Made by a program: the position numbers and the translations under genes. From Myxococcota bacterium (lineage in GTDB: Bacteria; Myxococcota_A; UBA9042; PHBI01; JAWLBL01): a stretch of DNA of 64,000 bases. Positions 1 to 64,000 of this stretch are shown here, one piece after another. How positions within the stretch are numbered: position 1 is the first letter of the stretch; the number at the start of each line of letters is the position of its first letter. The stretch is from contig JAWLBL010000019.1 of the NCBI GenBank assembly GCA_041687695.1, forward strand, positions 96,001 to 160,000, read 5' to 3'. A model generated the notes under the pieces. That model saw only the letters and a list, made by a program, of their open reading frames with translations. It searched no databases and was not told the DNA's origin.

Positions 1-1671
1 GCCGTGCGCGCCGAGGTGCGCCTCAAGAGCCGGTTCGGAGCGCTCTGGCAGGACTGGTGGGAGAACGGCGACGTCAACTACCCCGAGCCCAACACCTCGG
101 GCGAGTCGCTGGGGATGAACCACGCCGAGTACATCCGCCTGCGCGGCGCCTTCATCGACGCCAACCTGCCGCTGCCGACCGTGCGCTCCGTGCTGATCGG
201 ATCGAGCGATCTCGGGATGTTCAACCCCTGGACCATCGGGAAGGTCCGCTACATCGACCGCGACAACGCCAAGGGCGCCTTCCTGACGGGCGGCAGCGAC
301 GAGGGCGAGCTGGGCTACACCGTCGCCGCCATCGCGCTGCCGAAGCTGTTCGCCGGCCCGGGCTGGTCGACGGGCGTCGGCGACGCGGCCCTGGACCATC
401 CGTTCTGGAGCTCCGACTGGGCGTACGCCGTCAAGCTGGACTGGCAGCCGCTGGACTTCGGCCAGGTGACCCTGGTCGGCACGGTGACCCGCGACCACGA
501 GATCGACGTCGCCGACCCGGACGCCCAGGGCAGCGTCAACCCGAGCTGCCAGGACGCCCTGGGGTACCCCATCCCCGGATGCGTGCGGGACCACGCCGTC
601 GAGCGGGTCACCCGCTACTCCAACGCGGTCGGCACCCTCCAATACAAGGGCATGCCCCTGGACTTCCTGTCGCTCGACGCGCTGGTCGGCGTCAGCCGCA
701 GCGACGTGAACGAGGCGGTCACCTTCAACGGCGTCGCTGGCAACGCGGGCGTCTTCCCCATCGTCTTCGACGACGTCACCGACTTCGCCACGGTCGTCCG
801 CGCCGATCTCCTCGACCCCTTCGAGGCGGGGCTGTCGCTCAAGGCCGAGGTGTTCTCCATCGGCGAGCACTGGAACAGCATCTTCGGCGCGCGGCGCGAG
901 GCCGACGTCCTGCTGACCGACGGCTTCGTCGACGGCGGGCAGCTGCCGACCCTGAACATCGCCAACGAGTTCATGGACTTCGACGAGCCGTGGTTCGAGA
1001 GCGCCATCGGCTGGTACGGCGCCACCGTCGTGCCCGAGCTCGAGCTCGATCGGCTGCGCCTCGCCGCCGAGGCGACCTACATCGGCTACCACACCAACGG
1101 CCAGGAGCGGGACGTCGAGCACGTCTACCCCGACTTCCTGCACACCGACGGCTTCACGGACACCGACCTGTACGACTTCGCGAACACGACCGACCGGGGA
1201 CGTGACCCGCGCAGCGTCTACAGGCGCAACCAGGACCGCCAGAGCTTCATCGGGGTCGTCCAGGGCCGCTACGACGTCGGCCTGGGTGTGGACCTGGGCG
1301 TCGAGGTCAAGCTCAAGACCGTCATCGACCGCGACGCGCGCAGCCACGCGACGACCTCGGACGACTACGCGGGCGACCGTTACATCGGGCGCTTCGCGCT
1401 GGACGCGCGGGTCACCGACGAGCTCGGCGTCAAGGTCGGCACCCAGCTCGAGCATTGGGACGAGCGCAACCGCCGCGGGACCCTCGAGCTGGGTTACGGC
1501 GACGACACCACCGACAAGGCCAAGGTGTTCGCCGGCCTGGTCTACGCGTGGTCGGGCTTCAACCTGCGCTATCATCTGGAGATGGTCCACAAGGACCAGC
1601 AGCGCGAGCGCGAGCCCGACCAGCTGTGGCGCGTGTTCCGCTCGAAGGCGACCGTGGAGGTGCTGTGGTGA
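1..1671 (+). CDS. Putative outer-membrane beta-barrel protein (5'-truncated by window edge)
   Basis: Long ORF with host-like GC3 codon bias; alternating hydrophobic strands; C-terminal ...KATVEVLW aromatic end typical of beta-barrels. Confidence 0.5.
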   Translation, partial: AVRAEVRLKSRFGALWQDWWENGDVNYPEPNTSGESLGMNHAEYIRLRGAFIDANLPLPTVRSVLIGSSDLGMFNPWTIGKVRYIDRDNAKGAFLTGGSDEGELGYTVAAIALPKLFAGPGWSTGVGDAALDHPFWSSDWAYAVKLDWQPLDFGQVTLVGTVTRDHEIDVADPDAQGSVNPSCQDALGYPIPGCVRDHAVERVTRYSNAVGTLQYKGMPLDFLSLDALVGVSRSDVNEAVTFNGVAGNAGVFPIVFDDVTDFATVVRADLLDPFEAGLSLKAEVFSIGEHWNSIFGARREADVLLTDGFVDGGQLPTLNIANEFMDFDEPWFESAIGWYGATVVPELELDRLRLAAEATYIGYHTNGQERDVEHVYPDFLHTDGFTDTDLYDFANTTDRGRDPRSVYRRNQDRQSFIGVVQGRYDVGLGVDLGVEVKLKTVIDRDARSHATTSDDYAGDRYIGRFALDARVTDELGVKVGTQLEHWDERNRRGTLELGYGDDTTDKAKVFAGLVYAWSGFNLRYHLEMVHKDQQREREPDQLWRVFRSKATVEVLW

Positions 1672-3173
1672 GGGGGCGTGCCGAGCGAGGGACGGGGGCC
1701 CGGGTCGCGGCGGCCCTGGCGGCGGCGGCCGGGCTCTTCGGCTGTGGGCTCGAGAACGAGCTCATCGGCCTCGCGACCGACCGCGGACACGTGGTGACCC
1801 CGGCGCCGCGCCCGACGGTCCTGCACGGTCGCAGCACCGGCGCGGCCGGCGGCGAGGCCACCTTCGTGACCGGGGCGGGGCAGGCCATCGACGGGGCCGT
1901 CGCCGTCATCGCCGAGGACGGTCGGTTCACGCAGACCTTCTCGGGCGCCGAGGGCCATCGGGGCCTGGGCCTCTGGGCGACCAGGGGCGATCGGTCCCTC
2001 ACCGGGCTGCTGCCCGAGCTGCCTCGCCAGCCTTCGGTGTACCACGACGTGCAACACGTCTTCGCCTGGGACGCCCACTCGGCGCTGGGAGACCTCAACG
2101 CCGCGTCGACCGCGCTCACCCTGGTGGTGGTCGAGGCGGCGCGCCGCCAGGGCGTCTCGCTGTCGGGCCTCGAGCCGGGCGTCCTCCGCGAGGGGCTGGA
2201 CGCCGCCGCGGACGAGCTGGCGCGCCTGGGGAGCCCCGTGCAGGTGTTCGCGCAGGTGCTCGATCGGGTGGACGCCGCGTCGGCGGCCAGCGCCGTCGGC
2301 GAGCCGGCCTTGAGGCTGGCCGGCTGGAAGGGGCCGGGCTCGTGGCTCTCGGCTCAGTGGCTGGACGCCGCCGGGGTCGACTACACCGGCGACGGCGTCG
2401 CCGACCTCGACACGCAGCCCTTCGACGCGGCCCTGGCGGCGGCCGCCGCCGAGATCGAGCTGGGCGTCTGCTACCCCGACGACACCATCCGGGTGGTGTT
2501 CCAGGTCGACCTGCGTAGCGGCGTGAAGAACCGAAACTGCTCCGAGGTCGACGCCCACAAGTGGGCGTCGGAGGGGACGCAAAAGGCCGTCTTCTTCACC
2601 GGCGGGGTCCACACCGACGCGCCGATCTGTGGCGCCGGGCGCACGGACCATTGCCTGACCGAGGCGCAGGTCGACGCCATCAACGGCGTCCTGGGCAATT
2701 GGGTGCCGAACCAGGTCGCGATGTTCGACGACGGGACCGGCGGCGACGCCAAGGCCGGCGACGACGTGTGGACCGTCGCGTTCGACCTGCCCTACATCCC
2801 GACCGCCACCTCACCGGACGGCGCCGGCGTGCGCCTCGCCTACAAGTACACCTACGGGCTGCCGGGGCAGGGGTGGACCGACACCGAGGAGTGGCCCGGC
2901 AACCAGCGGCTGCTCGAGCTCGAGGACCTCAACGGCGACCACCTCGTCGTCCGGTACGACCTGTTCGGCGACGAAGCCGCCAACAAGGACAAGGTCAACG
3001 CGCTGAAGCTGTCGAAGGGCGGCTGTGGGACCATCGCCTGGGAGGCCGTGCGCGACCCCGCCTGCGCGGGTGACTCCCGCGAGAACCGGGTGGACACGGA
3101 CGGCGACTGCGAGCCCGACGCCTGGGCCGCGCCGGGCCCGGTCACACCGCTCTCGGTGCCTTGTAACCCGTAA
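1668..3173 (+). CDS. Lipoprotein with DDG-x-GD-x-AGD (choice-of-anchor X-like) motif
   Basis: GTG overlaps upstream TGA; lipobox-like GLFGC; motif FDDGTGGDAKAGDDVWT. Confidence 0.55.
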   Translation: MRGRAERGTGARVAAALAAAAGLFGCGLENELIGLATDRGHVVTPAPRPTVLHGRSTGAAGGEATFVTGAGQAIDGAVAVIAEDGRFTQTFSGAEGHRGLGLWATRGDRSLTGLLPELPRQPSVYHDVQHVFAWDAHSALGDLNAASTALTLVVVEAARRQGVSLSGLEPGVLREGLDAAADELARLGSPVQVFAQVLDRVDAASAASAVGEPALRLAGWKGPGSWLSAQWLDAAGVDYTGDGVADLDTQPFDAALAAAAAEIELGVCYPDDTIRVVFQVDLRSGVKNRNCSEVDAHKWASEGTQKAVFFTGGVHTDAPICGAGRTDHCLTEAQVDAINGVLGNWVPNQVAMFDDGTGGDAKAGDDVWTVAFDLPYIPTATSPDGAGVRLAYKYTYGLPGQGWTDTEEWPGNQRLLELEDLNGDHLVVRYDLFGDEAANKDKVNALKLSKGGCGTIAWEAVRDPACAGDSRENRVDTDGDCEPDAWAAPGPVTPLSVPCNP

Positions 3174-3307
3174 CCGCTCGCCGTCCCGGCGTGTGGCGCG
3201 GCGCGCGCGTGGTCGGCGTTGACCCTGCCGAGAGCCGATCGCTATAGTGCCTCGCCTTCGGCGCTGGCCGGGGTTGGCGAATTGGGTGTCCGGTGAGGAG
3301 AAAGCCG

Positions 3308-6016
3308 ATGAGCTCGAGTTTCGATGTGTTGCGCGCCCTGAGGGGGTTCGGCTGCCTCGCGGCGCTGACGCTCCTGGTCACGGCCTCGGCGTGCTCGGAC
3401 CCGGAGACGGTCGGAGGCGACAAGGACGAGGGCGCCGACGTCGAGACGGACACACCCGACATCAAGGGCGACGACCTCGACATGCCGGACGTCCTCGAGC
3501 CCGACGGCGACGACGACGTCGACGAAACGGACGTGCCCGACGCGACCCCCGACGTGCAGCTCGACGTGCCGGACGAGCCCGACGGCGGACCTATCGAGGA
3601 GCCGCTGGACAAGGGCTACCCCGCGGGCGAGCTGCTCATCAAGATCACCAGCCCGGGCGGCCGCCTGCACGAGGCGGTGGTCGGCGGGACGACCATGGTC
3701 GCCGGACTGCTCTTCGGCGAGGCCGACCAGATGTTCTGGCAGTCGTCCAAGGGCCAGGACGGCGAGATCGACGTCGCGACCTTCTGGCGCAGCGGCCCCA
3801 TCGCGCTCGACCCGGGCGACAACACCATCACCGTCACGGCCGTCAAGGGCGACGTCGTGGTCACCGACACCATCGTCGTGACCTACAACCCCCTGTTCAA
3901 GTTCGACGGCCCGGTCAACGTGCGCCCGAACGTCGTGTGGCTCGATCAGCCCATCGACGGCATCTTCACGGTCGCCATGGGCCTGTACGCCAACTTCGAG
4001 CCGAGCTCGGTGGCCCTCGTCCAGGTCGACGCCGACGGCAACGTCATCAAGGAAGTCGGCCAGATGTACGACAACGGCCAGGTCGGCTCGACGGGTGACG
4101 AGATCCAGGGCGACGGCGTCTACTCGCGCAAGTACAACATGAGCTGCTCGGACACCAAGCCGCTGTGGTTCCGCGCCAAGGTCACGGTCAAGGGGGCCAG
4201 CTCCTACACCGCCTATTCGGCGCCAGTGCCGGTTTGGTGCGCGCAGCACCTGACGGCGACCGAGTGCCAGTCGCACCATGCGGTGGTGATGCAGGCCGAG
4301 GCGCAGATCCTGGCCGGCACCAGCGCCGAGGACGTTGTCGACGCGCTGCTCGGCAACCCGCAGGTCGCCGACGCGGGGCAGTCCGAGGGCGACGGCCACA
4401 CCATCTGGATTCAGTTCACCAACGGCCTGCTCGGCGCGGTGCTCGCGCCGCCGGCGGGCATGCGCGGCGCCGGGGGCTCGGGCTTCGACGCGCCGCCGGG
4501 CTTCGATCCCCAGCCGATGGGCGTGCAGACCGTCGAGATCGGCTCGCGCAACGCCATCGTCCTCGCGCCCTTCCAGCAGGAGTTCGGCGCGACCGACGAC
4601 GGCCCGGCGGTCGCGGCGGCCATCGCGGCCAGCGCCTGCCCGTCCTTCGCGCTCGAGGGCGGCGCCGCCCTGTCGGGAGTGGCGGCCTCGCTCAGCCGCT
4701 TCCGGTCGATCTCGAACTTCGGCATCACCTCGATCAGCACGCACGGCGACGCGCTGTTCGGCGATCTCGACCCCGCGGCCAAGAAGGACGAGTACCACTG
4801 GGACCACATGGGCGCGCAAGAGGTGGTCTGGTCCGGCGAGCCGGTCGTCTGCTCGCAGATGCTGCAGGAGAAGAAGAGCTGCACCGTGACCGGCGCCAAC
4901 CCGACCGGCGGCTGCCCCTCGGGCAGCGTGTGCGTCGTGACCCAGGGCACCGGCGGCGGCTCCAGCTCGGGCACCTGCCTCGACCAGACGCAGGCGGATC
5001 TGCGGCTCGGGCGGCTCGTCCTCACGAACAAGGGCTACGCCATGACGCCCTCGTTCTTCGAGGCGTACGCAGGCGCTGGCTACCCGAACAGCCTGGTGAA
5101 CCTCGGCGCGTGCCGCACCTTCTGGAACGGGTCGCTGGCCACGACGCTCTTCGCCTTCGGCGCCAAGGCCATCACCGGGTTCTCGGACTACGTCGACAGC
5201 AACTGGGCGCGCGCCAAGGTGACCAAGCTCATCGAGGGCTCGGTCGGGCAGGGCATGGTCGGCCACGCCCACGACGGCGGTCGCGACCCGTCCAACCCCG
5301 CCACGGCGTGGCGGATCCTCGGCGCGACGAACCTGGATCTCTCCAGCTCCGACATCATCAACGCCAGCTTCGAGACCGGTGACACGACCGGCTGGCGCCG
5401 CGACGGCGACGGCCGCGTCATCAGCCAGCTCGGCAGCTCGGCCGCGGTGCACGGCAAGTTCATGGGCCTGGTCTCGACGGGCCTCGGCTTCACCGTTCAG
5501 ACCGGCACACTCGAGCAGGATTTCTGCATCCCCGAGTCGCGCACCGAGATCGAGGTCTACTGGAAGTTCTTCTCCGAGGAGTTCAAGGAGTTCTGTGGGT
5601 CGTCCTTCCAGGACACCTTCCAGGTCACCCTGACGGGCGCCGCCGGCAAGCTCACCGTGGTCGACGTCAAGGTGGACGACCTGTGTGGCTACTCGGACGG
5701 GAGCTGCGGCAGCTGCGCCAACCCGGTCGCCTGCGACGAGGTGTGCATGGGGACCGGCGGCTGCAAGGCCGACATCAACACCGGCCTGTGCACGGGCACC
5801 TATCCGTGCAACTGCGGCAAGTACTTCGTGGGCTTGACGCCCAGCGACGTCAGCTTCGACGTGGGCGGCGTCTTCAACGTCCTGTGGCAGAAGACGGTCA
5901 AGAACATCCAGGCGCTCGCCGGCGCCGGCAAGGTGAACCTGCGCATCTACGCGACGGACACCGGCGACTCGATCTACGACACCGCCATCCTGGTGGACGC
6001 CATCAAGTTCAACTGA
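3308..6016 (+). CDS. Large Cys-rich lipoprotein, unknown function
   Basis: RBS GAGGAG upstream; signal ending TASAC; acidic linker; YDNGQVGSTGDEIQGDGVYS motif; Cys clusters. Confidence 0.6.
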   Translation: MSSSFDVLRALRGFGCLAALTLLVTASACSDPETVGGDKDEGADVETDTPDIKGDDLDMPDVLEPDGDDDVDETDVPDATPDVQLDVPDEPDGGPIEEPLDKGYPAGELLIKITSPGGRLHEAVVGGTTMVAGLLFGEADQMFWQSSKGQDGEIDVATFWRSGPIALDPGDNTITVTAVKGDVVVTDTIVVTYNPLFKFDGPVNVRPNVVWLDQPIDGIFTVAMGLYANFEPSSVALVQVDADGNVIKEVGQMYDNGQVGSTGDEIQGDGVYSRKYNMSCSDTKPLWFRAKVTVKGASSYTAYSAPVPVWCAQHLTATECQSHHAVVMQAEAQILAGTSAEDVVDALLGNPQVADAGQSEGDGHTIWIQFTNGLLGAVLAPPAGMRGAGGSGFDAPPGFDPQPMGVQTVEIGSRNAIVLAPFQQEFGATDDGPAVAAAIAASACPSFALEGGAALSGVAASLSRFRSISNFGITSISTHGDALFGDLDPAAKKDEYHWDHMGAQEVVWSGEPVVCSQMLQEKKSCTVTGANPTGGCPSGSVCVVTQGTGGGSSSGTCLDQTQADLRLGRLVLTNKGYAMTPSFFEAYAGAGYPNSLVNLGACRTFWNGSLATTLFAFGAKAITGFSDYVDSNWARAKVTKLIEGSVGQGMVGHAHDGGRDPSNPATAWRILGATNLDLSSSDIINASFETGDTTGWRRDGDGRVISQLGSSAAVHGKFMGLVSTGLGFTVQTGTLEQDFCIPESRTEIEVYWKFFSEEFKEFCGSSFQDTFQVTLTGAAGKLTVVDVKVDDLCGYSDGSCGSCANPVACDEVCMGTGGCKADINTGLCTGTYPCNCGKYFVGLTPSDVSFDVGGVFNVLWQKTVKNIQALAGAGKVNLRIYATDTGDSIYDTAILVDAIKFN

Positions 6017-6186
6017 GGTCCGACCGGGAGCGCGGTGGGGTGATCCGCCGCGCCGCCGCGCCAGATGGCCAACGTGATGCGGCCCGGTCACCCCCAGGGG
6101 AGGCCGGGCCGCTTTCGTTGGTGCGTCGAGGGCGCGTGGCCTGGGCGCGGGCGCGCCCAGGACGGGTGCGAGGCTTGGGCGTCGCC

Positions 6187-6963
6187 TCAGACGGGGTTGT
6201 CGACGTCGATGAACTCGACCGCGAGGTGCGGCCACTCGGCGGCGAGGCGCTCGGCGAGCGCGCGCGGGCCGAAGCGCTCGGTGCGGTGGTGGCCCGCGGC
6301 GAGGAAGTGGATGCCCTCCTCGCGCGCCGTGGCTTGCGAGTACTCGCCGGCCTCGCCCGTGAGGTAGGCGTCGCAGCCGGCGTCGATGGCGCGGCGCACG
6401 TCGCGGGCGGCCCCGCCGGTCACGATGCCAAGCCGCGCGACGCGCTCGGGGCCGTGCGCGAAGTGGTGGAGGGTCGGCGAGACCGCGCGGCGCACCCGGT
6501 TCGCCAGCTCGGACGCCGAGATGGCCGGCGAGAAGGTGCCGATGCAGCCGACGGGGATGCCGCGGTGCTGGAAGTCGGGCGTCGGCTCGCCCAGGCCGAG
6601 CGCGCGGGCCAGGGCCGCCGCGTTGCCCACCTCGGGGTGGGCGTCGAGCGGCAGGTGGTAGGCGGCCAGGCTGACGTCGGCTCGCACCAGGGCGCGGATG
6701 CGCCGCCCGAGGGCGCCGGTGACCGTGACCGGGGCGCCGTCCCAGAACAGGCCGTGGTGCACGACCAGCAGATCGGCGCCCCAGCGGACGGCGGCCTCGA
6801 TGAAGTCGAGGTTGGCGGTGACGCCGGTCGCGACGCGGCGGACCTGAGGCCGACCTTCGACCTGGAGGCCGTTCGGGCCGTAGTCGCGGACGTCGTGGGC
6901 GCTCAGGAGCGCGTCGAGCCAGCCGACCAGCGTCGCCAGCGGGACTTCGTCTACAGTGGCCAT
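6187..6963 (-). CDS. Nif3-like (YbgI) dinuclear metal centre protein
   Basis: Motifs DYGPNGLQVEG, ADLLVVHHG, YHLPLDAHPEVGN, AAGHHRTE; ATG overlaps upstream stop. Confidence 0.9.
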   Translation of the reverse strand: MATVDEVPLATLVGWLDALLSAHDVRDYGPNGLQVEGRPQVRRVATGVTANLDFIEAAVRWGADLLVVHHGLFWDGAPVTVTGALGRRIRALVRADVSLAAYHLPLDAHPEVGNAAALARALGLGEPTPDFQHRGIPVGCIGTFSPAISASELANRVRRAVSPTLHHFAHGPERVARLGIVTGGAARDVRRAIDAGCDAYLTGEAGEYSQATAREEGIHFLAAGHHRTERFGPRALAERLAAEWPHLAVEFIDVDNPV

Positions 6964-9887
6964 CACCAGACCAGGGTGAGGGTGGCGGCCTCGGTCGAGA
7001 CCTCGTGGGCCGAGCCCGAGGTGCCCTGGGGCAGGCTCTGGTTCGAGAGGTAGGCGCCGTCGGCCGTACCGAGGCGGGCGACGAGCGCGACGGTGCGCAG
7101 GGCGCCGGTCGGGGGCCCGAAGAGCACCTGGAGCGGCAGGTAGGCCTCGAGGCCCTGGGCGCTGGAGATCACGGCGCCGTCGAGCAGCCACGGCAGGTCC
7201 TGGGCGGGGGCGAGCCCGCGCCAGCCCGCGCCCTTGGCGGCCGGGTCGTCGACCGCGGGGAGATAGCTGGCCTTCTCGATGGCCGCGAAGGCCACCTCGG
7301 CGCCGAAGCCGTCGATGTCGAAGGTGAGGACGCCACCGAGGGCGTCGTCGACCGCGCCGTCGCTCTCGAGGGCGGCGGTCGAGGTCAAGCCGGTCCCGGA
7401 CCCGTAGTCGGCGTCGACGTAGACGGTGATGGCGTTCTGGCCGAGGTCGCTGTGGGCGAATCCCTGGACGGCGACGTACAGCGTCTGGCCGTCGGTGGCG
7501 GCGTGGAGCGCCTGGAGGTGGTTGTCGTCGGGGCCCCAGGCCGACGCGGTCGTGGCGGTGGCGAGCAGGGAGGAGGCGGGCCACTCGCCGAGATCGCCGT
7601 CCCAGGCGCCCGCGATCTGCAGCGTCCCGGCGGCGCTGAAGGCGTCGCAGGTCACCGTGAGTTCGGCGCTGCCGGGCGGGTGCGCCGGGACCAGGACGGT
7701 GAGCGTGGTCGCGTTCGTCACGTCGACGTCGGTCGGCGAGACGGCGAGGTCGTCGAGGCTGACGGTGCAGCCGGCCTCGAAGCCGGCGCCGGAGACCTGG
7801 ACCGGGACGCCTCCGAGCGGCGAGACCGTGGCGGGCTCGAGCGCGGTGACCGAGACCGGGCCGGCCGGGGCCACCGTGAGCTTGGTCACCTGAGCGGGGT
7901 CGAAGCCGTTGTCGGCGCCGTCGCGATCGACGTACAGCCACGAGGTGCCGCCGTTGACGCTGAAGCGCAAGGTGACGGCCCAGACCCCGGTCGGGGCGAT
8001 GAGGCTGGCCGACCAGACGTCGTCGTTGCCGACATCGTGCGAGTACGTGGCGGAGGACCAGTCCCAGCCGTCATTGGCGGTGGGGTCGGTGCCCCACGGG
8101 CCGTACCCCACCTCGGCGGTGAGGCCGAAGCCGGCGCCCGGTTGGTCGGTGACGCCCCCTTCGTAGACCTGCGCCTCGATGATCGCCGAGGGCTGGCCGG
8201 CCGAGGCCGACAGCTGCGCTCCGCTGAGGAGCTGGCCCCAGTCGGGGAGCTCGGCGACGAAGGAGAAGGCCGACGCGAGCGTGGCCTTCTGGCCGTCCTC
8301 GGTCGTGACGGTCACCGACACGGAGCCGATGGGCGCGGCCGGCGTGGTCGCCTTGACCCAGGTGCCGTCGGCGGCGGCCTCGACGTCCGTGGCCGTGGCC
8401 GTGCCGAACAGGACCGAGTCGACGGTGGCCAGGTTGGCGCCGTTGAGGGTCACCTGGGTGCCGCCGCCCATGGGGCCGCTGCTGGGCGACAGGCCGGTCA
8501 GGGTCGGCGCGGCCGCCGCGTCGACGTACGTGAAGCCCTGGGGGTAGGTCGCGGAGGCCCCGTCCGCGAGCGTGACCTCGACGTCGACCTTGCCGGGCGA
8601 GCCGGGCGGGGTGGTGACGGCGATCTGCGTCGCGTCGAGCGAGACGACGGTGGCCTGCGCGCCGCCGAAGGTGACCGTGGCCCCTTCGGTGAACCCTTCG
8701 CCGTGGAGGGTCACCGCGGTGCCGCCGTTGGCGCCGCCGGTGCTCGGGACGACCAGGTGCAGCTCGGGCGCCTCGCCGGTCGACGTGTCGGGGACGCACG
8801 CGCCGTCCACGCAGTGGGTGTTCGGGGTGGCGCACGGGTTGCCGGGGCCGCACTCGGGGGTGGGCTCGTCGCCCGGGCAGGCGACGACCGCGGTGTTCAT
8901 GCTCTTGCCCTTGCTGTCGAGCGCCAGCGCGACCGGGTGGTCGACCCAGGCTCCGCCGCACAACCCCGCGGCGCTCACGCCGTCCAGGACGGCGTCGCCG
9001 TCGACCTTGTACTCGAGGCCAGCGTCGGGGTCCGTCTCGCCCTTGGTGAAGACGAAGACGAACTGGGCCTCCTGGCCGGGCGCGAGCAGGCCGTCGTGCG
9101 CGCCGAGGAACCGCGAGTGCTGATAGGTGACCACGCCATCGCCGGCGGCGGCGTCGCCGTTGGCGCCGTCGTCCAGGAGCTGGATGGGCGTCCAGGCGTT
9201 CATGGTGCCCTTGACCCACACGCGATAGGTGGCGAGGTCGACGCCCTCGAAGTCCGGGTGCAGGCCCGCCATGTCCAGGTGGACGCGGAAGTCCCGGTCG
9301 CCATGGGGTGTGATGGTCATGCCCGGGACGTCGATGACCTCGGTGGAGCCCTTCGGGATGTCGAACACGCCGTTCGGCCCGACCCAGATCCAGCGCAGGT
9401 CGTCGTTGAGCGCGCCATAGGCGAAGGTGCGGTCCTGGTCCGCCTGGTAGCAGACGGCGACGCCGAAGACGTGGTCGCCGGCCGTGGCGCCTTCGGGCTC
9501 GTGGCCGCCTTCGCTGCGGGGGCCGTCGTCGTGCAGGGTGGGGTAGGGGCCCTCCTCGGGGAGCCAGCTGGTCGCGTACTGGAGGGTGTTGGTGGCTTCG
9601 TCCCAGGCGAAGGAGCCGGTCCAGATGAGCTCGCCGGCCCCGTAGGTCTGGTTGGCGCTGTCGTCGACGCTGAACGTGAGCGTGGCGAAGCCCGCCGGGC
9701 ACAGCCCAGTCGGCGACTTGGTGTCGGTCGCGACCTCGGGGTCGGCGTCGTCGCCAGGCAGGTCGGCCGCGTCCTGCACGTCGGCGACTGCAGCGTCGGC
9801 GGGGGCCTGTTGGGGACCGCTGCCGCAAGCCGTGTTGACGGTCAGGGCGACGGCGAGGGCGAGCGCGGGCGAAAGACGAACGGACAT
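6963..9887 (-). CDS. Lipoprotein with IPT/TIG repeats and DDG-GD motifs
   Basis: Lipobox-like NTAC; IPT/TIG-like units (PSSGPMGGGTQVTLNGANL, PSTGGANGGTAVTLHGEGF); DDGANGDAAAGDGVVT. Confidence 0.7.
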   Translation of the reverse strand: MSVRLSPALALAVALTVNTACGSGPQQAPADAAVADVQDAADLPGDDADPEVATDTKSPTGLCPAGFATLTFSVDDSANQTYGAGELIWTGSFAWDEATNTLQYATSWLPEEGPYPTLHDDGPRSEGGHEPEGATAGDHVFGVAVCYQADQDRTFAYGALNDDLRWIWVGPNGVFDIPKGSTEVIDVPGMTITPHGDRDFRVHLDMAGLHPDFEGVDLATYRVWVKGTMNAWTPIQLLDDGANGDAAAGDGVVTYQHSRFLGAHDGLLAPGQEAQFVFVFTKGETDPDAGLEYKVDGDAVLDGVSAAGLCGGAWVDHPVALALDSKGKSMNTAVVACPGDEPTPECGPGNPCATPNTHCVDGACVPDTSTGEAPELHLVVPSTGGANGGTAVTLHGEGFTEGATVTFGGAQATVVSLDATQIAVTTPPGSPGKVDVEVTLADGASATYPQGFTYVDAAAAPTLTGLSPSSGPMGGGTQVTLNGANLATVDSVLFGTATATDVEAAADGTWVKATTPAAPIGSVSVTVTTEDGQKATLASAFSFVAELPDWGQLLSGAQLSASAGQPSAIIEAQVYEGGVTDQPGAGFGLTAEVGYGPWGTDPTANDGWDWSSATYSHDVGNDDVWSASLIAPTGVWAVTLRFSVNGGTSWLYVDRDGADNGFDPAQVTKLTVAPAGPVSVTALEPATVSPLGGVPVQVSGAGFEAGCTVSLDDLAVSPTDVDVTNATTLTVLVPAHPPGSAELTVTCDAFSAAGTLQIAGAWDGDLGEWPASSLLATATTASAWGPDDNHLQALHAATDGQTLYVAVQGFAHSDLGQNAITVYVDADYGSGTGLTSTAALESDGAVDDALGGVLTFDIDGFGAEVAFAAIEKASYLPAVDDPAAKGAGWRGLAPAQDLPWLLDGAVISSAQGLEAYLPLQVLFGPPTGALRTVALVARLGTADGAYLSNQSLPQGTSGSAHEVSTEAATLTLVW

Positions 9888-10144
9888 GACCTCTCCTCGG
9901 GAGCGCAGCGCAGGCTATCGACCGCCTCGGCGCGGCGTCAAGGCGCCCCAGGACCGGGGATGGGGCCGGGGACGCGCAGCGCCGGCACTGTCTCAGGGGT
10001 GTCCCGTCCGGCGCCGCCGCGGAGCGCCGTAACCCCTCGAAATCGCATTCATTCGCCGGAGAGGGTGTCCCAGCTGTGTCAGAGGGATGGGACAGTGGGA
10101 CACCTGCGCTGATGCAAGTGCGCTGAATCATTGAGGGCGCGTCC

Positions 10145-10160
10145 TGGAACGCCCCTTGCT
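10145..10160 (+). promoter_or_regulatory. Sigma54-type -24/-12 promoter of comM-recA-ssb
   Basis: TGGAAC-N5-TTGCT matches TGGCAC-N5-TTGC spacing, 25 bp upstream of comM ATG; inverted GTGTCCCA/TGGGACAC repeats at ~10064-10103 resemble enhancer sites. Confidence 0.6.
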
Positions 10161-10185
10161 CTCGCCGTCGCCCGGGAGGTGCGAC

Positions 10186-11745
10186 ATGGCGGTAAAGGCA
10201 TCGGGAGTGGGGCTGGTCGGGATCGACGGCGTGCTCATCGAGGTGGAGATCGGCGCGCAGGACGGGCTGCCCGGACTGGACATCACGGGGTTGCCGGCGG
10301 CGAGCGTGCGCGAGGCGCGGTTTCGGGTGAAGTCGGCCTTCCGCCGCAGCGACTATCCGTGGCCCGAGGGGCGGCTCGTGGCGAACTTCGCGCCGGCGGA
10401 CCTGCCGAAGGCGGGGACGGCCTACGACCTGCCGCTGGCCATGGCGGTCCTCGCCTTCAGCCGCGAGTCGCTCCGCGCGCGCCTGGCCGACTTCGTCTTC
10501 TATGGCGAGCTGGCGCTCGACGGCAGCGTGCGTGAGGTGCCCGGCGCCGTGAACGCGGCGTTGGCCACGCGTGCCGGCGGGCGTCGCGCCCTGGTCGTGG
10601 GGCCCGGGAACGCCGACGAGGCCGCGGCCGTGCCGGGCATCGAGGTCTACGTCGCGGAGACCCTGTACGAGCTGGTCGAGGCCCTCGAGGGCCGAGCGTC
10701 GCTGCGGCGCGCCGAGCCGGTCTCCGAGGGCGAGGCGCGTCGGCCGACGCTGGATCTCGCCGACATCCGCGGACAAGCCAGGGCGCGGCGGGCGCTCGAG
10801 GTCGCCGCCGCGGGCGGGCACAATCTGCTGATGGTGGGCCCGCCGGGCTGCGGCAAGACGCTGCTGGCGCGGGCGATGGTCGGGATCCTGCCGCCGATGA
10901 GCCTCGAGGAGCGGCTCGAGGTCACGCGCATCCACAGCGTCAGCGGCCTGACGCGCGGCAGCCGCGGCCTCGCCAGCGTGCGGCCGTTTCGGGCGCCGCA
11001 CGCGACGGCCAGCTTCGCGGCCCTGGTCGGCGGCGGCAACCCGCCGCGCCCGGGCGAGCTGAGCCTGGCGCACCGGGGCGTCCTGTTCCTGGACGAGACC
11101 CCCGAGTTCAACCGCCTGGCGCTCGAGTCCCTGCGGGCGCCGCTCGAGGACCGCGCCGTCACCATCACCCGGGCGGCCCGCGCGGTGACCTTCCCGTCGG
11201 CCGTGTCGCTGGTCTGCGCCATGAACCCGTGTCCGTGCGGCCACAAGGACGACCCGACGCGGCCCTGCCGGTGCACGCGCGGGCAGGTCGAGGCCTACCG
11301 GTCGCGGCTCAGCGGGCCGCTGCTCGACCGCATGGACATCCAGGTCGCGCTCAGCCCCGTGCCGCCCGAGCTGTTGGCGCAGGCGACGCCGGGCGAGGCG
11401 TCGGAGCCGGTGCGGGAGCGGGTCATGGCGGCGCGCGAGCGGCAGCTGGCCCGGCGCGAGGAGGCCGGCGGGGCGGCGACCAACGCGGAGCTGGCGCCCG
11501 GCGCGCTCGAGCAGGTCGCCCCGCTCGGACGGGCCGAGCGCCGGCACCTCGCGAACGCCGCGCGGACGCTGGGGCTGACCGCGCGCAGCTGGCATCGGGT
11601 CATCAAGGTGGCCCGCACGGTCGCGGACCTCGAGGGGGCCGAGCGGGTGGACGCGCGGCACCTGTCGGAGGCGCTGACCTACCGGCTCTTCGAGCGCGAA
11701 GGGAGCGCGACCGCGCGGGGCGCCTTCGCGCCGCGCGGACGATGA
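10186..11745 (+). CDS. comM: ComM/YifB Mg-chelatase-like AAA+ ATPase
   Basis: [28 protein letters not shown], Walker [49 protein letters not shown]. Confidence 0.93.
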
Positions 11746-11837
11746 GGGTGGCCGACCGACCGGCGCGCTCGACGGGCGAGCGGCCGAGATCGCGTCAGGC
11801 CGAAACGGGTCGCTTCGGCGGCCGGAGGGAGTGGGCG

Positions 11838-12416
11838 ATGAAGAAGGGCAGCAACCTCGACAAGCTCAAGGATCTCATGGGCATGGTCGACAAGAAGTTC
11901 GGCAAGGGGACCATCATGAACATGGACGATCAGGACAGCGCCAAGGTGAAGGTGTTCTCGACGGGCTCGCTGGGCCTCGACGCGGCGCTGGGCGTGGGCG
12001 GCCTGCCGGTCGGGCGCGTCATCGAGATCTACGGGCCCGAGTCCTCGGGCAAGACGACCCTGTGCCTGCACGCGGTCGCCGAGGTGCAGCGCGCGGGCGG
12101 GACCGCGGCGATCATCGACGCCGAGCACGCCCTGGATCTGTCGTACGCCGCGTCCCTGGGCGTGGACACCTCGCGCATGCTCGTCAGCCAGCCCGACTGC
12201 GGCGAGCAGGCGCTCGAGATCGCCGAGATGCTGACCCGCAGCGACGAGATCGACCTCGTGGTCGTGGACTCCGTGGCCGCCCTGACGCCTCGCGCCGAGA
12301 TCGAAGGCGAGATGGGCGACAGCCACGTCGGCCTGCAGGCCCGCCTGATGAGCCAGGCCCTGCGCAAGCTGACCGGCTCGGCCAGCAAGCACGGGACGAC
12401 CGTCATCTTCATCAAC
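11838..12416 (+). pseudogene. recA: recA 5' fragment (codons 1-193), interrupted by prophage
   Basis: [71 protein letters not shown]; RecA similarity stops abruptly after ATCAAC at 12416. Confidence 0.97.
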
Positions 12417-12437
12417 GAAAACCGTGGGTCTGGAAGA
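12411..12437. other. Left att junction (core ATCAAC + phage arm gaaaACCGTgggtcTGGAAGA)
   Basis: Phage arm is an imperfect inverted repeat of the arm at 47698-47716. Confidence 0.9.
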
Positions 12438-12682
12438 TGGTTGGGACTCCACCGTTCTCCGGTTTCGGCTGGTCGTCTAACCCGCGCAGTCGATTGCGCG
12501 ACCCGATCCCACTACGATCGGTGGTGACCGAGCCCAACCTCGACCCTGTCAACCCAACGAACCGTAACCCCCCGAAAGGAATACCAAGGGCTATCGGGGT
12601 CATGAGGGTGAACTTGACACCGTCACCCAGGCCGGGGTTCTTGGCCCCCATGCGTGGATGAGGAGAGAGGAGCCTCCAGTCG

Positions 12683-13138
12683 ATGACCAACGAAGAGCCC
12701 AGACTTGATCCGCTATCTCCGATTCAGAGAAGCGAGCGGATGTCAAGGGTTCGTTCGGGGAACACGAAGCCCGAGCTCGTGGTCCGCCGCATGGTTCATG
12801 CGATGGGGTACCGCTACCGCATCCACGGCAAGCGCGGGAAGACGCGACTTCCTGGCTCGCCCGACCTGGTCTTCGGTCCGAGGAGGAAGGTCGTCTTCGT
12901 GCATGGGTGCTTCTGGCATCGGCACGAGGGATGCCCCAACGACCGTCCGCCGAAGTCGCGCCAGGACTTCTGGCTCCCCAAGCTCGAGGCCAACCGTCAA
13001 CGCGACGAGGTCAACCTCAAGCTCCTGTGCGAGCTGGGGTGGGAGAGCCTGGTGGTATGGGAGTGCGAGCTGAAGAACCTTCCCGCTCTGGAGGAGAGGC
13101 TTCGGACCTTCATCGAAGGGAAAGCTGGTCGAGCATGA
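12683..13138 (+). CDS. vsr: Very short patch repair endonuclease
   Basis: RSERMSRVRSGNTKPEL, LPGSPDLVF, VFVHGCFWHRH, FWLPKLEANRQRD, LVVWECE. Confidence 0.93.
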   Translation: MTNEEPRLDPLSPIQRSERMSRVRSGNTKPELVVRRMVHAMGYRYRIHGKRGKTRLPGSPDLVFGPRRKVVFVHGCFWHRHEGCPNDRPPKSRQDFWLPKLEANRQRDEVNLKLLCELGWESLVVWECELKNLPALEERLRTFIEGKAGRA

Positions 13139-14334
13139 GAGCGGTCGAGTTGTTTGCGGGCGCGGGCGGTCTGGGGATCGGCACCGGTCGAGCGGGCTTC
13201 AAGCACGAGGTGGTGGTCGAGTGGGACCACGACGCCTGCGAGACGGTGCGCCACAACCAGCGGCGCCAGGTGCCTGACGTCCAGGGGTGGTCGGTCTTCG
13301 AGGGCGACGTACGGGCCTTCGACTTCGGGACCGTCGCGCCAGGCGTAACGCTGGTTTCGGGCGGTCCGCCCTGTCAGCCCTTCAGCCTGGGCGGCAAGCA
13401 TCGCGCCTTTAAGGACTCGAGGGACATGTTCCCGATGGCGGCCGAGGTCGTGCGTCAGCTGCGACCGGAAGTCTTCATCTTCGAGAATGTCAAGGGTCTT
13501 CTTCGAGAGGCCTTCTCGACCTACTTCGGCTACGTCATCCTCCGGCTCACTTATCCCGAGATGGTTCGCAAGGATCGAGAGGAGTGGCAGGACCACCTGG
13601 CCCGGCTCGAGCGACACCACACGGGCCCGCGACATGATGATGGTCTCCACTACCGGGTGGTCCACCAGCTCCTGAACGCGGCCGACTTCGGTGTTCCGCA
13701 GAGTCGGGAGCGGGTCTTCATCGTCGGGTTCAGGTCGGACCTACAGATGGAGTGGTCCTTCCCTCGAGCGACGCACTCGGCCGAGGCCCTGCTCCACAGC
13801 CAGTGGGTGACCGGCGAGTACTGGGACCAACACAAGATCTCGAAGAAGCGCCGACCTCAGCAGCCGACCCGGTACGCCGGCCGCATCACGCGCCTGAAGT
13901 CCACCGAGCCCGCCTGTCTTCAGTCGAGGTGGCTGACGGTTCGCGACGCCATCTGCGACCTGCCCGACCCTGAGCGCGAACCGCTGCTGGCTCAAGGAGT
14001 GCTGAACCACCGGTTCAACCCTGGAGCTCGGTCGTACCCAGGCCACACGGGCTCGCCTTGGGACTGGCCAGCCAAGACCCTGAAGGCGGGTGACCACGGA
14101 GTTCCGGGTGGTGAGAACATGCTGGCCCGAGAGGACGGCACGGTCCGGTACTTCACTGTCCGGGAGTCGGCGAGGCTCCAGACGTTCCCGGACAACTACG
14201 AGTTCCAGGGCTCGTGGTCGGAGGCGATGCGCCAGCTGGGCAACGCCGTCCCGGTCAAGCTCGCCCAAGCGGTCGCCGACTCGGTTCGATCCCACCTAGA
14301 GGATCGGAAAGCGGGTGGTCGAGGTGAGGCGTGA
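13135..14334 (+). CDS. DNA (cytosine-5) methyltransferase
   Basis: ATGA overlap with vsr; motif I FAGAGG, motif IV GGPPCQPFS, motif VI ENVKG, motif VIII QSRERVFIVG, motif X QLGNAVP. Confidence 0.95.
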   Translation: MRAVELFAGAGGLGIGTGRAGFKHEVVVEWDHDACETVRHNQRRQVPDVQGWSVFEGDVRAFDFGTVAPGVTLVSGGPPCQPFSLGGKHRAFKDSRDMFPMAAEVVRQLRPEVFIFENVKGLLREAFSTYFGYVILRLTYPEMVRKDREEWQDHLARLERHHTGPRHDDGLHYRVVHQLLNAADFGVPQSRERVFIVGFRSDLQMEWSFPRATHSAEALLHSQWVTGEYWDQHKISKKRRPQQPTRYAGRITRLKSTEPACLQSRWLTVRDAICDLPDPEREPLLAQGVLNHRFNPGARSYPGHTGSPWDWPAKTLKAGDHGVPGGENMLAREDGTVRYFTVRESARLQTFPDNYEFQGSWSEAMRQLGNAVPVKLAQAVADSVRSHLEDRKAGGRGEA

Positions 14335-14935
14335 ACCCGTCTTCAACCCGCTGGACAAGCGACACCTGGGCGAGAGCGTAGCCGAGGCGACGCTTCATCG
14401 GCCAGTCGGACCTCTTCCGCCCGAGGAGCCGTTCATCGCGGCGGGCGTGTATGCGATCTACTACGCTGGCGACTTTCCGGTTTACGAGCGCATCGCCGAG
14501 CGGAACCGAGAGGGGCGGTTCGAGGTCCCGATCTACGTCGGCAAGGCAGTGCCGGCTGGTGCTCGACGAGGCGGGTTCGGGCTCGGTGCTGACCCTGGAC
14601 AGGTCCTGTTCCGACGCTTGTGCGAACATGCCGAGTCCATCAGGGCGACACCAACTCTGGACATCGATGACTTCTACTGCCGGTACCTGGCGGTCGACGA
14701 CATCTGGATTCCGCTCGCGGAGTCAATGCTGATTGAGATGTTCCAGCCCCTCTGGAACCGGGTGGTCGACGGGTACGGGAACCACGACCCTGGACGCGGG
14801 CGACACGGCCAACAACGGTCCGCGTGGGACGTACTCCATCCTGGGCGGGTCTGGGCCGATAGGCTTCAGCCCGGCCGGGACATGGTCGACATCATCATGG
14901 ACATCAACGCCTACGTCGCAGGCAGAGGTTGGTAA
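14315..14935 (+). CDS. Eco29kI-family (GIY-YIG) type II restriction endonuclease
   Basis: GVYAIYY...PIYVGKAVP, RLCEH, IPLAESMLI, PLWN, GYGNHDPG; adjacent to C5-MTase. Confidence 0.85.
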   Translation: MVEVRREPVFNPLDKRHLGESVAEATLHRPVGPLPPEEPFIAAGVYAIYYAGDFPVYERIAERNREGRFEVPIYVGKAVPAGARRGGFGLGADPGQVLFRRLCEHAESIRATPTLDIDDFYCRYLAVDDIWIPLAESMLIEMFQPLWNRVVDGYGNHDPGRGRHGQQRSAWDVLHPGRVWADRLQPGRDMVDIIMDINAYVAGRGW

Positions 14936-15432
14936 GCATGCCAGCAGAAGAAGCAGGGCTACATCCTGCGCTGATTGCGGCCCTCATCTCAGCGGGAGTT
15001 ACGCTGTTTGTTGGTCCTCTGACTGCCGCATTCGTGACTCGTCGCGCTAACGGAAAGGCCCGAACGGCTGATCTGACTTTGCGATTATATGAGAGATACG
15101 CGGCCATATTGCCCGATCTCGCGGTGATCGTATCGGCGATGCGGGACCAGAACCTGACACCAGAGACATACGAGAAGTACCTTCATACGCGAAAGATTCT
15201 CCTGCTCGAAGAAGTCGGAGCCTTGGTTAAGCACAAGCGCTTGGACGATGCCCTTGTAAAGGAGCTGTTTCGCCAGCCGGTGAAGAAGGACGTCGTCCCC
15301 TGGCTCGAGGAAAAGACCGACGGCTACAAGATCGATATCAAACTCGGTGAGCAGAGAAGGGAAAGGTTCAAGATTCTCGGTCGAACTGTCGGTGTCCAAC
15401 TACAGTTCCCGGCAGTAGGGGCTGCAGAGTAG
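14929..15432 (+). CDS. Hypothetical membrane-anchored protein (low-GC cargo)
   Basis: 167-aa ORF with N-terminal hydrophobic helix; visibly lower GC. Confidence 0.55.
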   Translation: MVSMPAEEAGLHPALIAALISAGVTLFVGPLTAAFVTRRANGKARTADLTLRLYERYAAILPDLAVIVSAMRDQNLTPETYEKYLHTRKILLLEEVGALVKHKRLDDALVKELFRQPVKKDVVPWLEEKTDGYKIDIKLGEQRRERFKILGRTVGVQLQFPAVGAAE

Positions 15433-15474
15433 GTCGAGTAGCAGGGGCATCGATAGACGAAGGAGCCTTCGGTA

Positions 15475-16287
15475 ATGGAACGTCTATACGCCCGCATCTG
15501 GCTGCACCTCCCGAAGTATGTGGCCGCGATTCTGATCTTCATCGAGGTCGCGATCCTTGTCGGAGGGAACGCGACTTGGGCGTATTCGAGCGCTGCTTGG
15601 GAGTGGTTTCGGGCCAATACTGATGGCGGGACGAGGCTCCTCATACTGTTCTCAAGCGGGCTGGCGATTTGCGGTTTGGGAGTCTTCGTCGCCTTGCTGC
15701 TTCGAGAGGGGCTGGCGGCCGTGACCATAGGCCTCTCGAGGGCGGTGCTGACATCTCGGCCCCGGTGGGTGGCATCATTCCCAGGCGTGCTCTTGCCTCG
15801 CTCCGCCCAGGTGGTTCGGCTCCTCAACAAGGACAAGCAGTTCCTGGTCGACTACGTGGTTGCACGATCGGCGACCCAGCCGGACACATCTCAAGAGCAG
15901 GAGAAGTTTGTCCGGGACCTGATGACCAGAATCTCGAAGTCCCTCATGAAACCAGAGCATCACGAGTTCATCGCGGAACTCGCGCATGCCACGAGCTTGA
16001 CCCAGGACCAGCGCAAGTACGAACTGCTTGAAGACCAGATGCGCACGTTCGAGATGTTCGGCGCGGCCTTGCTGCTCTACGTCTGGATTTCGGCGCTGGG
16101 TTATCCTGGGGCAGCGCGAAGCACGGCAGGCGCTCTACTCGTTTTCGTCCTGCTCTGCCTGCTGATAGCCGCTTGGATGCGTCTACGGCGCAGGCTGGTG
16201 CGGGTGCTGGCCTGGGCGTACATCGAGATCTTCGTCGTGGCCGAGGGCGCCGACATCGAAGATCGAGAAGGCGAGGGCCCTCTCTGA
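15475..16287 (+). CDS. Hypothetical multi-pass membrane protein (cargo)
   Basis: RBS AAGGAG; two pairs of hydrophobic helices flanking a soluble segment. Confidence 0.6.
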   Translation: MERLYARIWLHLPKYVAAILIFIEVAILVGGNATWAYSSAAWEWFRANTDGGTRLLILFSSGLAICGLGVFVALLLREGLAAVTIGLSRAVLTSRPRWVASFPGVLLPRSAQVVRLLNKDKQFLVDYVVARSATQPDTSQEQEKFVRDLMTRISKSLMKPEHHEFIAELAHATSLTQDQRKYELLEDQMRTFEMFGAALLLYVWISALGYPGAARSTAGALLVFVLLCLLIAAWMRLRRRLVRVLAWAYIEIFVVAEGADIEDREGEGPL

Positions 16288-16293
16288 AGAAGC

Positions 16294-16713
16294 TTACTCC
16301 TCAGGCTCCGTCAGCTTCTTCCTGACCTTGGTCAGCGCCAGGTCGATCGCGGCGTCAATCCTCATCTGAGCACGCTGGTCAGCTCTCACGTGCCGCAGGT
16401 GACCGTTCTGATACACCTCGTTGGCCAACGCGACCCGGCCCATCAGTGAGTCGACCGCGTCCTCGATCGAGTGGAGCGAGGCCGGCGTCGTGACCATCTC
16501 GATCTCAGGGTCGTACTCGAAGCAGGTGTGCTGGTCCGGTCCGTCGAAGGCGTCGATCCACTCGGGCGGTGGGGTGCGGGAGAGCTTGATGGCCAGCAGG
16601 ACGTTGAAGCCGTCGTAGACAGGAGCGCTGTAGAGCTCGCGGTCGATGGGCTCGATCTTCACGTCGTCAGCGATCAGGGTGATGGGTGTCCAGGTCGACA
16701 TGGTGGACTCCAT
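16294..16713 (-). CDS. Hypothetical protein
   Basis: 139-aa ORF with plausible codon usage, convergent with upstream gene. Confidence 0.5.
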   Translation of the reverse strand: MESTMSTWTPITLIADDVKIEPIDRELYSAPVYDGFNVLLAIKLSRTPPPEWIDAFDGPDQHTCFEYDPEIEMVTTPASLHSIEDAVDSLMGRVALANEVYQNGHLRHVRADQRAQMRIDAAIDLALTKVRKKLTEPEE

Positions 16714-16881
16714 TGTTCAGTGCGTGTTCGGCATCGATATGGTCCGAATGTGACTCGGCTGAGTAGCCAAGGCAAACTGTAGTCGCACTGGCTCCGCAGA
16801 CCAACGCCTTCGATGGGCGCGGCTGCTTGCATCTCAGGAAGTCTCTCCTCCGTTCCAAGGAACGGGACTACCCATCCACAA

Positions 16882-17385
16882 TCACTTCTTGATAACGTCC
16901 CTTTCCACTTCGTCCGCTGCAGCAGATACCTCCGTCAAGTAAAAGCTCGGAAGCTCCTCGTTTGCGAACGTGACTTCTTGCCCGTCTTCAATTCGGGATG
17001 TGGTGGTTCCATATGAAATCACTACCTTCGAGCGAGTACCGGTTGCCGCTGGAGTGAGCGAAGTTGGCCGTGGTGGGCTCGAATCGAGCTTCTGTTTGAG
17101 CGCTTCGTATCGCAGTTCAAGTTCCATCAGCTTAGTCTTTTCGTTGCTTCGCTTGCTAAAATCTGCCCTGATTGCGCGAGCAATCCCGGTAGAAATCAAG
17201 CTGGCCGACACCGCAGCAAAGATGATGGCCAATTCGACCAGCGACTTCGGAGCGCCCTCACCGGAAACTGTCCCGCCATACACCAGGAATGTGGTGCCGA
17301 CTATCGCCAATATCGGGACCACGCCACCAATTATTCCGATACCGGCTGCAAGTAAGTTGATTTGAAGCGGAGTGGACGGTCTCAT
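16882..17385 (-). CDS. Hypothetical two-TM protein (low GC)
   Basis: Two hydrophobic helices then coiled coil; ATG overlaps stop of the gene ending at 17382. Confidence 0.5.
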   Translation of the reverse strand: MRPSTPLQINLLAAGIGIIGGVVPILAIVGTTFLVYGGTVSGEGAPKSLVELAIIFAAVSASLISTGIARAIRADFSKRSNEKTKLMELELRYEALKQKLDSSPPRPTSLTPAATGTRSKVVISYGTTTSRIEDGQEVTFANEELPSFYLTEVSAAADEVERDVIKK

Positions 17386-17858
17386 TTAAGCATCCTACGG
17401 AGCAGTGCCTTCAGGAAATCCACGAGACCGCCGTAAAAGAGTCCCTTCACGAGGGCCATGCTGAGGCTCTCGCCGGCCAAGGCCGCGACAATCGGGCCAG
17501 CGGTCATGCCCGAAAAGGAGCCGACAAGCAAGTCATGGAGCAACCCTTCAGGCTCGGTCTTGGCGAGCCGGGCTGTGACAGCCTTGAGCCCCCGAGGGAA
17601 GAAGGCGTCAAGGATCTGATCCGTACGCTTGACATGGTCGTTGATCTTCGCATGCAGCGCGTCGATCTCCTGGGGTGAGGCGGCTGTAGTGAGATCGTCC
17701 CTCAACTGGTCGATGTCCGAATCGATCTGATCGAGCACAAAACTTTGCTCGGGCGAAGCCTTACGGCGCGCTTCGTTCAGCCGACGTCTCAGTCCGCTGA
17801 GCGCCGTGCGGCCTTCATCCACCTTCGTGACGGGCCTTGGTCTAGCCGGAACTGTCAT
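17382..17858 (-). CDS. Hypothetical protein
   Basis: Helical ORF with hydrophobic C-terminus; start uncertain. Confidence 0.45.
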   Translation of the reverse strand: MTVPARPRPVTKVDEGRTALSGLRRRLNEARRKASPEQSFVLDQIDSDIDQLRDDLTTAASPQEIDALHAKINDHVKRTDQILDAFFPRGLKAVTARLAKTEPEGLLHDLLVGSFSGMTAGPIVAALAGESLSMALVKGLFYGGLVDFLKALLRRMLK

Positions 17859-18086
17859 GGTCGGGCAACCGATCGTCCATGCCCATCGGGTCGTGCCAGC
17901 CGCTCCCCGCGTGCTGGCACGTACCACCGCCCCTCGGTGCTGGTGCGATCCTTACCAAGAACTCGGCTCGACGCAAGCGACCCGCCACGGCGAGCCCGCG
18001 CAATCGGATTGCGCGACCGGAGACTTGACTAACGCGGGCATCCGTGATCCGGTCGGACGTCTCGATCACGATCACGGAGGCTCAAC

Positions 18087-19055
18087 ATGGTCCCCCCCTA
18101 CCTGCTCCCGATCCTGCTCTTCCTTGGTTCCGACCTAGACCACGTTGTATCGCATGATCCTGCGACGCACCTCTGCCGGGAAGGAGGGGAGCCTAGGCAG
18201 TACCCTCTTGAGGGCAAGAGGGACGCGATACATGCATGTATCAAGGAAGCGACTGTGAAGCGACACAGCTGTCCTGCCAAGACCGAGAAGCGGGTGAGCT
18301 ACGATCCTCAGGACGGGACCTTCGGGGTGTGGTGCGCAGATGATCGAGGACGTCGCCAGGGGCTCGAGGTCTCCTGGGCGGTCGACCATCAGCGCCGTTG
18401 GGAGTTCGAGTGGAAGGACGATCATAACCTGGTGCGGAGGTGGTGGAAGGACGGCCACCTCACGGCGATCGACTGTTTCGACGAGCACCGGAACGAAGTC
18501 CTGTGCCCCTGCCCGAAGGGAACCGAGAAAGTCTCGGATGGCGACCTATCTACTGAGTGGTGCGCTGATCGTCGCGGGAGGCGGACCGGGCCGATCGTCA
18601 CCTGGAGCGCTGGCAAGGGGGACGCCAAGTTCATCGCCGAGTCGGGCTACTACCTGAACGACAAGCGAGATGGCCTGTGGACCAGCTACACCTTCCTGGA
18701 AGGTAGGCTGACGTCGGCTGGCCACTACCGGGCGGGGAAGAAGGAAGGTCTGTGGCGCACCTTCCACGAGGACGGCTCAGTTGAGTGGGAGGCCACCTAC
18801 TCGCGTGGTCGATTCGAGGGAGTCATGCGCAAGTGGCACGCCAACGGCCAGCTCGCGAAGGAGCGGAGCCATCGTAGAGGCAAGATCGTAGGGACGGTAC
18901 GGACCTGGCATGAGAACGGGCAGCTCGCTTCCGAGGTGATGGTCCGCAAAGGTCGAGCCCACGGGCAGCGACGCTACTACGATGAGGACGGAGTGCTGAT
19001 CAGGACCGAGTGCTGGGTTGGCGGTCGGCAGGCGCCGTGTAAGCTTGAACCGTGA
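18087..19055 (+). CDS. Exported MORN-variant repeat protein (YwqK-like antitoxin/immunity family)
   Basis: RBS GGAGG; signal-like N-terminus; repeats GKKEGLWRTFHEDG, GRFEGVMRKWHANGQL, GTVRTWHENGQL. Confidence 0.75.
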   Translation: MVPPYLLPILLFLGSDLDHVVSHDPATHLCREGGEPRQYPLEGKRDAIHACIKEATVKRHSCPAKTEKRVSYDPQDGTFGVWCADDRGRRQGLEVSWAVDHQRRWEFEWKDDHNLVRRWWKDGHLTAIDCFDEHRNEVLCPCPKGTEKVSDGDLSTEWCADRRGRRTGPIVTWSAGKGDAKFIAESGYYLNDKRDGLWTSYTFLEGRLTSAGHYRAGKKEGLWRTFHEDGSVEWEATYSRGRFEGVMRKWHANGQLAKERSHRRGKIVGTVRTWHENGQLASEVMVRKGRAHGQRRYYDEDGVLIRTECWVGGRQAPCKLEP

Positions 19056-19061
19056 TAGGAC

Positions 19062-19487
19062 GTGGATACCGGTCCAAAGATGAACTCGCCAAAGCAGACC
19101 AGGGTCAGGATCCACAACCTGGCCGACACCATCCGGACCGGCTGGTACGAGCTCGCGTTGCTCATGGCCGAGGCGAAGGAGCGTGAGCTGTACCGCGACT
19201 GGGGGTACGAGGACTACCTCGCCTGGGCGAGCGAGGAGCTCGGGTACCAGAAGCGGATCACCCAGTACATGGTCGCGGTCGCGGAGCACTTCGGGACCGC
19301 GAGCCCCAAGGTCCAACAGTGGATCGCCGAGATCGGGGTGGCGAAGGCCAAGGAGCTGATCGGGCTGGTCGACGAGAAGAACCTCGTCCGCTGGCAGCGT
19401 GAGCTCCGAGAGGCCAATACCCCAATGGTGGCCGCTATCGCTCGAGCGGTGCGGGAGACCCTTGCCGAGCCCGAACCAGCGCAGTGA
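19062..19487 (+). CDS. Hypothetical protein, possibly DNA-binding
   Basis: 141-aa ORF, LYRDWGYEDYLAWASEELG segment. Confidence 0.55.
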   Translation: MDTGPKMNSPKQTRVRIHNLADTIRTGWYELALLMAEAKERELYRDWGYEDYLAWASEELGYQKRITQYMVAVAEHFGTASPKVQQWIAEIGVAKAKELIGLVDEKNLVRWQRELREANTPMVAAIARAVRETLAEPEPAQ

Positions 19488-20062
19488 CCTCGTCGATCAG
19501 GTCGGCCGCATGAGCCGCGATCCCGCTCGGGTCGCCCATCTCACGGAGGGTGCCGGCCCTCAGGTCGAGCGCGACCTCGAGCTCAGCCAGCAGAGACGTC
19601 ACGGTATCGAGCTGTTCAGTCATAACAGGTCTCCTGGGGCTGGCTGTGGGTGAAGGCACGGGATAGCGGACGGTATCAAGTGCCCAGGTCGGCCAGAGCA
19701 GAGATGAGCCGCTTCCGAATGTGGGGGTCCTCGACCACGGGCCCGATGTAGCGGACGCCCGGGACGACCGGCTCGGGCTCAGGCTCGGGGCGGACGACGC
19801 GCAGGTGGCCACGGCGAACCAGGCTGGCGATGCGGGCAAGGGTCGGGTGGATCGCGGTGGCGGGCTGGGTCATGGGCGTGGCGTCCTCGCGCGCGGCGTT
19901 CTTCTTGGCGTGTGGCCCTTCGGGCCTTTGACGAGATCTACCCCGGGTCCGGAGCTCGGTGCAAGTGATTGCACTTTTCAACGGAAGTGCCAACTCGGCG
20001 CGAGCGTCAGCTCGCCCCCTCTAGGTCCCTCTCTTTCAACCTCTCTCCTCTCTTTCTATGGG

Positions 20063-20145
20063 GTCTCATCTGGGGGACGAAACCGTCTCATCTGGGGGAC
20101 GGACCGTCTCATCTGGGGGACGCTGACCGTCTCATCTGGGGGACG
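20063..20145. repeat. Four identical 17-bp direct repeats GTCTCATCTGGGGGACG (iteron-like)
   Basis: Copies start at 20063, 20085, 20106, 20129 (periods 22, 21, 23 bp). Confidence 0.9.
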
Positions 20146-20273
20146 CTTTGACTCTGAGGAGGAACTTGTCACCCGTGACCGGAGGAGGCTACTCTCGTCG
20201 AGTAGACAAAGAAAAACCCCGGCAGGCTGCTTTGGTCGGTCGCCTACCGGGGTCAAAAGGAAAAGAAACTGAT

Positions 20274-20996
20274 ATGAAGAATACGGTCGCGCGTGTCGGC
20301 AGTCCAGCCTGCGCTTCGATTCAAAGAGACTTCAGCAAGGTGCCCTGGACCACGACGTTGATCCCTGAGGACCTGCTCGACTGGGCCGATGAGGACAAGG
20401 CCCGTGTTACAGCGTTCGCATTGGCCGCGCTGCTGTACTGTTCGAGTCGGGGCGGCGAGGTCACGAGATGCGTCGCGACGTCGGCCGAACTGCTAGGGAT
20501 CAGCAAGGCGACCAGTTGGCGAGCGGTCTCAATGCTCAAGGAGATCGGCATCGCTCGCGACGAGACCGGGACGTGGCACGGGATGCGCGTGCCCACTCGA
20601 GAATCCATCAGCGGCTGGCTGGCCATCCCGAGTGAGATCGTCGTCGACCCTCGCCGCAAGCCCATCGATATCATCTGGCTCGCGCGCTTGCTCCGCTTGT
20701 GCGAGCAGGAGAGCCAGGCAGCTGGGGGAGAGGACCGCCGCGAAATGGTTCACCCGCGCGCATGGGTCCTGAGGTCGCAGTACGCCGTCGCGACCAAGCT
20801 GGGCACCTCAAGGAACACCACCCACAAGGCGATCCAGAGGCTGGCCGAACTCGGCTACGTGGACGTGCGCGGACAGGGGGTGAACGTACAGCCCCACATG
20901 CCCCGGCAGCTCGGGCTCGTCGGTGGGATCGTCCAGGCCCTGCGCGGTCAGGCCGACGTTGTCCGGCTTGAGGATTGGCGGCGGCATGAGTCGTAA
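20274..20996 (+). CDS. Two-HTH protein, candidate replication initiator
   Basis: HTH-like VATSAELLGISKATSWRAVSML and SQYAVATKLGTSRNTTHKAIQRLAELGYV; directly downstream of iterons and A-rich tract. Confidence 0.6.
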   Translation: MKNTVARVGSPACASIQRDFSKVPWTTTLIPEDLLDWADEDKARVTAFALAALLYCSSRGGEVTRCVATSAELLGISKATSWRAVSMLKEIGIARDETGTWHGMRVPTRESISGWLAIPSEIVVDPRRKPIDIIWLARLLRLCEQESQAAGGEDRREMVHPRAWVLRSQYAVATKLGTSRNTTHKAIQRLAELGYVDVRGQGVNVQPHMPRQLGLVGGIVQALRGQADVVRLEDWRRHES

Positions 20997-21548
20997 GAAG
21001 TGCAATCGATTGCGCGAGTTTGATCGGGGATGATGAGTGCATCCGGTATCGGGAAACCCCACACCGGAGGCCTCCCGTGGACGACGTCAATCGCACCCGC
21101 ATGCGCGCGCTGATCGACCTTTGGAAGCGCAGCCGCGCACGCAGAAACCCAAAGCAACTCCGAGTGCTGATGCTCATGAAGAGGACCGGTGTACGCTGTC
21201 GCAAGTGCCGAAAGGAGATCCCTGTCGGGGACCGGGTGTTGTGGGATCCACGCGACAAGTCGTGTGAACATGAGCTCTGCCCAAATGTGATTGACTTCGT
21301 GGCCTGGCGAGAGGAACGGAATAGATAACCGCTCGAAAGCTGCGTATCTGTTGACGACTACGCCATCCGCCTGCGATCATTAGTCGTCGACTTCGGTCAT
21401 TGGGGATGCGTTAGTCCATGAGGTGGCGTATGGCGTGGGTGTTGGCTTGGCTTTGCTTGACCTGCGCGCCGCCTGGTATGGCCGACGTCGACCAGCAGCT
21501 TCGCAGCATCGAGTCACGGCTCGAGCTGCTCGCTCAGGAACTCGGGCG

Positions 21549-22052
21549 ATGAGCAGCAAGTGGTGCAGCGGAGCCTGTGGTGAGCTACTCCCGCACTCCC
21601 ATTTTGCGCGGGACAAGAGTAAGAAGGATGGCCTGTCGTCCCGGTGCCGGGCCTGCGCCAAGGCAGCGACCAAGGCCTGGACCCAGGCAAACCCAAAGCG
21701 AGCCGCCGCAGCCAAGCGTCGGGCCTACGAGCGCGGCAAGAAGCACGTGGTCTATCGGCTGACCCACGTCCCGACCGGCCAGTACTATGTGGGCTCGACG
21801 CACCAGCCCACCTCGCGCGAGCAGAGCCACCGCTACGCGCTACGAACCGCCACTCACTGGAACCCTGGCGTGCTGGCCATCATCGCCCGAGAGGGCTACC
21901 ACGCGGACGACTGGACGTTTGAGGTGGTCGCGGTGGGATCGTCGGCGGAGGAGGTCCGGAGGCTGGAGACGCAGGTCATTCAGGACCTGGAGCACGACTC
22001 CTTGGTCTTGAATCGGATGGCTGGTGGCGGCCCGATGGCGAGAGCCCACTGA
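21549..22052 (+). CDS. GIY-YIG endonuclease with N-terminal Cys zinc finger
   Basis: CSGAC...SKKDGLSSRCRAC; VVYRLTHVPTGQYYVGST; RRLE...LN. Confidence 0.7.
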   Translation: MSSKWCSGACGELLPHSHFARDKSKKDGLSSRCRACAKAATKAWTQANPKRAAAAKRRAYERGKKHVVYRLTHVPTGQYYVGSTHQPTSREQSHRYALRTATHWNPGVLAIIAREGYHADDWTFEVVAVGSSAEEVRRLETQVIQDLEHDSLVLNRMAGGGPMARAH

Positions 22053-22098
22053 TGGTGCGCTCGGACGTCAGTCTCCCTCGGGCTGCGGCAATACGGCC

Positions 22099-22731
22099 AT
22101 GAGCGCGTTCGAGGCGCAGGTCTCATGGCAGGCGTACAGGACATGGGGGGCTGTCGACCCACAGGTCTGGTGGCCATCCACCGCTCGGTCGTCGGATGCC
22201 GAGCTTGAGCGCCTCGGCTGGGCGATGTCACGTGTGACGCTGCGACATCGTGCAGCCCTAGCGCCGCTCCCGCAGGCGGCGATCGCGCGCGAACTGGGCG
22301 TCAGTCAGCCGACGGTCTGCGCGCGTCGTCGGGTGACCTTGGCCGGCCTGAGGAAGCTCCTAAGCTACCGGGGCGACCCAGACCGCGATGCCGCCATCGT
22401 GGTCGAGATGGCGAGGGGCGAGGATCTGGTGACCAGGCTGGCGGTCAGGACATGGGCCGCGACTGGTCGTCGTGCTCCAGTCGCAGGGGTGCTCGACGAG
22501 GCCTACACACCCGACCATCGACGCGCGAGCGAGGCCTTGGTCGAGTGGCTGGCGGACCACGCCTCGAACGCGACGGTTCGTCGTCTTGCGGGAGTGCATT
22601 TGCCGGCAGGTCCGGTGCTCATCGTGGGGCCTGACGTGGATGCATGGTCTCGATGGGATGCGGCCCGGAGTACGGCAGCCGAGCGACTCCTGGCGTGGAG
22701 GTCCATGGCCGAGGACAGCAGGGCGGCATGA
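22099..22731 (+). CDS. HTH protein, possible late-gene activator
   Basis: PQAAIARELGVSQPTVCAR HTH; just upstream of packaging module; start uncertain. Confidence 0.4.
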   Translation: MSAFEAQVSWQAYRTWGAVDPQVWWPSTARSSDAELERLGWAMSRVTLRHRAALAPLPQAAIARELGVSQPTVCARRRVTLAGLRKLLSYRGDPDRDAAIVVEMARGEDLVTRLAVRTWAATGRRAPVAGVLDEAYTPDHRRASEALVEWLADHASNATVRRLAGVHLPAGPVLIVGPDVDAWSRWDAARSTAAERLLAWRSMAEDSRAA

Positions 22732-23084
22732 GGCGGGGCACGAACGCATGCGGCACGGGATTGATTAGCCGTCCTCCAGCGGAGGCGACCATGGAGCTGG
22801 ACAGGGTCAAGCGCGAAACAGTCGAACACGTACCGCTGCTAGTGGTCATGGTGCGCTCGGTGCTGCGCCTTGGTGACTGGTTCCGGTGTTTGCCCACTAG
22901 AGCGAGCAAGGCGAGGAGGCCCAGGAAGACGGGCTGTCGCCATGGTGGTGCCTCAGGGTGAGGCAGGGGAGGGCGGACACCCCCCCGTTTGGGTCTCATG
23001 GTGAGACACCGAGCCCGGCCTCTCTCCCCTCCGATTTAGCGGCGGATCCGAAGAAAAAATCCTGAACCGGAAAACGAGCCCGGG

Positions 23085-23555
23085 ATGAGCAAGGGTCAGA
23101 GCAAGATGGAGACCGCGCGAGCGATGGCTGATCGTGGCCTGTCCAGGGCATCTGCGCCTCCAGAAGCCGACGAGACGGTCGACCTGCTGCTCGAGCACAT
23201 CTCGCGGGGGATCGACAAGCGGACGAGCGCGGGGAAGGCGCAGCTCGCGTTGCTGCGTCAGGTGCGGGAGCGGGGGATCTCGCTGCGCCAGCTGCAGGCC
23301 TGGGAAGTGAGCCGAATGTTCGAGCTGGAGAAGCAGTTCCGCGACGAGAAGATCGAAGCCGGCAAGATGCACGTCCAGGTGGCGAAGATCATCGAGTCGC
23401 TTCGGAAGCTGGCGGAGGCGGATCAGGAGCCCGACGAGACCGTCCCGGGCAACATCGAGATCACGGTGACGCTGGACCCGTCGCTGAGGGATGACGGCCC
23501 CGGCGACACCATCTCGGTGGCGAGCCCGAGAGGCGAAGGACTGGCGAGCGAGTAG
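23085..23555 (+). CDS. Putative terminase small subunit
   Basis: Position immediately upstream of terminase large subunit; helical, 156 aa. Confidence 0.5.
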   Translation: MSKGQSKMETARAMADRGLSRASAPPEADETVDLLLEHISRGIDKRTSAGKAQLALLRQVRERGISLRQLQAWEVSRMFELEKQFRDEKIEAGKMHVQVAKIIESLRKLAEADQEPDETVPGNIEITVTLDPSLRDDGPGDTISVASPRGEGLASE

Positions 23556-23581
23556 GCCCTTGGACGGGGCCGGGTGAACCG

Positions 23582-25075
23582 GTGGGGTCGGGAAGACCCT
23601 GGTTGGCGCAGCGGAGACGAAAGCGAGCGGACCTTCGGCATTTCAACGCCGACACGCTCCAGTGCGACTTCGTCCGGATCTTCTGGGGCGACAAGGCCGA
23701 GAAGGCGCGTCAGCAGGTCCGCTTCGTGGTCGCGAGCGGGCGCCGGTACCAGCTTGCGTTGTGCGGGCGCGGGTTCGGGAAGAGCTGGTGTCTGGCGCTG
23801 AAGTGTCTCTGGCTCGCGCTGATCAACCCGGGCGTCGACGGCGCCATCCTCGGCCGGACCTATCAGGAGGCGAAGTCCGGGCCGCTCCTGACCAACCTGC
23901 TCGCGCACCTTGAGACGTTCGCGCAGGTGACGGGAATCGACCTCGTCGCCTCGTTCAACAAGGGCGAGAAGTGCCTGACCCTCACCAACGGGTCTCGAAT
24001 CCACATCCGTGGGTTCGAGACGATGGCAAAGCTCCGCTCGCTGTCGCTGGGGTGGGCGGTGGCCGACGAGCTCGACTGGAGCCAGTCGGTTGCGGCCGAC
24101 GTATTCGACTCGCTCCAGAAGCTGATTCGCGAGCCCTGCCCGATGCCCTGCCTGGCCCTCGGGACCTCCCCGGCCGGGATCTCTGGCATCGGCGGCCTGT
24201 TCCTCTCGCGCCTTAACGGGAATGACCCGGTCGAGGCAGCGCGCTACTTCGTGATCACCGGGACCGCCGAGGACAACCCGCACCTGGCCGGGACCGACTA
24301 CCTCGACACGATCCGACGCGGCAGCTCCAAGCGGAGCTGGATGCAAGAGGGCCTGGGGCAGGTCCTGACCGCGTCCGAGGCCGTCTTCCCCGAGTTCGAC
24401 TTGGCGAAGCACCGCATCCCGTGGACCTGGGACAAGTCGCTGGACTACCTGGTCGGGGTCGACTGGGGGACCTCGGCCGCGTCGGCGCTCTTCGTCCAGG
24501 TGCAGAAGGACGGGACGTGGATCGTGGCCGACGAGATTCGGGCGGTCGAGGGCTCGTATCAGCAGTTCCGTGACGCGCTGAGCCGCAAGGTCCGGTCCAT
24601 CGGGTACCTCCCGAGCTTGCTGGCGGCGGACAAGGCCGTGAAGTCGGAGAACGCCTGGGCGCGCGAGCACTTCACCGCGAAGTGCTGGGTGGCGACGCTG
24701 GACGGCGGTGCCGAGCAAGAGCTGGTCTACGGGCTCGAGTGCCTGCGGGCGCTGCTTGACCCAGCAGCGGACGACGAGCCGCCGCGTCTCCTGTTCGCCG
24801 ACTCCCTGGCCTACGACCCGCATGATCCGAACCCCGGAATCGTGGGCTCCCTCCTGTCCTACTCGTACATGAGGGGGCGGAATGGGGTGCTGACGAACAT
24901 CCCGATCAAGTCAGCGACCGACCCGTACAAGCACGCGGTTGACGCGCTCCGTTACCCGATCGTCGCGACGGCGAAGAAGCCTCAGTTCCACGGCGGACGC
25001 GCGCTGCCCTTTGCGGCGGCGGCGTCCCGTATCGACTTCAAGGCGTCCTACGAGCCCAAGGAGTTCGCTGCATGA
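23582..25075 (+). CDS. Terminase large subunit
   Basis: Walker A GRGFGKS, Walker B WAVADE, nuclease VGVDWG and HAVDALRY. Confidence 0.9.
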   Translation: MGSGRPWLAQRRRKRADLRHFNADTLQCDFVRIFWGDKAEKARQQVRFVVASGRRYQLALCGRGFGKSWCLALKCLWLALINPGVDGAILGRTYQEAKSGPLLTNLLAHLETFAQVTGIDLVASFNKGEKCLTLTNGSRIHIRGFETMAKLRSLSLGWAVADELDWSQSVAADVFDSLQKLIREPCPMPCLALGTSPAGISGIGGLFLSRLNGNDPVEAARYFVITGTAEDNPHLAGTDYLDTIRRGSSKRSWMQEGLGQVLTASEAVFPEFDLAKHRIPWTWDKSLDYLVGVDWGTSAASALFVQVQKDGTWIVADEIRAVEGSYQQFRDALSRKVRSIGYLPSLLAADKAVKSENAWAREHFTAKCWVATLDGGAEQELVYGLECLRALLDPAADDEPPRLLFADSLAYDPHDPNPGIVGSLLSYSYMRGRNGVLTNIPIKSATDPYKHAVDALRYPIVATAKKPQFHGGRALPFAAAASRIDFKASYEPKEFAA

Positions 25076-26550
25076 ACCTCATCGGCAACCTGTTCCGGCG
25101 CCTGACGAGGGTCCGCCGCTACGAGATCGATTCCCGCGACCGGGGGGCGCACCGGTCCAACAGCCTCCGTCTCGAGGCGTTCAGGGCCGGCGACTTCGCG
25201 ACCGCCATGGATGGCGTTTTGGAGGCCATCTTCAGCGACACGGACGGGCTGCAGCCGAGGTACGCGCCGCTGATCCAGCGCATCGCGTCCGACGGGGCGA
25301 GTCAGTACGTGCGTGCGCCGCGCCGGCGGTTCGACGGGGTGTCGCCGACGCAGGCTGAGAAGCTGGCGAGCGTGTACCGCGCTTCGCGGGTCGACCGCGT
25401 CCTGTTGAAGGGGCAGCAGAAGAGCGTCCCGCAGAACGCCGTGCTCATCACGGCGGACCCGACGCCCGACTTGGACCGCCTGCAGCTCCAGTCGTGGGTG
25501 CCCGGCGAGGTGCTCGACATCGTGATGCCGAACGCGCTCGAGACCGACATCCGTCGGGCTGTTCGGGTGGAACTCGAGTGCCCGGTCGCGAAGGATGCGA
25601 AGGGCAACCTGGTGATCGGGAAGCGGGTCTACACGCCCACGGAGGCCTACACGGAGCATCCGAGCGGGGAGGGGGAGCCGCTTCGGGTCGGCATCTTCCG
25701 GCCCGACCTGACCCACCCGTTCAGGTCCGTCCCGATCGTGTTGGTGCGGCTGGAGGAACCGCGTCGCGGTGAAGTCCTGCCGGCGTTGCGTCTGGACCTG
25801 TTGGCGTTGAACGAAGCCTTGTGCGCGGCGCTGTCGGATCAAGAGTTCATCGCTCGGACCCAGTCGGCGGGCGAGCGCATCCTGACCGGGCCGGGCGCCA
25901 TGCAGGCGGTGACAGCGCTCTATGACGCGCAGAACAACCCCGAGCTGGCCGATGTGGGGAGCGCGTTGGCCGCCGACGCCATCAAGGCGTTTGACGGCGA
26001 GGACCTCGAATACAAGGTGGTCAACTCGAACCCGGACCTCGAGGGCTACCGAACCACGGTCGGTTCGATGGTGGAGCTGGTCGCCCGGTACGGGTACGCG
26101 CAGCCCGAGGGGTTGCTCGGCAGCACTGGCATCACGGGCGCGGCGAAGGAGGCCGAACGTCTCGAGGTGGTCGAACACCAGCGCCGGATGGAGGGGATCT
26201 GGCGCGACGCCGAACAGGACCTCCTGACGCTGATCGTCCAGGTGCTGAACGCGGGGCAGGTGGCGTTGCGGCTGCCCGAGTCCGCGACCGTGGAGGTGGA
26301 TCACCTGTATGTGGCCCCGAGGGCGAACGACCTGCAGACCGCGCAGGCCCGAGAGATCGATCACGCGCGCGGCCACTCGTCGGAGATCGAAGACGTGGCG
26401 CGCGCCGAGGGCCTGACGCTGGAAGAGGCCGAGCGGCTCATTCGGTGGCGGCTGCAGAAGCGGCGGGAGCTACTCGAGCTTGCGGGTCCGCAGACCCCGC
26501 AGGGGCTGAACCGCGTGGCCGACCTGAGCGCGAAACAGCTGCCCGGGTAG
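25072..26550 (+). CDS. Putative portal protein
   Basis: ATGA-coupled to terL; 492 aa; synteny. Confidence 0.7.
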   Translation: MNLIGNLFRRLTRVRRYEIDSRDRGAHRSNSLRLEAFRAGDFATAMDGVLEAIFSDTDGLQPRYAPLIQRIASDGASQYVRAPRRRFDGVSPTQAEKLASVYRASRVDRVLLKGQQKSVPQNAVLITADPTPDLDRLQLQSWVPGEVLDIVMPNALETDIRRAVRVELECPVAKDAKGNLVIGKRVYTPTEAYTEHPSGEGEPLRVGIFRPDLTHPFRSVPIVLVRLEEPRRGEVLPALRLDLLALNEALCAALSDQEFIARTQSAGERILTGPGAMQAVTALYDAQNNPELADVGSALAADAIKAFDGEDLEYKVVNSNPDLEGYRTTVGSMVELVARYGYAQPEGLLGSTGITGAAKEAERLEVVEHQRRMEGIWRDAEQDLLTLIVQVLNAGQVALRLPESATVEVDHLYVAPRANDLQTAQAREIDHARGHSSEIEDVARAEGLTLEEAERLIRWRLQKRRELLELAGPQTPQGLNRVADLSAKQLPG

Positions 26551-26598
26551 CGGCACCGATCCTATCGGACCACCCATGGTGAACCGGTGGAGGGTCTC

Positions 26599-27144
26599 AT
26601 GTCAGGAGCCAACCAGAACACGAACACGGCGCCCGCTCAGCAGGGCGGGGCCGACCAGTCAGGGAGCCCGGGGGCGGGGTCGGGCGCGTCTCACCAGACC
26701 CCACCGGCGTCCGAGCCCCACGTCCAGCCCCCGGGCTCGCCTGCCTCGGCCGAGAAGCCGAAGCAGGAGACCAAGCCCAAGGACGGTGGGGAGGCGCCCG
26801 CGAAGGGCGATGGCGCCGAGGCGGCGACGGCGCAGCCGCAGGGCGACGACGAGACGGCGAAGCGGCTGGCCGCGTTGGAGGCGGCCAACCAGGAACAGGC
26901 CAAGACGCTGGAAGCGGCGAAGCAGGCGATGCGGGACACGGTGCTCGAGGGGCTGGGCATCCTCCCGACGTATCGGAGCTTCGTCCCCGAGTTCGACCCC
27001 TTCAGCGAGAAGGGGAAGCGGGCGGCGGAGGAGTGGGCGGGCAAGCACCCCGAGGTGCGCCGGCCTCAGCAGAACCAGGCGCCGGCTCGGAAGGAGCGCG
27101 ACCCGGCGAAGGCCAAGAACAAGCTCTTCGGACGCAGAGGCTGA
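26599..27144 (+). CDS. Putative capsid scaffolding protein
   Basis: Low-complexity N-terminus plus coiled coil, between portal and capsid genes. Confidence 0.55.
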   Translation: MSGANQNTNTAPAQQGGADQSGSPGAGSGASHQTPPASEPHVQPPGSPASAEKPKQETKPKDGGEAPAKGDGAEAATAQPQGDDETAKRLAALEAANQEQAKTLEAAKQAMRDTVLEGLGILPTYRSFVPEFDPFSEKGKRAAEEWAGKHPEVRRPQQNQAPARKERDPAKAKNKLFGRRG

Positions 27145-27146
27145 CG

Positions 27147-27512
27147 ATGGCGGACGTGAAGCAGGACAAGGCGGCGAAGGCCGAGATGGCGCCGTCGGAG
27201 CGCACCAAGCGGTGGATCGAGTCGCGGAAGAAGGGGAGCGTGGCCGACGTGCTCGGCACGACCCCGGGATACCGCTACTACGTGGTCGACCCGAACGGTC
27301 GCAAGCCGGGGCCGCTGACCGCGCTCCGCTCGCGCCTGTACGAGAAGGGCTACGAGCTGTGCTCCAAGGTGGGGGACACCGCCTACTCGCCGACGGTGCC
27401 GGGCGGGGAGGTCTGGCGCATCTCCGAGGCCGACTACAAGGCGCTGTTCGCGGACCGGAAGGACCGTGACGACGCCGCGCGACGCGCCGCCGAGGCGCCG
27501 ACCGAAGCCTGA
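27147..27512 (+). CDS. Hypothetical head-module protein
   Basis: ORF with strong GC3 bias between scaffold and capsid genes. Confidence 0.55.
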   Translation: MADVKQDKAAKAEMAPSERTKRWIESRKKGSVADVLGTTPGYRYYVVDPNGRKPGPLTALRSRLYEKGYELCSKVGDTAYSPTVPGGEVWRISEADYKALFADRKDRDDAARRAAEAPTEA

Positions 27513-27586
27513 CCCGAAGGGGTCGCTCCCTCTGGACGGGGAGTCGTCGAGAACCAGGTGGGGTCATTCGTTAGGAGTGACCCAAA

Positions 27587-28471
27587 GTGCCGACCAACAA
27601 CGATTTCTCGCACCTCCTGGAGACCGTCGTCGAGATGGTGGAGGACGGACTCGACGCAACTCGCCTCGAGTTCGAGGACATCTGCCAGATCAAGACGGTC
27701 GACTCCCCGACCCTGCAGCTCTCGGACCTCTACGGCGTCGGGCACTACTCGACGACCGTCGCCAGCCCGAACGCCGACGCGATGTCGTCGTCGAGCAAGG
27801 TCCTGTCGAGCGTGTCCCGCGAGAAGAAGCTGATCTTCTTCCGCAAGGACGTGCGCGACCGTCCGGACCTGCCGCAGCACCTGGCGAAGCAGGTGATCCA
27901 GGCGGCGACGAGCACGGTCCGCAACCTGTTCTGGGCGGGCTTCGCCGGTCTCCCGACGCTGGCCCACCCCGACGAGGCCTACGCGGGCGCGGGCAAGTAC
28001 TTCGTCGACTCGTTCAGCGAGACGGTCACGCAGTCGAACAAGCTCACCGTGAGCCTGTCGGCGGACAGCCTCGCGCTCGCGCGGACGCGCCTCCGCGCCT
28101 ACAAGAACAAGAAGGGCCTGCCGCTCTCGCTGGACGTGTCGTCCAGCAACCTGGCGCTGGTCGTCCCGTCGACGATGCTGACGGAGGCGATGGACCTGGT
28201 CGCGGTGCGCGAGCCGACCTACGACGGCACCGGGCTGACCACCGGCACCTTCCACGGGATGCAGGTGATCGACTCGCCGTACCTGTCGGACAGCGACGAC
28301 TTCGGCGTGATCCACAAGCCGACGACCCCGCTGATCATGTGGATGCGGAAGGCGCCCGACCTGCGGATCGAGCCGATCCCGGGCACCAACACCGTCTCGC
28401 TCATCAGCGAGATGGAGTGCGTGTTCGGCGTCGACCCGTTCGAGGCCGGCATCGTCATGTCCGTGGTCTGA
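27587..28471 (+). CDS. Putative major capsid protein
   Basis: RBS AGGAG; 294 aa; LALVVP and VIDSPYLSDSDDF resemble Mu gpT/HK97-fold capsid motifs; synteny. Confidence 0.7.
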   Translation: MPTNNDFSHLLETVVEMVEDGLDATRLEFEDICQIKTVDSPTLQLSDLYGVGHYSTTVASPNADAMSSSSKVLSSVSREKKLIFFRKDVRDRPDLPQHLAKQVIQAATSTVRNLFWAGFAGLPTLAHPDEAYAGAGKYFVDSFSETVTQSNKLTVSLSADSLALARTRLRAYKNKKGLPLSLDVSSSNLALVVPSTMLTEAMDLVAVREPTYDGTGLTTGTFHGMQVIDSPYLSDSDDFGVIHKPTTPLIMWMRKAPDLRIEPIPGTNTVSLISEMECVFGVDPFEAGIVMSVV

Positions 28472-28492
28472 GCGAGCGCAGGGGCGGCCACG

Positions 28493-29065
28493 GTGATCGG
28501 GATACACTACAGCTGGGCCAAGTCCATCACGGACGACGAGCGCCGGTTCACGATCCCGCTCTCCGTGGCCACGTCCTGGCTCGCGAAGTCCATCCGGGCG
28601 CGCGTGTCCAACCGGGGCGAGACGGCCGACGGCGGCCAGTTCTCGCCCCTGGTTGCTCGCAGCCGGACCAAGCCGACCCGGAAGGTCCGGCGGTTCTACA
28701 AGTCGGGCGAGCTGTGGCGGAGCCTGCACGTTCACGCCACGCAGCCCGGCCGCGTTCGGGTCATGTTCCGGGGGAAGCGGACCCAGCGCGGGAAGTCGGC
28801 GCTGACGAACCCTCAGCTCGCCTGGTTGCTGCAGCGGCCGGAGCGAGCCGAGCTACTGGCCCCCAGCCGGCGCGAGGAAGCGCAGTTCGTTGAGCACCTG
28901 GCGACCCTGGCGCCGGGCCAGTGGCTGGACCGGACGGCGAAGATGGCCGGGGACTTCCGGCAGCGGCAGCAAGATGACCGGGCCGCTCGGGCGGTCGCGA
29001 AGGCGCAGAAGCTGCGGGCGCAGCTGCGGGCGCTCGGGGTGGAGATCGTAGGGGAGGCGGCGTGA
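28493..29065 (+). CDS. Putative virion morphogenesis/neck protein
   Basis: Basic protein after capsid gene; GETADGGQFSPL motif. Confidence 0.45.
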   Translation: MIGIHYSWAKSITDDERRFTIPLSVATSWLAKSIRARVSNRGETADGGQFSPLVARSRTKPTRKVRRFYKSGELWRSLHVHATQPGRVRVMFRGKRTQRGKSALTNPQLAWLLQRPERAELLAPSRREEAQFVEHLATLAPGQWLDRTAKMAGDFRQRQQDDRAARAVAKAQKLRAQLRALGVEIVGEAA

Positions 29066-29955
29066 TGGCGGTGGAGCTGCTTCAGTCGCGAGACTGCCCG
29101 GTCAGCTACGTGCCGACGGTCCGCCCGGCTTCGGCCGAGCTCGTCCTGGTCGACGACTCCGGCGCGGAGGTCGCCAGCCCGGCCGTCACCGTCGACGCGA
29201 TCGGGGCTGGGGGGACCGCCACGATCGCCAGCCTGACCAACCAGGCGACGTTCGAGGTCGACGACGCCACGAACATCCGGCCGGGTCAGCGGCTCTGGCT
29301 GCAGCCTCAGAGCGGGTCCGGGAGCGTGGTGAAGGTGTCGACGGTCAGCGGAACGACCGTCACTGTGGACGGGGCGCCGGCCGCGACGGTCCTCGAGGGG
29401 GACACGCTGCACGGAGCGACGCTCCGCGCGACCGTCTCCGCTTCCGCGCTGGGGATGCGGGGCCTGCACTGGTCGCTTCGGTGGACGATCACGGACGCGG
29501 ACGGACGGGTTACGGTTGAGCAAGAGACCGCGCACGTCGTCCGCCAGCGGTTCCGCGACGCCTGCACGCCCGACGAGGTGTCGCGCTACGTGGGGCAGCT
29601 CTTCCCGGGGATGACGAGGGGCAGGGACGCCGGGTGGTACGCCGACCTGGCCGAGCGCGCGTCAGACCGGGTGCGTCGCTTGCTGCAGGCGAAGGGGTGC
29701 TACCCGCACCTGGCGGGCGACCCGCTGGCGTTCCGTGAGGCGGGGCGCCTGGCGCTGTTGGCGGAGCTGGCGCTGCAGGGGCAGCGGGCGCCGGGGTACC
29801 AAGGGGTCGCGCTCGAGGACATCGACAAGGCGGCGCGGCGCGCGGTCTACGAGGCGGCTGACGGGCTCCAGTGGCACGACCGCAACGACGACGGGGCGGT
29901 CCAGGCGTCGGAGGTCGCGAAGCCGGTGGCCCGGGTGGTGAGGCTGCGACGATGA
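29062..29955 (+). CDS. Putative head-tail connector protein
   Basis: Overlapping start/stop with neighbours; synteny. Confidence 0.5.
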   Translation: MMAVELLQSRDCPVSYVPTVRPASAELVLVDDSGAEVASPAVTVDAIGAGGTATIASLTNQATFEVDDATNIRPGQRLWLQPQSGSGSVVKVSTVSGTTVTVDGAPAATVLEGDTLHGATLRATVSASALGMRGLHWSLRWTITDADGRVTVEQETAHVVRQRFRDACTPDEVSRYVGQLFPGMTRGRDAGWYADLAERASDRVRRLLQAKGCYPHLAGDPLAFREAGRLALLAELALQGQRAPGYQGVALEDIDKAARRAVYEAADGLQWHDRNDDGAVQASEVAKPVARVVRLRR

Positions 29956-30380
29956 GGGCGAGCGAAGTACGCCGGGCGATCATCGCGGCCGTGGAGGCGA
30001 TCCAGCCCGATCACCGCGCGACACCGGCTGACGTGTTTCGTCACGTCGACCTGGGGCAGATCACCGCCGGGGTGTCGCTCCCGGACCGGTCGTTCTACGT
30101 GGCCCTCGAGTCGCCGCCGCGCGACATGGCGGACATGACGGACAACCTGTTCCAGGTCGGCTACTCGGTTCAGGTGTTCTACGCGGCGTCGCCGACGATC
30201 GATGACCGAATCGGGGCCGACGTGGAGAAGCTGATCTGGGCGCTGCCTCAGATCCCGGCCGGCCACAACGAGGTGGCGTCGGCATCGGTCCTATCGACCT
30301 CGGTTGGTGAGGACGAAGGCGGGATCGATGTCGTCGTCTTGGTCGAGGTGACGTACCGGCTGGACGACCTGTCGGCCTGA
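29952..30380 (+). CDS. Putative tail terminator
   Basis: ~142 aa, ends VVVLVEVTYRL; precedes tail tube gene. Confidence 0.5.
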   Translation: MRASEVRRAIIAAVEAIQPDHRATPADVFRHVDLGQITAGVSLPDRSFYVALESPPRDMADMTDNLFQVGYSVQVFYAASPTIDDRIGADVEKLIWALPQIPAGHNEVASASVLSTSVGEDEGGIDVVVLVEVTYRLDDLSA

Positions 30381-30431
30381 GCCCCTTGGACGGGGGCGCG
30401 AAGAACACGGTGGGGTCAGGAGTGACCCCGG

Positions 30432-31640
30432 ATGGCTTACTCGCAGACACGGATCGGCAGGGCTCGGATTCGCCCGCAGACCGATTGGGGCTTCGACAAC
30501 GCGGTGGCTGCGGGGTCGTTCGTCGCCGGGGACACGCTCGGCTGCGAGGTCTGGGTCCCCCAGCTGGTCGAGGAGGCGCTGCGGTCGGAGACCTTCAGGG
30601 GCGCGTTCCACGCCCACCGGGTCGTCGGCGGCTCGCGCAAGGGCGTGCAGATCACCGTCTCCATGCCGGCGCACGGGCTGTCCAGCTCGGCCCCGTCGGG
30701 TGAGCCGACCCGCACGCCGGACATCCTGCTGTTCGAGTCCGCCCTGGGGTTCGGGGCGGCGACGACGGCCGGGTTCGACGCCACCAACCTGGTCGGCGGG
30801 ACCGCTGCGAGCGTTCAGTGGACGGACGCCACCGGGCTGAACCCCGGTCAGGCGCTCCTGATCCCGCTCGCGTCGGGCCACTCGTTCGGGTGGCTGCAGA
30901 CGATCACCCCGGGGACGCCGGAAGAGCTCGTCCTGGTGACGGAGCTGTCGGGGGCTCCGGCGGCGAGCGGTCAGGTGTTTGGGTCCTACGGGGTCGCGCT
31001 GTCGACGGCGCAGTCGGCGCCGCTGAGCCTGCTGTGGGTGGGCTCGCGCGGTGAGCAGATCCGCCTGTACGACGGCGCGGTGAGCCAAGCGCAGCTGACC
31101 CGGGAGCCGTCGGGGCGGCTGATGATCTCGGCGACGCTCCAGTTCGGCGGCTGGATCGTCGACGCCGGTTCCGGGACCGCGCCCGGCCAGTATGCGTTCG
31201 GGCTCCCCGACCTGCCGGCGGCGATCGGGCGCAACGGGGCGCGCGTCATGGTGGACGGGGCGGCAATCCCGCTCTCGAGCTTCGAGCTGAGCATCACCAA
31301 CACGCTCGCCGAGGCCCCGGACATCGGCGCCCGTGAGGGCCTGGGCGCCTACGTGACGACGGACCGCGCGGTCCAGCTGACGGTGACGGGGCGCCAGCCC
31401 GACGTGTCGGCGCTCAGGAGCCCCGGTGACGAGCTCGGGACGGTCCAGGTCGACTGCGGGAACACGCCCGGCAAGGCGCTGAGCCTGCTGATGCCGGCGG
31501 CGGTCGTTCAGGAGTTCGAGCCGCTGCAGGACAGCGAGGGGGTCGTCGGCAACCAGCTGACGCTGGCCCCGGGCAACTACACGGGCGACGGCAGTTCGAC
31601 CGAGCCCGGCAACACCGTCTTCCGCATGGCGTGGAGCTGA
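30432..31640 (+). CDS. Putative major tail (tube) protein
   Basis: 402 aa, beta-rich; SFELSITNTL motif; upstream of chaperone and tape-measure genes. Confidence 0.6.
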   Translation: MAYSQTRIGRARIRPQTDWGFDNAVAAGSFVAGDTLGCEVWVPQLVEEALRSETFRGAFHAHRVVGGSRKGVQITVSMPAHGLSSSAPSGEPTRTPDILLFESALGFGAATTAGFDATNLVGGTAASVQWTDATGLNPGQALLIPLASGHSFGWLQTITPGTPEELVLVTELSGAPAASGQVFGSYGVALSTAQSAPLSLLWVGSRGEQIRLYDGAVSQAQLTREPSGRLMISATLQFGGWIVDAGSGTAPGQYAFGLPDLPAAIGRNGARVMVDGAAIPLSSFELSITNTLAEAPDIGAREGLGAYVTTDRAVQLTVTGRQPDVSALRSPGDELGTVQVDCGNTPGKALSLLMPAAVVQEFEPLQDSEGVVGNQLTLAPGNYTGDGSSTEPGNTVFRMAWS

Positions 31641-31641
31641 C

Positions 31642-32333
31642 ATGGCGATCCAGCTGATCCGTAAGACCGACACGGTGGCCCTGGTCTGCACGGCGGACGA
31701 ATCGGTCACCCTCCCCGAGGGCGCCTCGCGCGAGCCGGTCCAGTGGGTGGAGGCGGACAAGTTCCCCCACGGGGCCGACGCGACCGTGGTCACCATCCGT
31801 CCGCTCGTTCACCTCGAGGTCCACGGCCTCGCCGGGAGGGACTTCCAGGAACAGTGCCACCTGGCGGTGAGGGCCGGGCTGGTGAGCCTGTCGGGGGTGG
31901 AGACGCGCGACGAGGCGGTCGACGCTATCCCGTACAAGCTCGCCCCCTCGCTGGGGGCGGCGATCCTCTCCTACACGTTCGGGGCCGTCGACCCTTTCGG
32001 CCTGGTCGCGCCCGAACGGCGGTCTGGCTCGACCAGCTCCGGGCGCAAGGCCTCGCCGAGTGCGTCGACCAAGGGTGCTCGCCCGAGTGCGACACGAAAG
32101 AGGGTTGGTGGCTAGGCCGCGAGTGGACCTGCTGCCCGATCCGGGACCTGACCAGCGACCGTCACCTGATGGTCGCGCTGGACCTGGACGGGCTGGCTGG
32201 TCAGGGGCTCATCCGGCTGGACGCCGGGGAGTACGCGAGCTGGGTGATCGATGCGGTGCGGCTGATCCGCGCGAAGAGGGCTGACCGGGAGCGACACGAG
32301 CGCGAGCGGCTGAAGCGACAGGCGAGGGGGTGA
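31642..32333 (+). CDS. Tail assembly chaperone pair (G: 31642-32115; GT via -1 frameshift to 32333)
   Basis: In-frame slippery heptamer C CCT TTC at 31992-31998; -1 frame open to 32333, ending just before the tape-measure ATG. Confidence 0.75.
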
Positions 32334-32337
32334 CGAC

Positions 32338-34863
32338 ATGGCAGCCGGGAGAGTCGAGCTCGTCGTCCAGGCCGTCGCCGAAGATCGGATCACCGCCACC
32401 CTGAAGAGCACGTCCAAGGGCCTCGACCAGCTCCGGGAGAAGCTGAAGGACCAAGAGGAAGGGGCCGGGAAGGCGACGACCAAGTTCGGGAAGTTCACCG
32501 AAGGCCTGTCCGGGATCGTGGGCTTCGCGGGCAAGCTCGGGTTGCTGGGAGCGGCGGCCGGGGTCGCCTACAGGGCCGTCGGCGAGCTGGGCGAGGCGCT
32601 GGACGTGGTGGCCGGCGCGAAGGCGGCCGACCAGTTCGACGTGATGACGAAGTCGGTCAGGGGCTTCGAGAGCATCGTCGCGCAGGCGAAGGAGTCGACC
32701 GCCGGGATGATCCCCGAGGGGGAGATCATCCGAGGGGCGGCCCTCTTCAAGTCGTTCGGGTTGGACGTGAACCAGCTCCCGAAGGCGTTGGAGCAGGTCA
32801 GCAAGACGGCGGTGCGGACGGGGGAGGACGCCAAGTTCCTGGCGTCGTCGCTGGTCACCGGCATCTCGCGCATGTCGCCGATGATCTTGGACAACCTCGG
32901 CCTGACGGTGAAGCTGTCCGACGCCAACGCGCGGGCCGCCGAGATGTTCGGCAAGACCGCCGACGCCTTGGAGGACCAAGAGAAGAAGGCGGGGATGCTC
33001 GCCCTGGCGTTGGACCAGCTCGCCAAGGCGAACGAGCCGGTCGACCTGACCAACTCCCGAACCGCCAGTCTCGAGCGGCTGAGCGCCGGGTGGGAGAACC
33101 TGAAGGGGTCGATTCAGAGCCACCTGGCGGACGCGGCGGTGGCGGTCCTCGACTGGTTCACGACCAGCGACGAGAAGACCAAGATCCTGGTCAACGACAT
33201 CCGGGAGGTGTCGCCCGCGCTCCATGAGATGCAGGCGGCGGCTCGGCAGTCGTTCGACAGCTACATCGCGAGCGTCCAGCGGGCGATCGATCGCACCCGG
33301 GTCCTTCAGGAGATCCAGCTCGAGACCGGGAAGCGCCTCGCCGAGGGCGACGCCGATCGCATCGCTGCGGCCGAACAGGACGCGCGCGCCAAGGCGGCCG
33401 AGCAGTACGACGCCGAGCAGATCGAACGGGTCCAGGCGATCGCCCGGCTGGTGGAGTCGCGCCTCATCACCGAAGAGGAGGCGGCCAAGCGCATCAAGGC
33501 GATCGAAGAAGAGCGGGCGCGGGTGGTCAAACAGGCCGGGGATGCCTCGCGCCGGGTGACCTTCGATGCCCTGCAGGCGGAGGCGGCGCAGCGGGCGGCT
33601 CAGGAGGCGAAGAACAAGGCGCTCGCCGAGGAAATCAAGGCGCAGACCGAGATCAACGAGATGCTGAAGGGGCGCGGCCCCCTGTTGCTCGAGCTCGGCC
33701 GAGTGCAGGCGAAGCTCGCGCAGGCCGAAGGCCTCTCGGCGGAGGAGCGGCTGACGCTGCTTCAGGACGAGTCGCGCCTGATCGTTGAGGCCAAGCGAGA
33801 GCAGGACGCGCTCTACAAGGTGAAGGCGGGTGGGCTCCGGGCAGAGGGCGAGCTGATCGGCTCGAACCTGCGGCTGCAGAAGGCGCAGCTCGAGGCGCAG
33901 GTGAGCCTCACGGAAGAGCAGCGGCGGTCCGCTGCGATGCTCGCGTGGGAGATCCGCCTTCAGGAGATCGATGCCGACCTGCGCGCCCGGAAGGTCACGG
34001 CGGCGCGTGCCGAGTACGAGACCAAGCTGGCCGACCTGGCGCTCCAGAAGGAGCTGGCGAAGCTCGAGAAGGAGTCGACGGCGGCGGCCGAGAAGGCGGC
34101 GGCGAAGGAGGCGGAGAAGGTCGCCAGCCTGCAGACCGAACTCGCGCTCATGGGGGCGCGGAACGAGTCGGAGCGGGAGCTGATCCGGCTGCAGGCCGAG
34201 ATGGACCGGTTGCTCGCCAGCTCGGGGCCGATGGTCTCCGAGAGCGAGTCGCTCCAGCTGCAGATCCTGGCCGAGCGCATCGGCGCGGTTCACCGCGAGA
34301 TGGAGAACGCGAAGCTCGCCGACAGCTTCCGGGAGGTCGGGGACAGCCTCTCCTACGCCTTCGACAAGATCGGCCAGTTCAACGCCGAGCTGCCGGCGGT
34401 CGGCACGGCGATCCAGGACATCACGAAGGTCTGGGGCGACTACGCGACCGGACAGACGGGCGTCCAGGACGCGATCGTCGGCACCCTGGGGGTGCTCGGG
34501 CCGGCGACCGCCCAGTTCGTCGAGGACACCAAGACGAAGGCCGCGATCATGGCGGCGTTCGAGGCCGCGCAGGCGGTGGCCAGCTACCCGAACGTCCCGG
34601 CGATGATCGCCCACGGGGCGGCGGCGGCGATGTTCGGCCTGGTGGCCGGTGGGGTGATCCCCTCGACCGCAACCCCCAAGGGCGCCGCGACTCCGAAGAT
34701 GCCGACGCCGGAGCGTCAGCGCGAGCCGGGCGGCTCCGGCGGTCAGCGGACGGTCGTCGTCAACATTAACGGCGGGCTCTCGACCGCGCAGGACGTGGCG
34801 TGGGCGGTCCGCAAGGCCCTGTCGTCCACCGAGGGCACCGGACGCGAATCGGCGAGGTGGTGA
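32338..34863 (+). CDS. Tail tape measure protein
   Basis: 841 aa, Ala/Glu/Lys-rich helical; N-terminal VELVVQAVAED; ILDNLGL motif; C-terminal TVVVNING. Confidence 0.85.
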   Translation: MAAGRVELVVQAVAEDRITATLKSTSKGLDQLREKLKDQEEGAGKATTKFGKFTEGLSGIVGFAGKLGLLGAAAGVAYRAVGELGEALDVVAGAKAADQFDVMTKSVRGFESIVAQAKESTAGMIPEGEIIRGAALFKSFGLDVNQLPKALEQVSKTAVRTGEDAKFLASSLVTGISRMSPMILDNLGLTVKLSDANARAAEMFGKTADALEDQEKKAGMLALALDQLAKANEPVDLTNSRTASLERLSAGWENLKGSIQSHLADAAVAVLDWFTTSDEKTKILVNDIREVSPALHEMQAAARQSFDSYIASVQRAIDRTRVLQEIQLETGKRLAEGDADRIAAAEQDARAKAAEQYDAEQIERVQAIARLVESRLITEEEAAKRIKAIEEERARVVKQAGDASRRVTFDALQAEAAQRAAQEAKNKALAEEIKAQTEINEMLKGRGPLLLELGRVQAKLAQAEGLSAEERLTLLQDESRLIVEAKREQDALYKVKAGGLRAEGELIGSNLRLQKAQLEAQVSLTEEQRRSAAMLAWEIRLQEIDADLRARKVTAARAEYETKLADLALQKELAKLEKESTAAAEKAAAKEAEKVASLQTELALMGARNESERELIRLQAEMDRLLASSGPMVSESESLQLQILAERIGAVHREMENAKLADSFREVGDSLSYAFDKIGQFNAELPAVGTAIQDITKVWGDYATGQTGVQDAIVGTLGVLGPATAQFVEDTKTKAAIMAAFEAAQAVASYPNVPAMIAHGAAAAMFGLVAGGVIPSTATPKGAATPKMPTPERQREPGGSGGQRTVVVNINGGLSTAQDVAWAVRKALSSTEGTGRESARW

Positions 34864-34867
34864 CGCG

Positions 34868-36493
34868 ATGGCGACGATCTACATCGATACGGTCGCGGGC
34901 TCGGACGCTTCGCCTGACGCCACCAACCCGGCGACGCCGGTGCAGACGATCGGCGAGGCGCAGACCCGGGCCACTGTCGGTGACAGCACGTTCGGGTCCG
35001 GCGACACCATCAAGTACCTGAACGCCGGCCCGGTCCCCCCGATCCCGATCAGCACGAAGGCCGGGCTCACCTACGAGGCGGCCGACGGCGGGACTGAGGT
35101 CGACGCGACCGGGCAGAGCAGGGGGGTCTACCTCTACAACGGCCAGACCGCGCGCGGCTTCACGGTCCACTCGTCGACCGGCGACGGCATCGTGGGCTAC
35201 ACAGCATCGACCAGCGCCCGGCGGGTTCGCGCAGTCGATTGCACCGCCCACGGGAACGCCGGCCATGGCTTCTCCATCGTGGCGCCGGAATCGGAGATCC
35301 ACCGCTGCATCGCCCACGACAACGGCGGGCGCGGGTTCCAGACCGGCAACAACGGCTCCTACACGCTCTCCGTGGTGCTCGCGTTCGACAACGGGACCGG
35401 GGGCGTGCGGGTCAGCGGCGCGGGGGCCGTGCTCGAGCACGCGACCGCCTTCGGGAACGCGGGCGCCACCTACGCGATCGAAGTCAGCTCGAACGCGGTG
35501 GCGCGCAGCTGCATCGCCGTCGACAACCCGACCGCCTACGGGATCGGGTCCGACCTGGACGACGTGACCAACAGCTGGTCGTTCAGCTCGAACCGGTCGC
35601 TCTACCACACGACGGCTGACTTCTTCGGCGGCGCGACCCCCACCGGCTGCGGGACCACGGACCCGCTGCTGACGGACCCGTTGGCGGGCGACTTCACCCT
35701 GCAGGTGGGCTCGCCCTGCATCGGGACCGGCGTCACCGGGCTGGCGACGGTCGACCTGGCCGGCGTCGACTTCACGGACCCACCTTCGATGGGGGCCTAC
35801 GAGGCGGCGCTGCCGCCGGACCCGCGCAACCGCTGGGACCCCCGGGTGGCGGGCCTGTACGAGGTCACGTCGGGCTGGTCGGGCTCCGTCAAGGTGACCG
35901 TCGACGGCGCCGAGACCTCCGTCACCCCGAGGGCGCGAACCAGCGCGGCCGAGGTCTGGGAAGCGGTGCTCGCGCGGGTCCGGCGCCTTCACGGGGAGGC
36001 GACCCCCTGGGAGGCCTGGGCCGACGCCACGGGGAAGCTGACCCTGGTCGGAGAGGAACTGACCGAAGCGGGGTTCAGGCTGGCCTTCACCGGCAACGCC
36101 GGAGAGCGGCTGGGGTTCGATGAGTCAGGCTACGAGGGCCAGCTCCAGTACACGTCCGAGGCCGGCCCGGACGGGCTCGCCGCGTTCGGGGTCGACCTGA
36201 TCGCCGACGGGGCGCCGGCAGTGGCGTTGGCTGAGGCGGCGGCAGTCGCCGATGGGTCGCTCGCCCCGAGCACGCGGAACACGGCCAGCACGGTCACGCT
36301 TTGGGTCTACGACGCGGCGGTGACCGCGTTCGGCTACCGGGCCTTGGTCGGGCGGGTGTTCGACATCCTCGGGCCGGGCGCTCGTTGGTTGGGGCGGCTG
36401 CAGGTGCGCGGGCATCGGGTGGTGAAGCGGGGGCAGTCGTCGGGCGCGCCGGTCATGCTGGCGGAGCTGCGCTGCGAGGCGGTGGCCCTGTGA
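34868..36493 (+). CDS. Tail protein with parallel beta-helix domain
   Basis: Repeats AHGNAGHGF, AHDNGGRGF, AFDNGTGG, AFGNAG; DFTLQVGSPCIGTG...MGAYE cap motif. Confidence 0.65.
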   Translation: MATIYIDTVAGSDASPDATNPATPVQTIGEAQTRATVGDSTFGSGDTIKYLNAGPVPPIPISTKAGLTYEAADGGTEVDATGQSRGVYLYNGQTARGFTVHSSTGDGIVGYTASTSARRVRAVDCTAHGNAGHGFSIVAPESEIHRCIAHDNGGRGFQTGNNGSYTLSVVLAFDNGTGGVRVSGAGAVLEHATAFGNAGATYAIEVSSNAVARSCIAVDNPTAYGIGSDLDDVTNSWSFSSNRSLYHTTADFFGGATPTGCGTTDPLLTDPLAGDFTLQVGSPCIGTGVTGLATVDLAGVDFTDPPSMGAYEAALPPDPRNRWDPRVAGLYEVTSGWSGSVKVTVDGAETSVTPRARTSAAEVWEAVLARVRRLHGEATPWEAWADATGKLTLVGEELTEAGFRLAFTGNAGERLGFDESGYEGQLQYTSEAGPDGLAAFGVDLIADGAPAVALAEAAAVADGSLAPSTRNTASTVTLWVYDAAVTAFGYRALVGRVFDILGPGARWLGRLQVRGHRVVKRGQSSGAPVMLAELRCEAVAL

Positions 36494-37155
36494 GGTACCT
36501 GATCGGATGGCTCGACAGCGGCTTGCCCGGCTACCGGTCGCTGACCATCGGAGGGACCGGGCACACGATCCCCGACGCCTACCAGCGGGTGACGGAGGCG
36601 GTCGACGCCCTCTCGAGCGAGCTGGCGGCGTCCGGGTGGAGCGCCGAGGTATTGGCGAACGGCCGCGTCAGGCTCACCGGCTCATCGGCCGACCTGACCT
36701 GGCCGGACCGGCTCGGATGGCTGTTGGGGTTCGAGACCGAACCCGGCGACAGCGACACCGGGAAGACCTCGTTGACGAGCTCGTCGGTCCCGCCCGGGAT
36801 CGTCCCGCTCTACGGGGCCGACGTGGAGGCGGTCGACCTGACGCAAGAGGAAGACCTGAGCGTGGATCGCCACCTTCGCGGGCACGGTTACGTGTGGGGC
36901 GGGGCGGCGGTCTGGCGGGTTCGTGCGATGGCGTCGGCGGAGGCGGTTCGCGCCCTGAAGGCGGGATGGGTCCTCAGGGGAAAGGTCACGCTGAGCCCGA
37001 CCTTGCACCCCGCGACCGCCGGGGCCTGGGACGCGGAGACCAACCCGGGCGGCTACTTGGACGGTCACGTCATGGGGTTGGAGTCGCTGACCTGGCGCGG
37101 TGACGCGCGGCTGGTCGCCGACCTGACCCTGCTGTTGGTGAGGGAACCCGCATGA
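36490..37155 (+). CDS. Putative tail protein
   Basis: GTGA-coupled ORF in tail module. Confidence 0.55.
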   Translation: MRYLIGWLDSGLPGYRSLTIGGTGHTIPDAYQRVTEAVDALSSELAASGWSAEVLANGRVRLTGSSADLTWPDRLGWLLGFETEPGDSDTGKTSLTSSSVPPGIVPLYGADVEAVDLTQEEDLSVDRHLRGHGYVWGGAAVWRVRAMASAEAVRALKAGWVLRGKVTLSPTLHPATAGAWDAETNPGGYLDGHVMGLESLTWRGDARLVADLTLLLVREPA

Positions 37156-39689
37156 CGGACGCGACGTTCAGCCGAGCCCTCCAGCGGGGCCATTCGACCG
37201 TCTACAGCCTGACCATCGAAGGCATCCCCTACGTGTGGGTGGAGCGGGAGTACCAGCAGACTTCGGCGTCGGGGGCACCGGCGGTGCCGGCCGGCTATCT
37301 GGGGGCGGTGCCGGCGCTGTTGGTCGACGACGGCCAGAGCATCAGCGTGGAGCTGAAGCGCGAGAGCGGGATCGCCTCGGGGAAGGCCTGGGACATCGTC
37401 CTGAGCTTCGCGGCCCTGGAAGACGCGGAGCTGCTGTCGACGTTGTTCCGCCGGCCGGAGGGGCGGGCGCAGCTGACGGCGGACGTGGCGGGCGACGACA
37501 CCGTCCTGACGGTCGACGACACGGCCGAGGTCGACGACGCCACGCACCTGTACCTGGGGCGCGAGTGCCTGGCCGTCTCGGGGTCGACGGCGACGACCCT
37601 GACCGTCACGCGGGGCGTCGTCGGGTACCCCTACGCCTATCAGGCGCAGAGCCCGTCCAGCTACCGATGGGTGACGACCAGCCCGACCGTCTGGAAGGGC
37701 CGGCTGGTGACGCTGACGGAGCACCTGGTCTCGCCGGAGGGCCGGCTACTCGACGGGACGGTGGGGCAGGTCGGGGACTACTCGCGGGTGCTCTGGCGGG
37801 GCTACCTGGACGGCACCCCGAAGGTGACCGCGAAGGGGATGCAGCTGCGGGCGCAGGCGCTGGTGCGGCTGGCCTCGCAGGACATCGGGTTCGAAGTGTC
37901 GCTCGAGACGGCGACAAGCCTCACCGGGTCGATGTTCGAGCACCACCTGGACTACCCGATCGTGGTCACGTCGGCCGACACGGTCCGGGTCCGCATCGTG
38001 TGGGACGAAGGGCTCAACTCGGGCGACAACGTCTACACGGTCCCGCAGCTGGACCCGTCGTTCACCCCGACGGTGATGACGTACAGCGAATGGTGGGACC
38101 TGGTTCGGGCGGACCTCGAGGCCCTGGTCGCGCTGGAACCGTGGTTCAAGGGGCCTGGCTCGCTGTTCGGCTACCACACGTTCCACGAGATCGGCCCCGG
38201 GAAGGTCGACCATTCCAACCTCATCCTGAAGGAGGATGGGTACGCGCTCGCGGTGACGGTCACGGCCGATGAGGGACGGTGCTACTGGTACGAGCCCGGC
38301 GCCTACCTGGGCTCCGTCTCGCACACGACGGTCATGGGGGACCTGCACATCCCGGTGGGGCCGACGTTGGGGACGGGCTGGCTGCCCGTGCGGGTGATCG
38401 CCGGGGAGGGGATTCAGGACTACGACATCGGGGACAGCGGGATCGGCGTCGTCGACGGTGACCCGAAGGAGATCCTCCGATGGTCGGAGGCGCTCGACCT
38501 GGGCAGCGACACCATCCGAATGATCTACATCGCCGAGCGGACGATGAACCTCACGGAGCCGGCCGAGCTGTGGGCGGACGGGGTGAGGATCAAGGCGCTG
38601 TCCGGCTACTCGGGGACGCTGATGGATGGTCTGCTGACCCTGTTGACCAGCTCGGGGACCGGGCTGCGCTCGGCCACCTGGGACACCTTGGAACTCGGGA
38701 TGGGGCTCGGGGTCCCGGAGGCGATGATCGATGTCGACGGCGACGGGGTCACCGCGATCAAGGGCGGGCTCGAGGCGCACGCGGAGCTGGACCCCACCGC
38801 CATCCTGGTCGCCGAGGGGCGCAGCTCCATCGAATCGCTCGCCGGTGGCTGGTTGTCGCTGTCGGGGCTCTGCCTGTCGCAGGCGGACGGGCTTCTGACG
38901 ATGGTGGAGACGGATCCGGCCGATGACCCCGACGCGGTGGTGATCACGGCCGACGATGTCCTGGTCGAACGCCTCGAGCCAGAGGCGGAGGTCGACACCC
39001 CGAACGAGGTGCGGATCGACCCGAGCGGGATTGGGGTGGAGCGGACGCAGCTCCTGTTCCGGGACACGACCTCGGTTCAGGCGGAGGCGCCTCGGACGCG
39101 CGACCTGTCGGTTCCCGGGATTGACCCCATCCTGGCGGCCGTCTACGCCCACGGGCTGATCTCTCGCGGGCTCGGCCAGAGCATCGTCCGGCTTCGCCTC
39201 GCCCCGTGGGCGCGGGTTCAGCCGGGCCAGCGGGTCCGGCTCTCGCTGTCGCACCCGATGCTCTACGACTGGAACGTCGGGGCGCGGGGGCCGGCGGTGG
39301 TGAACGCGCTCGCGCTGGGCGTCGAGACCAACCTGGTCGACGGCACGCACGCGGCGACCTTCATCCTGGCCGGGCTGCAGGACGTGGCCCGCTACCTCTG
39401 CCCGTGCGCCGAGGTAGCGACGGTCGACACGGTCCGGGACGTGACGGTCGACGAGCCCCAGTGGTTCGCGGTCGATGACGTGGTCACGCTCTACACGCCG
39501 GGCGCCGAAGCGAGCGAGCAAGTCACGCGGACCGTGACGGCCATCGCGGGCGCGACGCTGACGTTCGACGCCGACCATCCGGCCTGGCTGGCGTCCGGCG
39601 CCATCGTCACGTACCCGCCGCACGGGGCCGCGAACGACGACCAGCGGACCCACGCCTACGTGCGACCCGACACCCACTGGAGCGCGTGA
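37152..39689 (+). CDS. Putative tail tip/baseplate protein
   Basis: 845 aa, coupled to neighbours, position in tail module. Confidence 0.6.
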   Translation: MTDATFSRALQRGHSTVYSLTIEGIPYVWVEREYQQTSASGAPAVPAGYLGAVPALLVDDGQSISVELKRESGIASGKAWDIVLSFAALEDAELLSTLFRRPEGRAQLTADVAGDDTVLTVDDTAEVDDATHLYLGRECLAVSGSTATTLTVTRGVVGYPYAYQAQSPSSYRWVTTSPTVWKGRLVTLTEHLVSPEGRLLDGTVGQVGDYSRVLWRGYLDGTPKVTAKGMQLRAQALVRLASQDIGFEVSLETATSLTGSMFEHHLDYPIVVTSADTVRVRIVWDEGLNSGDNVYTVPQLDPSFTPTVMTYSEWWDLVRADLEALVALEPWFKGPGSLFGYHTFHEIGPGKVDHSNLILKEDGYALAVTVTADEGRCYWYEPGAYLGSVSHTTVMGDLHIPVGPTLGTGWLPVRVIAGEGIQDYDIGDSGIGVVDGDPKEILRWSEALDLGSDTIRMIYIAERTMNLTEPAELWADGVRIKALSGYSGTLMDGLLTLLTSSGTGLRSATWDTLELGMGLGVPEAMIDVDGDGVTAIKGGLEAHAELDPTAILVAEGRSSIESLAGGWLSLSGLCLSQADGLLTMVETDPADDPDAVVITADDVLVERLEPEAEVDTPNEVRIDPSGIGVERTQLLFRDTTSVQAEAPRTRDLSVPGIDPILAAVYAHGLISRGLGQSIVRLRLAPWARVQPGQRVRLSLSHPMLYDWNVGARGPAVVNALALGVETNLVDGTHAATFILAGLQDVARYLCPCAEVATVDTVRDVTVDEPQWFAVDDVVTLYTPGAEASEQVTRTVTAIAGATLTFDADHPAWLASGAIVTYPPHGAANDDQRTHAYVRPDTHWSA

Positions 39690-40678
39690 TGGCCTACGAC
39701 GTGATCAAGTACGGGACGCTCGCGGGCGGGCTTCGGGGGAACGCTCCGGCGTGGGGGCGCCTCGTCGCGAACCACGACGCGCTGTACGAGGCCTACGCCC
39801 CACCGATCACATATGGGGCGTCGTCGGAGGCGGACCCCCTCGTCGTCGCCGACACCGCCGACGCGAGCCTGTCGGAGACGTACCAGCCGTACCTCCGCTG
39901 GATCGTGCCTCGGGACCTGGACAACGTCCCGGTGGCGGTGACGGTGATCGCGCGCTGCACAGCAAACCAGGTGGGGGTGAAGCTGGTCAGCGGGGCGAAC
40001 GAGGACTCCATCGGGGTGGCGTCCCCGACGTGGATCGTCTTCACCCTGACGGTCACCCCGGACGGGTCGCCGGGGCCGGCGCCGCTCTACGGGCGCGAGG
40101 TGCGCCTTGAGATGGCGGCGACTACCGAGCTGGCGACGGCCGCCGACATCCTGACGGTGAGCGCGCACTACGCCCCGACCAGCGTCCCGTCCGGCGTCCA
40201 ACCGTCGGGCTGGGCACGCATGGCAAGCTCGCCGGTGACGGACGCTGACGAGCCGCTGACCAGCGAGAGGGTGGCGCGGCTGATCAACGGGCCGGTCTAC
40301 CTGGCGAAGGACCGGCCGGCCTGCGTGGCGTCCATGCTGCAGGACACGGCGGACGCCAACCGGGGCGGCGGTCGCTGGTCGACCCTCTCGAGCGACTGGG
40401 TCACGGCCGGCAAGGTCTCCATCCCCCCGCAGCCCAAGGGGACGCCCCCGATGGTCTACGGGGTCGCGGTCTACACCGGCGGCGACGACACGGAGCTAAA
40501 CCTCACGGTGCCCGGGACTTCGGCCGGCCTGTCGTTCAGCGGGGCAGGGTGGAGCTACGCGACGTTCGCGCACAACAACCCGGGCGCCCCCCTCAGCGGG
40601 TTGGTCCGGCTCCGAACCACGGGCATCAAGGCGAGCCTGCACACGCTGCAGGTGTTCCGCATCGGCGAGGTGAGCTGA
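39686..40678 (+). CDS. Putative tail-associated protein
   Basis: 330 aa, beta-rich, coupled ORF. Confidence 0.55.
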   Translation: MMAYDVIKYGTLAGGLRGNAPAWGRLVANHDALYEAYAPPITYGASSEADPLVVADTADASLSETYQPYLRWIVPRDLDNVPVAVTVIARCTANQVGVKLVSGANEDSIGVASPTWIVFTLTVTPDGSPGPAPLYGREVRLEMAATTELATAADILTVSAHYAPTSVPSGVQPSGWARMASSPVTDADEPLTSERVARLINGPVYLAKDRPACVASMLQDTADANRGGGRWSTLSSDWVTAGKVSIPPQPKGTPPMVYGVAVYTGGDDTELNLTVPGTSAGLSFSGAGWSYATFAHNNPGAPLSGLVRLRTTGIKASLHTLQVFRIGEVS

Positions 40679-40679
40679 G

Positions 40680-41261
40680 ATGGTGACGAAGGCCCCGCTC
40701 GCGACGCCCCTTTCGATGATGGCGCCGGTCGCGCTGACGGACCGGGCGCTCGCCCGCGTGACCCACCTGGCCTACGCAGACATCAACCAACACACGCTGG
40801 CGACCGCGTTCGGTGGACCGGCGACCTGGCTCCCGGTGGACCTCGAGTGCTCGTCACCGGGCGTGCCGACGACCGGCCAGCTCCTGTACCGGGTTCCGCT
40901 CGGGGTGACGCACTTGAAGGTGCGGGCGCGGGTCCAGGGCAGGGGGACGCTGCGCGTGACGAGCACCGACCTGGCCGGCGTCGACCTGGACGCGGAGGGC
41001 GCGCTTTTCAGCTGGTACACCGACGAGATGGACCCGTCGCTGCTGACGGTCGAGTTCGGGATGTCCGTCTCGACGACCAAGCTGGACGACACGGCGACGG
41101 ACGCGCGACGGCACCTGATCGTGTCGGCGTCCAGCGCGATGGCCTGGCAGGACGTGATCCTTCACCTGTCGCTGGACGCGGCGACGGCGGACGTTCACGA
41201 GTTCGCGAAGCTCTACAGCCTGGCTCTCGAGCCGCTGCACCCGCTGCTGGCGGCCAGCTAG
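40680..41261 (+). CDS. Putative tail-associated protein
   Basis: 193-aa ORF continuing the late operon. Confidence 0.5.
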   Translation: MVTKAPLATPLSMMAPVALTDRALARVTHLAYADINQHTLATAFGGPATWLPVDLECSSPGVPTTGQLLYRVPLGVTHLKVRARVQGRGTLRVTSTDLAGVDLDAEGALFSWYTDEMDPSLLTVEFGMSVSTTKLDDTATDARRHLIVSASSAMAWQDVILHLSLDAATADVHEFAKLYSLALEPLHPLLAAS

Positions 41262-41398
41262 AGGGGTTCGCAGCCCATGATCTGCCGGGCCATGTCGCCG
41301 CCGGGACAGCACTGGGTCCCGGGCTCGTAGCCGGTCGGCATGTCGGCCTCGCACCCGGCGAGAAGGGCGGCGAGCGCGCAAACGATCAAGCTCCGCAT
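41258..41398 (-). CDS. Small antisense lipoprotein (46 aa; not in ORF track)
   Basis: Manual translation MRSLIVCALAALLAGCEADMPTGYEPGTQCCPGGDMARQIMGCEPL*; lipobox LAGC; fills the gap between two late genes. Confidence 0.55.
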   Translation of the reverse strand: MRSLIVCALAALLAGCEADMPTGYEPGTQCCPGGDMARQIMGCEPL

Positions 41399-41493
41399 GG
41401 TGGTCACCCGTTGAGATGGAGGTCGGCACCGGTCCTATCGCACGTAGGCCAGTGAAGGCGCAGTCGAGCGCCCCCAATCGAAGAGGCGGCACG

Positions 41494-41979
41494 ATGGCAA
41501 CCTACGGAGACAAGAGGAAGGCGCACGTCGAACCGGTGCGCGTGGTCGGCATCGGGACGGACGTGGCCGAACCGGGCGCGACCATCGATGGCGTCACGAT
41601 GGTCGTCGGGGACAGCGTGGCGGTGCTCGGTGTCGAGGGCGCGGGGATCTACGACTGGAACGGCGCGGCCGTCCCGATGACACGGCGCGACGACCGTCCG
41701 ATCGGCTTCACCGCCGGGACGGCGTTCGTGGTGCTCGAGGGCGACGACTGGGGCGGGAGGATCATCGCGGTCACGGACGCCGAAGAGGGGATGCCCGTCG
41801 TGCTGACGCCGGCTCGCCACAACTTCAGCGCGACCTCCGCCCCGACGGCCGCCGACGACGAGGACAGCCTCTACGGGCCGGGCTCCATGTGGGTCGACAC
41901 CGTGGCGGGTACCGCCTACCTCTGCACTAGCGGGGCGACCGGCGCCGCCGTCTGGAAGCAGTTCACGTTCGTCGCCTGA
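41494..41979 (+). CDS. Putative tail fibre/decoration-like protein
   Basis: TIDGVTMVVGDSVAV...GIY; APTAADDEDSLYGPGSMWVD...ATGAAVW motifs seen in phage fibre proteins. Confidence 0.55.
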   Translation: MATYGDKRKAHVEPVRVVGIGTDVAEPGATIDGVTMVVGDSVAVLGVEGAGIYDWNGAAVPMTRRDDRPIGFTAGTAFVVLEGDDWGGRIIAVTDAEEGMPVVLTPARHNFSATSAPTAADDEDSLYGPGSMWVDTVAGTAYLCTSGATGAAVWKQFTFVA

Positions 41980-42008
41980 TCGGCGGGCTTCCGACGGAGG
42001 GTTCCACG

Positions 42009-42335
42009 ATGACCGAGACCACGAAGAGGCACCCGCACGCGAAGATCGTCGCCGCCATCATCGCCGCCTTGGTGGCGATCGGCGGCGGGGTCTACGGGCT
42101 GGGCGAGACCGAAGGCGTGACCACGGTGACGACCGCGACCGTGCAGGGCCTGGACGCCCGGGTCGCGGCCAACACGGTGGCGATCGCCGAGATCCGTGTC
42201 CAACAGGAGGCGGCCAACCAGGTGCTCGTTCGGCTGGACCGGACGATCGAACGCCTGGACGTGACGCTGGCCGAACTCGCCCGCGTCGTCGCCCGCATGG
42301 AGGGGCGCGACGCCATCCTGGGCACGAGCAAGTGA
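42009..42335 (+). CDS. Membrane-anchored coiled-coil protein (i-spanin- or holin-like)
   Basis: RBS GGAGG; single N-terminal TM plus heptad coiled coil. Confidence 0.5.
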   Translation: MTETTKRHPHAKIVAAIIAALVAIGGGVYGLGETEGVTTVTTATVQGLDARVAANTVAIAEIRVQQEAANQVLVRLDRTIERLDVTLAELARVVARMEGRDAILGTSK

Positions 42336-42685
42336 AGCGGGTCCTGTTCGCGGCGCTGCTGGCCGGCTGTTCGGTCGACCTGCAGCGCCGGCCTGACCAG
42401 TTCCCCCCGCTCGAGCTGGGCGCCGGGCCATGCACGGTGACGATCGCGTCCGAACACGCGACCGTCACCATCCACCTGGGCGACGTGTCCGCGCTGGTCG
42501 TCAGAGAGGCGACGGTCCGAGCCCTCAAGGGGCTGGCCGGTCAGGGCCTACAGGTCACGCCGATGATGATCGCACTCGTCGAGGGGCTCACGATTGCCGG
42601 GGTCGACGAGGGGCTCTGCCGGGTCCTCGACAAGGCCCGCAGCCATCTCAACGGCCGACTGGACCTGCTGGTCGAACGACGCTGA
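42332..42685 (+). CDS. Lipoprotein (o-spanin-like position)
   Basis: MKRVLFAALLAGC lipobox; GTGA overlap with upstream gene. Confidence 0.55.
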   Translation: MKRVLFAALLAGCSVDLQRRPDQFPPLELGAGPCTVTIASEHATVTIHLGDVSALVVREATVRALKGLAGQGLQVTPMMIALVEGLTIAGVDEGLCRVLDKARSHLNGRLDLLVERR

Positions 42686-42781
42686 CGCGGGCTCGACGCT
42701 TCCCGCTTGCTCGCGACTAGCGTGTTCCTCTTGAGACCGTTTCCCTAGCGGCCCGCCACAGAGCCTTGCAGGCACAGGGCC

Positions 42782-42939
42782 TAGTGGTCGGAATGGGGAA
42801 TTCTGCAACTTCTTGGGTTGACGGCGGCCCATCTAGCCGCCATCGTTGTAAGCCTCCAACGACGACGCGTTCGGCGAAACGAGCCCTCCGGGGGGAGGGG
42901 CGTGCCGACCTCGTTACCGCCTCCGGCCCCAGTGGCCGA
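42782..42939 (+). repeat. ~155-bp diverged copy of host nrdJ upstream region (59447-59601)
   Basis: 51-bp identity 42857-42907 = 59522-59572, with colinear similarity on both sides. Confidence 0.9.
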
Positions 42940-43470
42940 AGCGCGGCGACGTGTGTTGACCCGTAAGCCTCCCCCACAGCAGGTTCCAGCCAACACACGA
43001 ACAGTCCGTCACGGCACGCTTCCCGTTCTGACACGGGGAGGGCAGCACATGCCCGGGCGTAGGTGCTCGGGCCTGACGACGGAAACGGAGCAGTGCTCCG
43101 TAGCCTCGGTCAGGAGAAGCCACCTCGCCCGAACCAGGGCTGGGTTGCGTTCCGGCAGGTGCGAACCAAGACCAGGAGACAGAGAACGAACAAGGGGCTG
43201 CAACGCAGCCAAGCTACGAAGCAGCCCCGTGAAGACCTAGACCAACCAAAAAATCACCAGAGCTTGCTGGCAACTGCTCAGCGCGCTGGCCGGCGCGCCG
43301 CAGGTTGGCAACCAGGCGTGCGAACAACTCTGTCCAAGGCGTTCGTAGGTCCCGGTCGAGTAGATGTCAAGCGGGCTTGCTGCAACCCAGAGACCTGGGG
43401 GGTCGGCTGCGTGGGCGTTCCACCGTAGCTGCACCGGTTTCCCGGGTACTGCAGGCCACCTGCAGTACGC
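42850..43470 (+). ncRNA. Candidate large structured non-coding RNA or long leader (strand inferred)
   Basis: No convincing ORF; many nested local and long-range inverted repeats with A-rich linkers. Confidence 0.4.
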
Positions 43471-43501
43471 CTCCGTGCGTTCCGCACAAAGGCATCAAGC
43501 C

Positions 43502-43588
43502 ATGGTCGAGTTCCTGTTCGGCATCATCCTCGGCATCATCGCTCGCGACGTGTGGCCCCGTGGCACCCGTCCGCCGGCGAAGAAGTAG
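43502..43588 (+). CDS. 28-aa hydrophobic peptide
   Basis: MVEFLFGIILGIIARDVWPRGTRPPAKK; followed by strong hairpin. Confidence 0.35.
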   Translation: MVEFLFGIILGIIARDVWPRGTRPPAKK

Positions 43589-43609
43589 CAGGGGAGCCTG
43601 ATCGCGCGG

Positions 43610-43640
43610 CGGGTTCACGGGGAACGGTCCCGTGAACCCG
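43610..43640. terminator. 12-bp stem hairpin between convergent genes
   Basis: CGGGTTCACGGG / CCCGTGAACCCG perfect inverted repeat. Confidence 0.55.
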
Positions 43641-43659
43641 ACCGTAACCTCACAGGCGC

Positions 43660-43971
43660 TCAGCCGCCCCCGACGCGGGTCCCGCCGCCCTCGTAGCCGT
43701 TGCCGACGCCGGTCCCGTTTGCAGCGAAGCCGTTGCCGACGGTGCCTTCGTACCCGACGGTCCCCTTATAGCGGCCGTCGTCGTCGTAGCCGCCTCCAAT
43801 CTCGGTTTCCTTCGCGGCGACCGTGAAGCCACCTCGCTCGACGCCGTTGTCGGCGGAGGCGGTGAAGCCGCCGGTGGTTCCGCTGCTGTCGTGGGAGGTG
43901 ATCAGGAAGCCACCACCCGAGTAGCCGCCGGTGGCCAGAAGGGTCGCAGCCGCGATGATGATGAGCTTCAT
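43660..43971 (-). CDS. Small secreted Gly-rich protein
   Basis: RBS GAGG; signal MKLIIIAAATLLA; Gly/Tyr-rich mature part. Confidence 0.55.
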   Translation of the reverse strand: MKLIIIAAATLLATGGYSGGGFLITSHDSSGTTGGFTASADNGVERGGFTVAAKETEIGGGYDDDGRYKGTVGYEGTVGNGFAANGTGVGNGYEGGGTRVGGG

Positions 43972-44063
43972 GGGAGCCTCTGTGGTAGGTGCCGGTAACC
44001 CGCAGACGGGCAACCGTTCCACAGAATTCCAGGGAGCTCGTGCTAAGTGCAACGCTTCGGTCG

Positions 44064-44780
44064 TCAGCTGCCCTTGGAACGGTCAATCTTTGCCTGGAGT
44101 GTCGCCCTGCGCTCTCGGCTCCGAGCGGGCTGCACGTAGAAGAACTCCAAGAGGTCATCGAGGACTTGGAGCATGAGCTGAGCCTCGTTCTCTTCGATGT
44201 CGAGGATCTCACCTGTCACGCCGTCGGCCTTCAGGTGAACCGCGATGTTGCCCAGCTGCCGGACGTGGTCCAGTTCCTCGTGGAGGTGCGCCGGGAACCG
44301 CTGTTCGGCGAGCTTCAGGAGCCCGGCAAGGTTGGTCCGAGGCGAGGCGCTGGTGGCCTCGAGCAGGATGGCTTCCATGCACCGGCGGGAGAGCGCCGCC
44401 GAGGCCCGAGGGCTGATGTCGAGGATGGCCCAAGCCTCGCGCCAGTCCTTCGCGATCCCCTCGGGCACGGCCGGGTCTGGGGCGCGAGAGCGGAAGCGGG
44501 GATAGATGACCTGGTCAGGCCAGGGAGTACCGGAAGCGAGACCGATGTCGGCTCCGATGACCAGGATCGGGAAGTCACAGACTGGACATAGGAATCCGAC
44601 GAGCGCCCACTCGCTCCGGCCTCGACTGCAGACCCAGTGAAAGGTCAGCGGAACCCACTCGCTCTCCTGCTGCCAGCTCTGGCCACCACGGACGCGCATG
44701 GGCTCGCCCAGGTTGACCTTCTCTTGACAGTGTGGACAGGTCACCCGCGAGCCCTGATAGTAGACGTTCTCGTCGTTCAT
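44064..44780 (-). CDS. DUF4145-like (HEPN-related) protein with Zn-ribbon, copy 1
   Basis: CPHC...CPVC; DWREAWAILDISPRASAALSRRCME; VRQLGNIAVH (R-x4-6-H-like). Confidence 0.75.
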   Translation of the reverse strand: MNDENVYYQGSRVTCPHCQEKVNLGEPMRVRGGQSWQQESEWVPLTFHWVCSRGRSEWALVGFLCPVCDFPILVIGADIGLASGTPWPDQVIYPRFRSRAPDPAVPEGIAKDWREAWAILDISPRASAALSRRCMEAILLEATSASPRTNLAGLLKLAEQRFPAHLHEELDHVRQLGNIAVHLKADGVTGEILDIEENEAQLMLQVLDDLLEFFYVQPARSRERRATLQAKIDRSKGS

Positions 44781-44944
44781 CGTGGTCTCCGACGATTGCT
44801 CTCGTGGTCAACCTACCCCACCGGCGTCGATGCGCAACCGCGTCGATGGTCGAGGCTATCGACCTGCTTCAGCGACGGCGTCCGAACTGATGAAGGACGC
44901 GGCGGTCAAGGCAGGAGTCGAGAGGAGCGTAGAAGACCAGGACG

Positions 44945-45319
44945 TTGACAGGGTGGGATCTCGCGATCCTCATCAGAGCTATGAGACCTACCCACGACGT
45001 CCCTGCATCCGTGCTCGAGCTGATGGCCCAGCAGACGAGCTGGACCTGGTGCATCGAGGTCCTGACCGGATGGCTCAACAGGACCAAGCGCTGCTACACG
45101 GTCTACGACGTATACTGCTTCCTGGTCGAGCACAGGCCCGGTGAGGCGGTCGACTACGACTACATCGCCCGTCGCCTCAGCCAGAGCAGTACGCCCGGCA
45201 CCTACTACTGGGTGGCCTTCGGTCCCGACCATGAGTCGGCTCGGCAGTACTACGAGGCCCTGCGTGGGCGTCTGTCGCTGGCCGAGGTCGACGGAGGCGA
45301 GCTGTCGCTGACGAACTAG
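44945..45319 (+). CDS. Hypothetical protein
   Basis: ORF between the two DUF4145-like paralogues, on the opposite strand; start uncertain. Confidence 0.45.
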   Translation: MTGWDLAILIRAMRPTHDVPASVLELMAQQTSWTWCIEVLTGWLNRTKRCYTVYDVYCFLVEHRPGEAVDYDYIARRLSQSSTPGTYYWVAFGPDHESARQYYEALRGRLSLAEVDGGELSLTN

Positions 45320-46017
45320 GTAGCCTTCGAGGTCTTGGCCTTCAGGGCAGCTTGCCGCTGAGCACGCTTGGCCGGCTGGACGTAGTAGAAGTCCAGCAAC
45401 TCATCCACGATGGTGAGCAGCGCCTCGGCCTCGTCCTGGTTGATCTCCATGATGGATCCCGTCGTGGAGTCCGACTTGAGATGGACTGCGATGTTGCCCA
45501 TCTTCCGAACCTCGTCGAGGTGCTGTTCGAGGTCTGACGGCAGCGTGGGCCCGACGCTGGTGATCATGTCGACCAGCCGAGTCTTCGGGTTCTGCTTGCC
45601 AGCGTCAACGAGGGTCGCCTCGATGCAGCGACGCGAGAGCGCCGCCGAGGCCCGTGGGCTCAGGTCGAGGATCGCCCATGCCTCCTGCCAGTCCTTGGCG
45701 ATGTCGGCAGGTACGACTGGGTCTGGCGCGCGGACTCGAGCGGCAGGGTGGACGATCCGTTCGTCAAGGACTTTCCCACCTGTGATGTCGTTTTGCACGG
45801 TTCTCAGGACGAGCACGAGTTGATCGCAGACTGGGCAGACGTAACCCCTTAGTTCTTGACGCTGCTGGCTTCTGTTCCGTTGCCAGGTGAGGAACAAGGA
45901 CACGAGGGTCTGTCGGTCGCGGTCGTCGAGCGCAAAAACCTGTGTGTATTCGGGTAGGTTGATGGGCTGCTCGCAGTGGGGGCAGGTAACCCGGGCCTTC
46001 GGCTCGTAGCTCGTCAT
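45316..46017 (-). CDS. DUF4145-like (HEPN-related) protein with Zn-ribbon, copy 2
   Basis: RBS AGGAGAGG; CPHC...CPVC; DWQEAWAILDLSPRASAALSRRCIE; VRKMGNIAVH. Confidence 0.75.
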   Translation of the reverse strand: MTSYEPKARVTCPHCEQPINLPEYTQVFALDDRDRQTLVSLFLTWQRNRSQQRQELRGYVCPVCDQLVLVLRTVQNDITGGKVLDERIVHPAARVRAPDPVVPADIAKDWQEAWAILDLSPRASAALSRRCIEATLVDAGKQNPKTRLVDMITSVGPTLPSDLEQHLDEVRKMGNIAVHLKSDSTTGSIMEINQDEAEALLTIVDELLDFYYVQPAKRAQRQAALKAKTSKAT

Positions 46018-46139
46018 GTTCCTCTCCTAGGGGGCCAGAGCTTAGCGGACCCTCAAGGATCCGCAACGTCGTTCGGGACGGACGAACCTTGATCGGGTCT
46101 GTCGTCTTCCGCTACTCAGAGCTGAGCGGAGGAACGCCA

Positions 46140-47747
46140 ATGACCGAGCCCACGCAATCGACTGCGCGACGAGCTGTCATCTACGCCCGTGTCTCGAGCC
46201 AGGGGCAGCGGGACCGCCAGACCATCGAGTCCCAGCTCCGGGTCTTGCCCGAGTTCGTCGAGTCCCGGGGGTGGGAGCTGGTCAGGCCCACCGACACCTA
46301 TATAGACGATGGGTTCTCGGCCAAGGCCGGGGGACTCGACGACCTCAAGGGCCGGGCCCAGCTGCTCTCGGATGCCGAGGCGGGCCTCTTCGACCTGGTG
46401 GCGGTGGTCGACCAAGACCGGCTCACCCGATCGGAGGACTTGGTCGAGCGCGGCTACATACTGGGTTCGCTCCAGCGGGCTCAGATCCAGATCGCGGTTC
46501 AGTCCACCGGCCAGGTGCTCGACCTCTCGAGTTCCGAGGGCGACCTGCACGCCAGCCTCCAGGGGTTCTTCAGCGCCGAGGAGAACCGCAAGCGTCGGAA
46601 GCGAACTCTCGATGGCAAGCAGACCGCGATCAAGCGTGGCCGTAAGCCCTCCGGCCCAACCCCCTACGGCTACAACTACGATCGAACCACCGGTACCTGG
46701 ACCATCGACCAGGACCAGGGTGCGATCGTACGCGAGCTCTTCGAACGGGTCGCTGGCGGCGAGTCCTGCCACAGCCTTGCCAGGGAGCTGAACGAGCGAG
46801 GGGTCCCTCGCCCCAGGAGCGGCGCCTGGCAGCAGGCGCGGGTCAACCAGATCGTCCGCCAGCGCGCCTACATCGGGACCTACACGGCCGACAAGAAGAG
46901 GAACCTGACCATCGAGGTCCCGAGGATCGTGAGCGACTGGCTGTTCGAGCAGGCCGAGATCGCCCTGCAGGCCAACCGGTTCCACCTCAACCCCAAGACC
47001 AACCACTACAACCTGGCCCAGGGGATCGGGGTCTGCGGGGTCTGCGGCCAGGACATCCTGCTTACGGGCAACAAGCTCAAGAAGCGGTACTACGTCTGCC
47101 GGTCCAAGAAGGGGCTGGGCAAGGACGTCGAGCGCTGCCCCAACCCGATGCGGCAGGTCGAGCCCACCGACGAGAAGATCTGGGCGCAGGTCCGCTACGT
47201 GCTCGAGCAGCCCGACCTCCTGGAGGGAGCGGTCCAGCTCCGGATCGATCGGGCCAACGAGACCGACTGGGAGGCCGAGCTCAAGGAGACCGAGTCCAAG
47301 CTGGCCGCCATCGATCGCCGGGCCCAGAACGTCCTCAACTCCTACATGAAGGGGTTGATCGCCGACGACGTCTACGAGCAGCACCTGGTGTCGACGCAGC
47401 GGGACCGAGAGGGGCTGGAGCGCCAGCGCGATCTGGCCAACCAGAACCTGCTGGCCGCCAAGAGGACCGAGCAGGAGACCCGTGCTCTTCGGGCGACCGT
47501 CGAGAAGCTCAAGCAGAACCTCGACACCGCGTCACCAGAAGAGCGCCAGAAGCTCGTCAGGATGCTGATCCCAGGCCGGGACGGGTACCGGATCACGTTC
47601 GAGCAGGACGGGACCCTGACCATCATGGGGATGGTGGATGCCGGGACACCCGCATCGAACAAGGCTGGATCAGGGGAAGGAGAGGGCGGCTCGGGTGTCT
47701 TCCACGATGACGGTGTATCAACCAGCTGCGACAGAAGATCGGGGTGA
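46140..47747 (+). CDS. Large serine recombinase (phage integrase)
   Basis: YARVSS catalytic Ser, DRLTRS, PYGY, recombinase domain, Zn-ribbon CGVCG...YYVC...C, coiled coil; ORF runs across the right att junction. Confidence 0.95.
47698..47722. other. Right att junction (phage arm TCTTCCAcgatgACGGTgt + core ATCAAC)
   Basis: Inverted-repeat partner of 12417-12437; recA coding resumes at the core. Confidence 0.9.
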
Positions 47748-48190
47748 TGTTCGGCAACCCCGAGACGACGACCGGGGGCAACGCCCTCAAGTTCTACTCG
47801 AGCGTCCGCCTGGACATCCGGCGCATCGGGGCGCTCAAGAACGGCGACCAGGCCATCGGCAACCGCACCCGGGTGAAGGTGGCCAAGAACAAGGTCGCGC
47901 CGCCGTTCCAGACCTGCGAGTTCGACATCGTCTACGGACGCGGGATCTGCCAGGCGGGCGAGCTGCTCGACATGGGCGTCGAGGTCGGCGTCATCGACAA
48001 GTCCGGCGCCTGGTACTCGTGGCGCGAGGGGCGCCTGGGCCAGGGGCGCGAGAAGGCGCGCGAGGCCCTGATGGCCGACGAGGCGCTGTTCCGGACCCTG
48101 CGCGCCGAGACGATGGCGCGCCGGCTGGGGCGGCCCGCGCCGGTGGTCGAGGTGGCGGGCGACGACGGCATCGAGGCGCAGGCCGCCTGA
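47717..48190 (+). pseudogene. recA: recA 3' fragment (resumes [18 protein letters not shown]...)
   Basis: [49 protein letters not shown]; in frame with the 5' half after excision. Confidence 0.97.
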
Positions 48191-48212
48191 GGCGCGCCCG
48201 GGAGGACGAACG

Positions 48213-48653
48213 ATGAGCGTGAACAAGGCGTTCCTGGTGGGCCGGCTCGGCGCCGCGCCCGAGATGAAGACGACCCAGGGCGGAAAGGCGATGTGCCAGT
48301 TCAGCGTGGCCACCGACGGCTGGGGCGGCGAGGACAAGGGCCGCACGACCGAGTGGCACTCGATCGTGGTCTGGGAGCGGCAGGCCCAGCTCTGCGAGCA
48401 GTACCTGAACAAGGGCAGCCTGGTGGCGGTCGAGGGGCGGCTCGCGACCCGCAGCTGGGACGACCCCAAGTCGGGCGTCAAGCGCTACAAGACCGAGGTC
48501 GTCGCCTCGCGCGTGACGTTCCTCGGCGGCCGGGGCGAGGCCACGACCCACCCGAGCGGCGGACACGACGGCGGGCCCGGAGCCGGGCGTCGCGGTGGCG
48601 CGGTGGGGGTGGCGCATGCGGGGCGGGAGGTGCGTGATGACCTTCCGTTCTGA
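48213..48653 (+). CDS. ssb: Single-stranded DNA-binding protein
   Basis: VNKAFLVGRLG, TEWHSIVVW, KGSLVAVEGRL, C-terminal DDLPF. Confidence 0.95.
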   Translation: MSVNKAFLVGRLGAAPEMKTTQGGKAMCQFSVATDGWGGEDKGRTTEWHSIVVWERQAQLCEQYLNKGSLVAVEGRLATRSWDDPKSGVKRYKTEVVASRVTFLGGRGEATTHPSGGHDGGPGAGRRGGAVGVAHAGREVRDDLPF

Positions 48654-49261
48654 CGGTGGCGCCGACGCGCCGGCCATGCACGTCTCGCTGAGGGTCACGG
48701 CCCGCTGCGAGGCGCCGGAGGCCTCGGCCCACTGGGTCGAGGAGGACGGGATCGCGCGCATCGTCGCGCCCCGGCCGGCGGCACCGGCGGTCGGCGCGCT
48801 CAAGCGCTGGCTCGAGCGCTCCGGCTTCGACGTGGTCGACGTGCGGGCGCGTGGACGGAGCTGCCGCATCACCGCGAACGGCGCGTGGAGCCCGCGCGAC
48901 GCGCCCATGGCGGCGCCGGGCGAGCGTGTCGGCGGCGACGGCTGACCCGGGCCCGGGCCCGGGTGCGACCCGCGGGGAGGCCTGCCTCCCCGTGGCCCCC
49001 TCGCGGGTCGCGTCTTGGCCGCCGAAGCGGCGGTGGGTGCGAGGGCACCGGTCGCGGACATGGGCTGGCAGCGACAGCAGGCGTGTCGGCTGCGGGCCGA
49101 TCCCTGCAGGGGCCGGCGGGCTCGGGCCGGGAGGCTTTGCCGACGAGGCCGTCCGTCGCGGACCGTGGACCGTGACGCGGCGCCCCGCTATAAGGGCGCC
49201 ACCGAGGCGGCAGGCGAAGAGCGTGGCCAGAGGGCGCCCGAGGGCGTCGGAGGAGAGGGCG

Positions 49262-50662
49262 ATGGCGGAGACACTGCAGGTCGTGCATCCCTGGACGGGC
49301 GAGGTGGCGCTGGAGGTCCCGATCGACGGACCCGAGGTCGTCGAGGCCAAGGTGAAGCGGGCGCGGCAGGCGTGGAAGGCCTGGCGCACGACGACGCTCG
49401 AAGAGCGCACGGCGCTGGTGCAGCGGTTCCTGGACGTCGTCGCGGCCGAGCGGGAGGAGCTGGCCCGTTCGGTCTCGCTGCAGATGGGCAAGCCGGTCGC
49501 CGAGGCCCGGGGGGAGGTCGGGCGGCTCGTCGAGCGCGCTCGGATGATGCTGGCCATCGCCCCCGAGGCCCTGCGCGACGAGCACGTCCCCATCGGCGAC
49601 GGCCTCCGGCGCGTCATCGTTCGCGAGCCGCTGGGCGTCGTCCTGGACATCGCTGCCTGGAACTATCCGCTCATCATCGCCGGGAACGTGGTCGTCCCGG
49701 CGCTGCTCGCGGGCAACACCGTGCTCCTCAAGCACGCCAGCCAGACGCCGGGCGTCGGGCTGTGGTTCGAGGAGGCCTTCCGCAAGGCGGGCGCCCCCGA
49801 GGGCGTCGTCACCGCCGTGACCGTGCGCGGCCGCGACGCCGCCGCCCTCATCCAGCACCCGGACGTCGCGGCCGTGTTCTTCACCGGCTCGGTCGAGGGC
49901 GGGCGCGACGTCTATCGCAAGGTCGCTCAGCGGCCCGAGGGCTTCATCGACGCAGGGCTCGAGCTCGGCGGCAAGGACCCGGCCTGGGTGCGCGCCGACA
50001 TGCCGCTCGAGATCGCCGTCCCCAACCTGGTGGAGGGCGCCTTCTACAACGCCGGACAGTCGTGCTGCGGCGTAGAGCGCATCTACGTCGATCGCGCCAT
50101 CTACGACGACTTCGTGCGCGCCTTCGTCGAGGAGGCACGCCGCTGGCAGGTGGGCGATCCGCTGGCGCCCGACACGATGATGGGGCCCGTGGCCTCGCCC
50201 GGCACCCTGGACACGCTCGAAGCCCAGATCCGCGACGCCGTCGCGCGTGGCGGACGGCTGCTGCTCGGCGGCGAGCGCCTGCCCGGCCCCGGCTGGCGGT
50301 TCCCCGCGACCGTGGTGGCCGAGGCGAACCACGAGATGGCGCTGATGCGCGACGAGAGCTTCGGCCCGGTCATCGGCCTGATGCCGGTCGACGGCGACGA
50401 GCAGGCGATCGCGCTGATGAACGACACGGTCTACGGGCTGACCGCCTCGATCTGGACCGCCGATCTGGCCCGCGGCGAGGCGCTCGCGCGGCGGGTGGTC
50501 GCCGGGACCGTCTTCGTCAACCGCTGCGACTACGTCGACCCGGCGCTGCCCTGGACCGGGTTCGGCGACAGCGGAAAGGGCGTGACGCTCTCGCGCCTCG
50601 GGTTCGACCACCTGACCCACCCGCGCGGCCTCCATCTGCGCGACGTCCGGATGATGCGATAG
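49262..50662 (+). CDS. Aldehyde dehydrogenase family protein
   Basis: WNYP, FTGS, LELGGKDP, NAGQSCC, ESFGPV, YGLTASIW. Confidence 0.93.
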   Translation: MAETLQVVHPWTGEVALEVPIDGPEVVEAKVKRARQAWKAWRTTTLEERTALVQRFLDVVAAEREELARSVSLQMGKPVAEARGEVGRLVERARMMLAIAPEALRDEHVPIGDGLRRVIVREPLGVVLDIAAWNYPLIIAGNVVVPALLAGNTVLLKHASQTPGVGLWFEEAFRKAGAPEGVVTAVTVRGRDAAALIQHPDVAAVFFTGSVEGGRDVYRKVAQRPEGFIDAGLELGGKDPAWVRADMPLEIAVPNLVEGAFYNAGQSCCGVERIYVDRAIYDDFVRAFVEEARRWQVGDPLAPDTMMGPVASPGTLDTLEAQIRDAVARGGRLLLGGERLPGPGWRFPATVVAEANHEMALMRDESFGPVIGLMPVDGDEQAIALMNDTVYGLTASIWTADLARGEALARRVVAGTVFVNRCDYVDPALPWTGFGDSGKGVTLSRLGFDHLTHPRGLHLRDVRMMR

Positions 50663-50670
50663 GCGCCTGG

Positions 50671-51558
50671 ATGACCGAAGTCCCCAAGGACCCGCCCACC
50701 GACCTCACCCAGCTCACCCTGGCCGAGGTCCCGCTCGCTCGCATGGGCCCGGGCGGAGACCTGCGGCCGTCGTTCGTGGGACTTCAGCGTCCCTGGACCC
50801 GCCGGGGGGTGCACCGCTGGCTCGACCTGGTCGATCCCGCCGGTCGCTGGCCGGTCGCGGTCCTCGGCGCGCTGCCTGCTTCGGGCGCGCCGGCGCTCGC
50901 AGGCGCGCTGGTCGCTCTCTGGGCCTCGGAGCCGCTCGAGCGCTTCGACGACCTGTTCGATCGACCGCGTGGGCCCGCTGGTGACGCGTCGCGTCGCCCC
51001 CAGGGCGGCATCTGGCACTTCATCTCGGTGACGACCGACCCGCGAGCCCGCGGCGCCGATCTGGGCCGGCGCCTGGTCGAGGTCGCTCTGGATTGGGTCC
51101 GCGCCACCTCCGGTGCAGACGAGGCCCGCACCCTGTCGCCCGCGGTCGGCCTGCCCGATCTCGCAAAGCGCGTCGCGCCCGGCGCCCCGTTCGAGCGAGC
51201 GGCGATGGTCGCGCTGCGCGCGGCGGCCCGCGAGGACGGCTCGCCGGTCATGCCCATCGTCCGCCTCCACCTCGGGGCCGGGGCCTGGCTCGAGCGCGTC
51301 CTGTTCGACAGCCGGCGCGACGACGTGGACAGCGGCGCCGTGACCCTGCGGTTCGCCTACGCGGTGGACGCTCACCGTCGAGATGCCCAACGTCGGCGCT
51401 ACGGCGACTGGTGCGCCGCCCGGGCCCGCGCCGTCGCGGCCGGGCAGGCCTCGCCCGGAGGCGAGGGGGTCTGGCTGGCGCCCGACCGGGTGGACGCCGA
51501 CCTGGTGGCCGGGGCCGTCGACCAGGGCGACGAGCGCACGGTCGGGGGGCGCCCTTGA
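50671..51558 (+). CDS. Hypothetical protein with GNAT-like motif
   Basis: SVTTDPRARGADLGRRLV resembles acetyl-CoA-binding motif A. Confidence 0.45.
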   Translation: MTEVPKDPPTDLTQLTLAEVPLARMGPGGDLRPSFVGLQRPWTRRGVHRWLDLVDPAGRWPVAVLGALPASGAPALAGALVALWASEPLERFDDLFDRPRGPAGDASRRPQGGIWHFISVTTDPRARGADLGRRLVEVALDWVRATSGADEARTLSPAVGLPDLAKRVAPGAPFERAAMVALRAAAREDGSPVMPIVRLHLGAGAWLERVLFDSRRDDVDSGAVTLRFAYAVDAHRRDAQRRRYGDWCAARARAVAAGQASPGGEGVWLAPDRVDADLVAGAVDQGDERTVGGRP

Positions 51559-51693
51559 TCGGCAGGTCCAGGAGGCGGTCGCCCCGCGCCGGCGCGGGTG
51601 TTGGCGCCATGTCGCGAATCTGCTACGGTCACCTCCGGCAAATCGCCACGCGTTTCGTTCGCGTTGGGGACGGGTCGTCCAGGGGAGCCGACG

Positions 51694-53571
<1,878 letters not shown>

Positions 53572-53805
53572 GCGATGAACGCGGGCCTCACGGGCTCGCG
53601 CGCGCTCGTTGGGTCCGCTCGCGTTGGTTCACCCGGGCGTCGGGGGCGGCCCGCCTCGCTCCGGTCGGTTCGCGACCAGTCGCGAGCCGTCGTCCGGTGG
53701 CGCCGTTGCCCCGATGGGCCGGCTTGGGGTAGGTTCGACGGTGCGCACGGGGAGCTCGTGCGGTGGTCTGGGGCCGCGGTCGCGCGGCCAAGGGGAGGGT
53801 GATCG

Positions 53806-54930
53806 GTGCGGCTCACTTCACGAATCCTGGCGTGCGGGCTCTCCGCCGTCGTGATGCTCGGTTCGGTCCCGGCCTACGCCAACAGCTCCGAGAAGGAAGC
53901 GTTCGAGCTCTACCAGGCCACCCGCGAGGACTTCGACAAGCGCGACTTCGCGTCGGCGGTCGACAAGCTCACGCGCGCCTACAAGATGTTCCCCAAGCCG
54001 CTCATCCTGCTCAAGCGGGCCGAGGCCTACGAGGCGATGGGGCTCATCGAGGAGTCGCACGCCGACTACGTCGAGGTCTCGAAGGCCAGCGATGACATGA
54101 AGAAGCGTGTCACGCCCGCGCTCCGCCGCTTGGAGGGCCTGCTCGCCAAGCCGGTGTCCGTGTCGGTCCTGAGCGGCAGCGTCACGGGGGCCCGCATCAT
54201 CGTCGACGGCAAGGACGCCGGTAGCACGACGCCGTCGGTGCTCGAGCTGCCGCGCGGCGCCCACTCCATCCGCGTGGTCAAGGAAGGCTACAAGCCGTTC
54301 GAGATCTCGGGCTTCGTGGCCAAGGGCACCGAGACGCTGGTCGTCGAGGCCGGCCTCGAGCCGCTGGTCGGGCGCGTCCGGGTGCGGCTCGACTCGGGCA
54401 CCTTCGCGAACACCCGCGTGATGATCGACGACCGCCCGCTCTCCGTGTCGGACCCGGCCAGCGCGACGGCCGATCCCGTCGAGGTGCAGATCGGCAAGCA
54501 CGACCTGGTCTGCACCCGCCCCGACACCCCGCGCTTCTACAAGCCCTTCCAGGTCGAGGCGGACGCCGACGTCGAGGTCTCCTGCGACTTCAAGACGTTC
54601 CTGCGCGCCGAGGAGCCGTCCAGCGCGGCGGGGTGGGTCACGCTGACCAGTGGCATCGTCGCGGCGGGCGTGGGCGGCGGATTCCTTTACAAGTACTACG
54701 TCTACGACGAGCAGCGGATGCAGGACGAGAAGCTCCGCCGGGTCTCCGGCAGTGAGCACATCGTCGGGGCCGCGCTGGTCGGCGTCGGCGTCGTCACGAT
54801 GGGCATCTCGTACTTCCTGTTCCCCGAGGCCCCACCCGAAGGCACCGGCAGCGTCAACGTCTCCGGTTGGCGCCTCGACGTGGCCCCGCTGGACGGCGGC
54901 GGCCTGCTCGGCGCCTCGGGGCGCTTCTAG
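53806..54930 (+). CDS. TPR + PEGA domain protein
   Basis: Signal peptide; TPR-like helices; GARIIVDG...TTP...GAHSIRVVKEGY; C-terminal TMs. Confidence 0.8.
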   Translation: MRLTSRILACGLSAVVMLGSVPAYANSSEKEAFELYQATREDFDKRDFASAVDKLTRAYKMFPKPLILLKRAEAYEAMGLIEESHADYVEVSKASDDMKKRVTPALRRLEGLLAKPVSVSVLSGSVTGARIIVDGKDAGSTTPSVLELPRGAHSIRVVKEGYKPFEISGFVAKGTETLVVEAGLEPLVGRVRVRLDSGTFANTRVMIDDRPLSVSDPASATADPVEVQIGKHDLVCTRPDTPRFYKPFQVEADADVEVSCDFKTFLRAEEPSSAAGWVTLTSGIVAAGVGGGFLYKYYVYDEQRMQDEKLRRVSGSEHIVGAALVGVGVVTMGISYFLFPEAPPEGTGSVNVSGWRLDVAPLDGGGLLGASGRF

Positions 54931-55004
54931 GCTCTCGACGCCGCGCAAGGACGAGCGGCGCTGGAAGGGGCGACGCGTAACGGCACGGCGCCCACGACGA
55001 GACT

Positions 55005-55081
55005 GGCAGCGTGAACGTCTCGGTTGGCGCCTCGACGTGGCCCCGCTGGACGGCGGCGGTCTGCTCGGCGCGTCCGGTCGC
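55005..55081 (+). repeat. Degenerate duplicate of the PEGA gene 3' end (54847-54924)
   Basis: Near-identical ~77 bp with synonymous-position changes and a 1-bp deletion. Confidence 0.85.
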
Positions 55082-55234
55082 CCTCAGTCCCTCGGCGCCG
55101 CCGCGATTCCATCGACGTTCAGCGTAGGGCATGGCCAGCGAGCCGGAGCATCCCCGCATGCGACGCGAATCGTTTCCGTGCGCCGGGTCGCGACCGCTCG
55201 TCGCCACGGTGACAGATACTGAAGCCAGGCACGG

Positions 55235-55580
55235 GCTGCCACGGCTACGGACGACAGCCTCGGCCACGGCGACGGCCACGGCCACGGCTGACGGCCACGG
55301 CGACGGCCACGGCCACGGCCACGGCCGACAGCCACGGTCACGGACGACAGCCTCGGCCACGGCGACGGCCACGGCCACGGACGACGGCCACGGACGACGG
55401 CCACGGCTGACGGCCACGGCCACGGCCACGGCCACGGCCGACAGCCACGGTCACGGACGACGGCCACGGACAACGGCCACGGCCACGGACGACGGCCTCG
55501 GACACGGAGGACGGCCACGACCACGGACGACGGCCACGGCCACCGCCGCCTACCCGACGACTACGGGCCTCGCCACGGCC
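55235..55580. repeat. Low-complexity GGCCAC/GGACGA tandem repeat tract
   Basis: Dozens of (G)GCCAC(G) hexamers with higher-order unit ACGGACGACAGCCTCGGCCACGGCGACGGCCAC, between convergent genes. Confidence 0.85.
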
Positions 55581-55623
55581 GCGCCCCCGAACAGGCTCGC
55601 GGCCTACCGTCCGGTCGCCCGCC

Positions 55624-57849
55624 TCAGGCCGACCGCCGGCGCCGAACGAGCCCGAGCGCCAGCACGGTGAGCAGGGCCGCCGGCCACGGTGCCGTGCCGC
55701 CGCCCGAGCAGCCCAGGCCGCTGGAGGTGCCCCCCGCGCCGCCGCTCGTCGGCTGGCTCGGCTGGCCTACCTGGATGTCGGCGCCGCCCTTGGGGCCGGT
55801 GTCGTCGCTGGGGTGCGGACCGAGGTCGGCGCCGTCGTCGGCGGTCTGGGTCGCGTCGGCGCCCTGGGACGAAGCGGCGTCGGGCTCGGGCTCGGCCACC
55901 GGCGGAGGCTTGGGCGCGCAGTGGCCGACGGTGCTGGAGATCTGTTCGCAGACCTGGTCCACGCCGCAGGTCGAGGCGCCGAACGGGCTGCAGGGCTGCA
56001 CGCAGACGTTGTCGTGGCACAGGTAGGACTGGCAGGCGTTGTCCTGGCCGCACGGCTTGCCCAGGCTGTTGGGGCCGGGCGCGACGCAGACGCCCTCGGG
56101 CTTGGTCGGCGCGACGCGGCCGCAGGTCAGCCCCGAAGGGCAGGTCGCGGCCGGGTTGAAGATCGAGCAGGCGATGGCGCACACGCCGTCGTCGCACACG
56201 CCGCTGACGCACTCGCTGCCCGCCTGGCAGCTGGCCCCGTCGGGGACGCAGGCCACCTTGGCGCCCGGCGCGCAGACGTCGCCCGAGGTCGTGCCGACGC
56301 ACTGCATGCCGCACGGGCAGTCATCGTGCGAGCCGCAGCCTCCCGTGCAGACGTAGGCGCTGCCGCCGATGCTGGCGCACAGGTCGCTCTCGCACTCGAA
56401 GCTCCCCTCGCAGGTCTCGCCCACGGACTTCTGCTCGGTCTTGAAGCACCCACCCAGGCTCTGCGACAGGGCGAAGCACCCGTAGCCGTCCGGGCACTGC
56501 GCGCTGCTCGAGCACGGATCGGTGCACAGGTAGCTGAACCCGTCCCCGGCGCACAGCCCCGAGGCGCACTCGCTGCTGCTCTGGCACGGCTCCCCCGTCG
56601 CCTTGCTGCCCGTGGCGGGGGGCGCGTCCTCGAAGCAGGCCCCGTAGTTGACCCCGCTCAGGCCGTAGCAGACGTACCCGGCGGGGCAGGGCTGCGCCGA
56701 CGTGCACTTCTGACGGCAGACCTGGCCGCCGTCCTCGATGACGCACAGCTGGCTCTTGCACTCGCTGCTCGAGGTGCAGGCCTGGCCGTTGTCCTTGGTC
56801 CCCGTCGTCGGGCTGGTGCCCTCGAGGCACACGCCGAGGTTGGGCGAGTTCGAGTACGGCACGCACGTGAAGCCGCCGGGGCAGTTGCCGCTCTGCGGCG
56901 AGCACTCCTGCGCGCACACCCCCGACCCGCCGCTGAGCGGCTGGCAGAACAGCGGGTCCGCGCAGTCGTAGCTGCCCGAGCACCCGTCACCGAGCGCGCC
57001 GGCCCCGGTCGGGATCTCGTTGGAGATGCCGCCGCAGTAGCCGCCGGTGCAGGCGAGCTGGCCCGCGTAGAACTCGCCGTTGGGACCGTCGTCGACCACC
57101 AGCGGACAATCGGCGTTCGAGGCGCAGGTGTGGCTGCCCTTGGGCTGCAGGAAGCACAGCCCCTTCAGATCGTCGGCCTCGGGCGTCCGCGAGCGCATGA
57201 ACGGGTCGGCCGTGGGCGCCATGGTCGGCGGGTTGCTCTCGTCGTAGCCGCCCAGGTTGTGCTGCAGCCCGAAGTAGTGGCCGATCTCGTGGACCATGAC
57301 GTTCATCACGTCGGTCGAGTAGTTCGCGCCCGACAGGCTCCAGGACTGCAGGTAGCCGTTGAGCGCGATGTCGGCCTCGAAGATCGAGCCGGCGTCGGGG
57401 CCGCTGGTCCAGAAGATCGGCCCCGTCACCCCCAGCGTGTACTTGCCGTACGTCCACTGGCTGCCTTCGATCCAGGCGATCTCGTTCTTGCCGTTGTCGC
57501 CATAGCCGATCGACGTCAGCTGAAGGTTCTGGCTGAAGCCCTGCTCGACGAAGCTCACGTCGGCGCAGTTGGCCTTCCAGGCGGCGAAGCTGGCGCGCAC
57601 GGCGTCGAGGCAGGCGGCCGTCTGCAGATCCGACGAGCAGGACGGGTGCAGGTGGTAGGCCAGCGACTTCTTGTTCCAGCGCACGATGGCGCCCGTGTCG
57701 CCGCCGGTCAGCGTGACCGAGTACGCCAGGGCGGCCGGGGCCGCACCCAGGACGGCGAGCGCGACCGCCGCGGCGAGCGGCGCGCCGAAGCGGGGCGTGC
57801 GCCCGATCGTCACCAGGGGCGTGCGCCCGTGTGTCACCAGACGTTGCAT
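55624..57849 (-). CDS. Matrixin-like zinc metalloprotease with Cys-rich repeats and MYXO-CTERM sorting signal
   Basis: HEIGHYFGLQH plus Met-turn PTMAP; many C-x4-C-x3-C repeats; C-terminal GC...LLTVLALGLVRRRR. Confidence 0.88.
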   Translation of the reverse strand: MQRLVTHGRTPLVTIGRTPRFGAPLAAAVALAVLGAAPAALAYSVTLTGGDTGAIVRWNKKSLAYHLHPSCSSDLQTAACLDAVRASFAAWKANCADVSFVEQGFSQNLQLTSIGYGDNGKNEIAWIEGSQWTYGKYTLGVTGPIFWTSGPDAGSIFEADIALNGYLQSWSLSGANYSTDVMNVMVHEIGHYFGLQHNLGGYDESNPPTMAPTADPFMRSRTPEADDLKGLCFLQPKGSHTCASNADCPLVVDDGPNGEFYAGQLACTGGYCGGISNEIPTGAGALGDGCSGSYDCADPLFCQPLSGGSGVCAQECSPQSGNCPGGFTCVPYSNSPNLGVCLEGTSPTTGTKDNGQACTSSSECKSQLCVIEDGGQVCRQKCTSAQPCPAGYVCYGLSGVNYGACFEDAPPATGSKATGEPCQSSSECASGLCAGDGFSYLCTDPCSSSAQCPDGYGCFALSQSLGGCFKTEQKSVGETCEGSFECESDLCASIGGSAYVCTGGCGSHDDCPCGMQCVGTTSGDVCAPGAKVACVPDGASCQAGSECVSGVCDDGVCAIACSIFNPAATCPSGLTCGRVAPTKPEGVCVAPGPNSLGKPCGQDNACQSYLCHDNVCVQPCSPFGASTCGVDQVCEQISSTVGHCAPKPPPVAEPEPDAASSQGADATQTADDGADLGPHPSDDTGPKGGADIQVGQPSQPTSGGAGGTSSGLGCSGGGTAPWPAALLTVLALGLVRRRRSA

Positions 57850-57901
57850 GCCACGGCTCCCGAGGTCGGTCGTGGGACGGACGGAGGACGCGCGCGCCGT
57901 A

Positions 57902-58486
57902 TCAGGGCGTCGGCGGCGCCTGCTGGGCCAGGTAGATGTCCCGGACCAGCTCGCCCAGCGGGCGGGCGTCGCTCATCAGCGCCGGCTCGGCGTGCGCCAG
58001 GCGCCCCTGCGCGTCGCGGCGCATCAGATGCACGCCGCCGGTCGACTGGCGCACCCAGGCCTGACCGTCCGGACCGACCGCGACGCGCCAGACCCCCTGG
58101 CCGAGGCCGCAGGGCACGTGGCCGACGCTGGTCTTCTCGAGGAAGAGCACGACGTCCTCGCCCGCGACGAAGGTCGGCATGCCCGGGATGCGCAGCTCGA
58201 TGCCGTCGGCCCCGCGTCCGCCCACCATGCGCAGCGTGTAGCGCGCGGGCACCTCGGCGCCCCGGTAGACCTCGGTCACGCTGAGGTCCACGTCGGTGAA
58301 CAGCCCGCCGCCCTGCGGCCGCAGGTCGACCCAGCGGACGCCCACGACCCGCGCCCGGACCACCCACTCGGACGTGACGGTCATGTCGGGGACGTCGACC
58401 TGGAGCACGGTCGTCGCGCGCGCGGGCGCGGCGGACAGCGGCGCCGCCGCGAGCGCCAACATGAGGACGAGCGCCTTGGTGTTCAT
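57902..58486 (-). CDS. Secreted hypothetical protein paired with the protease
   Basis: Signal ending PARA-TT; GG...IPGMPTFVAGEDVVLFL...GLGQG. Confidence 0.7.
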   Translation of the reverse strand: MNTKALVLMLALAAAPLSAAPARATTVLQVDVPDMTVTSEWVVRARVVGVRWVDLRPQGGGLFTDVDLSVTEVYRGAEVPARYTLRMVGGRGADGIELRIPGMPTFVAGEDVVLFLEKTSVGHVPCGLGQGVWRVAVGPDGQAWVRQSTGGVHLMRRDAQGRLAHAEPALMSDARPLGELVRDIYLAQQAPPTP

Positions 58487-58639
58487 GCCCACTCCTGGTT
58501 CGAGGCGGGCGCAGCATACCAGAACGGCGCCCCCGGAAAACCCGCGGGAGACGCCTGGGACCGCGCGCGCGGTTCGTTGACGCGAACGCGCCAGGCCGGC
58601 GCCGTCGTCCCCAGCGGCCGGCGCGGGCGTCCGGGCGTG

Positions 58640-59104
58640 TCAGCGCATGGCGCGATCGATCTCGCGCTTGGCGTCGCGCTCCTTGAGATCCTGGCGCTTG
58701 TCGTAGTGCTTCTTGCCCTTGCCCAGGCCGATCTCGACCTTGACCCGCCCGTCCTTGAAGTAGAAGCGGAGCGGGACGCCGGTGAAGCCCTTCTCGCCGA
58801 TCTTCTCGGAGATGCGCTCGATCTCGTCGCGGCTCAGCAGCAGCTTCCGACGCCGCATCGGGTCGTGTTGCTCGACGCTGGCGAACGGGTACTCGGCGAT
58901 GTGGACGTTGACCAGGAACAGCTCGCCGCCGAACTCGGCCACGTAGCCGTCGCCCGCGGTGACCTTGCCCTCGCGCAGGCTCTTGACCTCGCTGCCCATC
59001 AGCACGAGCCCGGCCTCGTAGGTCTCGTCGATGGCGTAGTCGTGGCGCGCCTTGCGGTTGGTCGCGATGGTCTGGTTGTTCTTGTCGGACTTGCGGCTGC
59101 CCAT
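58640..59104 (-). CDS. smpB: SsrA-binding protein
   Basis: NRKARHDY, YEAGLVLMGSEVKSLR, RKLLL, GKGKKHYDKR. Confidence 0.97.
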   Translation of the reverse strand: MGSRKSDKNNQTIATNRKARHDYAIDETYEAGLVLMGSEVKSLREGKVTAGDGYVAEFGGELFLVNVHIAEYPFASVEQHDPMRRRKLLLSRDEIERISEKIGEKGFTGVPLRFYFKDGRVKVEIGLGKGKKHYDKRQDLKERDAKREIDRAMR

Positions 59105-59427
59105 GGCTCGGTCGGCTCCCTGAAGTGAGCGCTTGACTACCACGAAACGCCGCCGCCTGGGGAACCCTGGCCGCCGGCCGAGGGCGGATCGGGCCGAATT
59201 CCGGGCACCTTGCGCGCGACCATCCACAGCTCGCCCCCAGCGCGCCGGAGGCCTGTGGATGATGGGGATTGATGATCGTTCGAATTGTCGCCGACTTACG
59301 GCGGCGTCATCCGATCGTCACCGGGGCGGGTGACCCCGGCGGACCCGCGTGGCACAAGGGGTCCTCGCCGTCGCCGGGGGGGACGCGCCCAGCTTTCTTG
59401 CGCCCCCCGGTCGAGGCCCCATGCTGG

Positions 59428-59480
59428 CCATATATGGCGCAGCATGTAGTGTCCGGCATGGGTAGTGCACCAACATCTTG
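59428..59480. promoter_or_regulatory. NrdR-box-like palindromes upstream of nrdJ
   Basis: CCATATATGG (59428), CAGCATGTAG (59440), CAACATCTTG (59471); last two 31 bp apart; followed by TTGACG-N17-CATCTT. Confidence 0.6.
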
Positions 59481-59894
59481 GGTTGACGGCGGCCGAGCGA
59501 GTCGCCATCTTAGCAAGCCTTCAACGACGACGCGTTCGGCGAAACGAGCCCTCCGGGGGGAGGGGCGTGCCGGCCTCGTCCGCCTCCGGCTCCACGGCCG
59601 ACGAGCGCCTCGGTGCGCTCTCGGTGGGGGCCGACCCGCGAGCGCGACCGCCGCCCGTGGGCGCGCGGACCGTCGAGGGAGCCCAATCACGACTTTCGCC
59701 ACCGGCGACCTGCGCGCGGCCCCGGCCGGCGCTCTGACGCCTCGCGCCGAAGCGCCCCACCAGCCTCCGCGACATTCCAGTCATCGATTCCGACGCCCGC
59801 CGCCGCGCCCGGGCGTCTCGGCGCGAGCGCTGCCACCGGCCCTCGCGCACCCCACATCCGCCTTCGAACCCCGAGCCCCAGGAAGCGTGACCTC

Positions 59895-62800
59895 ATGAAG
59901 ATCGCCCGTCGCTACACCAAGAAAGGCCAGGATCCCTTCGCCCGCCTCGGCTTCACGACCCGCGCCTCGCGCATCACCAACCCCGACGGCAGCGTGGTCT
60001 TCGAGGCCCCGGAGGTGGTGGTCCCCGAGGGCTGGTCGCAGGTCGCGGTCGACGTGCTGGCGCAGAAGTACTTCCGCAAGGCCGGCGTCCCGGCGCGTCT
60101 GAAGGCGGTCGAGGAGGAGGGCGTGCCGGCCTGGCTGCAGCGCTCGGTGCCGGACGAGGCGGCCCTGGCCAAGCTCGACGAGGCCGAGCGGTCGACCAGC
60201 GAGCGCGACAGCCGGCAGGTCTTCGGGCGCCTGGCCGGCTGCTGGACCTACTGGGGCTGGCGGCACGGCTACTTCGCGACCGAGGAGGACGCGCGGGCGT
60301 TCCACGACGAGCTGTGCTTCATGCTGGCCAATCAGATGGTCGCGCCCAACTCGCCCCAGTGGTTCAACACGGGGCTGCACTGGGCCTACGGCATCGACGG
60401 CCCGGCGCAGGGCCACTGGTACGTCGACCCGAAGACGGGCGAGGCCAAGCCCAGCGAGACGGCCTACGCCCACCCGCAGCCGCACGCCTGCTTCATCCAG
60501 TCGGTGGGCGACGATCTCGTGAACGAGGGCGGCATCATGGACCTGTGGGTCCGCGAGGCGCGCCTGTTCAAGTACGGCTCGGGCACCGGGTCGAACTTCT
60601 CGCACCTGCGGGGCGAGGGCGAGCCCCTGTCGGGCGGCGGGCGCTCGAGCGGCCTGATGAGCTTCCTCAAAATAGGCGACCGCGCCGCCGGCGCCATCAA
60701 GTCGGGCGGCACCACGCGCCGCGCCGCCAAGATGGTGGTGCTCGACGTCGACCACCCGGACGTCGAGCAGTTCATCAACTGGAAGGTGCTCGAGGAGCAG
60801 AAGGTCGCGAGCCTGGTCCTGGGCTCGCGCCTGAACAACAAGCACCTCAACGCCATCCTGAAGGCCATCGGCGAGGCCAAGCGCCGCGGGATGAACGGCG
60901 AGTCCACCAAGGCCCGCAGCAACCCCGACCTGGCCAAGGCGCTGCGTGACGCGCGCGCCGCGGGCGTGCCCGACAACTACATCCACCGCGTGATGCAGCT
61001 GGGCGAGCAGGGCATCACCGAGGTCTACTTCCCCGAGTACGACACCAACTGGGACTCCGAGGCCTACTACACGGTCAGCGGCCAGAACTCGAACAACTCG
61101 GTCCGCGTCAACAACGCCTTCCTCGAGGCCGTCGAGCGCGGCGAGGACTGGACGCTGCGCCGCCGCACGGACGGCAAGGTCGCCAAGGTCGTCAAGGCGC
61201 GCAGCCTCTGGGAGGAGATCGCCTACGCCGCCTGGAGCTGCGCCGACCCCGGGCTGCAGTTCGACACCACCATCAACGACTGGCACACCTGCCCGAACGA
61301 CGGCCGCATCAACGCGTCCAACCCGTGCTCCGAGTACATGTTCCTCGACGACACGGCGTGCAACCTCGCCAGCGCGAACCTGATGAAGTTCCGCACCGAG
61401 GACGGCCGCTTCGACATCGAGAGCTTCGAGCACGCCTGCCGCCTGTGGACCGTCGTGCTCGAGATCTCGGTCCTGATGGCCCAGTTCCCGTCGCGCCGCA
61501 TCGCCGAGCTGAGCTACGAGTTCCGCACGCTGGGCCTGGGCTACGCCAACATCGGCACCCTGCTGATGGTCCAGGGCATCCCCTACGACAGCGAAGAGGC
61601 CCTGGCCGTCTGCGGCGCCATCAGCGCCATCATGACCGGCGTGTCGTACGCGACCAGCGCCGAGCTGGCCAAGGAGCTGGGGCCCTTCCCGGGCTACCAG
61701 CGCAACCGCGAGCCGATGCTGCGCGTCATCCGCAACCACCGCCGGGCCGCCTACAACGCCCCTCGCTCGGGCTACGAGGGCCTCAGCACGGCGCCCAAGG
61801 GCATCGACGGCGTCAAGGCCCCCGCCGATCTGCTGCAGGCCGCCAAGAAGGCCTGGGATCGGGCGCTCGAGCTGGGCGAAAAGCACGGCTACCGCAACGC
61901 CCAGGTCACGGTCATCGCCCCGACCGGCACCATCGGCCTGGTGATGGACTGCGACACGACCGGCATCGAGCCGGACTTCGCCCTGGTCAAGTTCAAGAAG
62001 CTGGCCGGCGGCGGCTACTTCAAGATCATCAACCAGTCGGTCCCCGAGGCGCTGGCCAACCTGGGCTACTCGCCCGAGCAGGTGCAGGCCATCATCACCT
62101 ACTGCGTGGGCACCAAGACCCTGGTCGGCGCCCCGCACGTCAACCGCGACGCCCTGGCCGCCCGGGGCTTTCCGGCCGAGGTGCTCGACCGCATCGAGCG
62201 CGAGCTCGGCCGCAGCTTCGAGCTGGGCTTCGCCTTCAACCGCTGGACGGTGGGCGACTCGGTCATCACCGATCGCCTGGGCGTCCCGGCGACCGAGCTC
62301 GACAAGCCCGGCTTCGATCTGCTGACCGCCCTGGGCTTTTCGGCCGACCAGGTCCGCGAGGCGAGCGACGTCATCTGCGGCCGCATGACGGTCGAGGGCG
62401 CGCCCTTCCTGCAGGCCAAGCACCTGCCGGTCTTCGACTGCGCCAACAAATGCGGCCGCTACGGCACGCGCTACATCCACCCCGAGGCGCACATCCGCAT
62501 GATGGCCGCCGCGCAGCCGTTCCTGTCGGGCGCCATCTCCAAGACCATCAACCTGCCCAACCACGCCACCGTCGAAGAGGTGCAGCAGGCCTACCTGCTC
62601 AGCTGGAAGCTGGGCGTCAAGGCCATCGCCCTGTACCGCGACGGCTCCAAGCTCTCGCAGCCGCTCAGCTCGTCGAGCGGCGAGTCGCTCGAGGATCTGC
62701 TGGCCGAGGTCGCCCCCGAGCCGGCGCCCCCGCCCTCGCCGGTCGAGCGCGCCGAGCGCATCGTCGTCAAGTACCTGGCCAAGCGCCGCAAGCTCCCCTA

Positions 62801-63545
62801 CCGCCGCGCGGGTTACACCCAGAAGGCGGTCATCGCCGGGCACAACGTCTACCTGCGCACGGGCGAGTACGAGGACGGCACCCTGGGTGAGATCTTCCTC
62901 GACATGCACAAGGAGGGCGCGGCCTTCCGCAGCATGATGAACTGCTTCGCCATCGCCGTGTCGCTGGGCCTGCAGCACGGGGTGCCGCTCGAGGAGTACG
63001 TGGACGCCTTCCTGTTCACGCGCTTCGAGCCCAACGGCATCGTGCAGGGCAACCCCTACATCAAGATGACCACCTCGATCATCGACTACATCTTCCGCGA
63101 GCTGGCGGTGACCTACCTGCACCGCCACGATCTGGCGCAGGTCAAGCCCGAGGGGTCCGCCATCGACGACGTGCGGTCCGGCGCGGACGGCGGCGGCCAC
63201 GTGGGGGCGACGGCGCTGGTGCCGCGCACCGACCGGCTGCACCTGGGCGGCGGCATGGCGGCGGGCGCGGCCTCGGTCGGGCGCGTCGTGCAGGCGACCC
63301 CGGCGCTGGCGGTCGAGTCCGGCGGTCAGGTCGTCGCCGGCGGCGGTCAGGCCGCAGCGGCGGGCGCGGCCGTGCTGCCGGCCCTGGCGGCCGGCCCGCT
63401 GACCGGCCCGGGGGACGCGGCGCTGATGGCGCGGCTCAAGGGCTACGAGGGCGACGCCTGCCCCGACTGCGGCCACATGACGCTGGTCCGCAACGGCACC
63501 TGCCTCAAGTGCGTCACCTGCGGCTCGACCACCGGCTGCAGCTGA
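59895..63545 (+). CDS. nrdJ: Vitamin B12-dependent (class II) ribonucleotide reductase
   Basis: [57 protein letters not shown]-terminal CPDC...CVTC...GCS. Confidence 0.95.
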
Positions 63546-63662
63546 TCCTTCCCGAACCCGGATGAGGCGCCGGCCGCTCGTGTCGCGAGTGGCCGACCGC
63601 CTCGGGGGGTGGCTCGCGGCGCGCCTTTCCCTGACGCGTCGCGAGCCCGTCTTACCTCGCTC

Positions 63663-64000
63663 CTACCAGGGGCCCTTCATCGGGTCGCCGGGCAGCGGCA
63701 ACAGCGCCTCGAGCTGCTCGGGGCCCTCGGCGCCGCAGGTCAGGCGCAGGCGGAACGCGGCCGGGGCCGACAGCGCGCCCGCGGCGGCCTCCAGCGCCGT
63801 CTCGCCGCCGACCAGCGCGCGGGCCAGCGAGGTGGCCAGGCGCACGCCGACCGGCCCCCACTCGAGGGTCAGCCGCGGCAGCGGCTCGGGGTCGTAGCTG
63901 ACCTCGATCACCGCCGGCACCGGGCGGCCGGCCATCTGGCGCAGGTCGTCCAGGAGGGGCTGCAGGACCTCGCGCGCGGCGGCGCCGACCCCCAGGTGAT
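63663..64000 (-). CDS. Hypothetical protein, 3' part (truncated by window edge)
   Basis: Open frame running off the window end, stop at 63663. Confidence 0.4.
   Translation of the reverse strand, partial: HLGVGAAAREVLQPLLDDLRQMAGRPVPAVIEVSYDPEPLPRLTLEWGPVGVRLATSLARALVGGETALEAAAGALSAPAAFRLRLTCGAEGPEQLEALLPLPGDPMKGPW

Follow-up and report, generated by a model that had tools for sequence, protein, structure and literature searches.

A temperate tailed phage has very probably been integrated by its own large serine recombinase into the recA gene of a comM-recA-ssb locus in an uncultured Myxococcota bacterium. RecA drives homologous recombination and also acts as the sensor through which most temperate phages are induced. 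In the window, i.e., the whole stretch of 64,000 nucleotides analysed here, this recA copy is cut after codon 193 (coordinates refer to the window, and features lie on the forward strand unless stated otherwise). The N-terminal part (codons 1–193; 11838..12416) translates into 193 residues ending in ...TVIFIN and contains the Walker A motif GPESSGKT, and its frame reads on into phage DNA until a stop codon at 12659-12661. The gene resumes at 47723 with codons 194–348 and the stop codon (47723..48190; 155 residues), a part that covers the L2 loop region and the C-terminal domain. The two halves match positions 3–186 and 187–261 of the Pfam RecA profile (PF00154), the latter half followed by RecA_C, and thus abut exactly in the family model; joined in silico, they give 193 + 155 = 348 residues, in frame and without a stop. 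The sequence ATCAAC is found at both junctions (attL core, 12411..12416; attR core, 47717..47722), and the insert, counted with one core copy, measures 35,306 bp (12417-47722) with a G+C content of 60–71% compared with 71–75% in the flanks. The original prediction of a recA split at codon 193 by a 35.3-kb serine-integrase prophage, bordered on both sides by ATCAAC and separating the halves of an uninterrupted 348-residue RecA, agrees in full with these coordinates, translations and profile matches, and with the integrase domains described below.

The upstream neighbour of the split gene (10156..11745) encodes a ComM/YifB-type Mg-chelatase-like AAA ATPase with Pfam Mg_chelatase, ChlI and Mg_chelatase_C domains, which scores 553 bits against NCBIfam TIGR00368 (YifB), above the cut-off, and downstream lies an ssb paralogue (48213..48653); in total, the genome contains three SSB genes. 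The comM-type neighbour adjoins the orthologous recA in 9/9 relatives and ssb lies downstream of it in 7/9; in all nine relatives examined the orthologue is uninterrupted, and in a tree the split copy clusters with the comM-linked recA copies of relatives. A RecA profile search of the whole genome returned three matches, i.e., the two halves and an intact recA adjoining cinA on another contig (C27), 67% and 59% identical to the halves; none lies inside the insert. A second recA had been guessed beforehand from the window, and two copies are the rule in the class of the host bacterium. The integrity of the cinA-linked copy accounts for the tolerance of the insertion by the host.

SOS-box-like sites are present upstream of 8/14 non-target recA copies compared with 0/15 target-type loci. 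The Myxococcus xanthus SOS box has no match with up to two mismatches near the split recA, and none with up to three in the locus L001, so the assignment of the paralogue rests on the relatives. To our knowledge, M. xanthus is the only species in which the roles of two RecAs have been compared. There, recA1 performs strand exchange, brings about LexA cleavage and is not required for growth (PMC7029660). On sequence grounds, the target paralogue resembles M. xanthus recA1 in lacking a LexA box, and this missing box is the sole basis of the presumed orthology, since the papers give no gene neighbours for the M. xanthus recA genes; mapping of RecA1 and RecA2 by gene neighbours was dropped for the same reason.

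The integrase gene (46089..47747) matches PHROG 95 (E 8e-83) and encodes Resolvase (PF00239), Recombinase (PF07508) and Zn_ribbon_recom (PF13408) domains, all above cut-offs; its best named NCBIfam match is XisF, far under the cut-off. A ...YARVSS... motif near the N-terminus, the serine of which we take to be the catalytic nucleophile, is invariant between this integrase and that of a second genome, G307, described below. In the integrated state the protein comprises 552 amino acids, and its reading frame spans attR and stops eight codons into recA DNA. The common core is short, 6 bp (ATCAAC) here and 3 bp (CAA) in G307, and there are no long direct repeats. The crossover most likely takes place at the AA that opens the Asn193 codon (I-F-I-N|Q), i.e., at 12414-12415 and 47720-47721, an assignment made from symmetry, as the shared cores also permit other positions. 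The dyad of the rebuilt attP, centred on this AA, comprises 15/30 arm positions, and the symmetry of attP (15/30 here and 14/30) exceeds that of attB (9/30 and 11/30). The dyad-symmetric attP probably recombined with an attB inside recA that belongs to the most conserved stretches of the protein; among the attB sites of serine integrases, this highly conserved one is new.

Among 401 genomes of the phylum searched, recA is interrupted between profile positions 186 and 187 within a single contig in two, i.e., the source genome (G000) and G307, which belongs to another family. The latter contains a 45,367-bp insert at the same AA of the same Asn codon, and empty sites occur within its own genus. 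The G307 insert is a Mu-like prophage (Mu-like head, baseplate J, DnaB) unrelated to the present phage; when 39 ORFs of the present prophage were compared with it, the integrase alone matched, at 39–40% identity. Among 107 loci fetched with an integrase alignment, a RecA N-terminal half ending at residue 193 directly follows the integrase in four, and a fifth has the recA core, in reverse complement, at its end, which gives five metagenome or viral contigs in total with an integrase/recA junction. In five further viral contigs the integrase is flanked on both sides by phage DNA, as in the attP form; these phages have an estimated completeness of 94–100%, and no RecA scores above cut-off in any of the five. 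The free attP of one of them, L143, displays a TT-centred dyad of 18/24 compared with a shuffled maximum of 16, and the dyads of the other four do not rise above shuffles over 24-nt arms. The exact 25-nt phage arm has no match in the viral contigs, and in representative genomes the integrase finds only Clostridia-type recombinases with 20–29% identity (up to 40% in short segments). The search for further large-serine-recombinase elements at the IFIN|Q codon, which had been put forward with the original prediction, recovered G307 and the five junction contigs. As judged from these sequences, targeting of the recA site is a property of the whole integrase clade, the members of which would use it from unrelated phage backbones and in either orientation.

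Several other candidates for a split recA were rejected, i.e., G268, G244 and G395 as adjacent-frame breaks (frameshifts), G330, G391 and G215 as contig ends at other positions, and G079, G314, G328 and G150 as fragments broken elsewhere. In G190 the C-terminal piece lies at the end of a contig and starts from profile position 176, and in G135 a contig overlap of ~127 nt starts 8 nt before the AA, for which a strain variant is also an explanation. An intact recA near a recombinase in L044 was taken as coincidence. In G285, the contigs on either side stop precisely at the core and overlap by 6 nt; this is consistent evidence and was not counted as a case.

The attP site falls within the 3′-terminal part of the integrase gene, with a continuous frame across the core, and integration swaps a conserved C-terminal tail (...R/K-L/V-V-A/V) of the integrase for a host-encoded end. 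The C-termini of the five attP-form integrases read LKVVA, IRLVA, IRVVA, LRVVA and RVVAYA, and the two prophages store their tails at the far end, as FRLVV in the present case (12415..12480; direct translation ending in ...FRLVV and a stop) and as LRLVA in G307. In G307 and the five contigs, the integrase stop codon TGA is composed of the core T and a host GA. None of eight outgroup integrases has a tail of this kind. The rule is not uniform, as the LRVV motif in L147 precedes the crossover and is retained after integration. In the free phage the integrase would carry the conserved hydrophobic tail, and in the prophage a host-encoded end. Tags of the ssrA type end in LAA or LVA, and by resemblance to these the ...RLVA/RVVA tail might be a degradation signal.

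The halves of the split gene lack signs of decay. At 89 columns invariant in 20 intact RecAs, the present split copy has no change and that of G307 has two (D>E and V>I), compared with 0–5 leave-one-out changes for intact recA genes. Furthermore, the split gene of G307 has a dN of 0.253 relative to the outgroup G340, versus 0.248 and 0.258 for its intact orthologues. Between the available orthologues dS is saturated, with values from 0.8 to above 2.5, so the lack of decay is compatible with recent insertion as well as with continued selection, and pairwise dN/dS was dropped as a test of relaxed selection. From the comparison with intact orthologues proposed at the outset, conservation of the invariant columns and the absence of excess dN stand, and the dN/dS ratio, with dS saturated, is uninformative.

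The prophage body (12417..47716) is single-copy in the assembly. It begins with type II restriction-modification cargo (12683..14935; Pfam, PADLOC) consisting of a Vsr nicking endonuclease, a C5-cytosine methyltransferase and an Eco29kI-like endonuclease. Three genes on the reverse strand (16294..17927), without family match in Pfam, PHROGs, PADLOC and NCBIfam, face the rightward early genes and by position may form an immunity region. The early region (20148..22052; Pfam, PHROGs) encodes a winged-helix DNA-binding or replication-initiator-like protein (20148-20996) and an endonuclease VII/GIY-YIG nuclease (21423-22052). The large terminase subunit (23582..25075; PHROG 2, E 2e-28; Pfam Terminase_6N) is followed by a head module (25072..28471) with a probable portal assigned by position and lacking a family match (25072-26550), an unknown gene (26576-27469) and a capsid-like protein (27587-28471) that scores 23.2 bits against Phage_capsid_4, under the cut-off of 27. 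The tail module (30432..39689; Pfam, PHROGs) comprises a tail tube (30432-31640; Phage_tube_2), a tape-measure-like protein (32338-34863; PHROG 3779, a weak match with E 2e-4), a beta-helix protein (34868-36493; Beta_helix) and a large distal tail protein (37152-39689). Sheath and baseplate-J families were not found in the prophage with Pfam and PHROGs, so the tail is probably non-contractile. Two genes on the reverse strand (44064-44780 and 45316-46017) encode DUF4145/PD-T7-4-like proteins (Pfam DUF4145; PADLOC PD-T7-4, E 7e-13 and 3e-15) and are candidate defence cargo. The prophage was originally described as apparently intact, which is borne out in part by the terminase, capsid-like, tail and integrase genes, and does not extend to lysis genes, a repressor or a directionality factor, none of which was recognised with Pfam, PHROGs, PADLOC and NCBIfam, or to the portal, which is placed by position; on this basis the prophage could be defective. 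We know of no common family of recombination directionality factors. A 158-bp stretch in the prophage copies an intergenic repeat of the host with 85% identity.

In the proposed mechanism, the integrase together with a putative directionality factor would excise the phage and restore recA exactly. Thirteen public sequencing runs contained words of this sequence, at fractions of 0.08 or less, and no RNA run did; comparison with reads yielded only short, divergent stretches of conserved recA belonging to other organisms and none that spans the junction, which is uninformative about excision. The insertion would amount to a natural, in principle reversible, knockout of one RecA paralogue, recurrent in myxobacteria and here hosted by a soil bacterium, and it offers a direct handle on the function of the comM-recA-ssb module. 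A 'truncated recA' annotated in such genomes may be half of a restorable gene, which calls for caution in annotation.

Excision could conceivably be a regulated, non-lytic switch ('active lysogeny'), triggered by DNA damage, starvation or development, that activates the recombination-proficient RecA paralogue and is followed by re-integration. The exact in-frame join and the full conservation of the halves are consistent with such a switch, as is the G285 assembly, the break of which at the core is expected from a mixture of occupied and empty sites. The target copies also lack a LexA-type box (0/15 versus 8/14), which matches M. xanthus recA1 (PMC7029660). However, since virion genes make these elements full phages, their excision may be plain lytic induction, and the empty sites in sister species are more in keeping with sporadic infection than with a developmental element that has become fixed; we consider a switch unlikely.

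The insertion might instead be a dead end, i.e., a cryptic or non-excising prophage in a recA copy that is a fresh pseudogene not yet decayed, to which we assign a low probability. Neither an attB nor an attP form is present in the assembly of the source genome, the missing directionality factor, lysis gene and repressor would fit this reading, the host-derived 158-bp repeat may point to residence time, and saturated dS would mask a recent history. On the other hand, the prophage has long, unbroken ORFs, its integrase retains the full set of three domains, no invariant RecA position is altered, and related phages occur in the free attP form at near-full to full estimated completeness.

A benefit to the phage is similarly improbable on present evidence. 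For these phages recA would be more than an integration site: they would silence the recombination-proficient, LexA-cleaving RecA while lysogenic, and by blunting the SOS response and recombination would control their own induction and that of rivals; the degron-like integrase tail, rebuilt only after excision, may disfavour re-integration, and RecA may be restored when repair is needed. Dominant-negative truncated RecA proteins exist in Escherichia coli, and the truncated RecA(1-193) fusion may interfere with the other RecA. Finally, a chimeric contig in which a phage was joined to two recA pieces is scarcely credible: the genome is a draft in 63 contigs that was assembled from a metagenome, but both junctions lie on one contig, at the same codon and with a common core, an identical junction is present in six other independent assemblies, and interruption of the same codon beside a related integrase in G307 and five independent contigs excludes chance as well as misassembly.

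Serine-integrase prophages and elements split host genes elsewhere and restore them on excision, e.g., skin in sigK, phi10403S in Listeria comK and the fdxN element (XisF). SPbeta, with SprA/SprB, splits spsM, and the gene is restored on excision (PMC5499854). The present element shares with these four the Resolvase, Recombinase and Zn-ribbon enzyme, the short core without long repeats, and insertion within a coding frame that is rebuilt by exact excision (here in silico). Unlike what is known of them, it targets recA, one of two paralogues here, in Myxococcota, its site is common to an integrase clade on unrelated phages, and its attP lies inside the integrase gene. In the openly available literature, including the supplements of PMC10083194, we found no published account of a serine-integrase phage in recA. 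Nearest to it comes an element of Vibrio cholerae S24, the recA mobile element (RME; Rapa et al. 2015, PMC4405046), a site-specific island of ~33 kb at nucleotide 494 of 1065 in recA, with 9-bp inverted repeats, a 'phage integrase', taken here to be of the tyrosine type, and XerS; it has been shown to leave as a circle, whereupon recA is continuous again, and it brings its own recA and umuDC that replace the lost function (PMC4405046). In contrast to RME, the present element is a phage with a serine recombinase, inserted after nucleotide 579, and it carries no replacement recA, as none of its ORFs matches RecA.

The attB1 and attB2 sites of the myxophage Mx8 are tRNA-linked and not known to lie in recA. 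Mx8 uses a tyrosine integrase at these sites and has its attP within the integrase coding sequence, so that integration gives a new 3′ end; the change in the integrase alters its specificity (Tojo 1996; Magrini 1999; as summarised in PMC6070905). The present attP likewise lies inside the integrase ORF with the C-terminus changed on integration, but the domains are those of a serine recombinase and not of a tyrosine IntP homologue. In the mycobacteriophage BPs and its relatives, attP lies inside the repressor gene, such that the viral and prophage proteins differ at the C-terminus and a degradation tag of the viral form is removed by integration, and their tyrosine integrase is tagged as well (PMC3694055). 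As in BPs, attP inside a phage gene leads to two C-termini; unlike in BPs, the integrase gene itself is crossed, and the present elements provide a serine-integrase instance of the integration-dependent remodelling of the integrase itself.

One recA gene is divided by a prophage, and the original observation of such a split by a 35.3-kb element was borne out. The first piece (window positions 11838–12416) reads as 193 uninterrupted residues that include Walker A and end with ...TVIFIN, and the second (47723–48190) encodes the other 155 residues. The pieces are exact complements because their matches to the Pfam RecA model abut, with positions 3–186 in the first piece, and with 187–261 in the second, which also contains the C-terminal domain of RecA. 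The break falls just ahead of what we take to be the conserved glutamine opening loop L2 (Q194 in E. coli). Both junctions carry ATCAAC, and the insert between the halves measures 35,306 bp, with a G+C content of 0.60–0.71 versus 0.71–0.75 for the flanks.

The insert contains phage genes and, at its right end, a large serine recombinase of 552 residues with all three characteristic domains, in agreement with the prediction of a serine-integrase prophage. Family matches place a winged-helix protein and an endonuclease VII/GIY-YIG nuclease in an early region and identify a large terminase as well as tail-tube, tape-measure-like and beta-helix proteins; a capsid-like protein scores under the Pfam cut-off, and the portal is assigned from position alone. 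Family searches returned no sheath or baseplate family among the insert genes, from which we infer a non-contractile tail, and recognized neither lysis genes nor a repressor nor a directionality factor in the insert. Defence-type cargo is present at both prophage ends, i.e., a type II restriction-modification module at one (Vsr, C5-methyltransferase and Eco29kI-like endonuclease, 12683–14935; family matches including PADLOC) and, at the other, a pair of DUF4145 paralogues that fit PD-T7-4, a model of PADLOC (44064–46017). The prophage is single-copy in the assembly.

The source genome (G000; 7.97 Mb, 63 contigs) contains the second recA that had been guessed: a genome search located it, intact, directly downstream of cinA, with 67% and 59% identity to the split halves. 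Genomes of the host class usually have two recA matches, in line with the claim that myxobacteria often have recA pairs. The split gene is flanked by a comM/yifB-type ATPase and by ssb, one of three ssb genes in the genome, and clusters with comM-linked copies in the tree; in all nine relatives compared, which share its order or class, the copy most similar to it is intact and comM-linked, and in seven of them ssb lies downstream. For the other recA copy, 8 of 11 loci show linkage to cinA, a count that includes G000 and G307, another genome of the phylum sample. As a side observation, comM(yifB)-recA-ssb (10156–11745, 11838–12416/47723–48190 and 48213–48653 in G000) is a three-gene module conserved across an order or class of Myxococcota, apart from cinA-recA (orthologous loci L222–L238); it could well be dedicated to recombination or DNA uptake and has seemingly not been studied as such.

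The two copies were compared for LexA boxes by a scan with the M. xanthus motif (PMC9705874; at most two mismatches, one locus, L249, left out). A LexA-box-like sequence lies 75–350 nt upstream of the non-target copy in 8 of 14 loci, and upstream of the target-type copy in none of 15. In M. xanthus, the LexA box belongs to recA2, and recA1, which is weakly expressed and has no box, supports strand exchange and cleavage of LexA but is not needed for growth (PMC7029660). By one criterion, the absence of a LexA box, the phage-target recA resembles recA1. Relative to the target, the equivalent site of the cinA-linked copy has four to five differences in the right arm (QIRMK for QLRQK), and these may account for the choice of paralogue.

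An integrase search across 401 genomes of the phylum yielded a single relative above the generic level, in G307, with 39–40% identity and from a host of a different family. There the cinA-linked recA is intact, and a 45,367-bp insert interrupts the second recA at the same codon. This G307 insert is another kind of phage, encoding a Mu-like portal and head, baseplate J and a DnaB helicase, and the integrase alone among 39 G000 prophage ORFs has a match in it. Empty sites are represented by intact orthologues of the split G307 gene in its own genus and family (79–90% identity). Compared with G000, the G307 integrase adjoins the opposite junction and is encoded on the other strand; in both rebuilt sites a dyad-symmetric attP is centred on the same AA, with which the Asn codon begins. 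The polarity of serine integrases is set by the central dinucleotide alone, and the AA-centred attP sites fit this rule.

The check for serine-recombinase elements at the same recA codon elsewhere was extended to contigs (28 metagenome and 79 viral loci, fetched with an alignment of the G000 and G307 integrases), and added five to G307. In L115, L118, L146 and L147, a RecA N-terminal half ending exactly at residue 193 stands tail-to-tail after the integrase, and L116 ends 24 nt beyond the same integrase/recA junction. In G307 and all five of these contigs the integrase stop codon, TGA, takes its T from the core and its other two bases from the host. In five other viral contigs (L143, L144, L145, L148 and L165; CheckV completeness 69–100%) the integrase is flanked by phage DNA to left and right, and none of the five records has RecA above the cut-off. 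L143, L145 and L148 carry CTGG-TT-(A/C)CAG at the expected place and, judged by their sequences, are free attP forms. Integrated and attP forms are interleaved in one group of the integrase tree, and recA adjoins none of the nine more distant recombinases in it.

Other irregular recA loci were noted. In G285, a genome of the sample with a sole recA, two contigs (start of C254 and end of C242; L110 and L111) break at the core with a 6-nt overlap. Occupied and empty sites coexisting in the sample would give such a pattern, for which it is indirect evidence; alternatively, phages of the recA-splitting kind may reach single-recA hosts too. Both recA genes of G268 (20 contigs) consist of two adjacent pieces in different frames (C3:495278–496061 and C12:638160–638946), which are probably assembly frameshift errors rather than biology. 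In L044, a Clostridia MAG contig (JAZNSI010000031.1), an intact recA lies ~3.5 kb from a distantly related serine recombinase (23% identity), which was taken as coincidence.

Integration also remodels the integrase. The G000 integrase frame runs across attR and includes eight codons of recA DNA before its stop; in translation, the excised form would instead gain 22 codons, encoded at the far left prophage end and ending FRLVV. The G307 integrase ends at the junction in its prophage form and would gain 16 codons ending LRLVA when excised. Among the five attP-form integrases the C-termini read LKVVA, IRLVA, IRVVA, LRVVA and RVVAYA, and no such end occurs among eight outgroup integrases, so the free-phage integrase bears a conserved, hydrophobic tail at its C-terminus, which is lost on integration; integrated L147 retains an internal LRVV. 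The tail presumably resembles ssrA-type LAA/LVA ends, making a degradation signal a candidate role. In mycobacteriophage BPs, the repressor loses a C-terminal degradation tag on integration (PMC3694055).

The split genes show no sign of decay. At 89 columns invariant among 20 intact RecAs, the rejoined G000 protein has no change and that of G307 two, both conservative, where intact RecAs left out one at a time have 0–5 each. The proposed dN/dS comparison gave no excess dN for the split G307 gene (0.253 to the outgroup G340, versus 0.248 and 0.258 for intact orthologues), with dS saturated. Recent insertion and continued selection would both fit. Ordinary integration by a serine integrase, into a very conserved site of a redundant recA paralogue, has the best support and would be reversible in principle. 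A regulated switch, in which prophage excision from recA restores the gene, is possible; the G000 assembly contains neither an attB nor an attP form.

Well-known gene-splitting serine-integrase prophages include skin in sigK, the comK phage and, reportedly, SPbeta in spsM. The literature searched contained no report of serine-integrase phages in recA, and they are absent from the examined supplements of a large recombinase survey (PMC10083194). The Vibrio RME likewise sits within recA and restores it on excision; however, it is a non-phage island inserted at nucleotide 494, with a 'phage integrase' and XerS, and supplies its own recA and umuDC (PMC4405046). Myxophage Mx8 also has attP within its integrase gene, but the enzyme is a tyrosine integrase (PMC6070905). 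What is new here is recA, a biologically loaded target, and an integrase clade dedicated to it across unrelated phages, with an integrase-remodelling attP.

A 158-bp stretch of the prophage (42782–42939) is 85% identical to host-flank positions 59447–59601 and could be a host dispersed repeat that entered the prophage. The flank copy lies just upstream of a class II (B12-dependent) ribonucleotide reductase gene (59613–63545) encoding 1310 residues with a TSCPD domain. The match to its barrel domain is divided into two segments, and an insertion, for instance an intein, might explain the added length.

Follow-up and report, generated by a model that had tools for sequence, protein, structure and literature searches.

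A prophage within a recA paralog of a Myxococcota bacterium carries an Eco29kI-family vsr-M-R cassette and is free of CCGCGG

Prophage anatomy and the vsr-M-R cassette

The window analyzed here, a 64,000-nucleotide stretch of DNA from a Myxococcota bacterium, contains a prophage body at positions 12417..47716. Pfam and PHROGs matches to TerL, capsid, tail tube, and tape measure genes mark it as a tailed temperate phage of 35.3 kb that appears to be intact. The host of the prophage was described as a soil-type bacterium. The element interrupts a recA paralog, the 5′ part of which (RecA profile positions 3-189) lies at 11865..12416 on the forward strand (PF00154, 1.3e-88) and the 3′ part (profile positions 194-261 plus RecA_C) at 47723..48190 on the same strand (PF00154, 7.4e-30; PF21096). 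The 5′ match sits on an ORF at 11229-12527, and the genome search placed it at C19:107865-108425. The sequence reads as the same ATCAAC core at attL (12411..12416) and attR (47717..47722), and the reading frame is restored when the 5′ and 3′ parts of the paralog are fused there. A large serine recombinase (integrase) with Resolvase, Recombinase, and Zn_ribbon_recom domains is encoded at 46089..47747 on the forward strand; as one part of an explanation that we favor with modest confidence when taken whole, it probably put the phage into one of two recA paralogs. The terminase large subunit gene, which served as bait for related prophages, is present at 23582..25075 on the forward strand (PHROG 2, 2e-28). 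Two putative defense genes of the DUF4145/PD-T7-4-like type were found on the reverse strand, at 44064..44780 (PF13643, 1.4e-9; PADLOC PD-T7-4, 6.9e-13) and at 45316..46017 (PF13643, 4.1e-9; PADLOC PD-T7-4, 2.8e-15).

At the left end of the prophage, three forward-strand genes form a vsr-M-R operon, the first after attL. The vsr gene (12683..13138) encodes a very-short-patch T:G mismatch endonuclease (PF03852, 1.5e-24; PADLOC Vsr, 1.1e-22) that aligned over its full length with E. coli Vsr 1cw0 (residues 15-146, 3.9e-23), and its stop codon overlaps the start codon of the next gene as ATGA. This second gene, at 13135..14334, encodes a C5-cytosine DNA methyltransferase (PF00145, 1.2e-56; PADLOC MTase_II, 6.4e-127) that is full length and collinear with M.Eco29kI through the variable/target-recognition region (49% identity over 390 columns, E 3e-128). 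The third, at 14315..14935, encodes a GIY-YIG Type II restriction endonuclease of the Eco29kI family (PF09517, 8.2e-66) scoring 221.3 bits against a curated cut-off of 30.8, matching the Eco29kI structure in PDB 3mx4 at 5.6e-42 and sharing 45.6% identity with the endonuclease of pECO29. The active site is complete, with Y46, Y74, R101, H105, E136, and N148 all in invariant alignment columns; their counterparts in R.Eco29kI are Y49, Y76, R104, H108, E142, and N154, the active-site residues listed for that enzyme (PMC1952068). These matches bear out the preliminary description, made from the sequence alone, which had assigned the cassette to the Eco29kI family. A terminator-like hairpin and T-run follow the endonuclease gene at 14990..15016 on the forward strand, a consensus match of a kind that shuffled sequences yield about as often.

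The three characterized family members Eco29kI, Cfr42I, and R.DraR1, which lie about equally far from the present enzyme, are all reported to cut CCGCGG. Because the endonuclease active site is intact and the methyltransferase is 49% identical to M.Eco29kI, this specificity is well supported by homology, and the cassette very probably recognizes CCGC^GG.

Absence of CCGCGG from the prophage

The window contains 35 copies of CCGCGG, with 18 at or before position 12103, 17 at or after 48970, and none between, leaving a CCGCGG-free interval at 12109..48969 (36,867 bp between the flanking sites). A site-free prophage between site-rich host flanks, as first described with a guess of about 17 copies on the left, is therefore what the complete count showed. 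The host flanks compare with a Markov expectation of 36-62 copies, and in the whole 7.97-Mb genome, which holds 11,776 sites, CCGCGG is not depleted (O/E 0.85-0.93). The gap at the prophage is the longest in the genome, the runner-up measuring 11,482 bp, and the 10-kb windows (n=1499) with at most one CCGCGG comprise six that overlap the prophage and two others.

The GC content of the prophage (0.671 for 12417-47716) is below that of the flanks (0.721), and composition, codon usage, oligonucleotide bias, or chance might accordingly be proposed to account for the absence. However, Markov models of orders 1, 2, 3, and 4 expected 44.8, 34.0, 30.2, and still 20.4 copies in the prophage, respectively, and in the 6-mer count against Markov expectation suggested by the preliminary description, CCGCGG ranked first for depletion among 2080 strand-symmetric 6-mers (z -8.0 at order 3, -6.5 at order 4). 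Shuffling synonymous codons 500 times over 40 gene segments, which span 32.2 of the 35.3 kb and include the minor flaw of two out-of-frame segments, gave 33.2 +/- 5.0 expected copies and never fewer than 19, against none observed. Not one of the 186 CCGCG or CGCGG 5-mers of the prophage is completed to the full site, compared to 25.3% in the host, and the site is absent from each of the three prophage modules (order-3 expectations 7.2, 22.4, and 2.5). Low-GC host DNA is not generally poor in CCGCGG, with O/E of 0.70 in one set of 8 windows and 0.92 in another of 22, and GC-matched host windows carry the site at O/E 0.92-0.94. The Poisson probability of zero copies is at most about e^-20, roughly 1e-9. 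The Markov models, the codon shuffle, the 5-mer counts, and the GC-matched windows refute the compositional or chance explanation, which retains a negligible probability. The prophage falls in the complete-elimination class of restriction-site avoidance (O/E <0.1 under composition-aware nulls).

Passive loss of methylated CCGCGG by deamination of 5-methylcytosine to thymine was also considered, as the cassette encodes an m5C methyltransferase. Such decay would leave about 30 extra C-to-T neighbor words, which would be visible in the counts, but the deamination products showed no excess over the host (CTGCGG/CCGCAG O/E 0.86 in the prophage and 0.88 in the host; TCGCGG/CCGCGA 1.11 and 1.08). Moreover, the host, which would be equally methylated, keeps its 11,776 sites, and the cassette itself supplies Vsr repair. 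The deamination-product counts effectively refute mutational decay, which we regard as highly improbable.

CCGCGG is not the only palindrome depleted in this phage. Relative to the codon shuffle, observed and expected counts were 6 and 22.3 for GGGCCC, 1 and 9.3 for ACGCGT, 0 and 5.8 for GTGCAC, 14 and 29.0 for GACGTC, and 3 and 14.6 for CGTACG, and the phage carries no enzymes for these five words. The genome harbors another phage element (C1:1-11120 plus C57:5761-13292), which has likewise lost CCGCGG, GACGTC, GGGCCC, and ACGCGT.

Related prophages and the cause of the avoidance

We compared ten TerL-related prophage loci from eight other genomes, their TerL proteins having at most 39% identity to that of the focal phage. 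Four of the ten loci, in two genomes (G072 and G086), are free of CCGCGG. The site-free stretches measure 36.3 kb at G072:C36, at least 52.4 kb at G072:C15, 20 kb at G072:C35, and 34.0 kb at G086:C8, where order-3 models expect 18.5, 60.3, 5.1, and 4.0 copies, respectively. Their flanks contain 1-9 copies per 2.5 kb, and in G072 all three prophages are site-free. Neither genome matched PF09517 or PF00145, the D. radiodurans pCP1 methyltransferase as query found no match in G072 and only a 21% match in G086, and a scan of 68 of 98 picked ORFs in and around two site-free prophages revealed no methyltransferase or restriction endonuclease families. On the TerL tree, site-free prophages appear in at least three places, each beside a site-bearing relative (100/100 support, two clades). 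Eco29kI-family genes were identified in 2 of 107 genomes of the class and 6 of 401 sampled genomes of the phylum, both counts including the present genome. The M-R pair is kept in four other Myxococcota genomes (50-59% identity for M, 45-55% for R). G091, a genome with an Eco29kI-type M-R pair, contains a weak capsid-like locus in which CCGCGG is not depleted, an observation that weighs against the explanation preferred below.

One reading of these data, close to the original proposal of a long-resident cassette, is that the phage purged the site itself, with its own endonuclease cutting unmethylated progeny during burst replication until CCGCGG had been selected out. The most depleted word of the phage is the predicted specificity of its own enzyme and not one of the three modules keeps a copy, which also weighs against the explanation we prefer; constant self-restriction in burst replication would account for the strength of the elimination, and total elimination is reported to be rarer in temperate phages (Rusinov 2018, PMC6286503). 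In addition, the single PF09517 gene of this genome, its only candidate for a CCGCGG enzyme, is that of the phage, and the rarity of the family in the host lineage makes an external source not obvious. On the other hand, the TerL tree implies three or more losses of CCGCGG, and four of ten related loci lack the site with neither an Eco29kI nor a C5-methyltransferase gene, so that a long-resident purge is not needed. The five other palindromes are avoided without cognate enzymes. The gain of the cassette is undatable, as the collections searched held no close relatives of the focal phage, and its GC content (0.647) is like that of the surrounding early region (0.628) and thus gives no age signal either way. 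We consider a self-driven purge possible yet doubtful.

Site avoidance is thus no evidence of long cassette residence. The preliminary description had drawn this inference, which finds no support in that form, given the cassette-free, CCGCGG-free relatives scattered over the TerL tree, and is further undercut by the five additional palindromes and by the second phage element with the same profile. Its alternative, avoidance of CCGCGG enzymes of the host lineage, accounts for the comparative data no less well. We infer such external pressure rather than demonstrate it, since no CCGCGG enzyme was found in G072 or G086 and the family is rare in the lineage.

The explanation that we prefer, and hold to be somewhat on the probable side, joins general anti-restriction avoidance to a prophage-borne defense/addiction system whose methyltransferase and Vsr would have host DNA as their only substrate. 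Selection would have removed every CCGCGG from the phage, mostly through synonymous codon choice, as the ordinary adaptation of a phage to restriction enzymes that cut CCGCGG and circulate among the hosts, and the same pressure would also act on phages without the cassette. Avoidance of the site may then have pre-adapted the phage to carry the cassette, or helped it to do so.

Proposed role of the cassette and comparison with known systems

A search for a second M.Eco29kI-like methyltransferase elsewhere in the genome found none, the sole M.DraR1-like match having 25% identity. Protection of the host would therefore rest on the methyltransferase of the phage. A cassette placed between attL and attR, a site-rich host, and the lack of a second such methyltransferase make up an addiction-type layout, and the dependence of the host, but not of the phage, on the phage methyltransferase agrees with what had been proposed at first (11,776 sites versus none).

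The preferred explanation assigns distinct tasks to the three proteins in the lysogen, where the cassette would be expressed. The methyltransferase would modify roughly 11.8 thousand host CCGCGG sites, repair of the T:G mismatches that 5-methylcytosine deamination leaves there would fall to Vsr, and the endonuclease would cut incoming unmethylated DNA bearing CCGCGG. From this division of labor, the cassette is likely to be a lysogenic-conversion defense module; its att-proximal position and the two PD-T7-4-like genes at the opposite end of the prophage back this reading. Because every CCGCGG has been removed, phage DNA offers the methyltransferase and Vsr nothing to act on, and its sequence by itself would protect the phage from its own nuclease as well as from any isoschizomer. 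Loss of the prophage would be penalized by the cassette, as with any Type II restriction-modification system.

A further possibility, which we rate as rather unlikely, is a one-sided restriction-modification system in which site loss follows from carriage of the cassette and purging CCGCGG uncoupled the phage from its own methyltransferase. If this were true, the nuclease would be harmless to the phage at entry, burst replication, and packaging, while the host would be held hostage, its 11,776 sites guarded by the phage methyltransferase alone and loss penalized at the very moment at which excision would make the recA paralog whole again.

The endonuclease could alternatively be a weapon that shreds the host chromosome during lytic growth for shut-off and nucleotide recycling. 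Chlorovirus-encoded restriction enzymes would provide an analogue, except that protection would come here from site absence instead of methylation. The wholly one-sided distribution of targets and the retention of all catalytic residues are consistent with a weapon. However, the endonuclease gene comes last in the operon behind vsr and the methyltransferase gene, with overlapping stop and start codons, which is the layout of a host-protecting system, and the cassette occupies an att-proximal moron position rather than lying among early lytic genes. A vsr gene is useful only with long-term methylation of host DNA, and the host sites of a lysogen would already carry methylation at induction. Taken together, a weapon appears improbable.

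The prophage offers a clean natural case of a temperate phage with a complete Type II system plus vsr and no target in its own genome. As the phage lacks the target, the methylase and repair genes would serve the host only, and a role as defense or addiction cargo should therefore be unusually easy to test. For interpretation, the comparative result weighs more: CCGCGG-free prophages recur in Myxococcota without a recognizable CCGCGG enzyme. Because such genomes carry them, the identity of an avoided site with that of a self-encoded enzyme is no proof of long co-residence, and the enzymes driving avoidance in G072 and G086 are still to be found.

Among known systems, Eco29kI of the E. coli plasmid pECO29 (NC_001537.1) shares with the cassette the endonuclease family and its six active-site residues, a collinear methyltransferase, and adjacent, overlapping R and M genes. 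It differs in its R-M gene order without vsr, compared to vsr-M-R here, and in its carrier, a small plasmid rather than a prophage; the specificity assigned here is that predicted from homology. The DraI system of D. radiodurans, in which cells are reported to die once the element or the methyltransferase is lost, is described as joining the same endonuclease family to an N4-cytosine methyltransferase instead. The elimination of an orthodox Type II 6-bp palindrome from a dsDNA phage, with other palindromes partly depleted, matches the pattern of Rusinov et al. 2018 (PMC6286503), relative to which the present phage differs in that its own enzyme is predicted to target the very site that has been eliminated. 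Finally, Oliveira, Touchon & Rocha 2014 (PMC4176335) report that Type II systems are over-represented among the rare prophage-borne systems, for which stabilizing lysogeny and excluding other phages are proposed roles. Like those systems, this one is complete and lies inside prophage boundaries; unlike them, its carrier has no target sites, so that the methyltransferase and Vsr would act only on host DNA, and the prophage also splits a recA paralog.

CCGCGG is absent from the prophage

The preliminary description had called the prophage free of CCGCGG and its host flanks rich in it, and counting confirmed this: the window holds 35 sites, 18 at or before position 12103, 17 at or after 48970 and none between. 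Within the prophage limits set in that description (12417-47716; GC 0.671, flanks 0.721), Markov models of orders 1, 2, 3 and 4 expected 44.8, 34.0, 30.2 and 20.4 sites, respectively, and none was observed, while the flanks carried 35 where 36-62 were expected. CCGCGG ranked first for depletion among the 2080 strand-symmetric 6-mers (z = -8.0 under the order-3 model and -6.5 under the order-4 model), and none of the 186 CCGCG or CGCGG 5-mers of the prophage completes the full site, compared with 25.3% of those in the host. Each of the three modules, early, late and right-arm, lacks the site (order-3 expectations of 7.2, 22.4 and 2.5). Across the whole assembly (7.97 Mb in 63 contigs; 11,776 sites), the prophage gap of 36,867 bp is the longest site-free one, the second longest being 11,482 bp, and the 10-kb windows with at most one site (1499 windows in all) comprise six that overlap the prophage and two others. 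The absence is real and far beyond chance.

Composition was rejected as its explanation. A shuffle preserving each protein and the per-gene codon usage expected 33.2 ± 5.0 sites (minimum 19 in 500 runs; 40 segments covering 32.2 of 35.3 kb, two of them out of frame, a minor flaw), and low-GC 5-kb windows of the focal genome are not generally poor in the site, with observed/expected ratios of 0.70 (8 windows) and 0.92 (22 windows). Because these windows show no general depletion, the idea of a filter, by which the resident R-M system admits only CCGCGG-free foreign DNA, was also rejected as a general effect. Deamination was rejected as the route of site loss, since the C-to-T neighbors show no excess in the prophage (observed/expected 0.86 for CTGCGG/CCGCAG and 1.11 for TCGCGG/CCGCGA; 0.88 and 1.08 in the host) and the host chromosome, which M is predicted to methylate, keeps its sites (0.85-0.93). 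The sites were removed by selection on synonymous choices rather than by deamination. That the host is undepleted also suggests that its chromosome has not been under the influence of this R-M system for long.

The prophage is also depleted of GGGCCC, ACGCGT, GTGCAC, GACGTC and CGTACG, each to a level reached in at most one of the 500 shuffles, and encodes no enzyme matching any of the five. A second phage element of the focal genome, at contig C1:1-11120 and possibly C57:5761-13292, shows the same loss of CCGCGG, GACGTC, GGGCCC and ACGCGT. These stretches are terminal parts of one further phage element, or of two, the first stretch encoding baseplate J, GP46, a peptidase G2 tail fibre, an amidase, a half-length C5-MTase match, a kinase and AbiJ, and the second a serine recombinase and a fused Dam-like MTase. 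Long site-free gaps on contigs C52, C17 and C22 show no avoidance of other palindromes and carry little weight, having been chosen for lacking CCGCGG. A low-GC island at C52:7095-18575, adjoining an MmeI-family Type IIG R-M gene, has no CCGCGG where 7.3 were expected.

The vsr-M-R cassette and its setting in recA

Directly after attL lies a three-gene operon of vsr (12683-13138), a C5-MTase gene (M, 13135-14334), whose start codon and the vsr stop share the sequence ATGA, and an Eco29kI-family nuclease gene (R, 14315-14935) overlapping the end of M, followed by a terminator-like hairpin at 14990. R matched PF09517 at 221 bits and Eco29kI structures at 5.6e-42, is 45.6% identical to the pECO29 enzyme and retains in alignment the six active-site residues of Eco29kI established by mutagenesis (PMC1952068), Y49, Y76, R104, H108, E142 and N154, as Y46, Y74, R101, H105, E136 and N148. 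M shows 49% identity to M.Eco29kI along its full length, and this similarity extends through the variable region that separates the conserved motifs. Eco29kI, Cfr42I and Deinococcus radiodurans R.DraR1, whose distances among themselves roughly equal their distances from the focal R, are all reported to cut at CCGCGG. The homology of R and M, the active site and the cut site shared by these relatives make CCGCGG a well-supported predicted specificity of the cassette.

The M-R pair is kept in four other Myxococcota genomes. A chromosomal pair in another Myxococcota genome (G407:C203, about 29000-36000; fetched stretches L049 and L050) is 53% and 45% identical to the focal one, and a vsr homologue (54%) lies on the other strand at a distance of about 5 kb; since this layout differs from the focal operon, vsr, M and R travel together in more than one arrangement. 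No other M.Eco29kI-like MTase was found in the focal genome, and, as far as the tools tell, the 11,776 host sites would depend on the prophage M.

The prophage cleanly splits a recA paralog (11865-12416 and 47723-48190), the RecA profile match ending at profile position 189 (from 3) near 12416 and resuming at position 194 (to 261) near 47744. An ATCAAC hexamer stands at both junctions (12411-12416 and 47717-47722), and joining the two parts at this core restores the reading frame, as excision would do. A large serine recombinase is encoded at the right end (46089-47747), and the interior genes include those for TerL, a capsid protein, the tail tube and a tape-measure protein. Because a second, intact full-length recA is present on contig C27 (26001-26792), the lysogen is probably not RecA-null. 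The cassette comes immediately after the truncated recA 5' part and has the same orientation (interval 12417-12683). Because prediction placed no terminator-like site in this interval, transcription starting at the damage-inducible promoter of recA could conceivably continue into vsr-M-R. A scan of 11700-15600 for sigma-70-like promoters came back empty, and the two terminator-like sites that it gave are roughly the number seen in shuffles.

Elsewhere in the prophage, the early region includes a gene for a MORN-repeat protein (18087-19055), and an ORF just upstream of the packaging genes (21423-22052), with an endonuclease VII/HNH-like N-terminal part and a GIY-YIG C-terminal domain, looks like a homing-endonuclease-type gene.

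Related prophages and the cause of site loss

The preliminary description had taken the avoidance to show that the cassette is a long-term resident, a claim weakened by related loci that lack both cassette and sites. The focal genome is the sole member of its family, and TerL searches gave only a 28% match in a phage collection, no match in viral and metagenome contig collections and only a spurious 26-residue match in a genome contig collection. The collections searched thus contain no close phage relative that would show whether the cassette was gained before or after the sites were lost. TerL relatives at 28-39% identity were found at 10 loci in eight other genomes of the class, and four of the 10 lie in prophage-sized blocks without CCGCGG: three in genome G072, on contigs C36 (36.3 kb; order-3 expectation 18.5), C15 (at least 52.4 kb; 60.3) and C35 (20 kb, all the sequence examined; 5.1), and one in genome G086, on C8 (34.0 kb; 4.0). 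Their flanks hold 1-9 sites per 2.5 kb. The six site-bearing loci are in genomes G077, G044, G106, G096, G095 and G102, the last two loci being shorter than 3 kb.

Profile searches of G072 and G086 found neither an Eco29kI-family gene (PF09517) nor a C5-MTase (PF00145), and no MTase or REase family was found in 68/98 picked ORFs in and around two site-free prophages. Gene calls in the high-GC loci of the analysis were GC3-based picks. A site-specific MTase of D. radiodurans pCP1, which we take to be the N4-MTase M.DraR1 from the position described in PMC10855626, had no match in G072 and a 21% match in G086 that is not a credible homologue. In the TerL tree the site-free state is scattered: the G086 prophage is sister to a site-bearing relative (support 100/100), the three G072 prophages form a clade with a site-bearing one (100/100) and the focal phage stands alone on a long branch. 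That all three G072 prophages are site-free points to pressure at the level of the host strain, not phage ancestry. Each prophage avoids its own set of further GC-rich palindromes. The selecting agent in G072 and G086 may be an unrecognised CCGCGG-targeting system.

The site-free G072:C36 prophage (188755-226131; fetched stretches L021, L022 and L029) encodes a large serine recombinase and directly adjoins an intact recA-ssb pair. It is only distantly related to the focal phage, and the two may belong to a phage group repeatedly targeting the recA neighbourhood.

A purge of CCGCGG driven by the cassette's own nuclease appears rather unlikely, given the scattered site-free prophages in genomes without an Eco29kI-family gene or C5-MTase and the five further palindromes that the focal phage avoids without matching enzymes. 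However, several results cut the other way and keep it alive as a rival. The most avoided word of the phage is the exact predicted site of its own enzyme. Neither G072 nor G086 yielded a nameable CCGCGG enzyme, and genes of the Eco29kI family are scarce, being present in 2 of 107 genomes of the class and in 6 of 401 sampled from the phylum, the focal one included. Low-GC DNA of the focal genome is not generally CCGCGG-poor, and temperate phages are reported to eliminate a site completely less often (Rusinov 2018, PMC6286503). In G091, a genome with an M-R pair, a weak capsid-like locus (G091:C12, 23.5 bits) that is at most a candidate prophage is not depleted of CCGCGG; it was the sole capsid-like match in the five other genomes with Eco29kI-family genes, none of which gave a TerL_ATPase match. 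Of the earlier interpretation, the Eco29kI-type R-M system and the predicted dependence of the host on its MTase are supported, whereas avoidance as a sign of long residence is not.

Likely role of the cassette

Judged from its genes, the cassette would most likely serve in defence, with addiction following as an inevitable by-product, a reading based on its layout, position and neighbours, on the roles proposed for prophage Type II systems and on the killing reported for DraI. The order vsr, M, R with overlapping stops and starts is the layout of host-protecting R-M systems, and the cassette occupies an att-proximal moron position in a prophage with other defence-like genes. Two paralogous DUF4145 genes in the right arm (44064-44780 and 45316-46017, both on the minus strand), matching the PD-T7-4 defence family in PADLOC, suggest a second defence cargo, which would place defence-type cargo at both prophage ends. 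The phage, having no CCGCGG, would be indifferent to its own nuclease. Use of that nuclease as a weapon that shreds host DNA is unlikely, since the presence of vsr and M speaks for lasting upkeep of that DNA.

Prophage-borne Type II R-M systems are described as rare but known, with phage exclusion and stabilisation of lysogeny through post-segregational killing among their proposed roles (Oliveira 2014, PMC4176335), and for the related DraI system cell killing on loss of M is reported as demonstrated. Two known phenomena, avoidance of restriction sites by phages and carriage of Type II R-M by prophages, are joined here, with the twist that M, Vsr and R would find no substrate in the phage DNA, leaving a methyltransferase and a repair partner with nothing to act on in the element that encodes them.

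Follow-up and report, generated by a model that had tools for sequence, protein, structure and literature searches.

What does a prophage of an uncultured Myxococcota bacterium carry in the several hundred nucleotides that follow its last late gene, where no further phage gene is apparent? A sequence-only reading of this locus had proposed a large structured noncoding RNA or ribozyme-like element, possibly transcribed from an nrdJ-like promoter. The locus lies in a window of 64 kb (positions 96001 to 160000 of contig C19) from a genome of 7.97 Mb with 73% GC, and all positions below are those of this window. A prophage of approximately 35.3 kb, which splits a recA paralog, extends from about 12417 to 47722. 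Its early genes include an endonuclease and a C5 methylase, and its plus-strand late block (terminase, capsid, tube, tape measure, and more) ends at 42685. The penultimate late gene product combines an N-terminal membrane helix with a coiled coil, and the last one has the lipobox LLAGC; by these features the two look like an inner- and outer-membrane spanin pair, and the gap would therefore come after the lysis genes. On its 3′ side, three genes on the minus strand and an accessory gene on the plus strand, a set that includes two genes for DUF4145/phrog_1305 proteins, come before the integrase. The GC content is 61 to 63% around the gap versus 67 to 73% in the late genes. The coordinates of all features are collected in Table 1.

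Table 1. Features of the gap, its surroundings, and the host nrdJ locus (window positions)
Feature	Position	Strand	Basis or remark
o-spanin-like lipoprotein gene, last late gene	42332-42685	+	Stop immediately before gap
Gap without coding signature, 816 nt	42686-43501	+	Late-gene stop to 28-codon ORF start; GC3 plot, ORF scan, family searches
Copy of host nrdJ promoter region and first ~95 nt of 5′ leader	42782-42945	+	BLAST against own genome, 85% identity over 164 nt
Inferred promoter: TTGACG 42818-42823, 17-nt spacer, CATCGT 42841-42846	42818-42846	+	Read from sequence and alignment
Longer segment	42850-43510	+	z -4.45, 0/20 shuffles
Hairpin, 9-bp perfect stem (CGTGTGTTG/CAACACACG), 32-nt C-rich loop bearing second GTAAGCCTCC	42950-42999	+	Repeat search
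Core fold, -204.5 kcal/mol	43050-43480	+	z -3.33, 0/100 shuffles
Core fold	43050-43480	-	z -3.82, 0/100 shuffles
Domain A, imperfect long hairpin of 78 nt, -46.6 kcal/mol	43054-43131	+	z -4.97, 0/200 shuffles
Domain B, multibranch, ~265 nt, closed by CAGG-CTGGGTTGCG / TGCAACCCAG-CCTG	43134-43398	+	MFE and centroid agree
Domain C, three hairpins including perfect 10-bp stem 43446-43455/43459-43468	43398-43474	+	MFE, repeat search
Small Shine-Dalgarno (SD) hairpin, GCCU (43469-43472, in GCCUCC motif) pairing with AGGC (43490-43493)	43469-43493	+	-13.2 kcal/mol
28-codon ORF, hydrophobic N-terminal stretch and basic tail	43502-43588	+	Codon-position GC, hydropathy
Strong hairpin, 12-bp perfect core 43610-43621/43629-43640	43606-43645	Both	-39.4 kcal/mol
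Convergent gene	43660-44052	-	Stop faces hairpin 43606-43645
Large serine integrase	46089-47747		Downstream of DUF4145 genes
Host counterpart: nrdJ promoter region and start of 5′ UTR	59447-59607	+	Between smpB and nrdJ

The gap region is noncoding. Its bounds are slightly wider than the 42850 to 43470 first proposed, and the claim that it holds no credible open reading frame (ORF) is borne out by the GC3 plot, the ORF scan, and the Pfam and PHROG searches. The rise in GC3 that marks the adjacent genes (0.85 to 0.97) is absent from every frame of the gap in a GC3 frame plot. Among ORFs of at least 12 codons in positions 42686 to 43660, counted from the first start in each frame only, no more than three reach a GC3 of 0.75, and these are 13, 23, and 27 codons long. 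None of 12 ORFs of 65 to 140 amino acids (aa) matched Pfam at an E value of ≤1, and 11 of the 12 were without a PHROG match, the single match having an E value of 0.29. A 74-aa ORF had no match among protein representatives, and no tRNA or tmRNA was found in the window.

These tests bear on the idea that the gap is a decayed or unrecognized coding gene, such as a phage-borne remnant of nrdJ, or else a DNA site for replication origin, packaging, or recombination, which we regard as quite unlikely. Plus-strand ORFs of 121 and 140 aa are open, the promoter and leader sequence at the gap's 5′ edge (see below) precedes a gene, nrdJ, in the host, and the early and moron genes of the prophage themselves have a lower GC3 of about 0.75 to 0.8, so that a weak GC3 is not absolute proof. 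However, the 121- and 140-aa ORFs have GC3 values of 0.65 and 0.67, respectively, with no codon-position pattern and no family match, and the former yielded one marginal match of a multistretch, low-complexity type (E = 2.7e-4) among 1.84 billion representatives. A remnant of nrdJ was not detected in the gap: the best blastx match to NrdJ had an E value of 1.1, the best blastn match to the host untranslated region (UTR) plus the nrdJ gene had an E value of 0.34, and tblastx of the gap against the genome gave scores of ≤41 bits, with no gene remnant detectable. As for a DNA site, a repeat search found no tandem unit or iteron-like repeat family in the gap, and the terminase and any pac or cos site are 20 kb distant.

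A further feature of the region is found at its 5′ edge. nrdJ encodes the B12-dependent ribonucleotide reductase; the host gene is of class II, with the Pfam Ribonuc_red_2_N, barrel, and TSCPD domains, a start codon at ATG 59895 as judged from 10 readable orthologs (MKI-RR-T is conserved), and a 5′ UTR of about 380 nt. The nrdJ-like promoter that had been suspected upstream of the structured region is indeed present as a diverged copy of the host promoter region, in the same orientation as at nrdJ, 16.7 kb from the host locus, and pointing into the gap. An nhmmer search widened the copy to 42765 to 42946 (E = 1.4e-25) and found two copies only in 7.97 Mb. The host promoter reads TTGACG, 17 nt, CATCTT; in the phage copy the spacer is kept at 17 nt, with five substitutions and no indel, and if this promoter fires, transcription would start near 42852. 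A block of 51 nt (42857 to 42907) is 100% identical between the phage and host copies, and a run of this length at 15% divergence would be unlikely to persist by drift, with a rough estimate of about 0.03 allowing for positions. A consensus promoter scan called no promoter in 42500 to 44100, and the -10 element of the putative promoter matches at three of six positions.

Comparison with relatives indicates which parts of the nrdJ upstream region are shared more widely. In the host and in 7 of 10 plus-oriented loci of relatives (six minus-oriented loci were left out of the count), nrdJ is preceded by CATATAT[GC]G and box-like repeats, which we take to be NrdR-type operators; the genome carries an nrdR gene, and TTGACG(G) occurs upstream of nrdJ in several relatives. 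The phage copy is without the CCATATATGG palindrome, which is found ahead of nrdJ in the host as well as in 7 of the 10 readable relatives. Apart from the host, the order comprises 17 genomes, of which 16 have nrdJ; by BLAST, the leader was common to none of these 16 loci, with matches confined to the box region (15 to 28 nt). Judged by these alignments, the leader does not appear to be a conserved cis-regulatory element of nrdJ in the related genomes. Neither the host UTR (59512 to 59900, z +0.81) nor the nrdJ-like leader of the phage (42850 to 42950, plus strand, z -0.27) folds significantly better than shuffles. A shared leader structure obtained with RNAalifold (40 pairs, 4 one-sided changes, and 0 broken) was rejected as circular. 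Structures predicted from single copies are mostly broken in the other copy (4 kept and 9 broken, for example), and because there are two leader copies only, no leader structure is demonstrable. Pairing in trans between the phage RNA and the nrdJ UTR was also not better than in shuffles, 12 of 60 of which were as good.

At the 3′ edge of the gap, two features that the sequence-only reading had not included change the outlook. The 28-codon ORF that begins where the gap ends has GC1/2/3 values of 0.61/0.46/0.89, like local genes, versus 0.63/0.70/0.63 in the same frame upstream (43364 to 43501). Its product is predicted to be a small membrane peptide, as the mean Kyte-Doolittle value of the first 13-residue windows is 2.5; it has no paralog in the genome and no relative in GenBank phages (best E value, 2). 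An SD-like AAAGG lies 9 nt before the ATG and may be held in a small hairpin, which is not significant alone (z -1.62, 10 of 200 shuffles as good), and long-range pairing to the ribosome-binding site was not better than in shuffles (89 of 100 as good). In the small hairpin, the SD-pairing arm is a one-mismatch copy of GTAAGCCTCC, a 10-mer that occurs twice in the genome, counting both strands, and both times in the gap: once at the inferred start site and once in the C-rich loop of hairpin 42950 to 42999. Between the ORF and the convergent gene sits a hairpin that is far more stable than shuffles on both strands (z -4.48 on the plus strand and -4.96 on the minus strand, 0 of 200 shuffles each) and that is probably a two-way terminator without a U tract. 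Given this ORF and the terminator-like hairpin, the long leader of a small-peptide mRNA is at least as likely as a free-standing noncoding RNA or ribozyme.

We lean, tentatively, toward a moron-type unit on the plus strand, in which a promoter borrowed from nrdJ would drive a long, structured leader and the ORF of a small membrane peptide, with a terminator at the end. Such a unit would sit in the 35-kb prophage after the lysis genes and before the integration module. Its promoter region, whether taken from host nrdJ or shared with that gene, would initiate transcription near 42852; in the resulting RNA, ~95 nt that repeat the nrdJ leader would come first, and the following ~550 nt would form three hairpin-rich domains. 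The RNA would then continue into the 28-codon ORF, whose ribosome-binding site could be held in the short hairpin, and would stop at hairpin 43606 to 43645, giving a unit of about 790 nt in all. The structured leader could stabilize the RNA and limit translation of the peptide, following a logic similar to that of small hydrophobic-peptide (type I toxin-like) mRNAs and of other morons with long leaders.

Several features point in this direction. At the 5′ end, they are the existence of just two genomic copies of the promoter region, its orientation as at nrdJ, the kept spacer, the identical block, and the recurrence of TTGACG(G) ahead of nrdJ in relatives; at the 3′ end, the gene-like codon GC of the ORF, its AAAGG, and the terminal hairpin. 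The setting, with a spanin-like pair upstream, DUF4145 genes and a serine integrase downstream, and a lower GC content, also fits, as do the low ensemble diversity of the plus strand and its A-rich unpaired bases, which are described below. Counted against the moron-type unit are a leader of about 650 nt, which is extreme for an ORF of 28 codons, and the promoter itself, with no consensus call, an imperfect -10 element, and no CCATATATGG palindrome. The insignificant SD hairpin and the lack of any long-range pairing to the ribosome-binding site that beats shuffles also speak against it, as does the leader, since the copy and the adjoining 42945 to 43053 fold like shuffles and the structures predicted from single copies are not preserved.

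The fold of the gap was described in the sequence-only reading as a set of nested and long-range helices. All seven of the arm pairs then listed stand at exactly the positions given, and six of the seven form in the minimum free energy (MFE) structure of 43050 to 43480 (plus strand), whereas GACCTA 43234 and TAGGTC 43346 are placed in other pairings; CCAGG, one of the arms, also occurs at 43172 and 43312. The core segment on the plus strand beats its shuffles (Table 1). The part between the leader copy and the core (42945 to 43053, plus strand) is not better than shuffles (z -0.30). Domain A is palindromic and also forms on the minus strand, with a z-score of -7.16 (60 shuffles). Domain B holds a hairpin at 43194 to 43228, an A-rich linker with A6 (43248 to 43253), and a branched subdomain at 43260 to 43378; for 43131 to 43400 on the plus strand, the z-score is -2.63, and 3 of 200 shuffles are as good. 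Its ensemble is unusually well defined, with a diversity of 25.9 versus 66.8 ± 19.7 in shuffles and 0 of 25 shuffles as low. At the 3′ end, the segment from 43440 to 43515 (plus strand) reaches a z-score of -3.64 (0 of 200 shuffles). z-scores based on 20 to 60 shuffles vary, one segment having given both -3.6 and -4.8, and the values from the folding tool were preferred where both exist.

The structure beats shuffles yet is not exceptional for the noncoding DNA of this organism. Among random 431-nt windows of the genome, 1 of 25 reached the z-score of the core segment (mean, -0.18; standard deviation, 1.9). Among other gaps with low GC3, however, 8 of 29 reached z ≤ -3.3, with a mean of -2.46 (standard deviation, 2.97); these 29 came from six contigs, which have 53 such gaps 431 nt or longer. 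Hairpin-rich noncoding DNA is thus common in this genome, and folding energy alone does not single the region out, which weighs against the moron-type unit as well.

This background level of structure is one argument for a plainer reading, which we consider unlikely but the strongest of the competitors: a hairpin-rich spacer without a specific RNA function that provides the late operon, and the minus-strand genes converging on it, with a 3′ untranslated tail and termination zone, the promoter piece being a recombination scar. There is no terminator-like structure after the last late gene (42686 to 42800, plus strand, z -0.65, 53 of 200 shuffles as good), so late transcripts would enter the gap, where they would meet the hairpin at 43054 to 43131 first. 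Being palindromic, the strongest hairpins form on either strand. In addition, the minus strand has a hairpin of -17.3 kcal/mol followed by U6 at 43248 to 43253, a possible 3′ end for a minus-strand RNA; A or T runs of this length or longer are rare, with 112 in the 7.97 Mb. Like terminator zones and rows of hairpins, the gap has GC-rich stems in noncoding DNA after an operon. Unlike REPIN clusters and hairpin rows, it has long-range helices, no row of similar hairpins, and no repeats. A spacer of this kind also leaves unexplained the long-range closing helix and branched structure of domain B, the low ensemble diversity seen on the plus strand only, the perfect 51-nt block with its preserved promoter spacer, and the gene-like 28-codon ORF. 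A repeat of the REP, REPIN, or MITE type was rejected, as BLAST and nhmmer found only the locus itself and the nrdJ-leader copy; with no other copy in the genome, the sequence is not a member of a REP/REPIN family, and the inverted repeat 43140/43382, considered as a MITE, likewise has no further copies there.

The two strands differ in ensemble definition rather than in energy. For 43050 to 43480, the ensemble diversity (mean base-pair distance) of the plus strand is 39 versus 114 ± 28 in shuffles, with 0 of 25 as low, and that of the minus strand is 83 versus 110 ± 27, with 28% as low; domains B and C show the same strand difference. The numbers of G-U pairs are 14 and 15 on the two strands, and neither this count nor the energy discriminates between them. 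The A-rich linkers noted earlier are real: A makes up 26 to 28% and T 10 to 11% of 43100 to 43299, and the unpaired positions of the plus strand are 41% A and 11% U. In AT skew, the 300-nt windows at 43000 to 43100 rank in the top 3 to 5% of genome windows, which is notable and not extreme. Together, the ensemble and the A-rich unpaired bases favor an RNA from the plus strand, if there is any RNA.

A well-defined plus-strand fold would also suit a free-standing structured RNA. Such an RNA, some 600 nt in length, would use the nrdJ-like promoter, end at hairpin 43446 to 43468, and act on its own, for example as a regulator or decoy, with the ORF as a separate gene. The near coincidence of MFE and centroid structures and the A-rich loops suit this reading, as does the confinement of GTAAGCCTCC to the gap, once within a large C-rich loop. 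The motif GCTGCAAC[G/C]CAG occurs twice (43197 and 43379), and each copy is complementary to 43140 to 43149, so that mutually exclusive helices could form. Large prophage-associated RNAs exist, and ROOL and GOLLD are described as large ornate RNAs that are often found in prophages (10.1101/2024.12.08.627333; PMC5737381). Like them, the gap spans several hundred nucleotides, has many helices, and lies in a prophage. Unlike them, it has no ROOL or other Rfam 15 match and belongs to a different host phylum, and these RNAs are defined by wide conservation and covariation, whereas the gap sequence has no relatives in the collections searched. By MFE z-score, folding is no worse on the minus strand, with a near-equal G-U count, and the z-score is ordinary among the gaps of this genome. 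A stand-alone ornate RNA is unproven, and we think it improbable. Of the original proposal, the noncoding character, the advantage over shuffles, the nrdJ-like promoter copy at the 5′ edge, and the well-defined plus-strand fold with A-rich loops have stood; a likeness to ROOL has found no support, nor has a match to any other Rfam 15 family.

The search for RNA families gave no support to a GOLLD- or ROOL-like element by any test. There were no matches to Rfam 15 at the gathering score in the 64 kb. The families of this release include self-cleaving ribozymes, group I and II introns, riboswitches, 6S RNA, tmRNA, and RNase P, and GOLLD is among those that are curated. At E ≤ 10, eight matches were obtained in 42300 to 44000, all far below gathering; the best one inside the gap was to mir-B6 (25.4 bits versus 89), on both strands of the palindromic hairpin A. 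ROOL (RF03087; gathering score, 99.1 bits) had no match at E ≤ 1 in the whole genome, with the caveat that the control genomes gave none either. Group II D1-D4 (RF01998) had no match in the genome.

Homologs, which the sequence-only reading had hoped to gather from related prophages, were found in none of the collections searched (phages, plasmids, the 107 genomes of the class, and pattern scans), from which this genome or its closest neighbors may be missing. No DNA homolog was present in GenBank phages or PLSDB plasmids. The family to which the organism belongs comprises the source genome only, and BLAST against the order (18 genomes) and class (107 genomes) returned matches of ≤57 nt only; a 38-nt match on contig C7 is a GC-rich stretch of unrelated sequence. 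A covariance model of 43191 to 43380 matched only itself in the 107 class genomes, with the next match in a coding region. Searches by sequence pattern in IMG/VR, JGI metagenomes, and GTDB genomes turned up nothing beyond chance hits: a 23-nt leader pattern had none in viral contigs (IMG/VR), a closing-helix pattern had 16 viral loci, none of which was similar, and a 19-nt leader pattern had 32 loci in metagenomes and 64 in genomes, most of them a single Bradyrhizobium stretch and none extending past 54 nt. Because no homolog was found, there is no covariation for the gap, a point that counts against the free-standing RNA and, as nothing is seen to be conserved, also against the moron-type unit.

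This isolation extends to the phage as a whole. The prophage of about 35 kb is an orphan, and by protein searches the flanking phage proteins appear to be orphans themselves. For example, in a collection of 5.8 billion proteins, the 117-aa neighbor protein matched only itself, and the 330-aa neighbor had one relative (39% identity), on a contig of 2.8 kb. The integrase has a relative in 1 of 400 other Myxococcota genomes, at 40% identity, in an unrelated context and with no shared neighbors.

A more ambitious version of the RNA reading is that a structured plus-strand RNA of 600 to 800 nt imitates, at its 5′ end, the first ~95 nt of the nrdJ mRNA, the 51-nt identical block included, and is co-regulated with nrdJ or competes with it for a factor that acts on the leader. 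The downstream domains, with a C-rich loop motif confined to the gap within this genome, would then make up a new orphan class of large phage RNA tying lysogeny to the deoxynucleoside triphosphate (dNTP) supply of the host. We give this little credence. One parallel is AgvB, described as a short Hfq-bound prophage anti-sRNA that mimics an mRNA target site (PMC4104026). Like AgvB, the prophage RNA would carry a copied part of a host mRNA and could, purely hypothetically, compete for whatever binds the leader; unlike in that case, no binder of the nrdJ leader is known.

Returning to the moron-type unit, two kinds of known system can be compared with it. Prophage morons are independently transcribed promoter-gene-terminator cassettes between phage modules. 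The gap unit resembles such morons (see also PMC6469090) in its place between the lysis genes and the integration module, in a GC content below that of the late genes, and in having a candidate promoter of its own, a terminal hairpin, and a small accessory ORF; here, the terminator and accessory gene between phage modules would be hairpin 43606 to 43645 and the 28-codon ORF, with spanin-like and integrase flanks. What sets it apart from morons is a candidate promoter that has diverged from a host housekeeping promoter, that of nrdJ, and some 650 nt of structured noncoding RNA that would come before the 28 codons. If expressed, the unit would show clearly that a temperate phage has turned the promoter and mRNA leader of a host housekeeping gene, nrdJ, to driving an accessory RNA and peptide of its own. 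It would also be among the few noncoding features proposed for phages of Myxococcota and would open a tangible way to learn how prophages sense replication or dNTP status. At present, it is a single orphan sequence from an uncultured organism with a folding signal that is usual for its noncoding DNA, and its value is that of a lead.

The second comparison is with type I toxins, whose mRNAs encode small hydrophobic peptides and are often found on prophages (hok/sok and bsrG/SR4 of SPbeta, for example). The 28-aa peptide has no homology to known toxin families, the leader is several times longer than in type I systems, and the SD hairpin, as stated above, is not significant alone. On the side of likeness are a small hydrophobic peptide of fewer than 30 aa with a hydrophobic head and a basic C-terminal tail, a highly folded untranslated region, a ribosome-binding site that could be sequestered, and a possible end for an antisense RNA at the minus-strand hairpin and U6 near 43248.

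Strong folding is frequent in the non-coding-like gaps of this genome. Among 29 such gaps of at least 431 nt, sampled from six contigs and folded against shuffled sequence, many folded far better than their shuffles, with z below -7 in 4 of the 29; examples at this strength lie on another contig of the same genome (C2:51300-51900 and C2:106710-107250). These strongly folding gaps may be REPIN clusters or genuine structured RNAs. The host nrdJ gene (upstream region 59430-59894), a copy of whose promoter region lies at the 5' edge of the prophage gap, carries a 5' UTR of ~380 nt that folds no better than its shuffles. Long nrdJ UTRs, reaching ~450 nt, also occur in relatives of the same order (nrdJ loci L034-L049). 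Host and relatives have in common, upstream of nrdJ, the palindrome CCATATATGG, box-like repeats and TTGACGG, and their UTRs show no sequence conservation with one another.

The genes on either side of the prophage gap are listed below. The last two late genes overlap, and from their sequence features their products look like a spanin pair; neither was assigned to a Pfam or PHROG family, and no relative of the 117-aa protein was found among 5.8 billion proteins.

Genes flanking the gap, in window coordinates
Feature	Position	Strand	Characteristics
108-aa protein	42009-42335		penultimate late gene; N-terminal membrane helix and coiled coil
117-aa protein	42332-42685		final late gene; lipoprotein signal LLAGC
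130-aa protein	43660-44052		Gly-rich, secreted-looking
Two paralogous DUF4145/phrog_1305 proteins	44064-44780, 45316-46017	minus	gap-to-integrase interval; Cys-pair N-termini
124-aa ORF	between the two DUF4145/phrog_1305 genes	plus	

The prophage (~12417-47722) interrupts a recA paralogue, the halves of which lie at 11859-12425 and 47717-48115. The N-terminal part, ending ...VIFIN-ENR, and the C-terminal part are 66% and 62% identical, respectively, to the intact recA of contig C27 of the same genome. Both junctions contain ATCAAC (12411-12416 and 47717-47722), and clean excision would therefore restore the FINQLR motif of the paralogue. The serine integrase ORF extends 25 nt beyond the crossover, into recA DNA. 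Immediately upstream of the split paralogue lies a ComM-type Mg-chelatase/AAA gene (10156-11745).

Follow-up and report, generated by a model that had tools for sequence, protein, structure and literature searches.

The large serine integrase of a prophage inserted in recA very probably alternates between a 535-residue and a 548-residue isoform as the element recombines, with the phage attachment site attP lying inside the integrase gene (int) itself. The toggle follows because integration swaps the last 20 phage-encoded residues of the protein for 7 residues read from recA, and excision would restore the 20. The DNA analysed, called the window here, is the whole 64,000-nucleotide stretch from a Myxococcota bacterium.

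A recA paralogue in the window is split, its first 193 codons ending at 12416 and its last 155 codons resuming at 47723. Between the two parts lies an element that is set off by a drop in G+C content relative to its flanks and by its Pfam and PHROGs matches.

11838..12416, + strand: 5′ part of the split recA paralogue, 193 codons covering Pfam RecA positions 3–189, with a frame that joins the one from 47723 onward
12417..47722, + strand: prophage, 35,306 bp (35.3 kb)
47723..48190, + strand: 3′ part of the split recA, covering Pfam RecA positions 185–261

When 12417..47722 was deleted in silico, the two parts joined in frame and gave a single uninterrupted recA frame through the canonical stretch. 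Precise excision in silico restores the host gene, as for prophages of the SPbeta/spsM and comK type. The host genome (7.97 Mb, 63 contigs) carries a second, intact recA on another contig, which has diverged from the split copy and shares 68% and 59% identity with its two halves. According to Pfam and PHROGs matches, genes for a Vsr endonuclease, a C5 methylase and an Eco29kI-type endonuclease stand at the left end of the element, its further genes include those for a capsid protein, a tail-tube protein and the large subunit of terminase, and the gene at the right end is that of a large serine recombinase. The 35.3-kb element is a tailed prophage that a large serine integrase placed in one of two recA paralogues. 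No attB or attP junction was found elsewhere in the assembly, none of the public sequencing runs searched contains the junction (best share of words 0.11), and the cultured-phage records held no close relative, the best match being a partial one at 32% identity.

The right junction falls within the integrase reading frame, and the following segments define the two forms of the protein.

46140..47747, + strand: integrase gene, prophage form, 535 aa with Resolvase, Recombinase and Zn_ribbon_recom domains
47723..47747, + strand: recA DNA read out of frame in the prophage form, giving the last 7 residues and the stop codon (47745–47747), so that the protein ends in RRSG
12417..12480, + strand: left phage arm, from which the 548-aa integrase of the excised circle takes its last 20 codons, with LRFRLVV as the end, and its stop codon

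The open reading frame occupies 46089..47747 on the + strand and encodes 552 aa from a TTG or 535 aa from the ATG at 46140. With 47722 joined to 12417, the frame remains open to a TAA at 12478–12480 and yields 548 aa, the 7 recA-derived residues being exchanged for 20 phage-encoded residues that end in LRFRLVV. All three Pfam domains are retained in the 535-aa prophage ORF: PF00239 at residues 12–168, the N-terminal catalytic domain (E 4.4e-19), PF07508 (E 1.4e-16) and PF13408 (E 2.2e-6, 28.3 bits against a cut-off of 25.3). Across 40 aligned sequences, R17-V18-S19 and the zinc-ribbon cysteines C299, C302, C320 and C333 are invariant. An earlier note on this DNA had described an integrase ORF of 535 aa that crosses the right junction and becomes 548 aa on excision, and had placed attP inside int so that integration swaps the C-terminus; its coordinates and frames are correct, and the swap is borne out and recurs in the family.

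The attachment sites were delimited from the two junctions, the arms being assigned by symmetry.

12411..12416, + strand: attL core ATCAAC, 6 bp, with the inferred crossover dinucleotide AA at 12414–12415
47717..47722, + strand: attR core ATCAAC, 6 bp, with AA at 47720–47721
12416..12438, + strand: P′ half-site of attP, with ACCGT at +6..+10 and TGGAAGA at +16..+22 from AA, symmetric with the P arm
47697..47719, + strand: P half-site of attP, inside integrase codons about 520–527

As rebuilt from these arms, attP is symmetric around the core AA at 15 of 30 positions, in two blocks (6–10, ACCGT; 16–22, TGGAAGA), and only 0.4% of 2000 shuffles reach 15 matches. The site of about 46 bp has the usual anatomy of a serine-integrase attP, namely a short core, imperfect inverted arms and a length of about 50 bp, and it falls wholly inside the excised-form integrase ORF. 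The usual serine-integrase arrangement, with attP outside the ORF, is not found here; that arrangement is customary in the family but does not define it catalytically.

The earlier note had proposed checking whether close homologues conserve the excised-form tail, and they do. A total of 444 relatives were obtained at E <= 0.001 among 8000 candidates scored, and the best 120 of the 444 were used. In 57 of these 120, a motif of seven residues with the pattern [LVI]-R-[IFL]-R-[LV]-V-A forms the exact C-terminal end, mostly as R.R[LV]VA, the last three residues among the 57 being LVA in 25, VVA in 13 and IVA in 3. The motif occurs inside the last 20 residues of 13 further homologues (2 of them doubtful) and is absent from the other 50, the prophage form of the window among these. 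The closest homologue in this set, P0002, is 53% identical to the window protein overall and ends in the same 7 residues as the window's excised tail. Compared with the tails of 119 homologues, the window tail reached a best local score of 36, a narrow margin over the shuffle maximum of 35 (n = 200). A 20-codon open frame is unremarkable by itself in DNA of 65–70% G+C; the tail that it encodes is remarkable.

At the DNA level, 15 tail-bearing genes use five codons for Arg at position −6, four for Arg at −4, four for Ala at −1 and three for Val at −2. Since the tail codons turn over synonymously, conservation is at the level of the protein, and the tail is a translated and selected element. Purifying selection on it makes it unlikely that the two isoforms are equivalent as proteins. 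The same observations dispose, for the window, of the idea that the conserved end is a mere DNA signal of attP: the codons vary synonymously, and the terminal motif lies 45–65 bp from the crossover, beyond the symmetric arms. When a tree was made of the 120 proteins with the last 60 residues of each left out, the window integrase fell in a tail-bearing clade with P0002, P0003, P0007 and P0004, and truncated integrase forms cluster in few clades.

In order to place the tail in a structural context, AlphaFold2 was run on P0002 with an 80-row alignment (mean pLDDT 90.2). In its fold, the model agrees with the integrases of SPbeta, Bxb1 and phiC31 (Foldseek E 1e-18 for SPbeta; VIA-align Z 20.8 against 9dxh_A, with an rmsd of 21.9 over 452 residues), and its long helices at residues 369–455 correspond to the coiled-coil of the zinc-ribbon domain. 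Towards the C-terminus, a disordered linker (residues 499–509, pLDDT below 50) precedes a terminal beta-strand (residues 516–521, pLDDT about 75–86). The pLDDT of the strand means that the last six residues are predicted to be paired with something rather than free. Because alignments to solved large serine recombinase structures mostly stop at residues 490–496 of the model, the terminal strand finds no solved counterpart among them.

The integrase–recA arrangement was then compared among relatives. The set of loci, searched with both recA halves, comprised 79 metagenome and 7 viral loci, fetched with the homologue alignment, and one genome locus (L087), 87 in all. At 15 of the 87, int adjoins a recA half and is without the motif. 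Two of these (L089 and L102) have the recA C-terminal half after int, as in the window, and their integrases end in out-of-frame recA with 21-residue tails. The other 13 have the recA N-terminal half convergent on int (L087, L092, L093, L098, L099, L100, L105, L106, L107, L116, L127, L134 and L145), and in 12 of the 13 the integrase stop codon TGA comes from recA, being the reverse complement of the TCA in TTC ATC AAC; the exception is L145, where the end of int runs off the contig. Identical tails are seen in the pairs L098/L100 and L105/L106, which may be duplicates. The insertion spot in recA is common to both orientations, and we infer that the same AA dinucleotide is used in both, read as AA or TT on the integrase sense strand. 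The replacement tails that the host supplies are unconserved; forward insertions gain 7 to 21 residues from it, reversed insertions none.

Six tail-bearing loci were also inspected. Phage endolysin/lysis, tail-fibre or baseplate genes come directly after int in four of them (L090, L101, L118 and L167), and to judge from gene order int followed by phage lysis or tail genes represents the unintegrated arrangement. The neighbours of L120 match only families without assigned function, and those of L103 match none. At the tail-bearing locus L120, 12 nt identical to recA occur 17 codons before the stop.

Whole genomes allowed reconstructions from both junctions, the metagenome loci being without far junctions. 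A single-protein search of genome contigs gave only distant Firmicutes recombinases (20–42% identity). Sampling of the window's order (18 genomes), class (107) and phylum (a sample of 401) gave one other carrier, G301, and in the class of G301 the family is present in 11 of 401 sampled genomes, in 12 copies. The genome loci are as follows.

G617: reversed, in recA; the excised form, rebuilt from both junctions, gains 20 residues more in frame and ends LRLRVVA
G442: reversed, in recA; the excised form has LEIRIVG in frame, without a stop after it
G667 and G658: reversed, in recA; the excised form stays open for 104 and 105 further codons and reaches a stop common to both
G301: reversed, in recA; stop codon inside the core, with LQLRLVA and a stop in the +1 frame
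G435 and G711: reversed, in recA; far junction not found
G568: at a second recA site, 36 bp downstream and after KIGIVFG, with int and the recA N-terminal half convergent
G717, two copies: not in recA, both recA genes intact; the genome copies retain the tail
G675: recA genes intact; no motif
G599: recA halves 115 kb apart, with int in the middle

The int frame crosses the junction in the window, G617, G442, G667 and G658. In G301, the protein would be the same in both states because the stop codon lies inside the core, and in G568 the recA junction is 269 nt past the int stop and the prophage retains INLRVVA. The geometry thus recurs in several lineages, in distant clades and in both insertion orientations, but, as G568 and G301 show, it is not obligatory for the family. 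The rebuilt attP of G667 and G658 is a near-perfect 23-bp inverted repeat. Their 104–105-codon extension is conserved and has an HTH-like look, but it matched neither Pfam nor PHROGs, and we did not retain it as an HTH. We also considered whether L094, L096 and L154 are unintegrated forms in which the integrase stops at the crossover and no swap takes place. This was rejected, as the downstream arm is not symmetric to the P arm and resembles the recA B arm, and the true attP of the lineage is the near-perfect repeat rebuilt from G667 and G658; these three are taken to be junctions at non-recA sites.

What the tail may do can be read in several ways. We rate an instability tag slightly above an element of activity or directionality, and also above a loss without consequence, and place its own probability somewhat short of an even chance. 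The terminal element would be a C-terminal tag (degron) recognised by the ssrA-type protease system (ClpXP), or by Lon or Tsp. The integrase of an incoming phage would then be short-lived and integration limited to a window of time after infection, while the prophage integrase, having lost the tag, would be stable and ready to excise once a putative directionality factor is made. LVA-type ends are good ClpXP tags. Consistent with the reading of a free carboxylate, 57 of the 70 motif-bearing homologues among the best 120 of 444 stop exactly at the aliphatic end, and in the P0002 model a floppy linker (pLDDT below 50) precedes the tail. Integration removes this aliphatic end (LVV or LVA), and the tmRNA tag of the host ends in ALAA. 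Two papers document ssrA-like C-terminal tags on phage integrases and repressors, with integration removing that of the repressor (PMC4557955; PMC8092301).

Several observations do not fit a degron. AlphaFold2 predicts that the strand of P0002 is paired and not free, the R.R pattern is not ssrA-like, and the window tail ends in LVV, not in LVA or LAA. Moreover, the genome copies of G568 and the two of G717 keep the tail, and because they do, removal of a tag would not be a general need of the family. In G301, finally, the stop codon inside the core leaves the tail in the +1 frame.

Alternatively, and somewhat less probably, the terminal strand has a structural or regulatory role within the enzyme, docking on the zinc-ribbon or the coiled-coil region and tuning activity or directionality. 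The full-length protein would then be the integrating enzyme, and the prophage form would be altered in site choice, in its response to a recombination directionality factor (RDF) or in re-integration; such a strand would be the serine-integrase counterpart of Mx8 IntP/IntX. The strand predicted at residues 516–521 of P0002 (pLDDT 75–86), behind a disordered linker, is in keeping with this, as is the alternation of hydrophobic and basic residues in the motif. Precedents bear on it as well: the extreme C-terminus of SprA is reported to be involved in directionality control (Abe 2021, as cited in PMC11722253), residues D590–592 at the extreme C-terminus of phiC31 integrase contact the RDF (bioRxiv 10.1101/2025.05.02.651858), and integration of Mx8 rewrites the 3′ end of int with altered specificity (PMC6070905). 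However, alignments to solved structures mostly stop at 490–496, before the strand, and offer no solved equivalent of it, and if the G568 and G717 elements excise, the tail that their genome copies keep is compatible with excision.

A further possibility, which we consider rather unlikely, is that the overlap is a by-product without regulatory meaning, attP having drifted into a 3′ end of int that encodes a tolerant, disordered linker. The tail would matter only before or during integration, and its loss in the lysogen would cost nothing. Where the junction falls with respect to the end of int does vary between lineages: the frame runs across it in the window, G617, G442, G667 and G658, the stop is in the core in G301, and in G568 the junction comes 269 nt after the stop. 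The tails taken from the host are unconserved, and the linker of the P0002 model has a pLDDT below 50. These points are countered by the purifying selection on the tail and by the presence of the same geometry in distant clades and in both insertion orientations.

We give only tentative credence to a broader proposal: recombination would write into the enzyme which state the element is in. The full-length integrase, with its terminal strand, would be integrating and short-lived, the truncated prophage form would differ in stability or directionality, and the integrase would be partly self-regulated. Such a principle may extend across the recA-targeting phage family, which uses the same AA dinucleotide in either orientation.

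The earlier note had stated that no RDF or CI repressor is recognisable in the element; we likewise recognised no RDF in the prophage, and Pfam and PHROGs annotation placed no repressor gene at either prophage junction, but candidate regulators do exist. A winged-HTH protein is encoded at 20148–20996, and two DUF4145 proteins whose genes adjoin int match a PHROG annotated as DNA-binding. A repeated palindrome adds to these candidates.

12484..12499, unstranded: 16-bp palindrome, 4 nt past the excised-form integrase stop

Further copies at 21000–21015, 35229–35244 and 46152–46167 bring the sites in the prophage to four, and six strand-matches were observed against 0.22 expected. Promoter and terminator scans around 12300–12800 and 45900–46300 found nothing.

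Serine integrases are widely used in genome engineering, where they work strictly in one direction until a separate factor turns the reaction round, and how their direction is set is an active structural question. A family in which integration removes a conserved terminal element would give a new handle on integrase stability or direction, and it would offer two natural serine-integrase isoforms that are open to direct comparison. If the proposal of state-writing is true, a serine integrase would be partly self-regulated and would not rely only on a separate directionality factor. The family also points to a set of phages, uncultured and specialised on recA, whose hosts have two copies of that gene.

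Compared with the canonical serine integrases (phiC31, Bxb1, A118/LI and SPbeta SprA), the window integrase has the same domain set and fold, together with a short core and inverted arms in an attP of about 50 bp. Its prophage also resembles SPbeta in spsM in breaking a host gene that would be made whole again by precise excision. The window system differs from the canonical ones in that their attP lies beside the gene and their directionality is imposed by a separate RDF, none being recognised here.

Genes remodelled by integration are known from other systems, and the present case would extend this 'integration-dependent' remodelling (Mx8 integrase, BPs repressors, SSV integrases) to serine recombinases. 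In Mx8, according to PMC6070905, attP lies inside the integrase coding sequence and integration creates a new 3′ end, giving an altered protein that is still active; the earlier note had cited Mx8, with its tyrosine integrase, as having attP within int, which agrees with this source. The likeness to Mx8 IntP/IntX lies in an attP within int and a C-terminus changed by integration. However, Mx8 Int is a tyrosine recombinase acting at attB1 or attB2, whereas here recA is targeted by a large serine recombinase that has a 2-bp crossover.

BPs had been invoked in the earlier note for C-terminal degradation tags that serve as a lysogeny switch. Tags on integrases and repressors are indeed documented, and BPs Int has its own C-terminal proteolysis signal, but according to PMC4557955 the BPs attP lies in the repressor gene and not in int. 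BPs and its relatives (clusters G, I, N and P, and Mycobacterium abscessus prophages) share with the window an attP within a gene and viral and prophage products that differ at the C-terminus (PMC4557955; PMC8092301). They differ in that the repressor is remodelled there, by tyrosine integrases and with a tag ending in AA, whereas here attP lies inside int, the integrase itself is changed and the end is LVV or LVA.

The 'suicidal' integrases of the SSV type are archaeal tyrosine enzymes whose gene is split in two, a type described in PMC7253208 as 'so far restricted to archaea'. SSV int is broken up into two pseudogenes without activity, whereas in the window the last 20 codons are exchanged and the catalytic and DNA-binding domains stay in one ORF. 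The precedents, Mx8 integrase, BPs repressor and SSV integrases, thus all come from tyrosine-recombinase systems, and we found no description of attP within a serine integrase gene in open-access full texts and bioRxiv.

As to the target, Vibrio genomic islands were the only insertions in recA found in open-access papers and bioRxiv, and according to PMC7820670 these islands bring a replacement recA with them. They resemble the present element in having recA as their insertion target; here, in contrast, the host carries a second, diverged recA on its chromosome, and what has been inserted is a tailed prophage whose integrase is of the serine type.

In the lineage represented by the integrase loci L192 (genome G667) and L193 (G658), the prophage-form protein ends ..AQ[VL]Y.AG and the excised-form frame of the integrase gene (int) extends 104-105 codons further, to a stop common to both genomes. 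Identity between the two extensions is about 60-65%, and that of G667 is without a start codon ahead of residue 62; no Pfam or PHROGs match was obtained for the 104-105 codons. Three further integrases of this lineage (L094, L096 and L154) end at the same GGT TGA and are followed by non-recA DNA, in which the only sequence in common is a motif of ~12 nt (..TTGTCG..TAG), similar to the recA-side half-site (B arm). These three look like insertions at secondary sites.

Within recA itself, a further insertion site lies 36 bp downstream of the one used in the window (..TTC GGC AA/C CC..; G568 loci L185/L199 and G599 loci L195/L196). The G568 element is inserted there, with the recA junction beyond the int stop and the conserved C-terminal tail retained. 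In G599, recA is interrupted by 115 kb, the right junction being at this second site and the left junction at the ATCAAC site. A 45-kb prophage in G301 (contig C10, L175/L176) occupies recA in the reversed orientation; the 5-bp core contains its int stop, and immediately beyond the crossover the +1 frame encodes a tail that looks intact, ..LQLRLVA followed by a stop. This +1-frame tail may be either a remnant or a site of frameshifting.

The window's host has two diverged recA genes, the split copy (11838-12527 and the 47723-48653 region) and another on contig C27 of the same genome, and the frame of the 5' fragment runs on into phage DNA for 37 codons without a stop. G301, G442, G658 and G667 likewise retain one or more intact recA genes alongside the split copy. 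In G617, one recA copy is broken across contigs C125 and C21 precisely at the att position, C125 terminating at position 189 of the RecA profile. Such a break would arise if the assembly forked between empty and occupied att sites.

Other features of the window are as follows.

12683-14935: cassette of Vsr endonuclease, C5 cytosine methylase and Eco29kI-type restriction endonuclease
44064-44780, - strand: DUF4145 protein (phrog_1305, annotated 'DNA binding protein')
45316-46017, - strand: paralogous DUF4145 protein (same annotation)
48213-48653: ssb, after the split recA
12484-12499, 21000-21015, 35229-35244 and 46152-46167: copies of a 16-bp palindrome, all four within the prophage

In the circular form, the cassette at 12683-14935 is the first feature downstream of the full-length int stop. 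The DUF4145 pair, with Cys pairs at the N-terminus, adjoins int on its upstream side on the opposite strand. Strand-matches to the palindrome with at most two mismatches number 6, compared with 0.22 expected. Since one copy (12484-12499) begins 4 nt past the stop of the excised-form int and another (46152-46167) sits in int codons 5-9, int in the circular form is bracketed by two copies of the palindrome, which resembles an operator.
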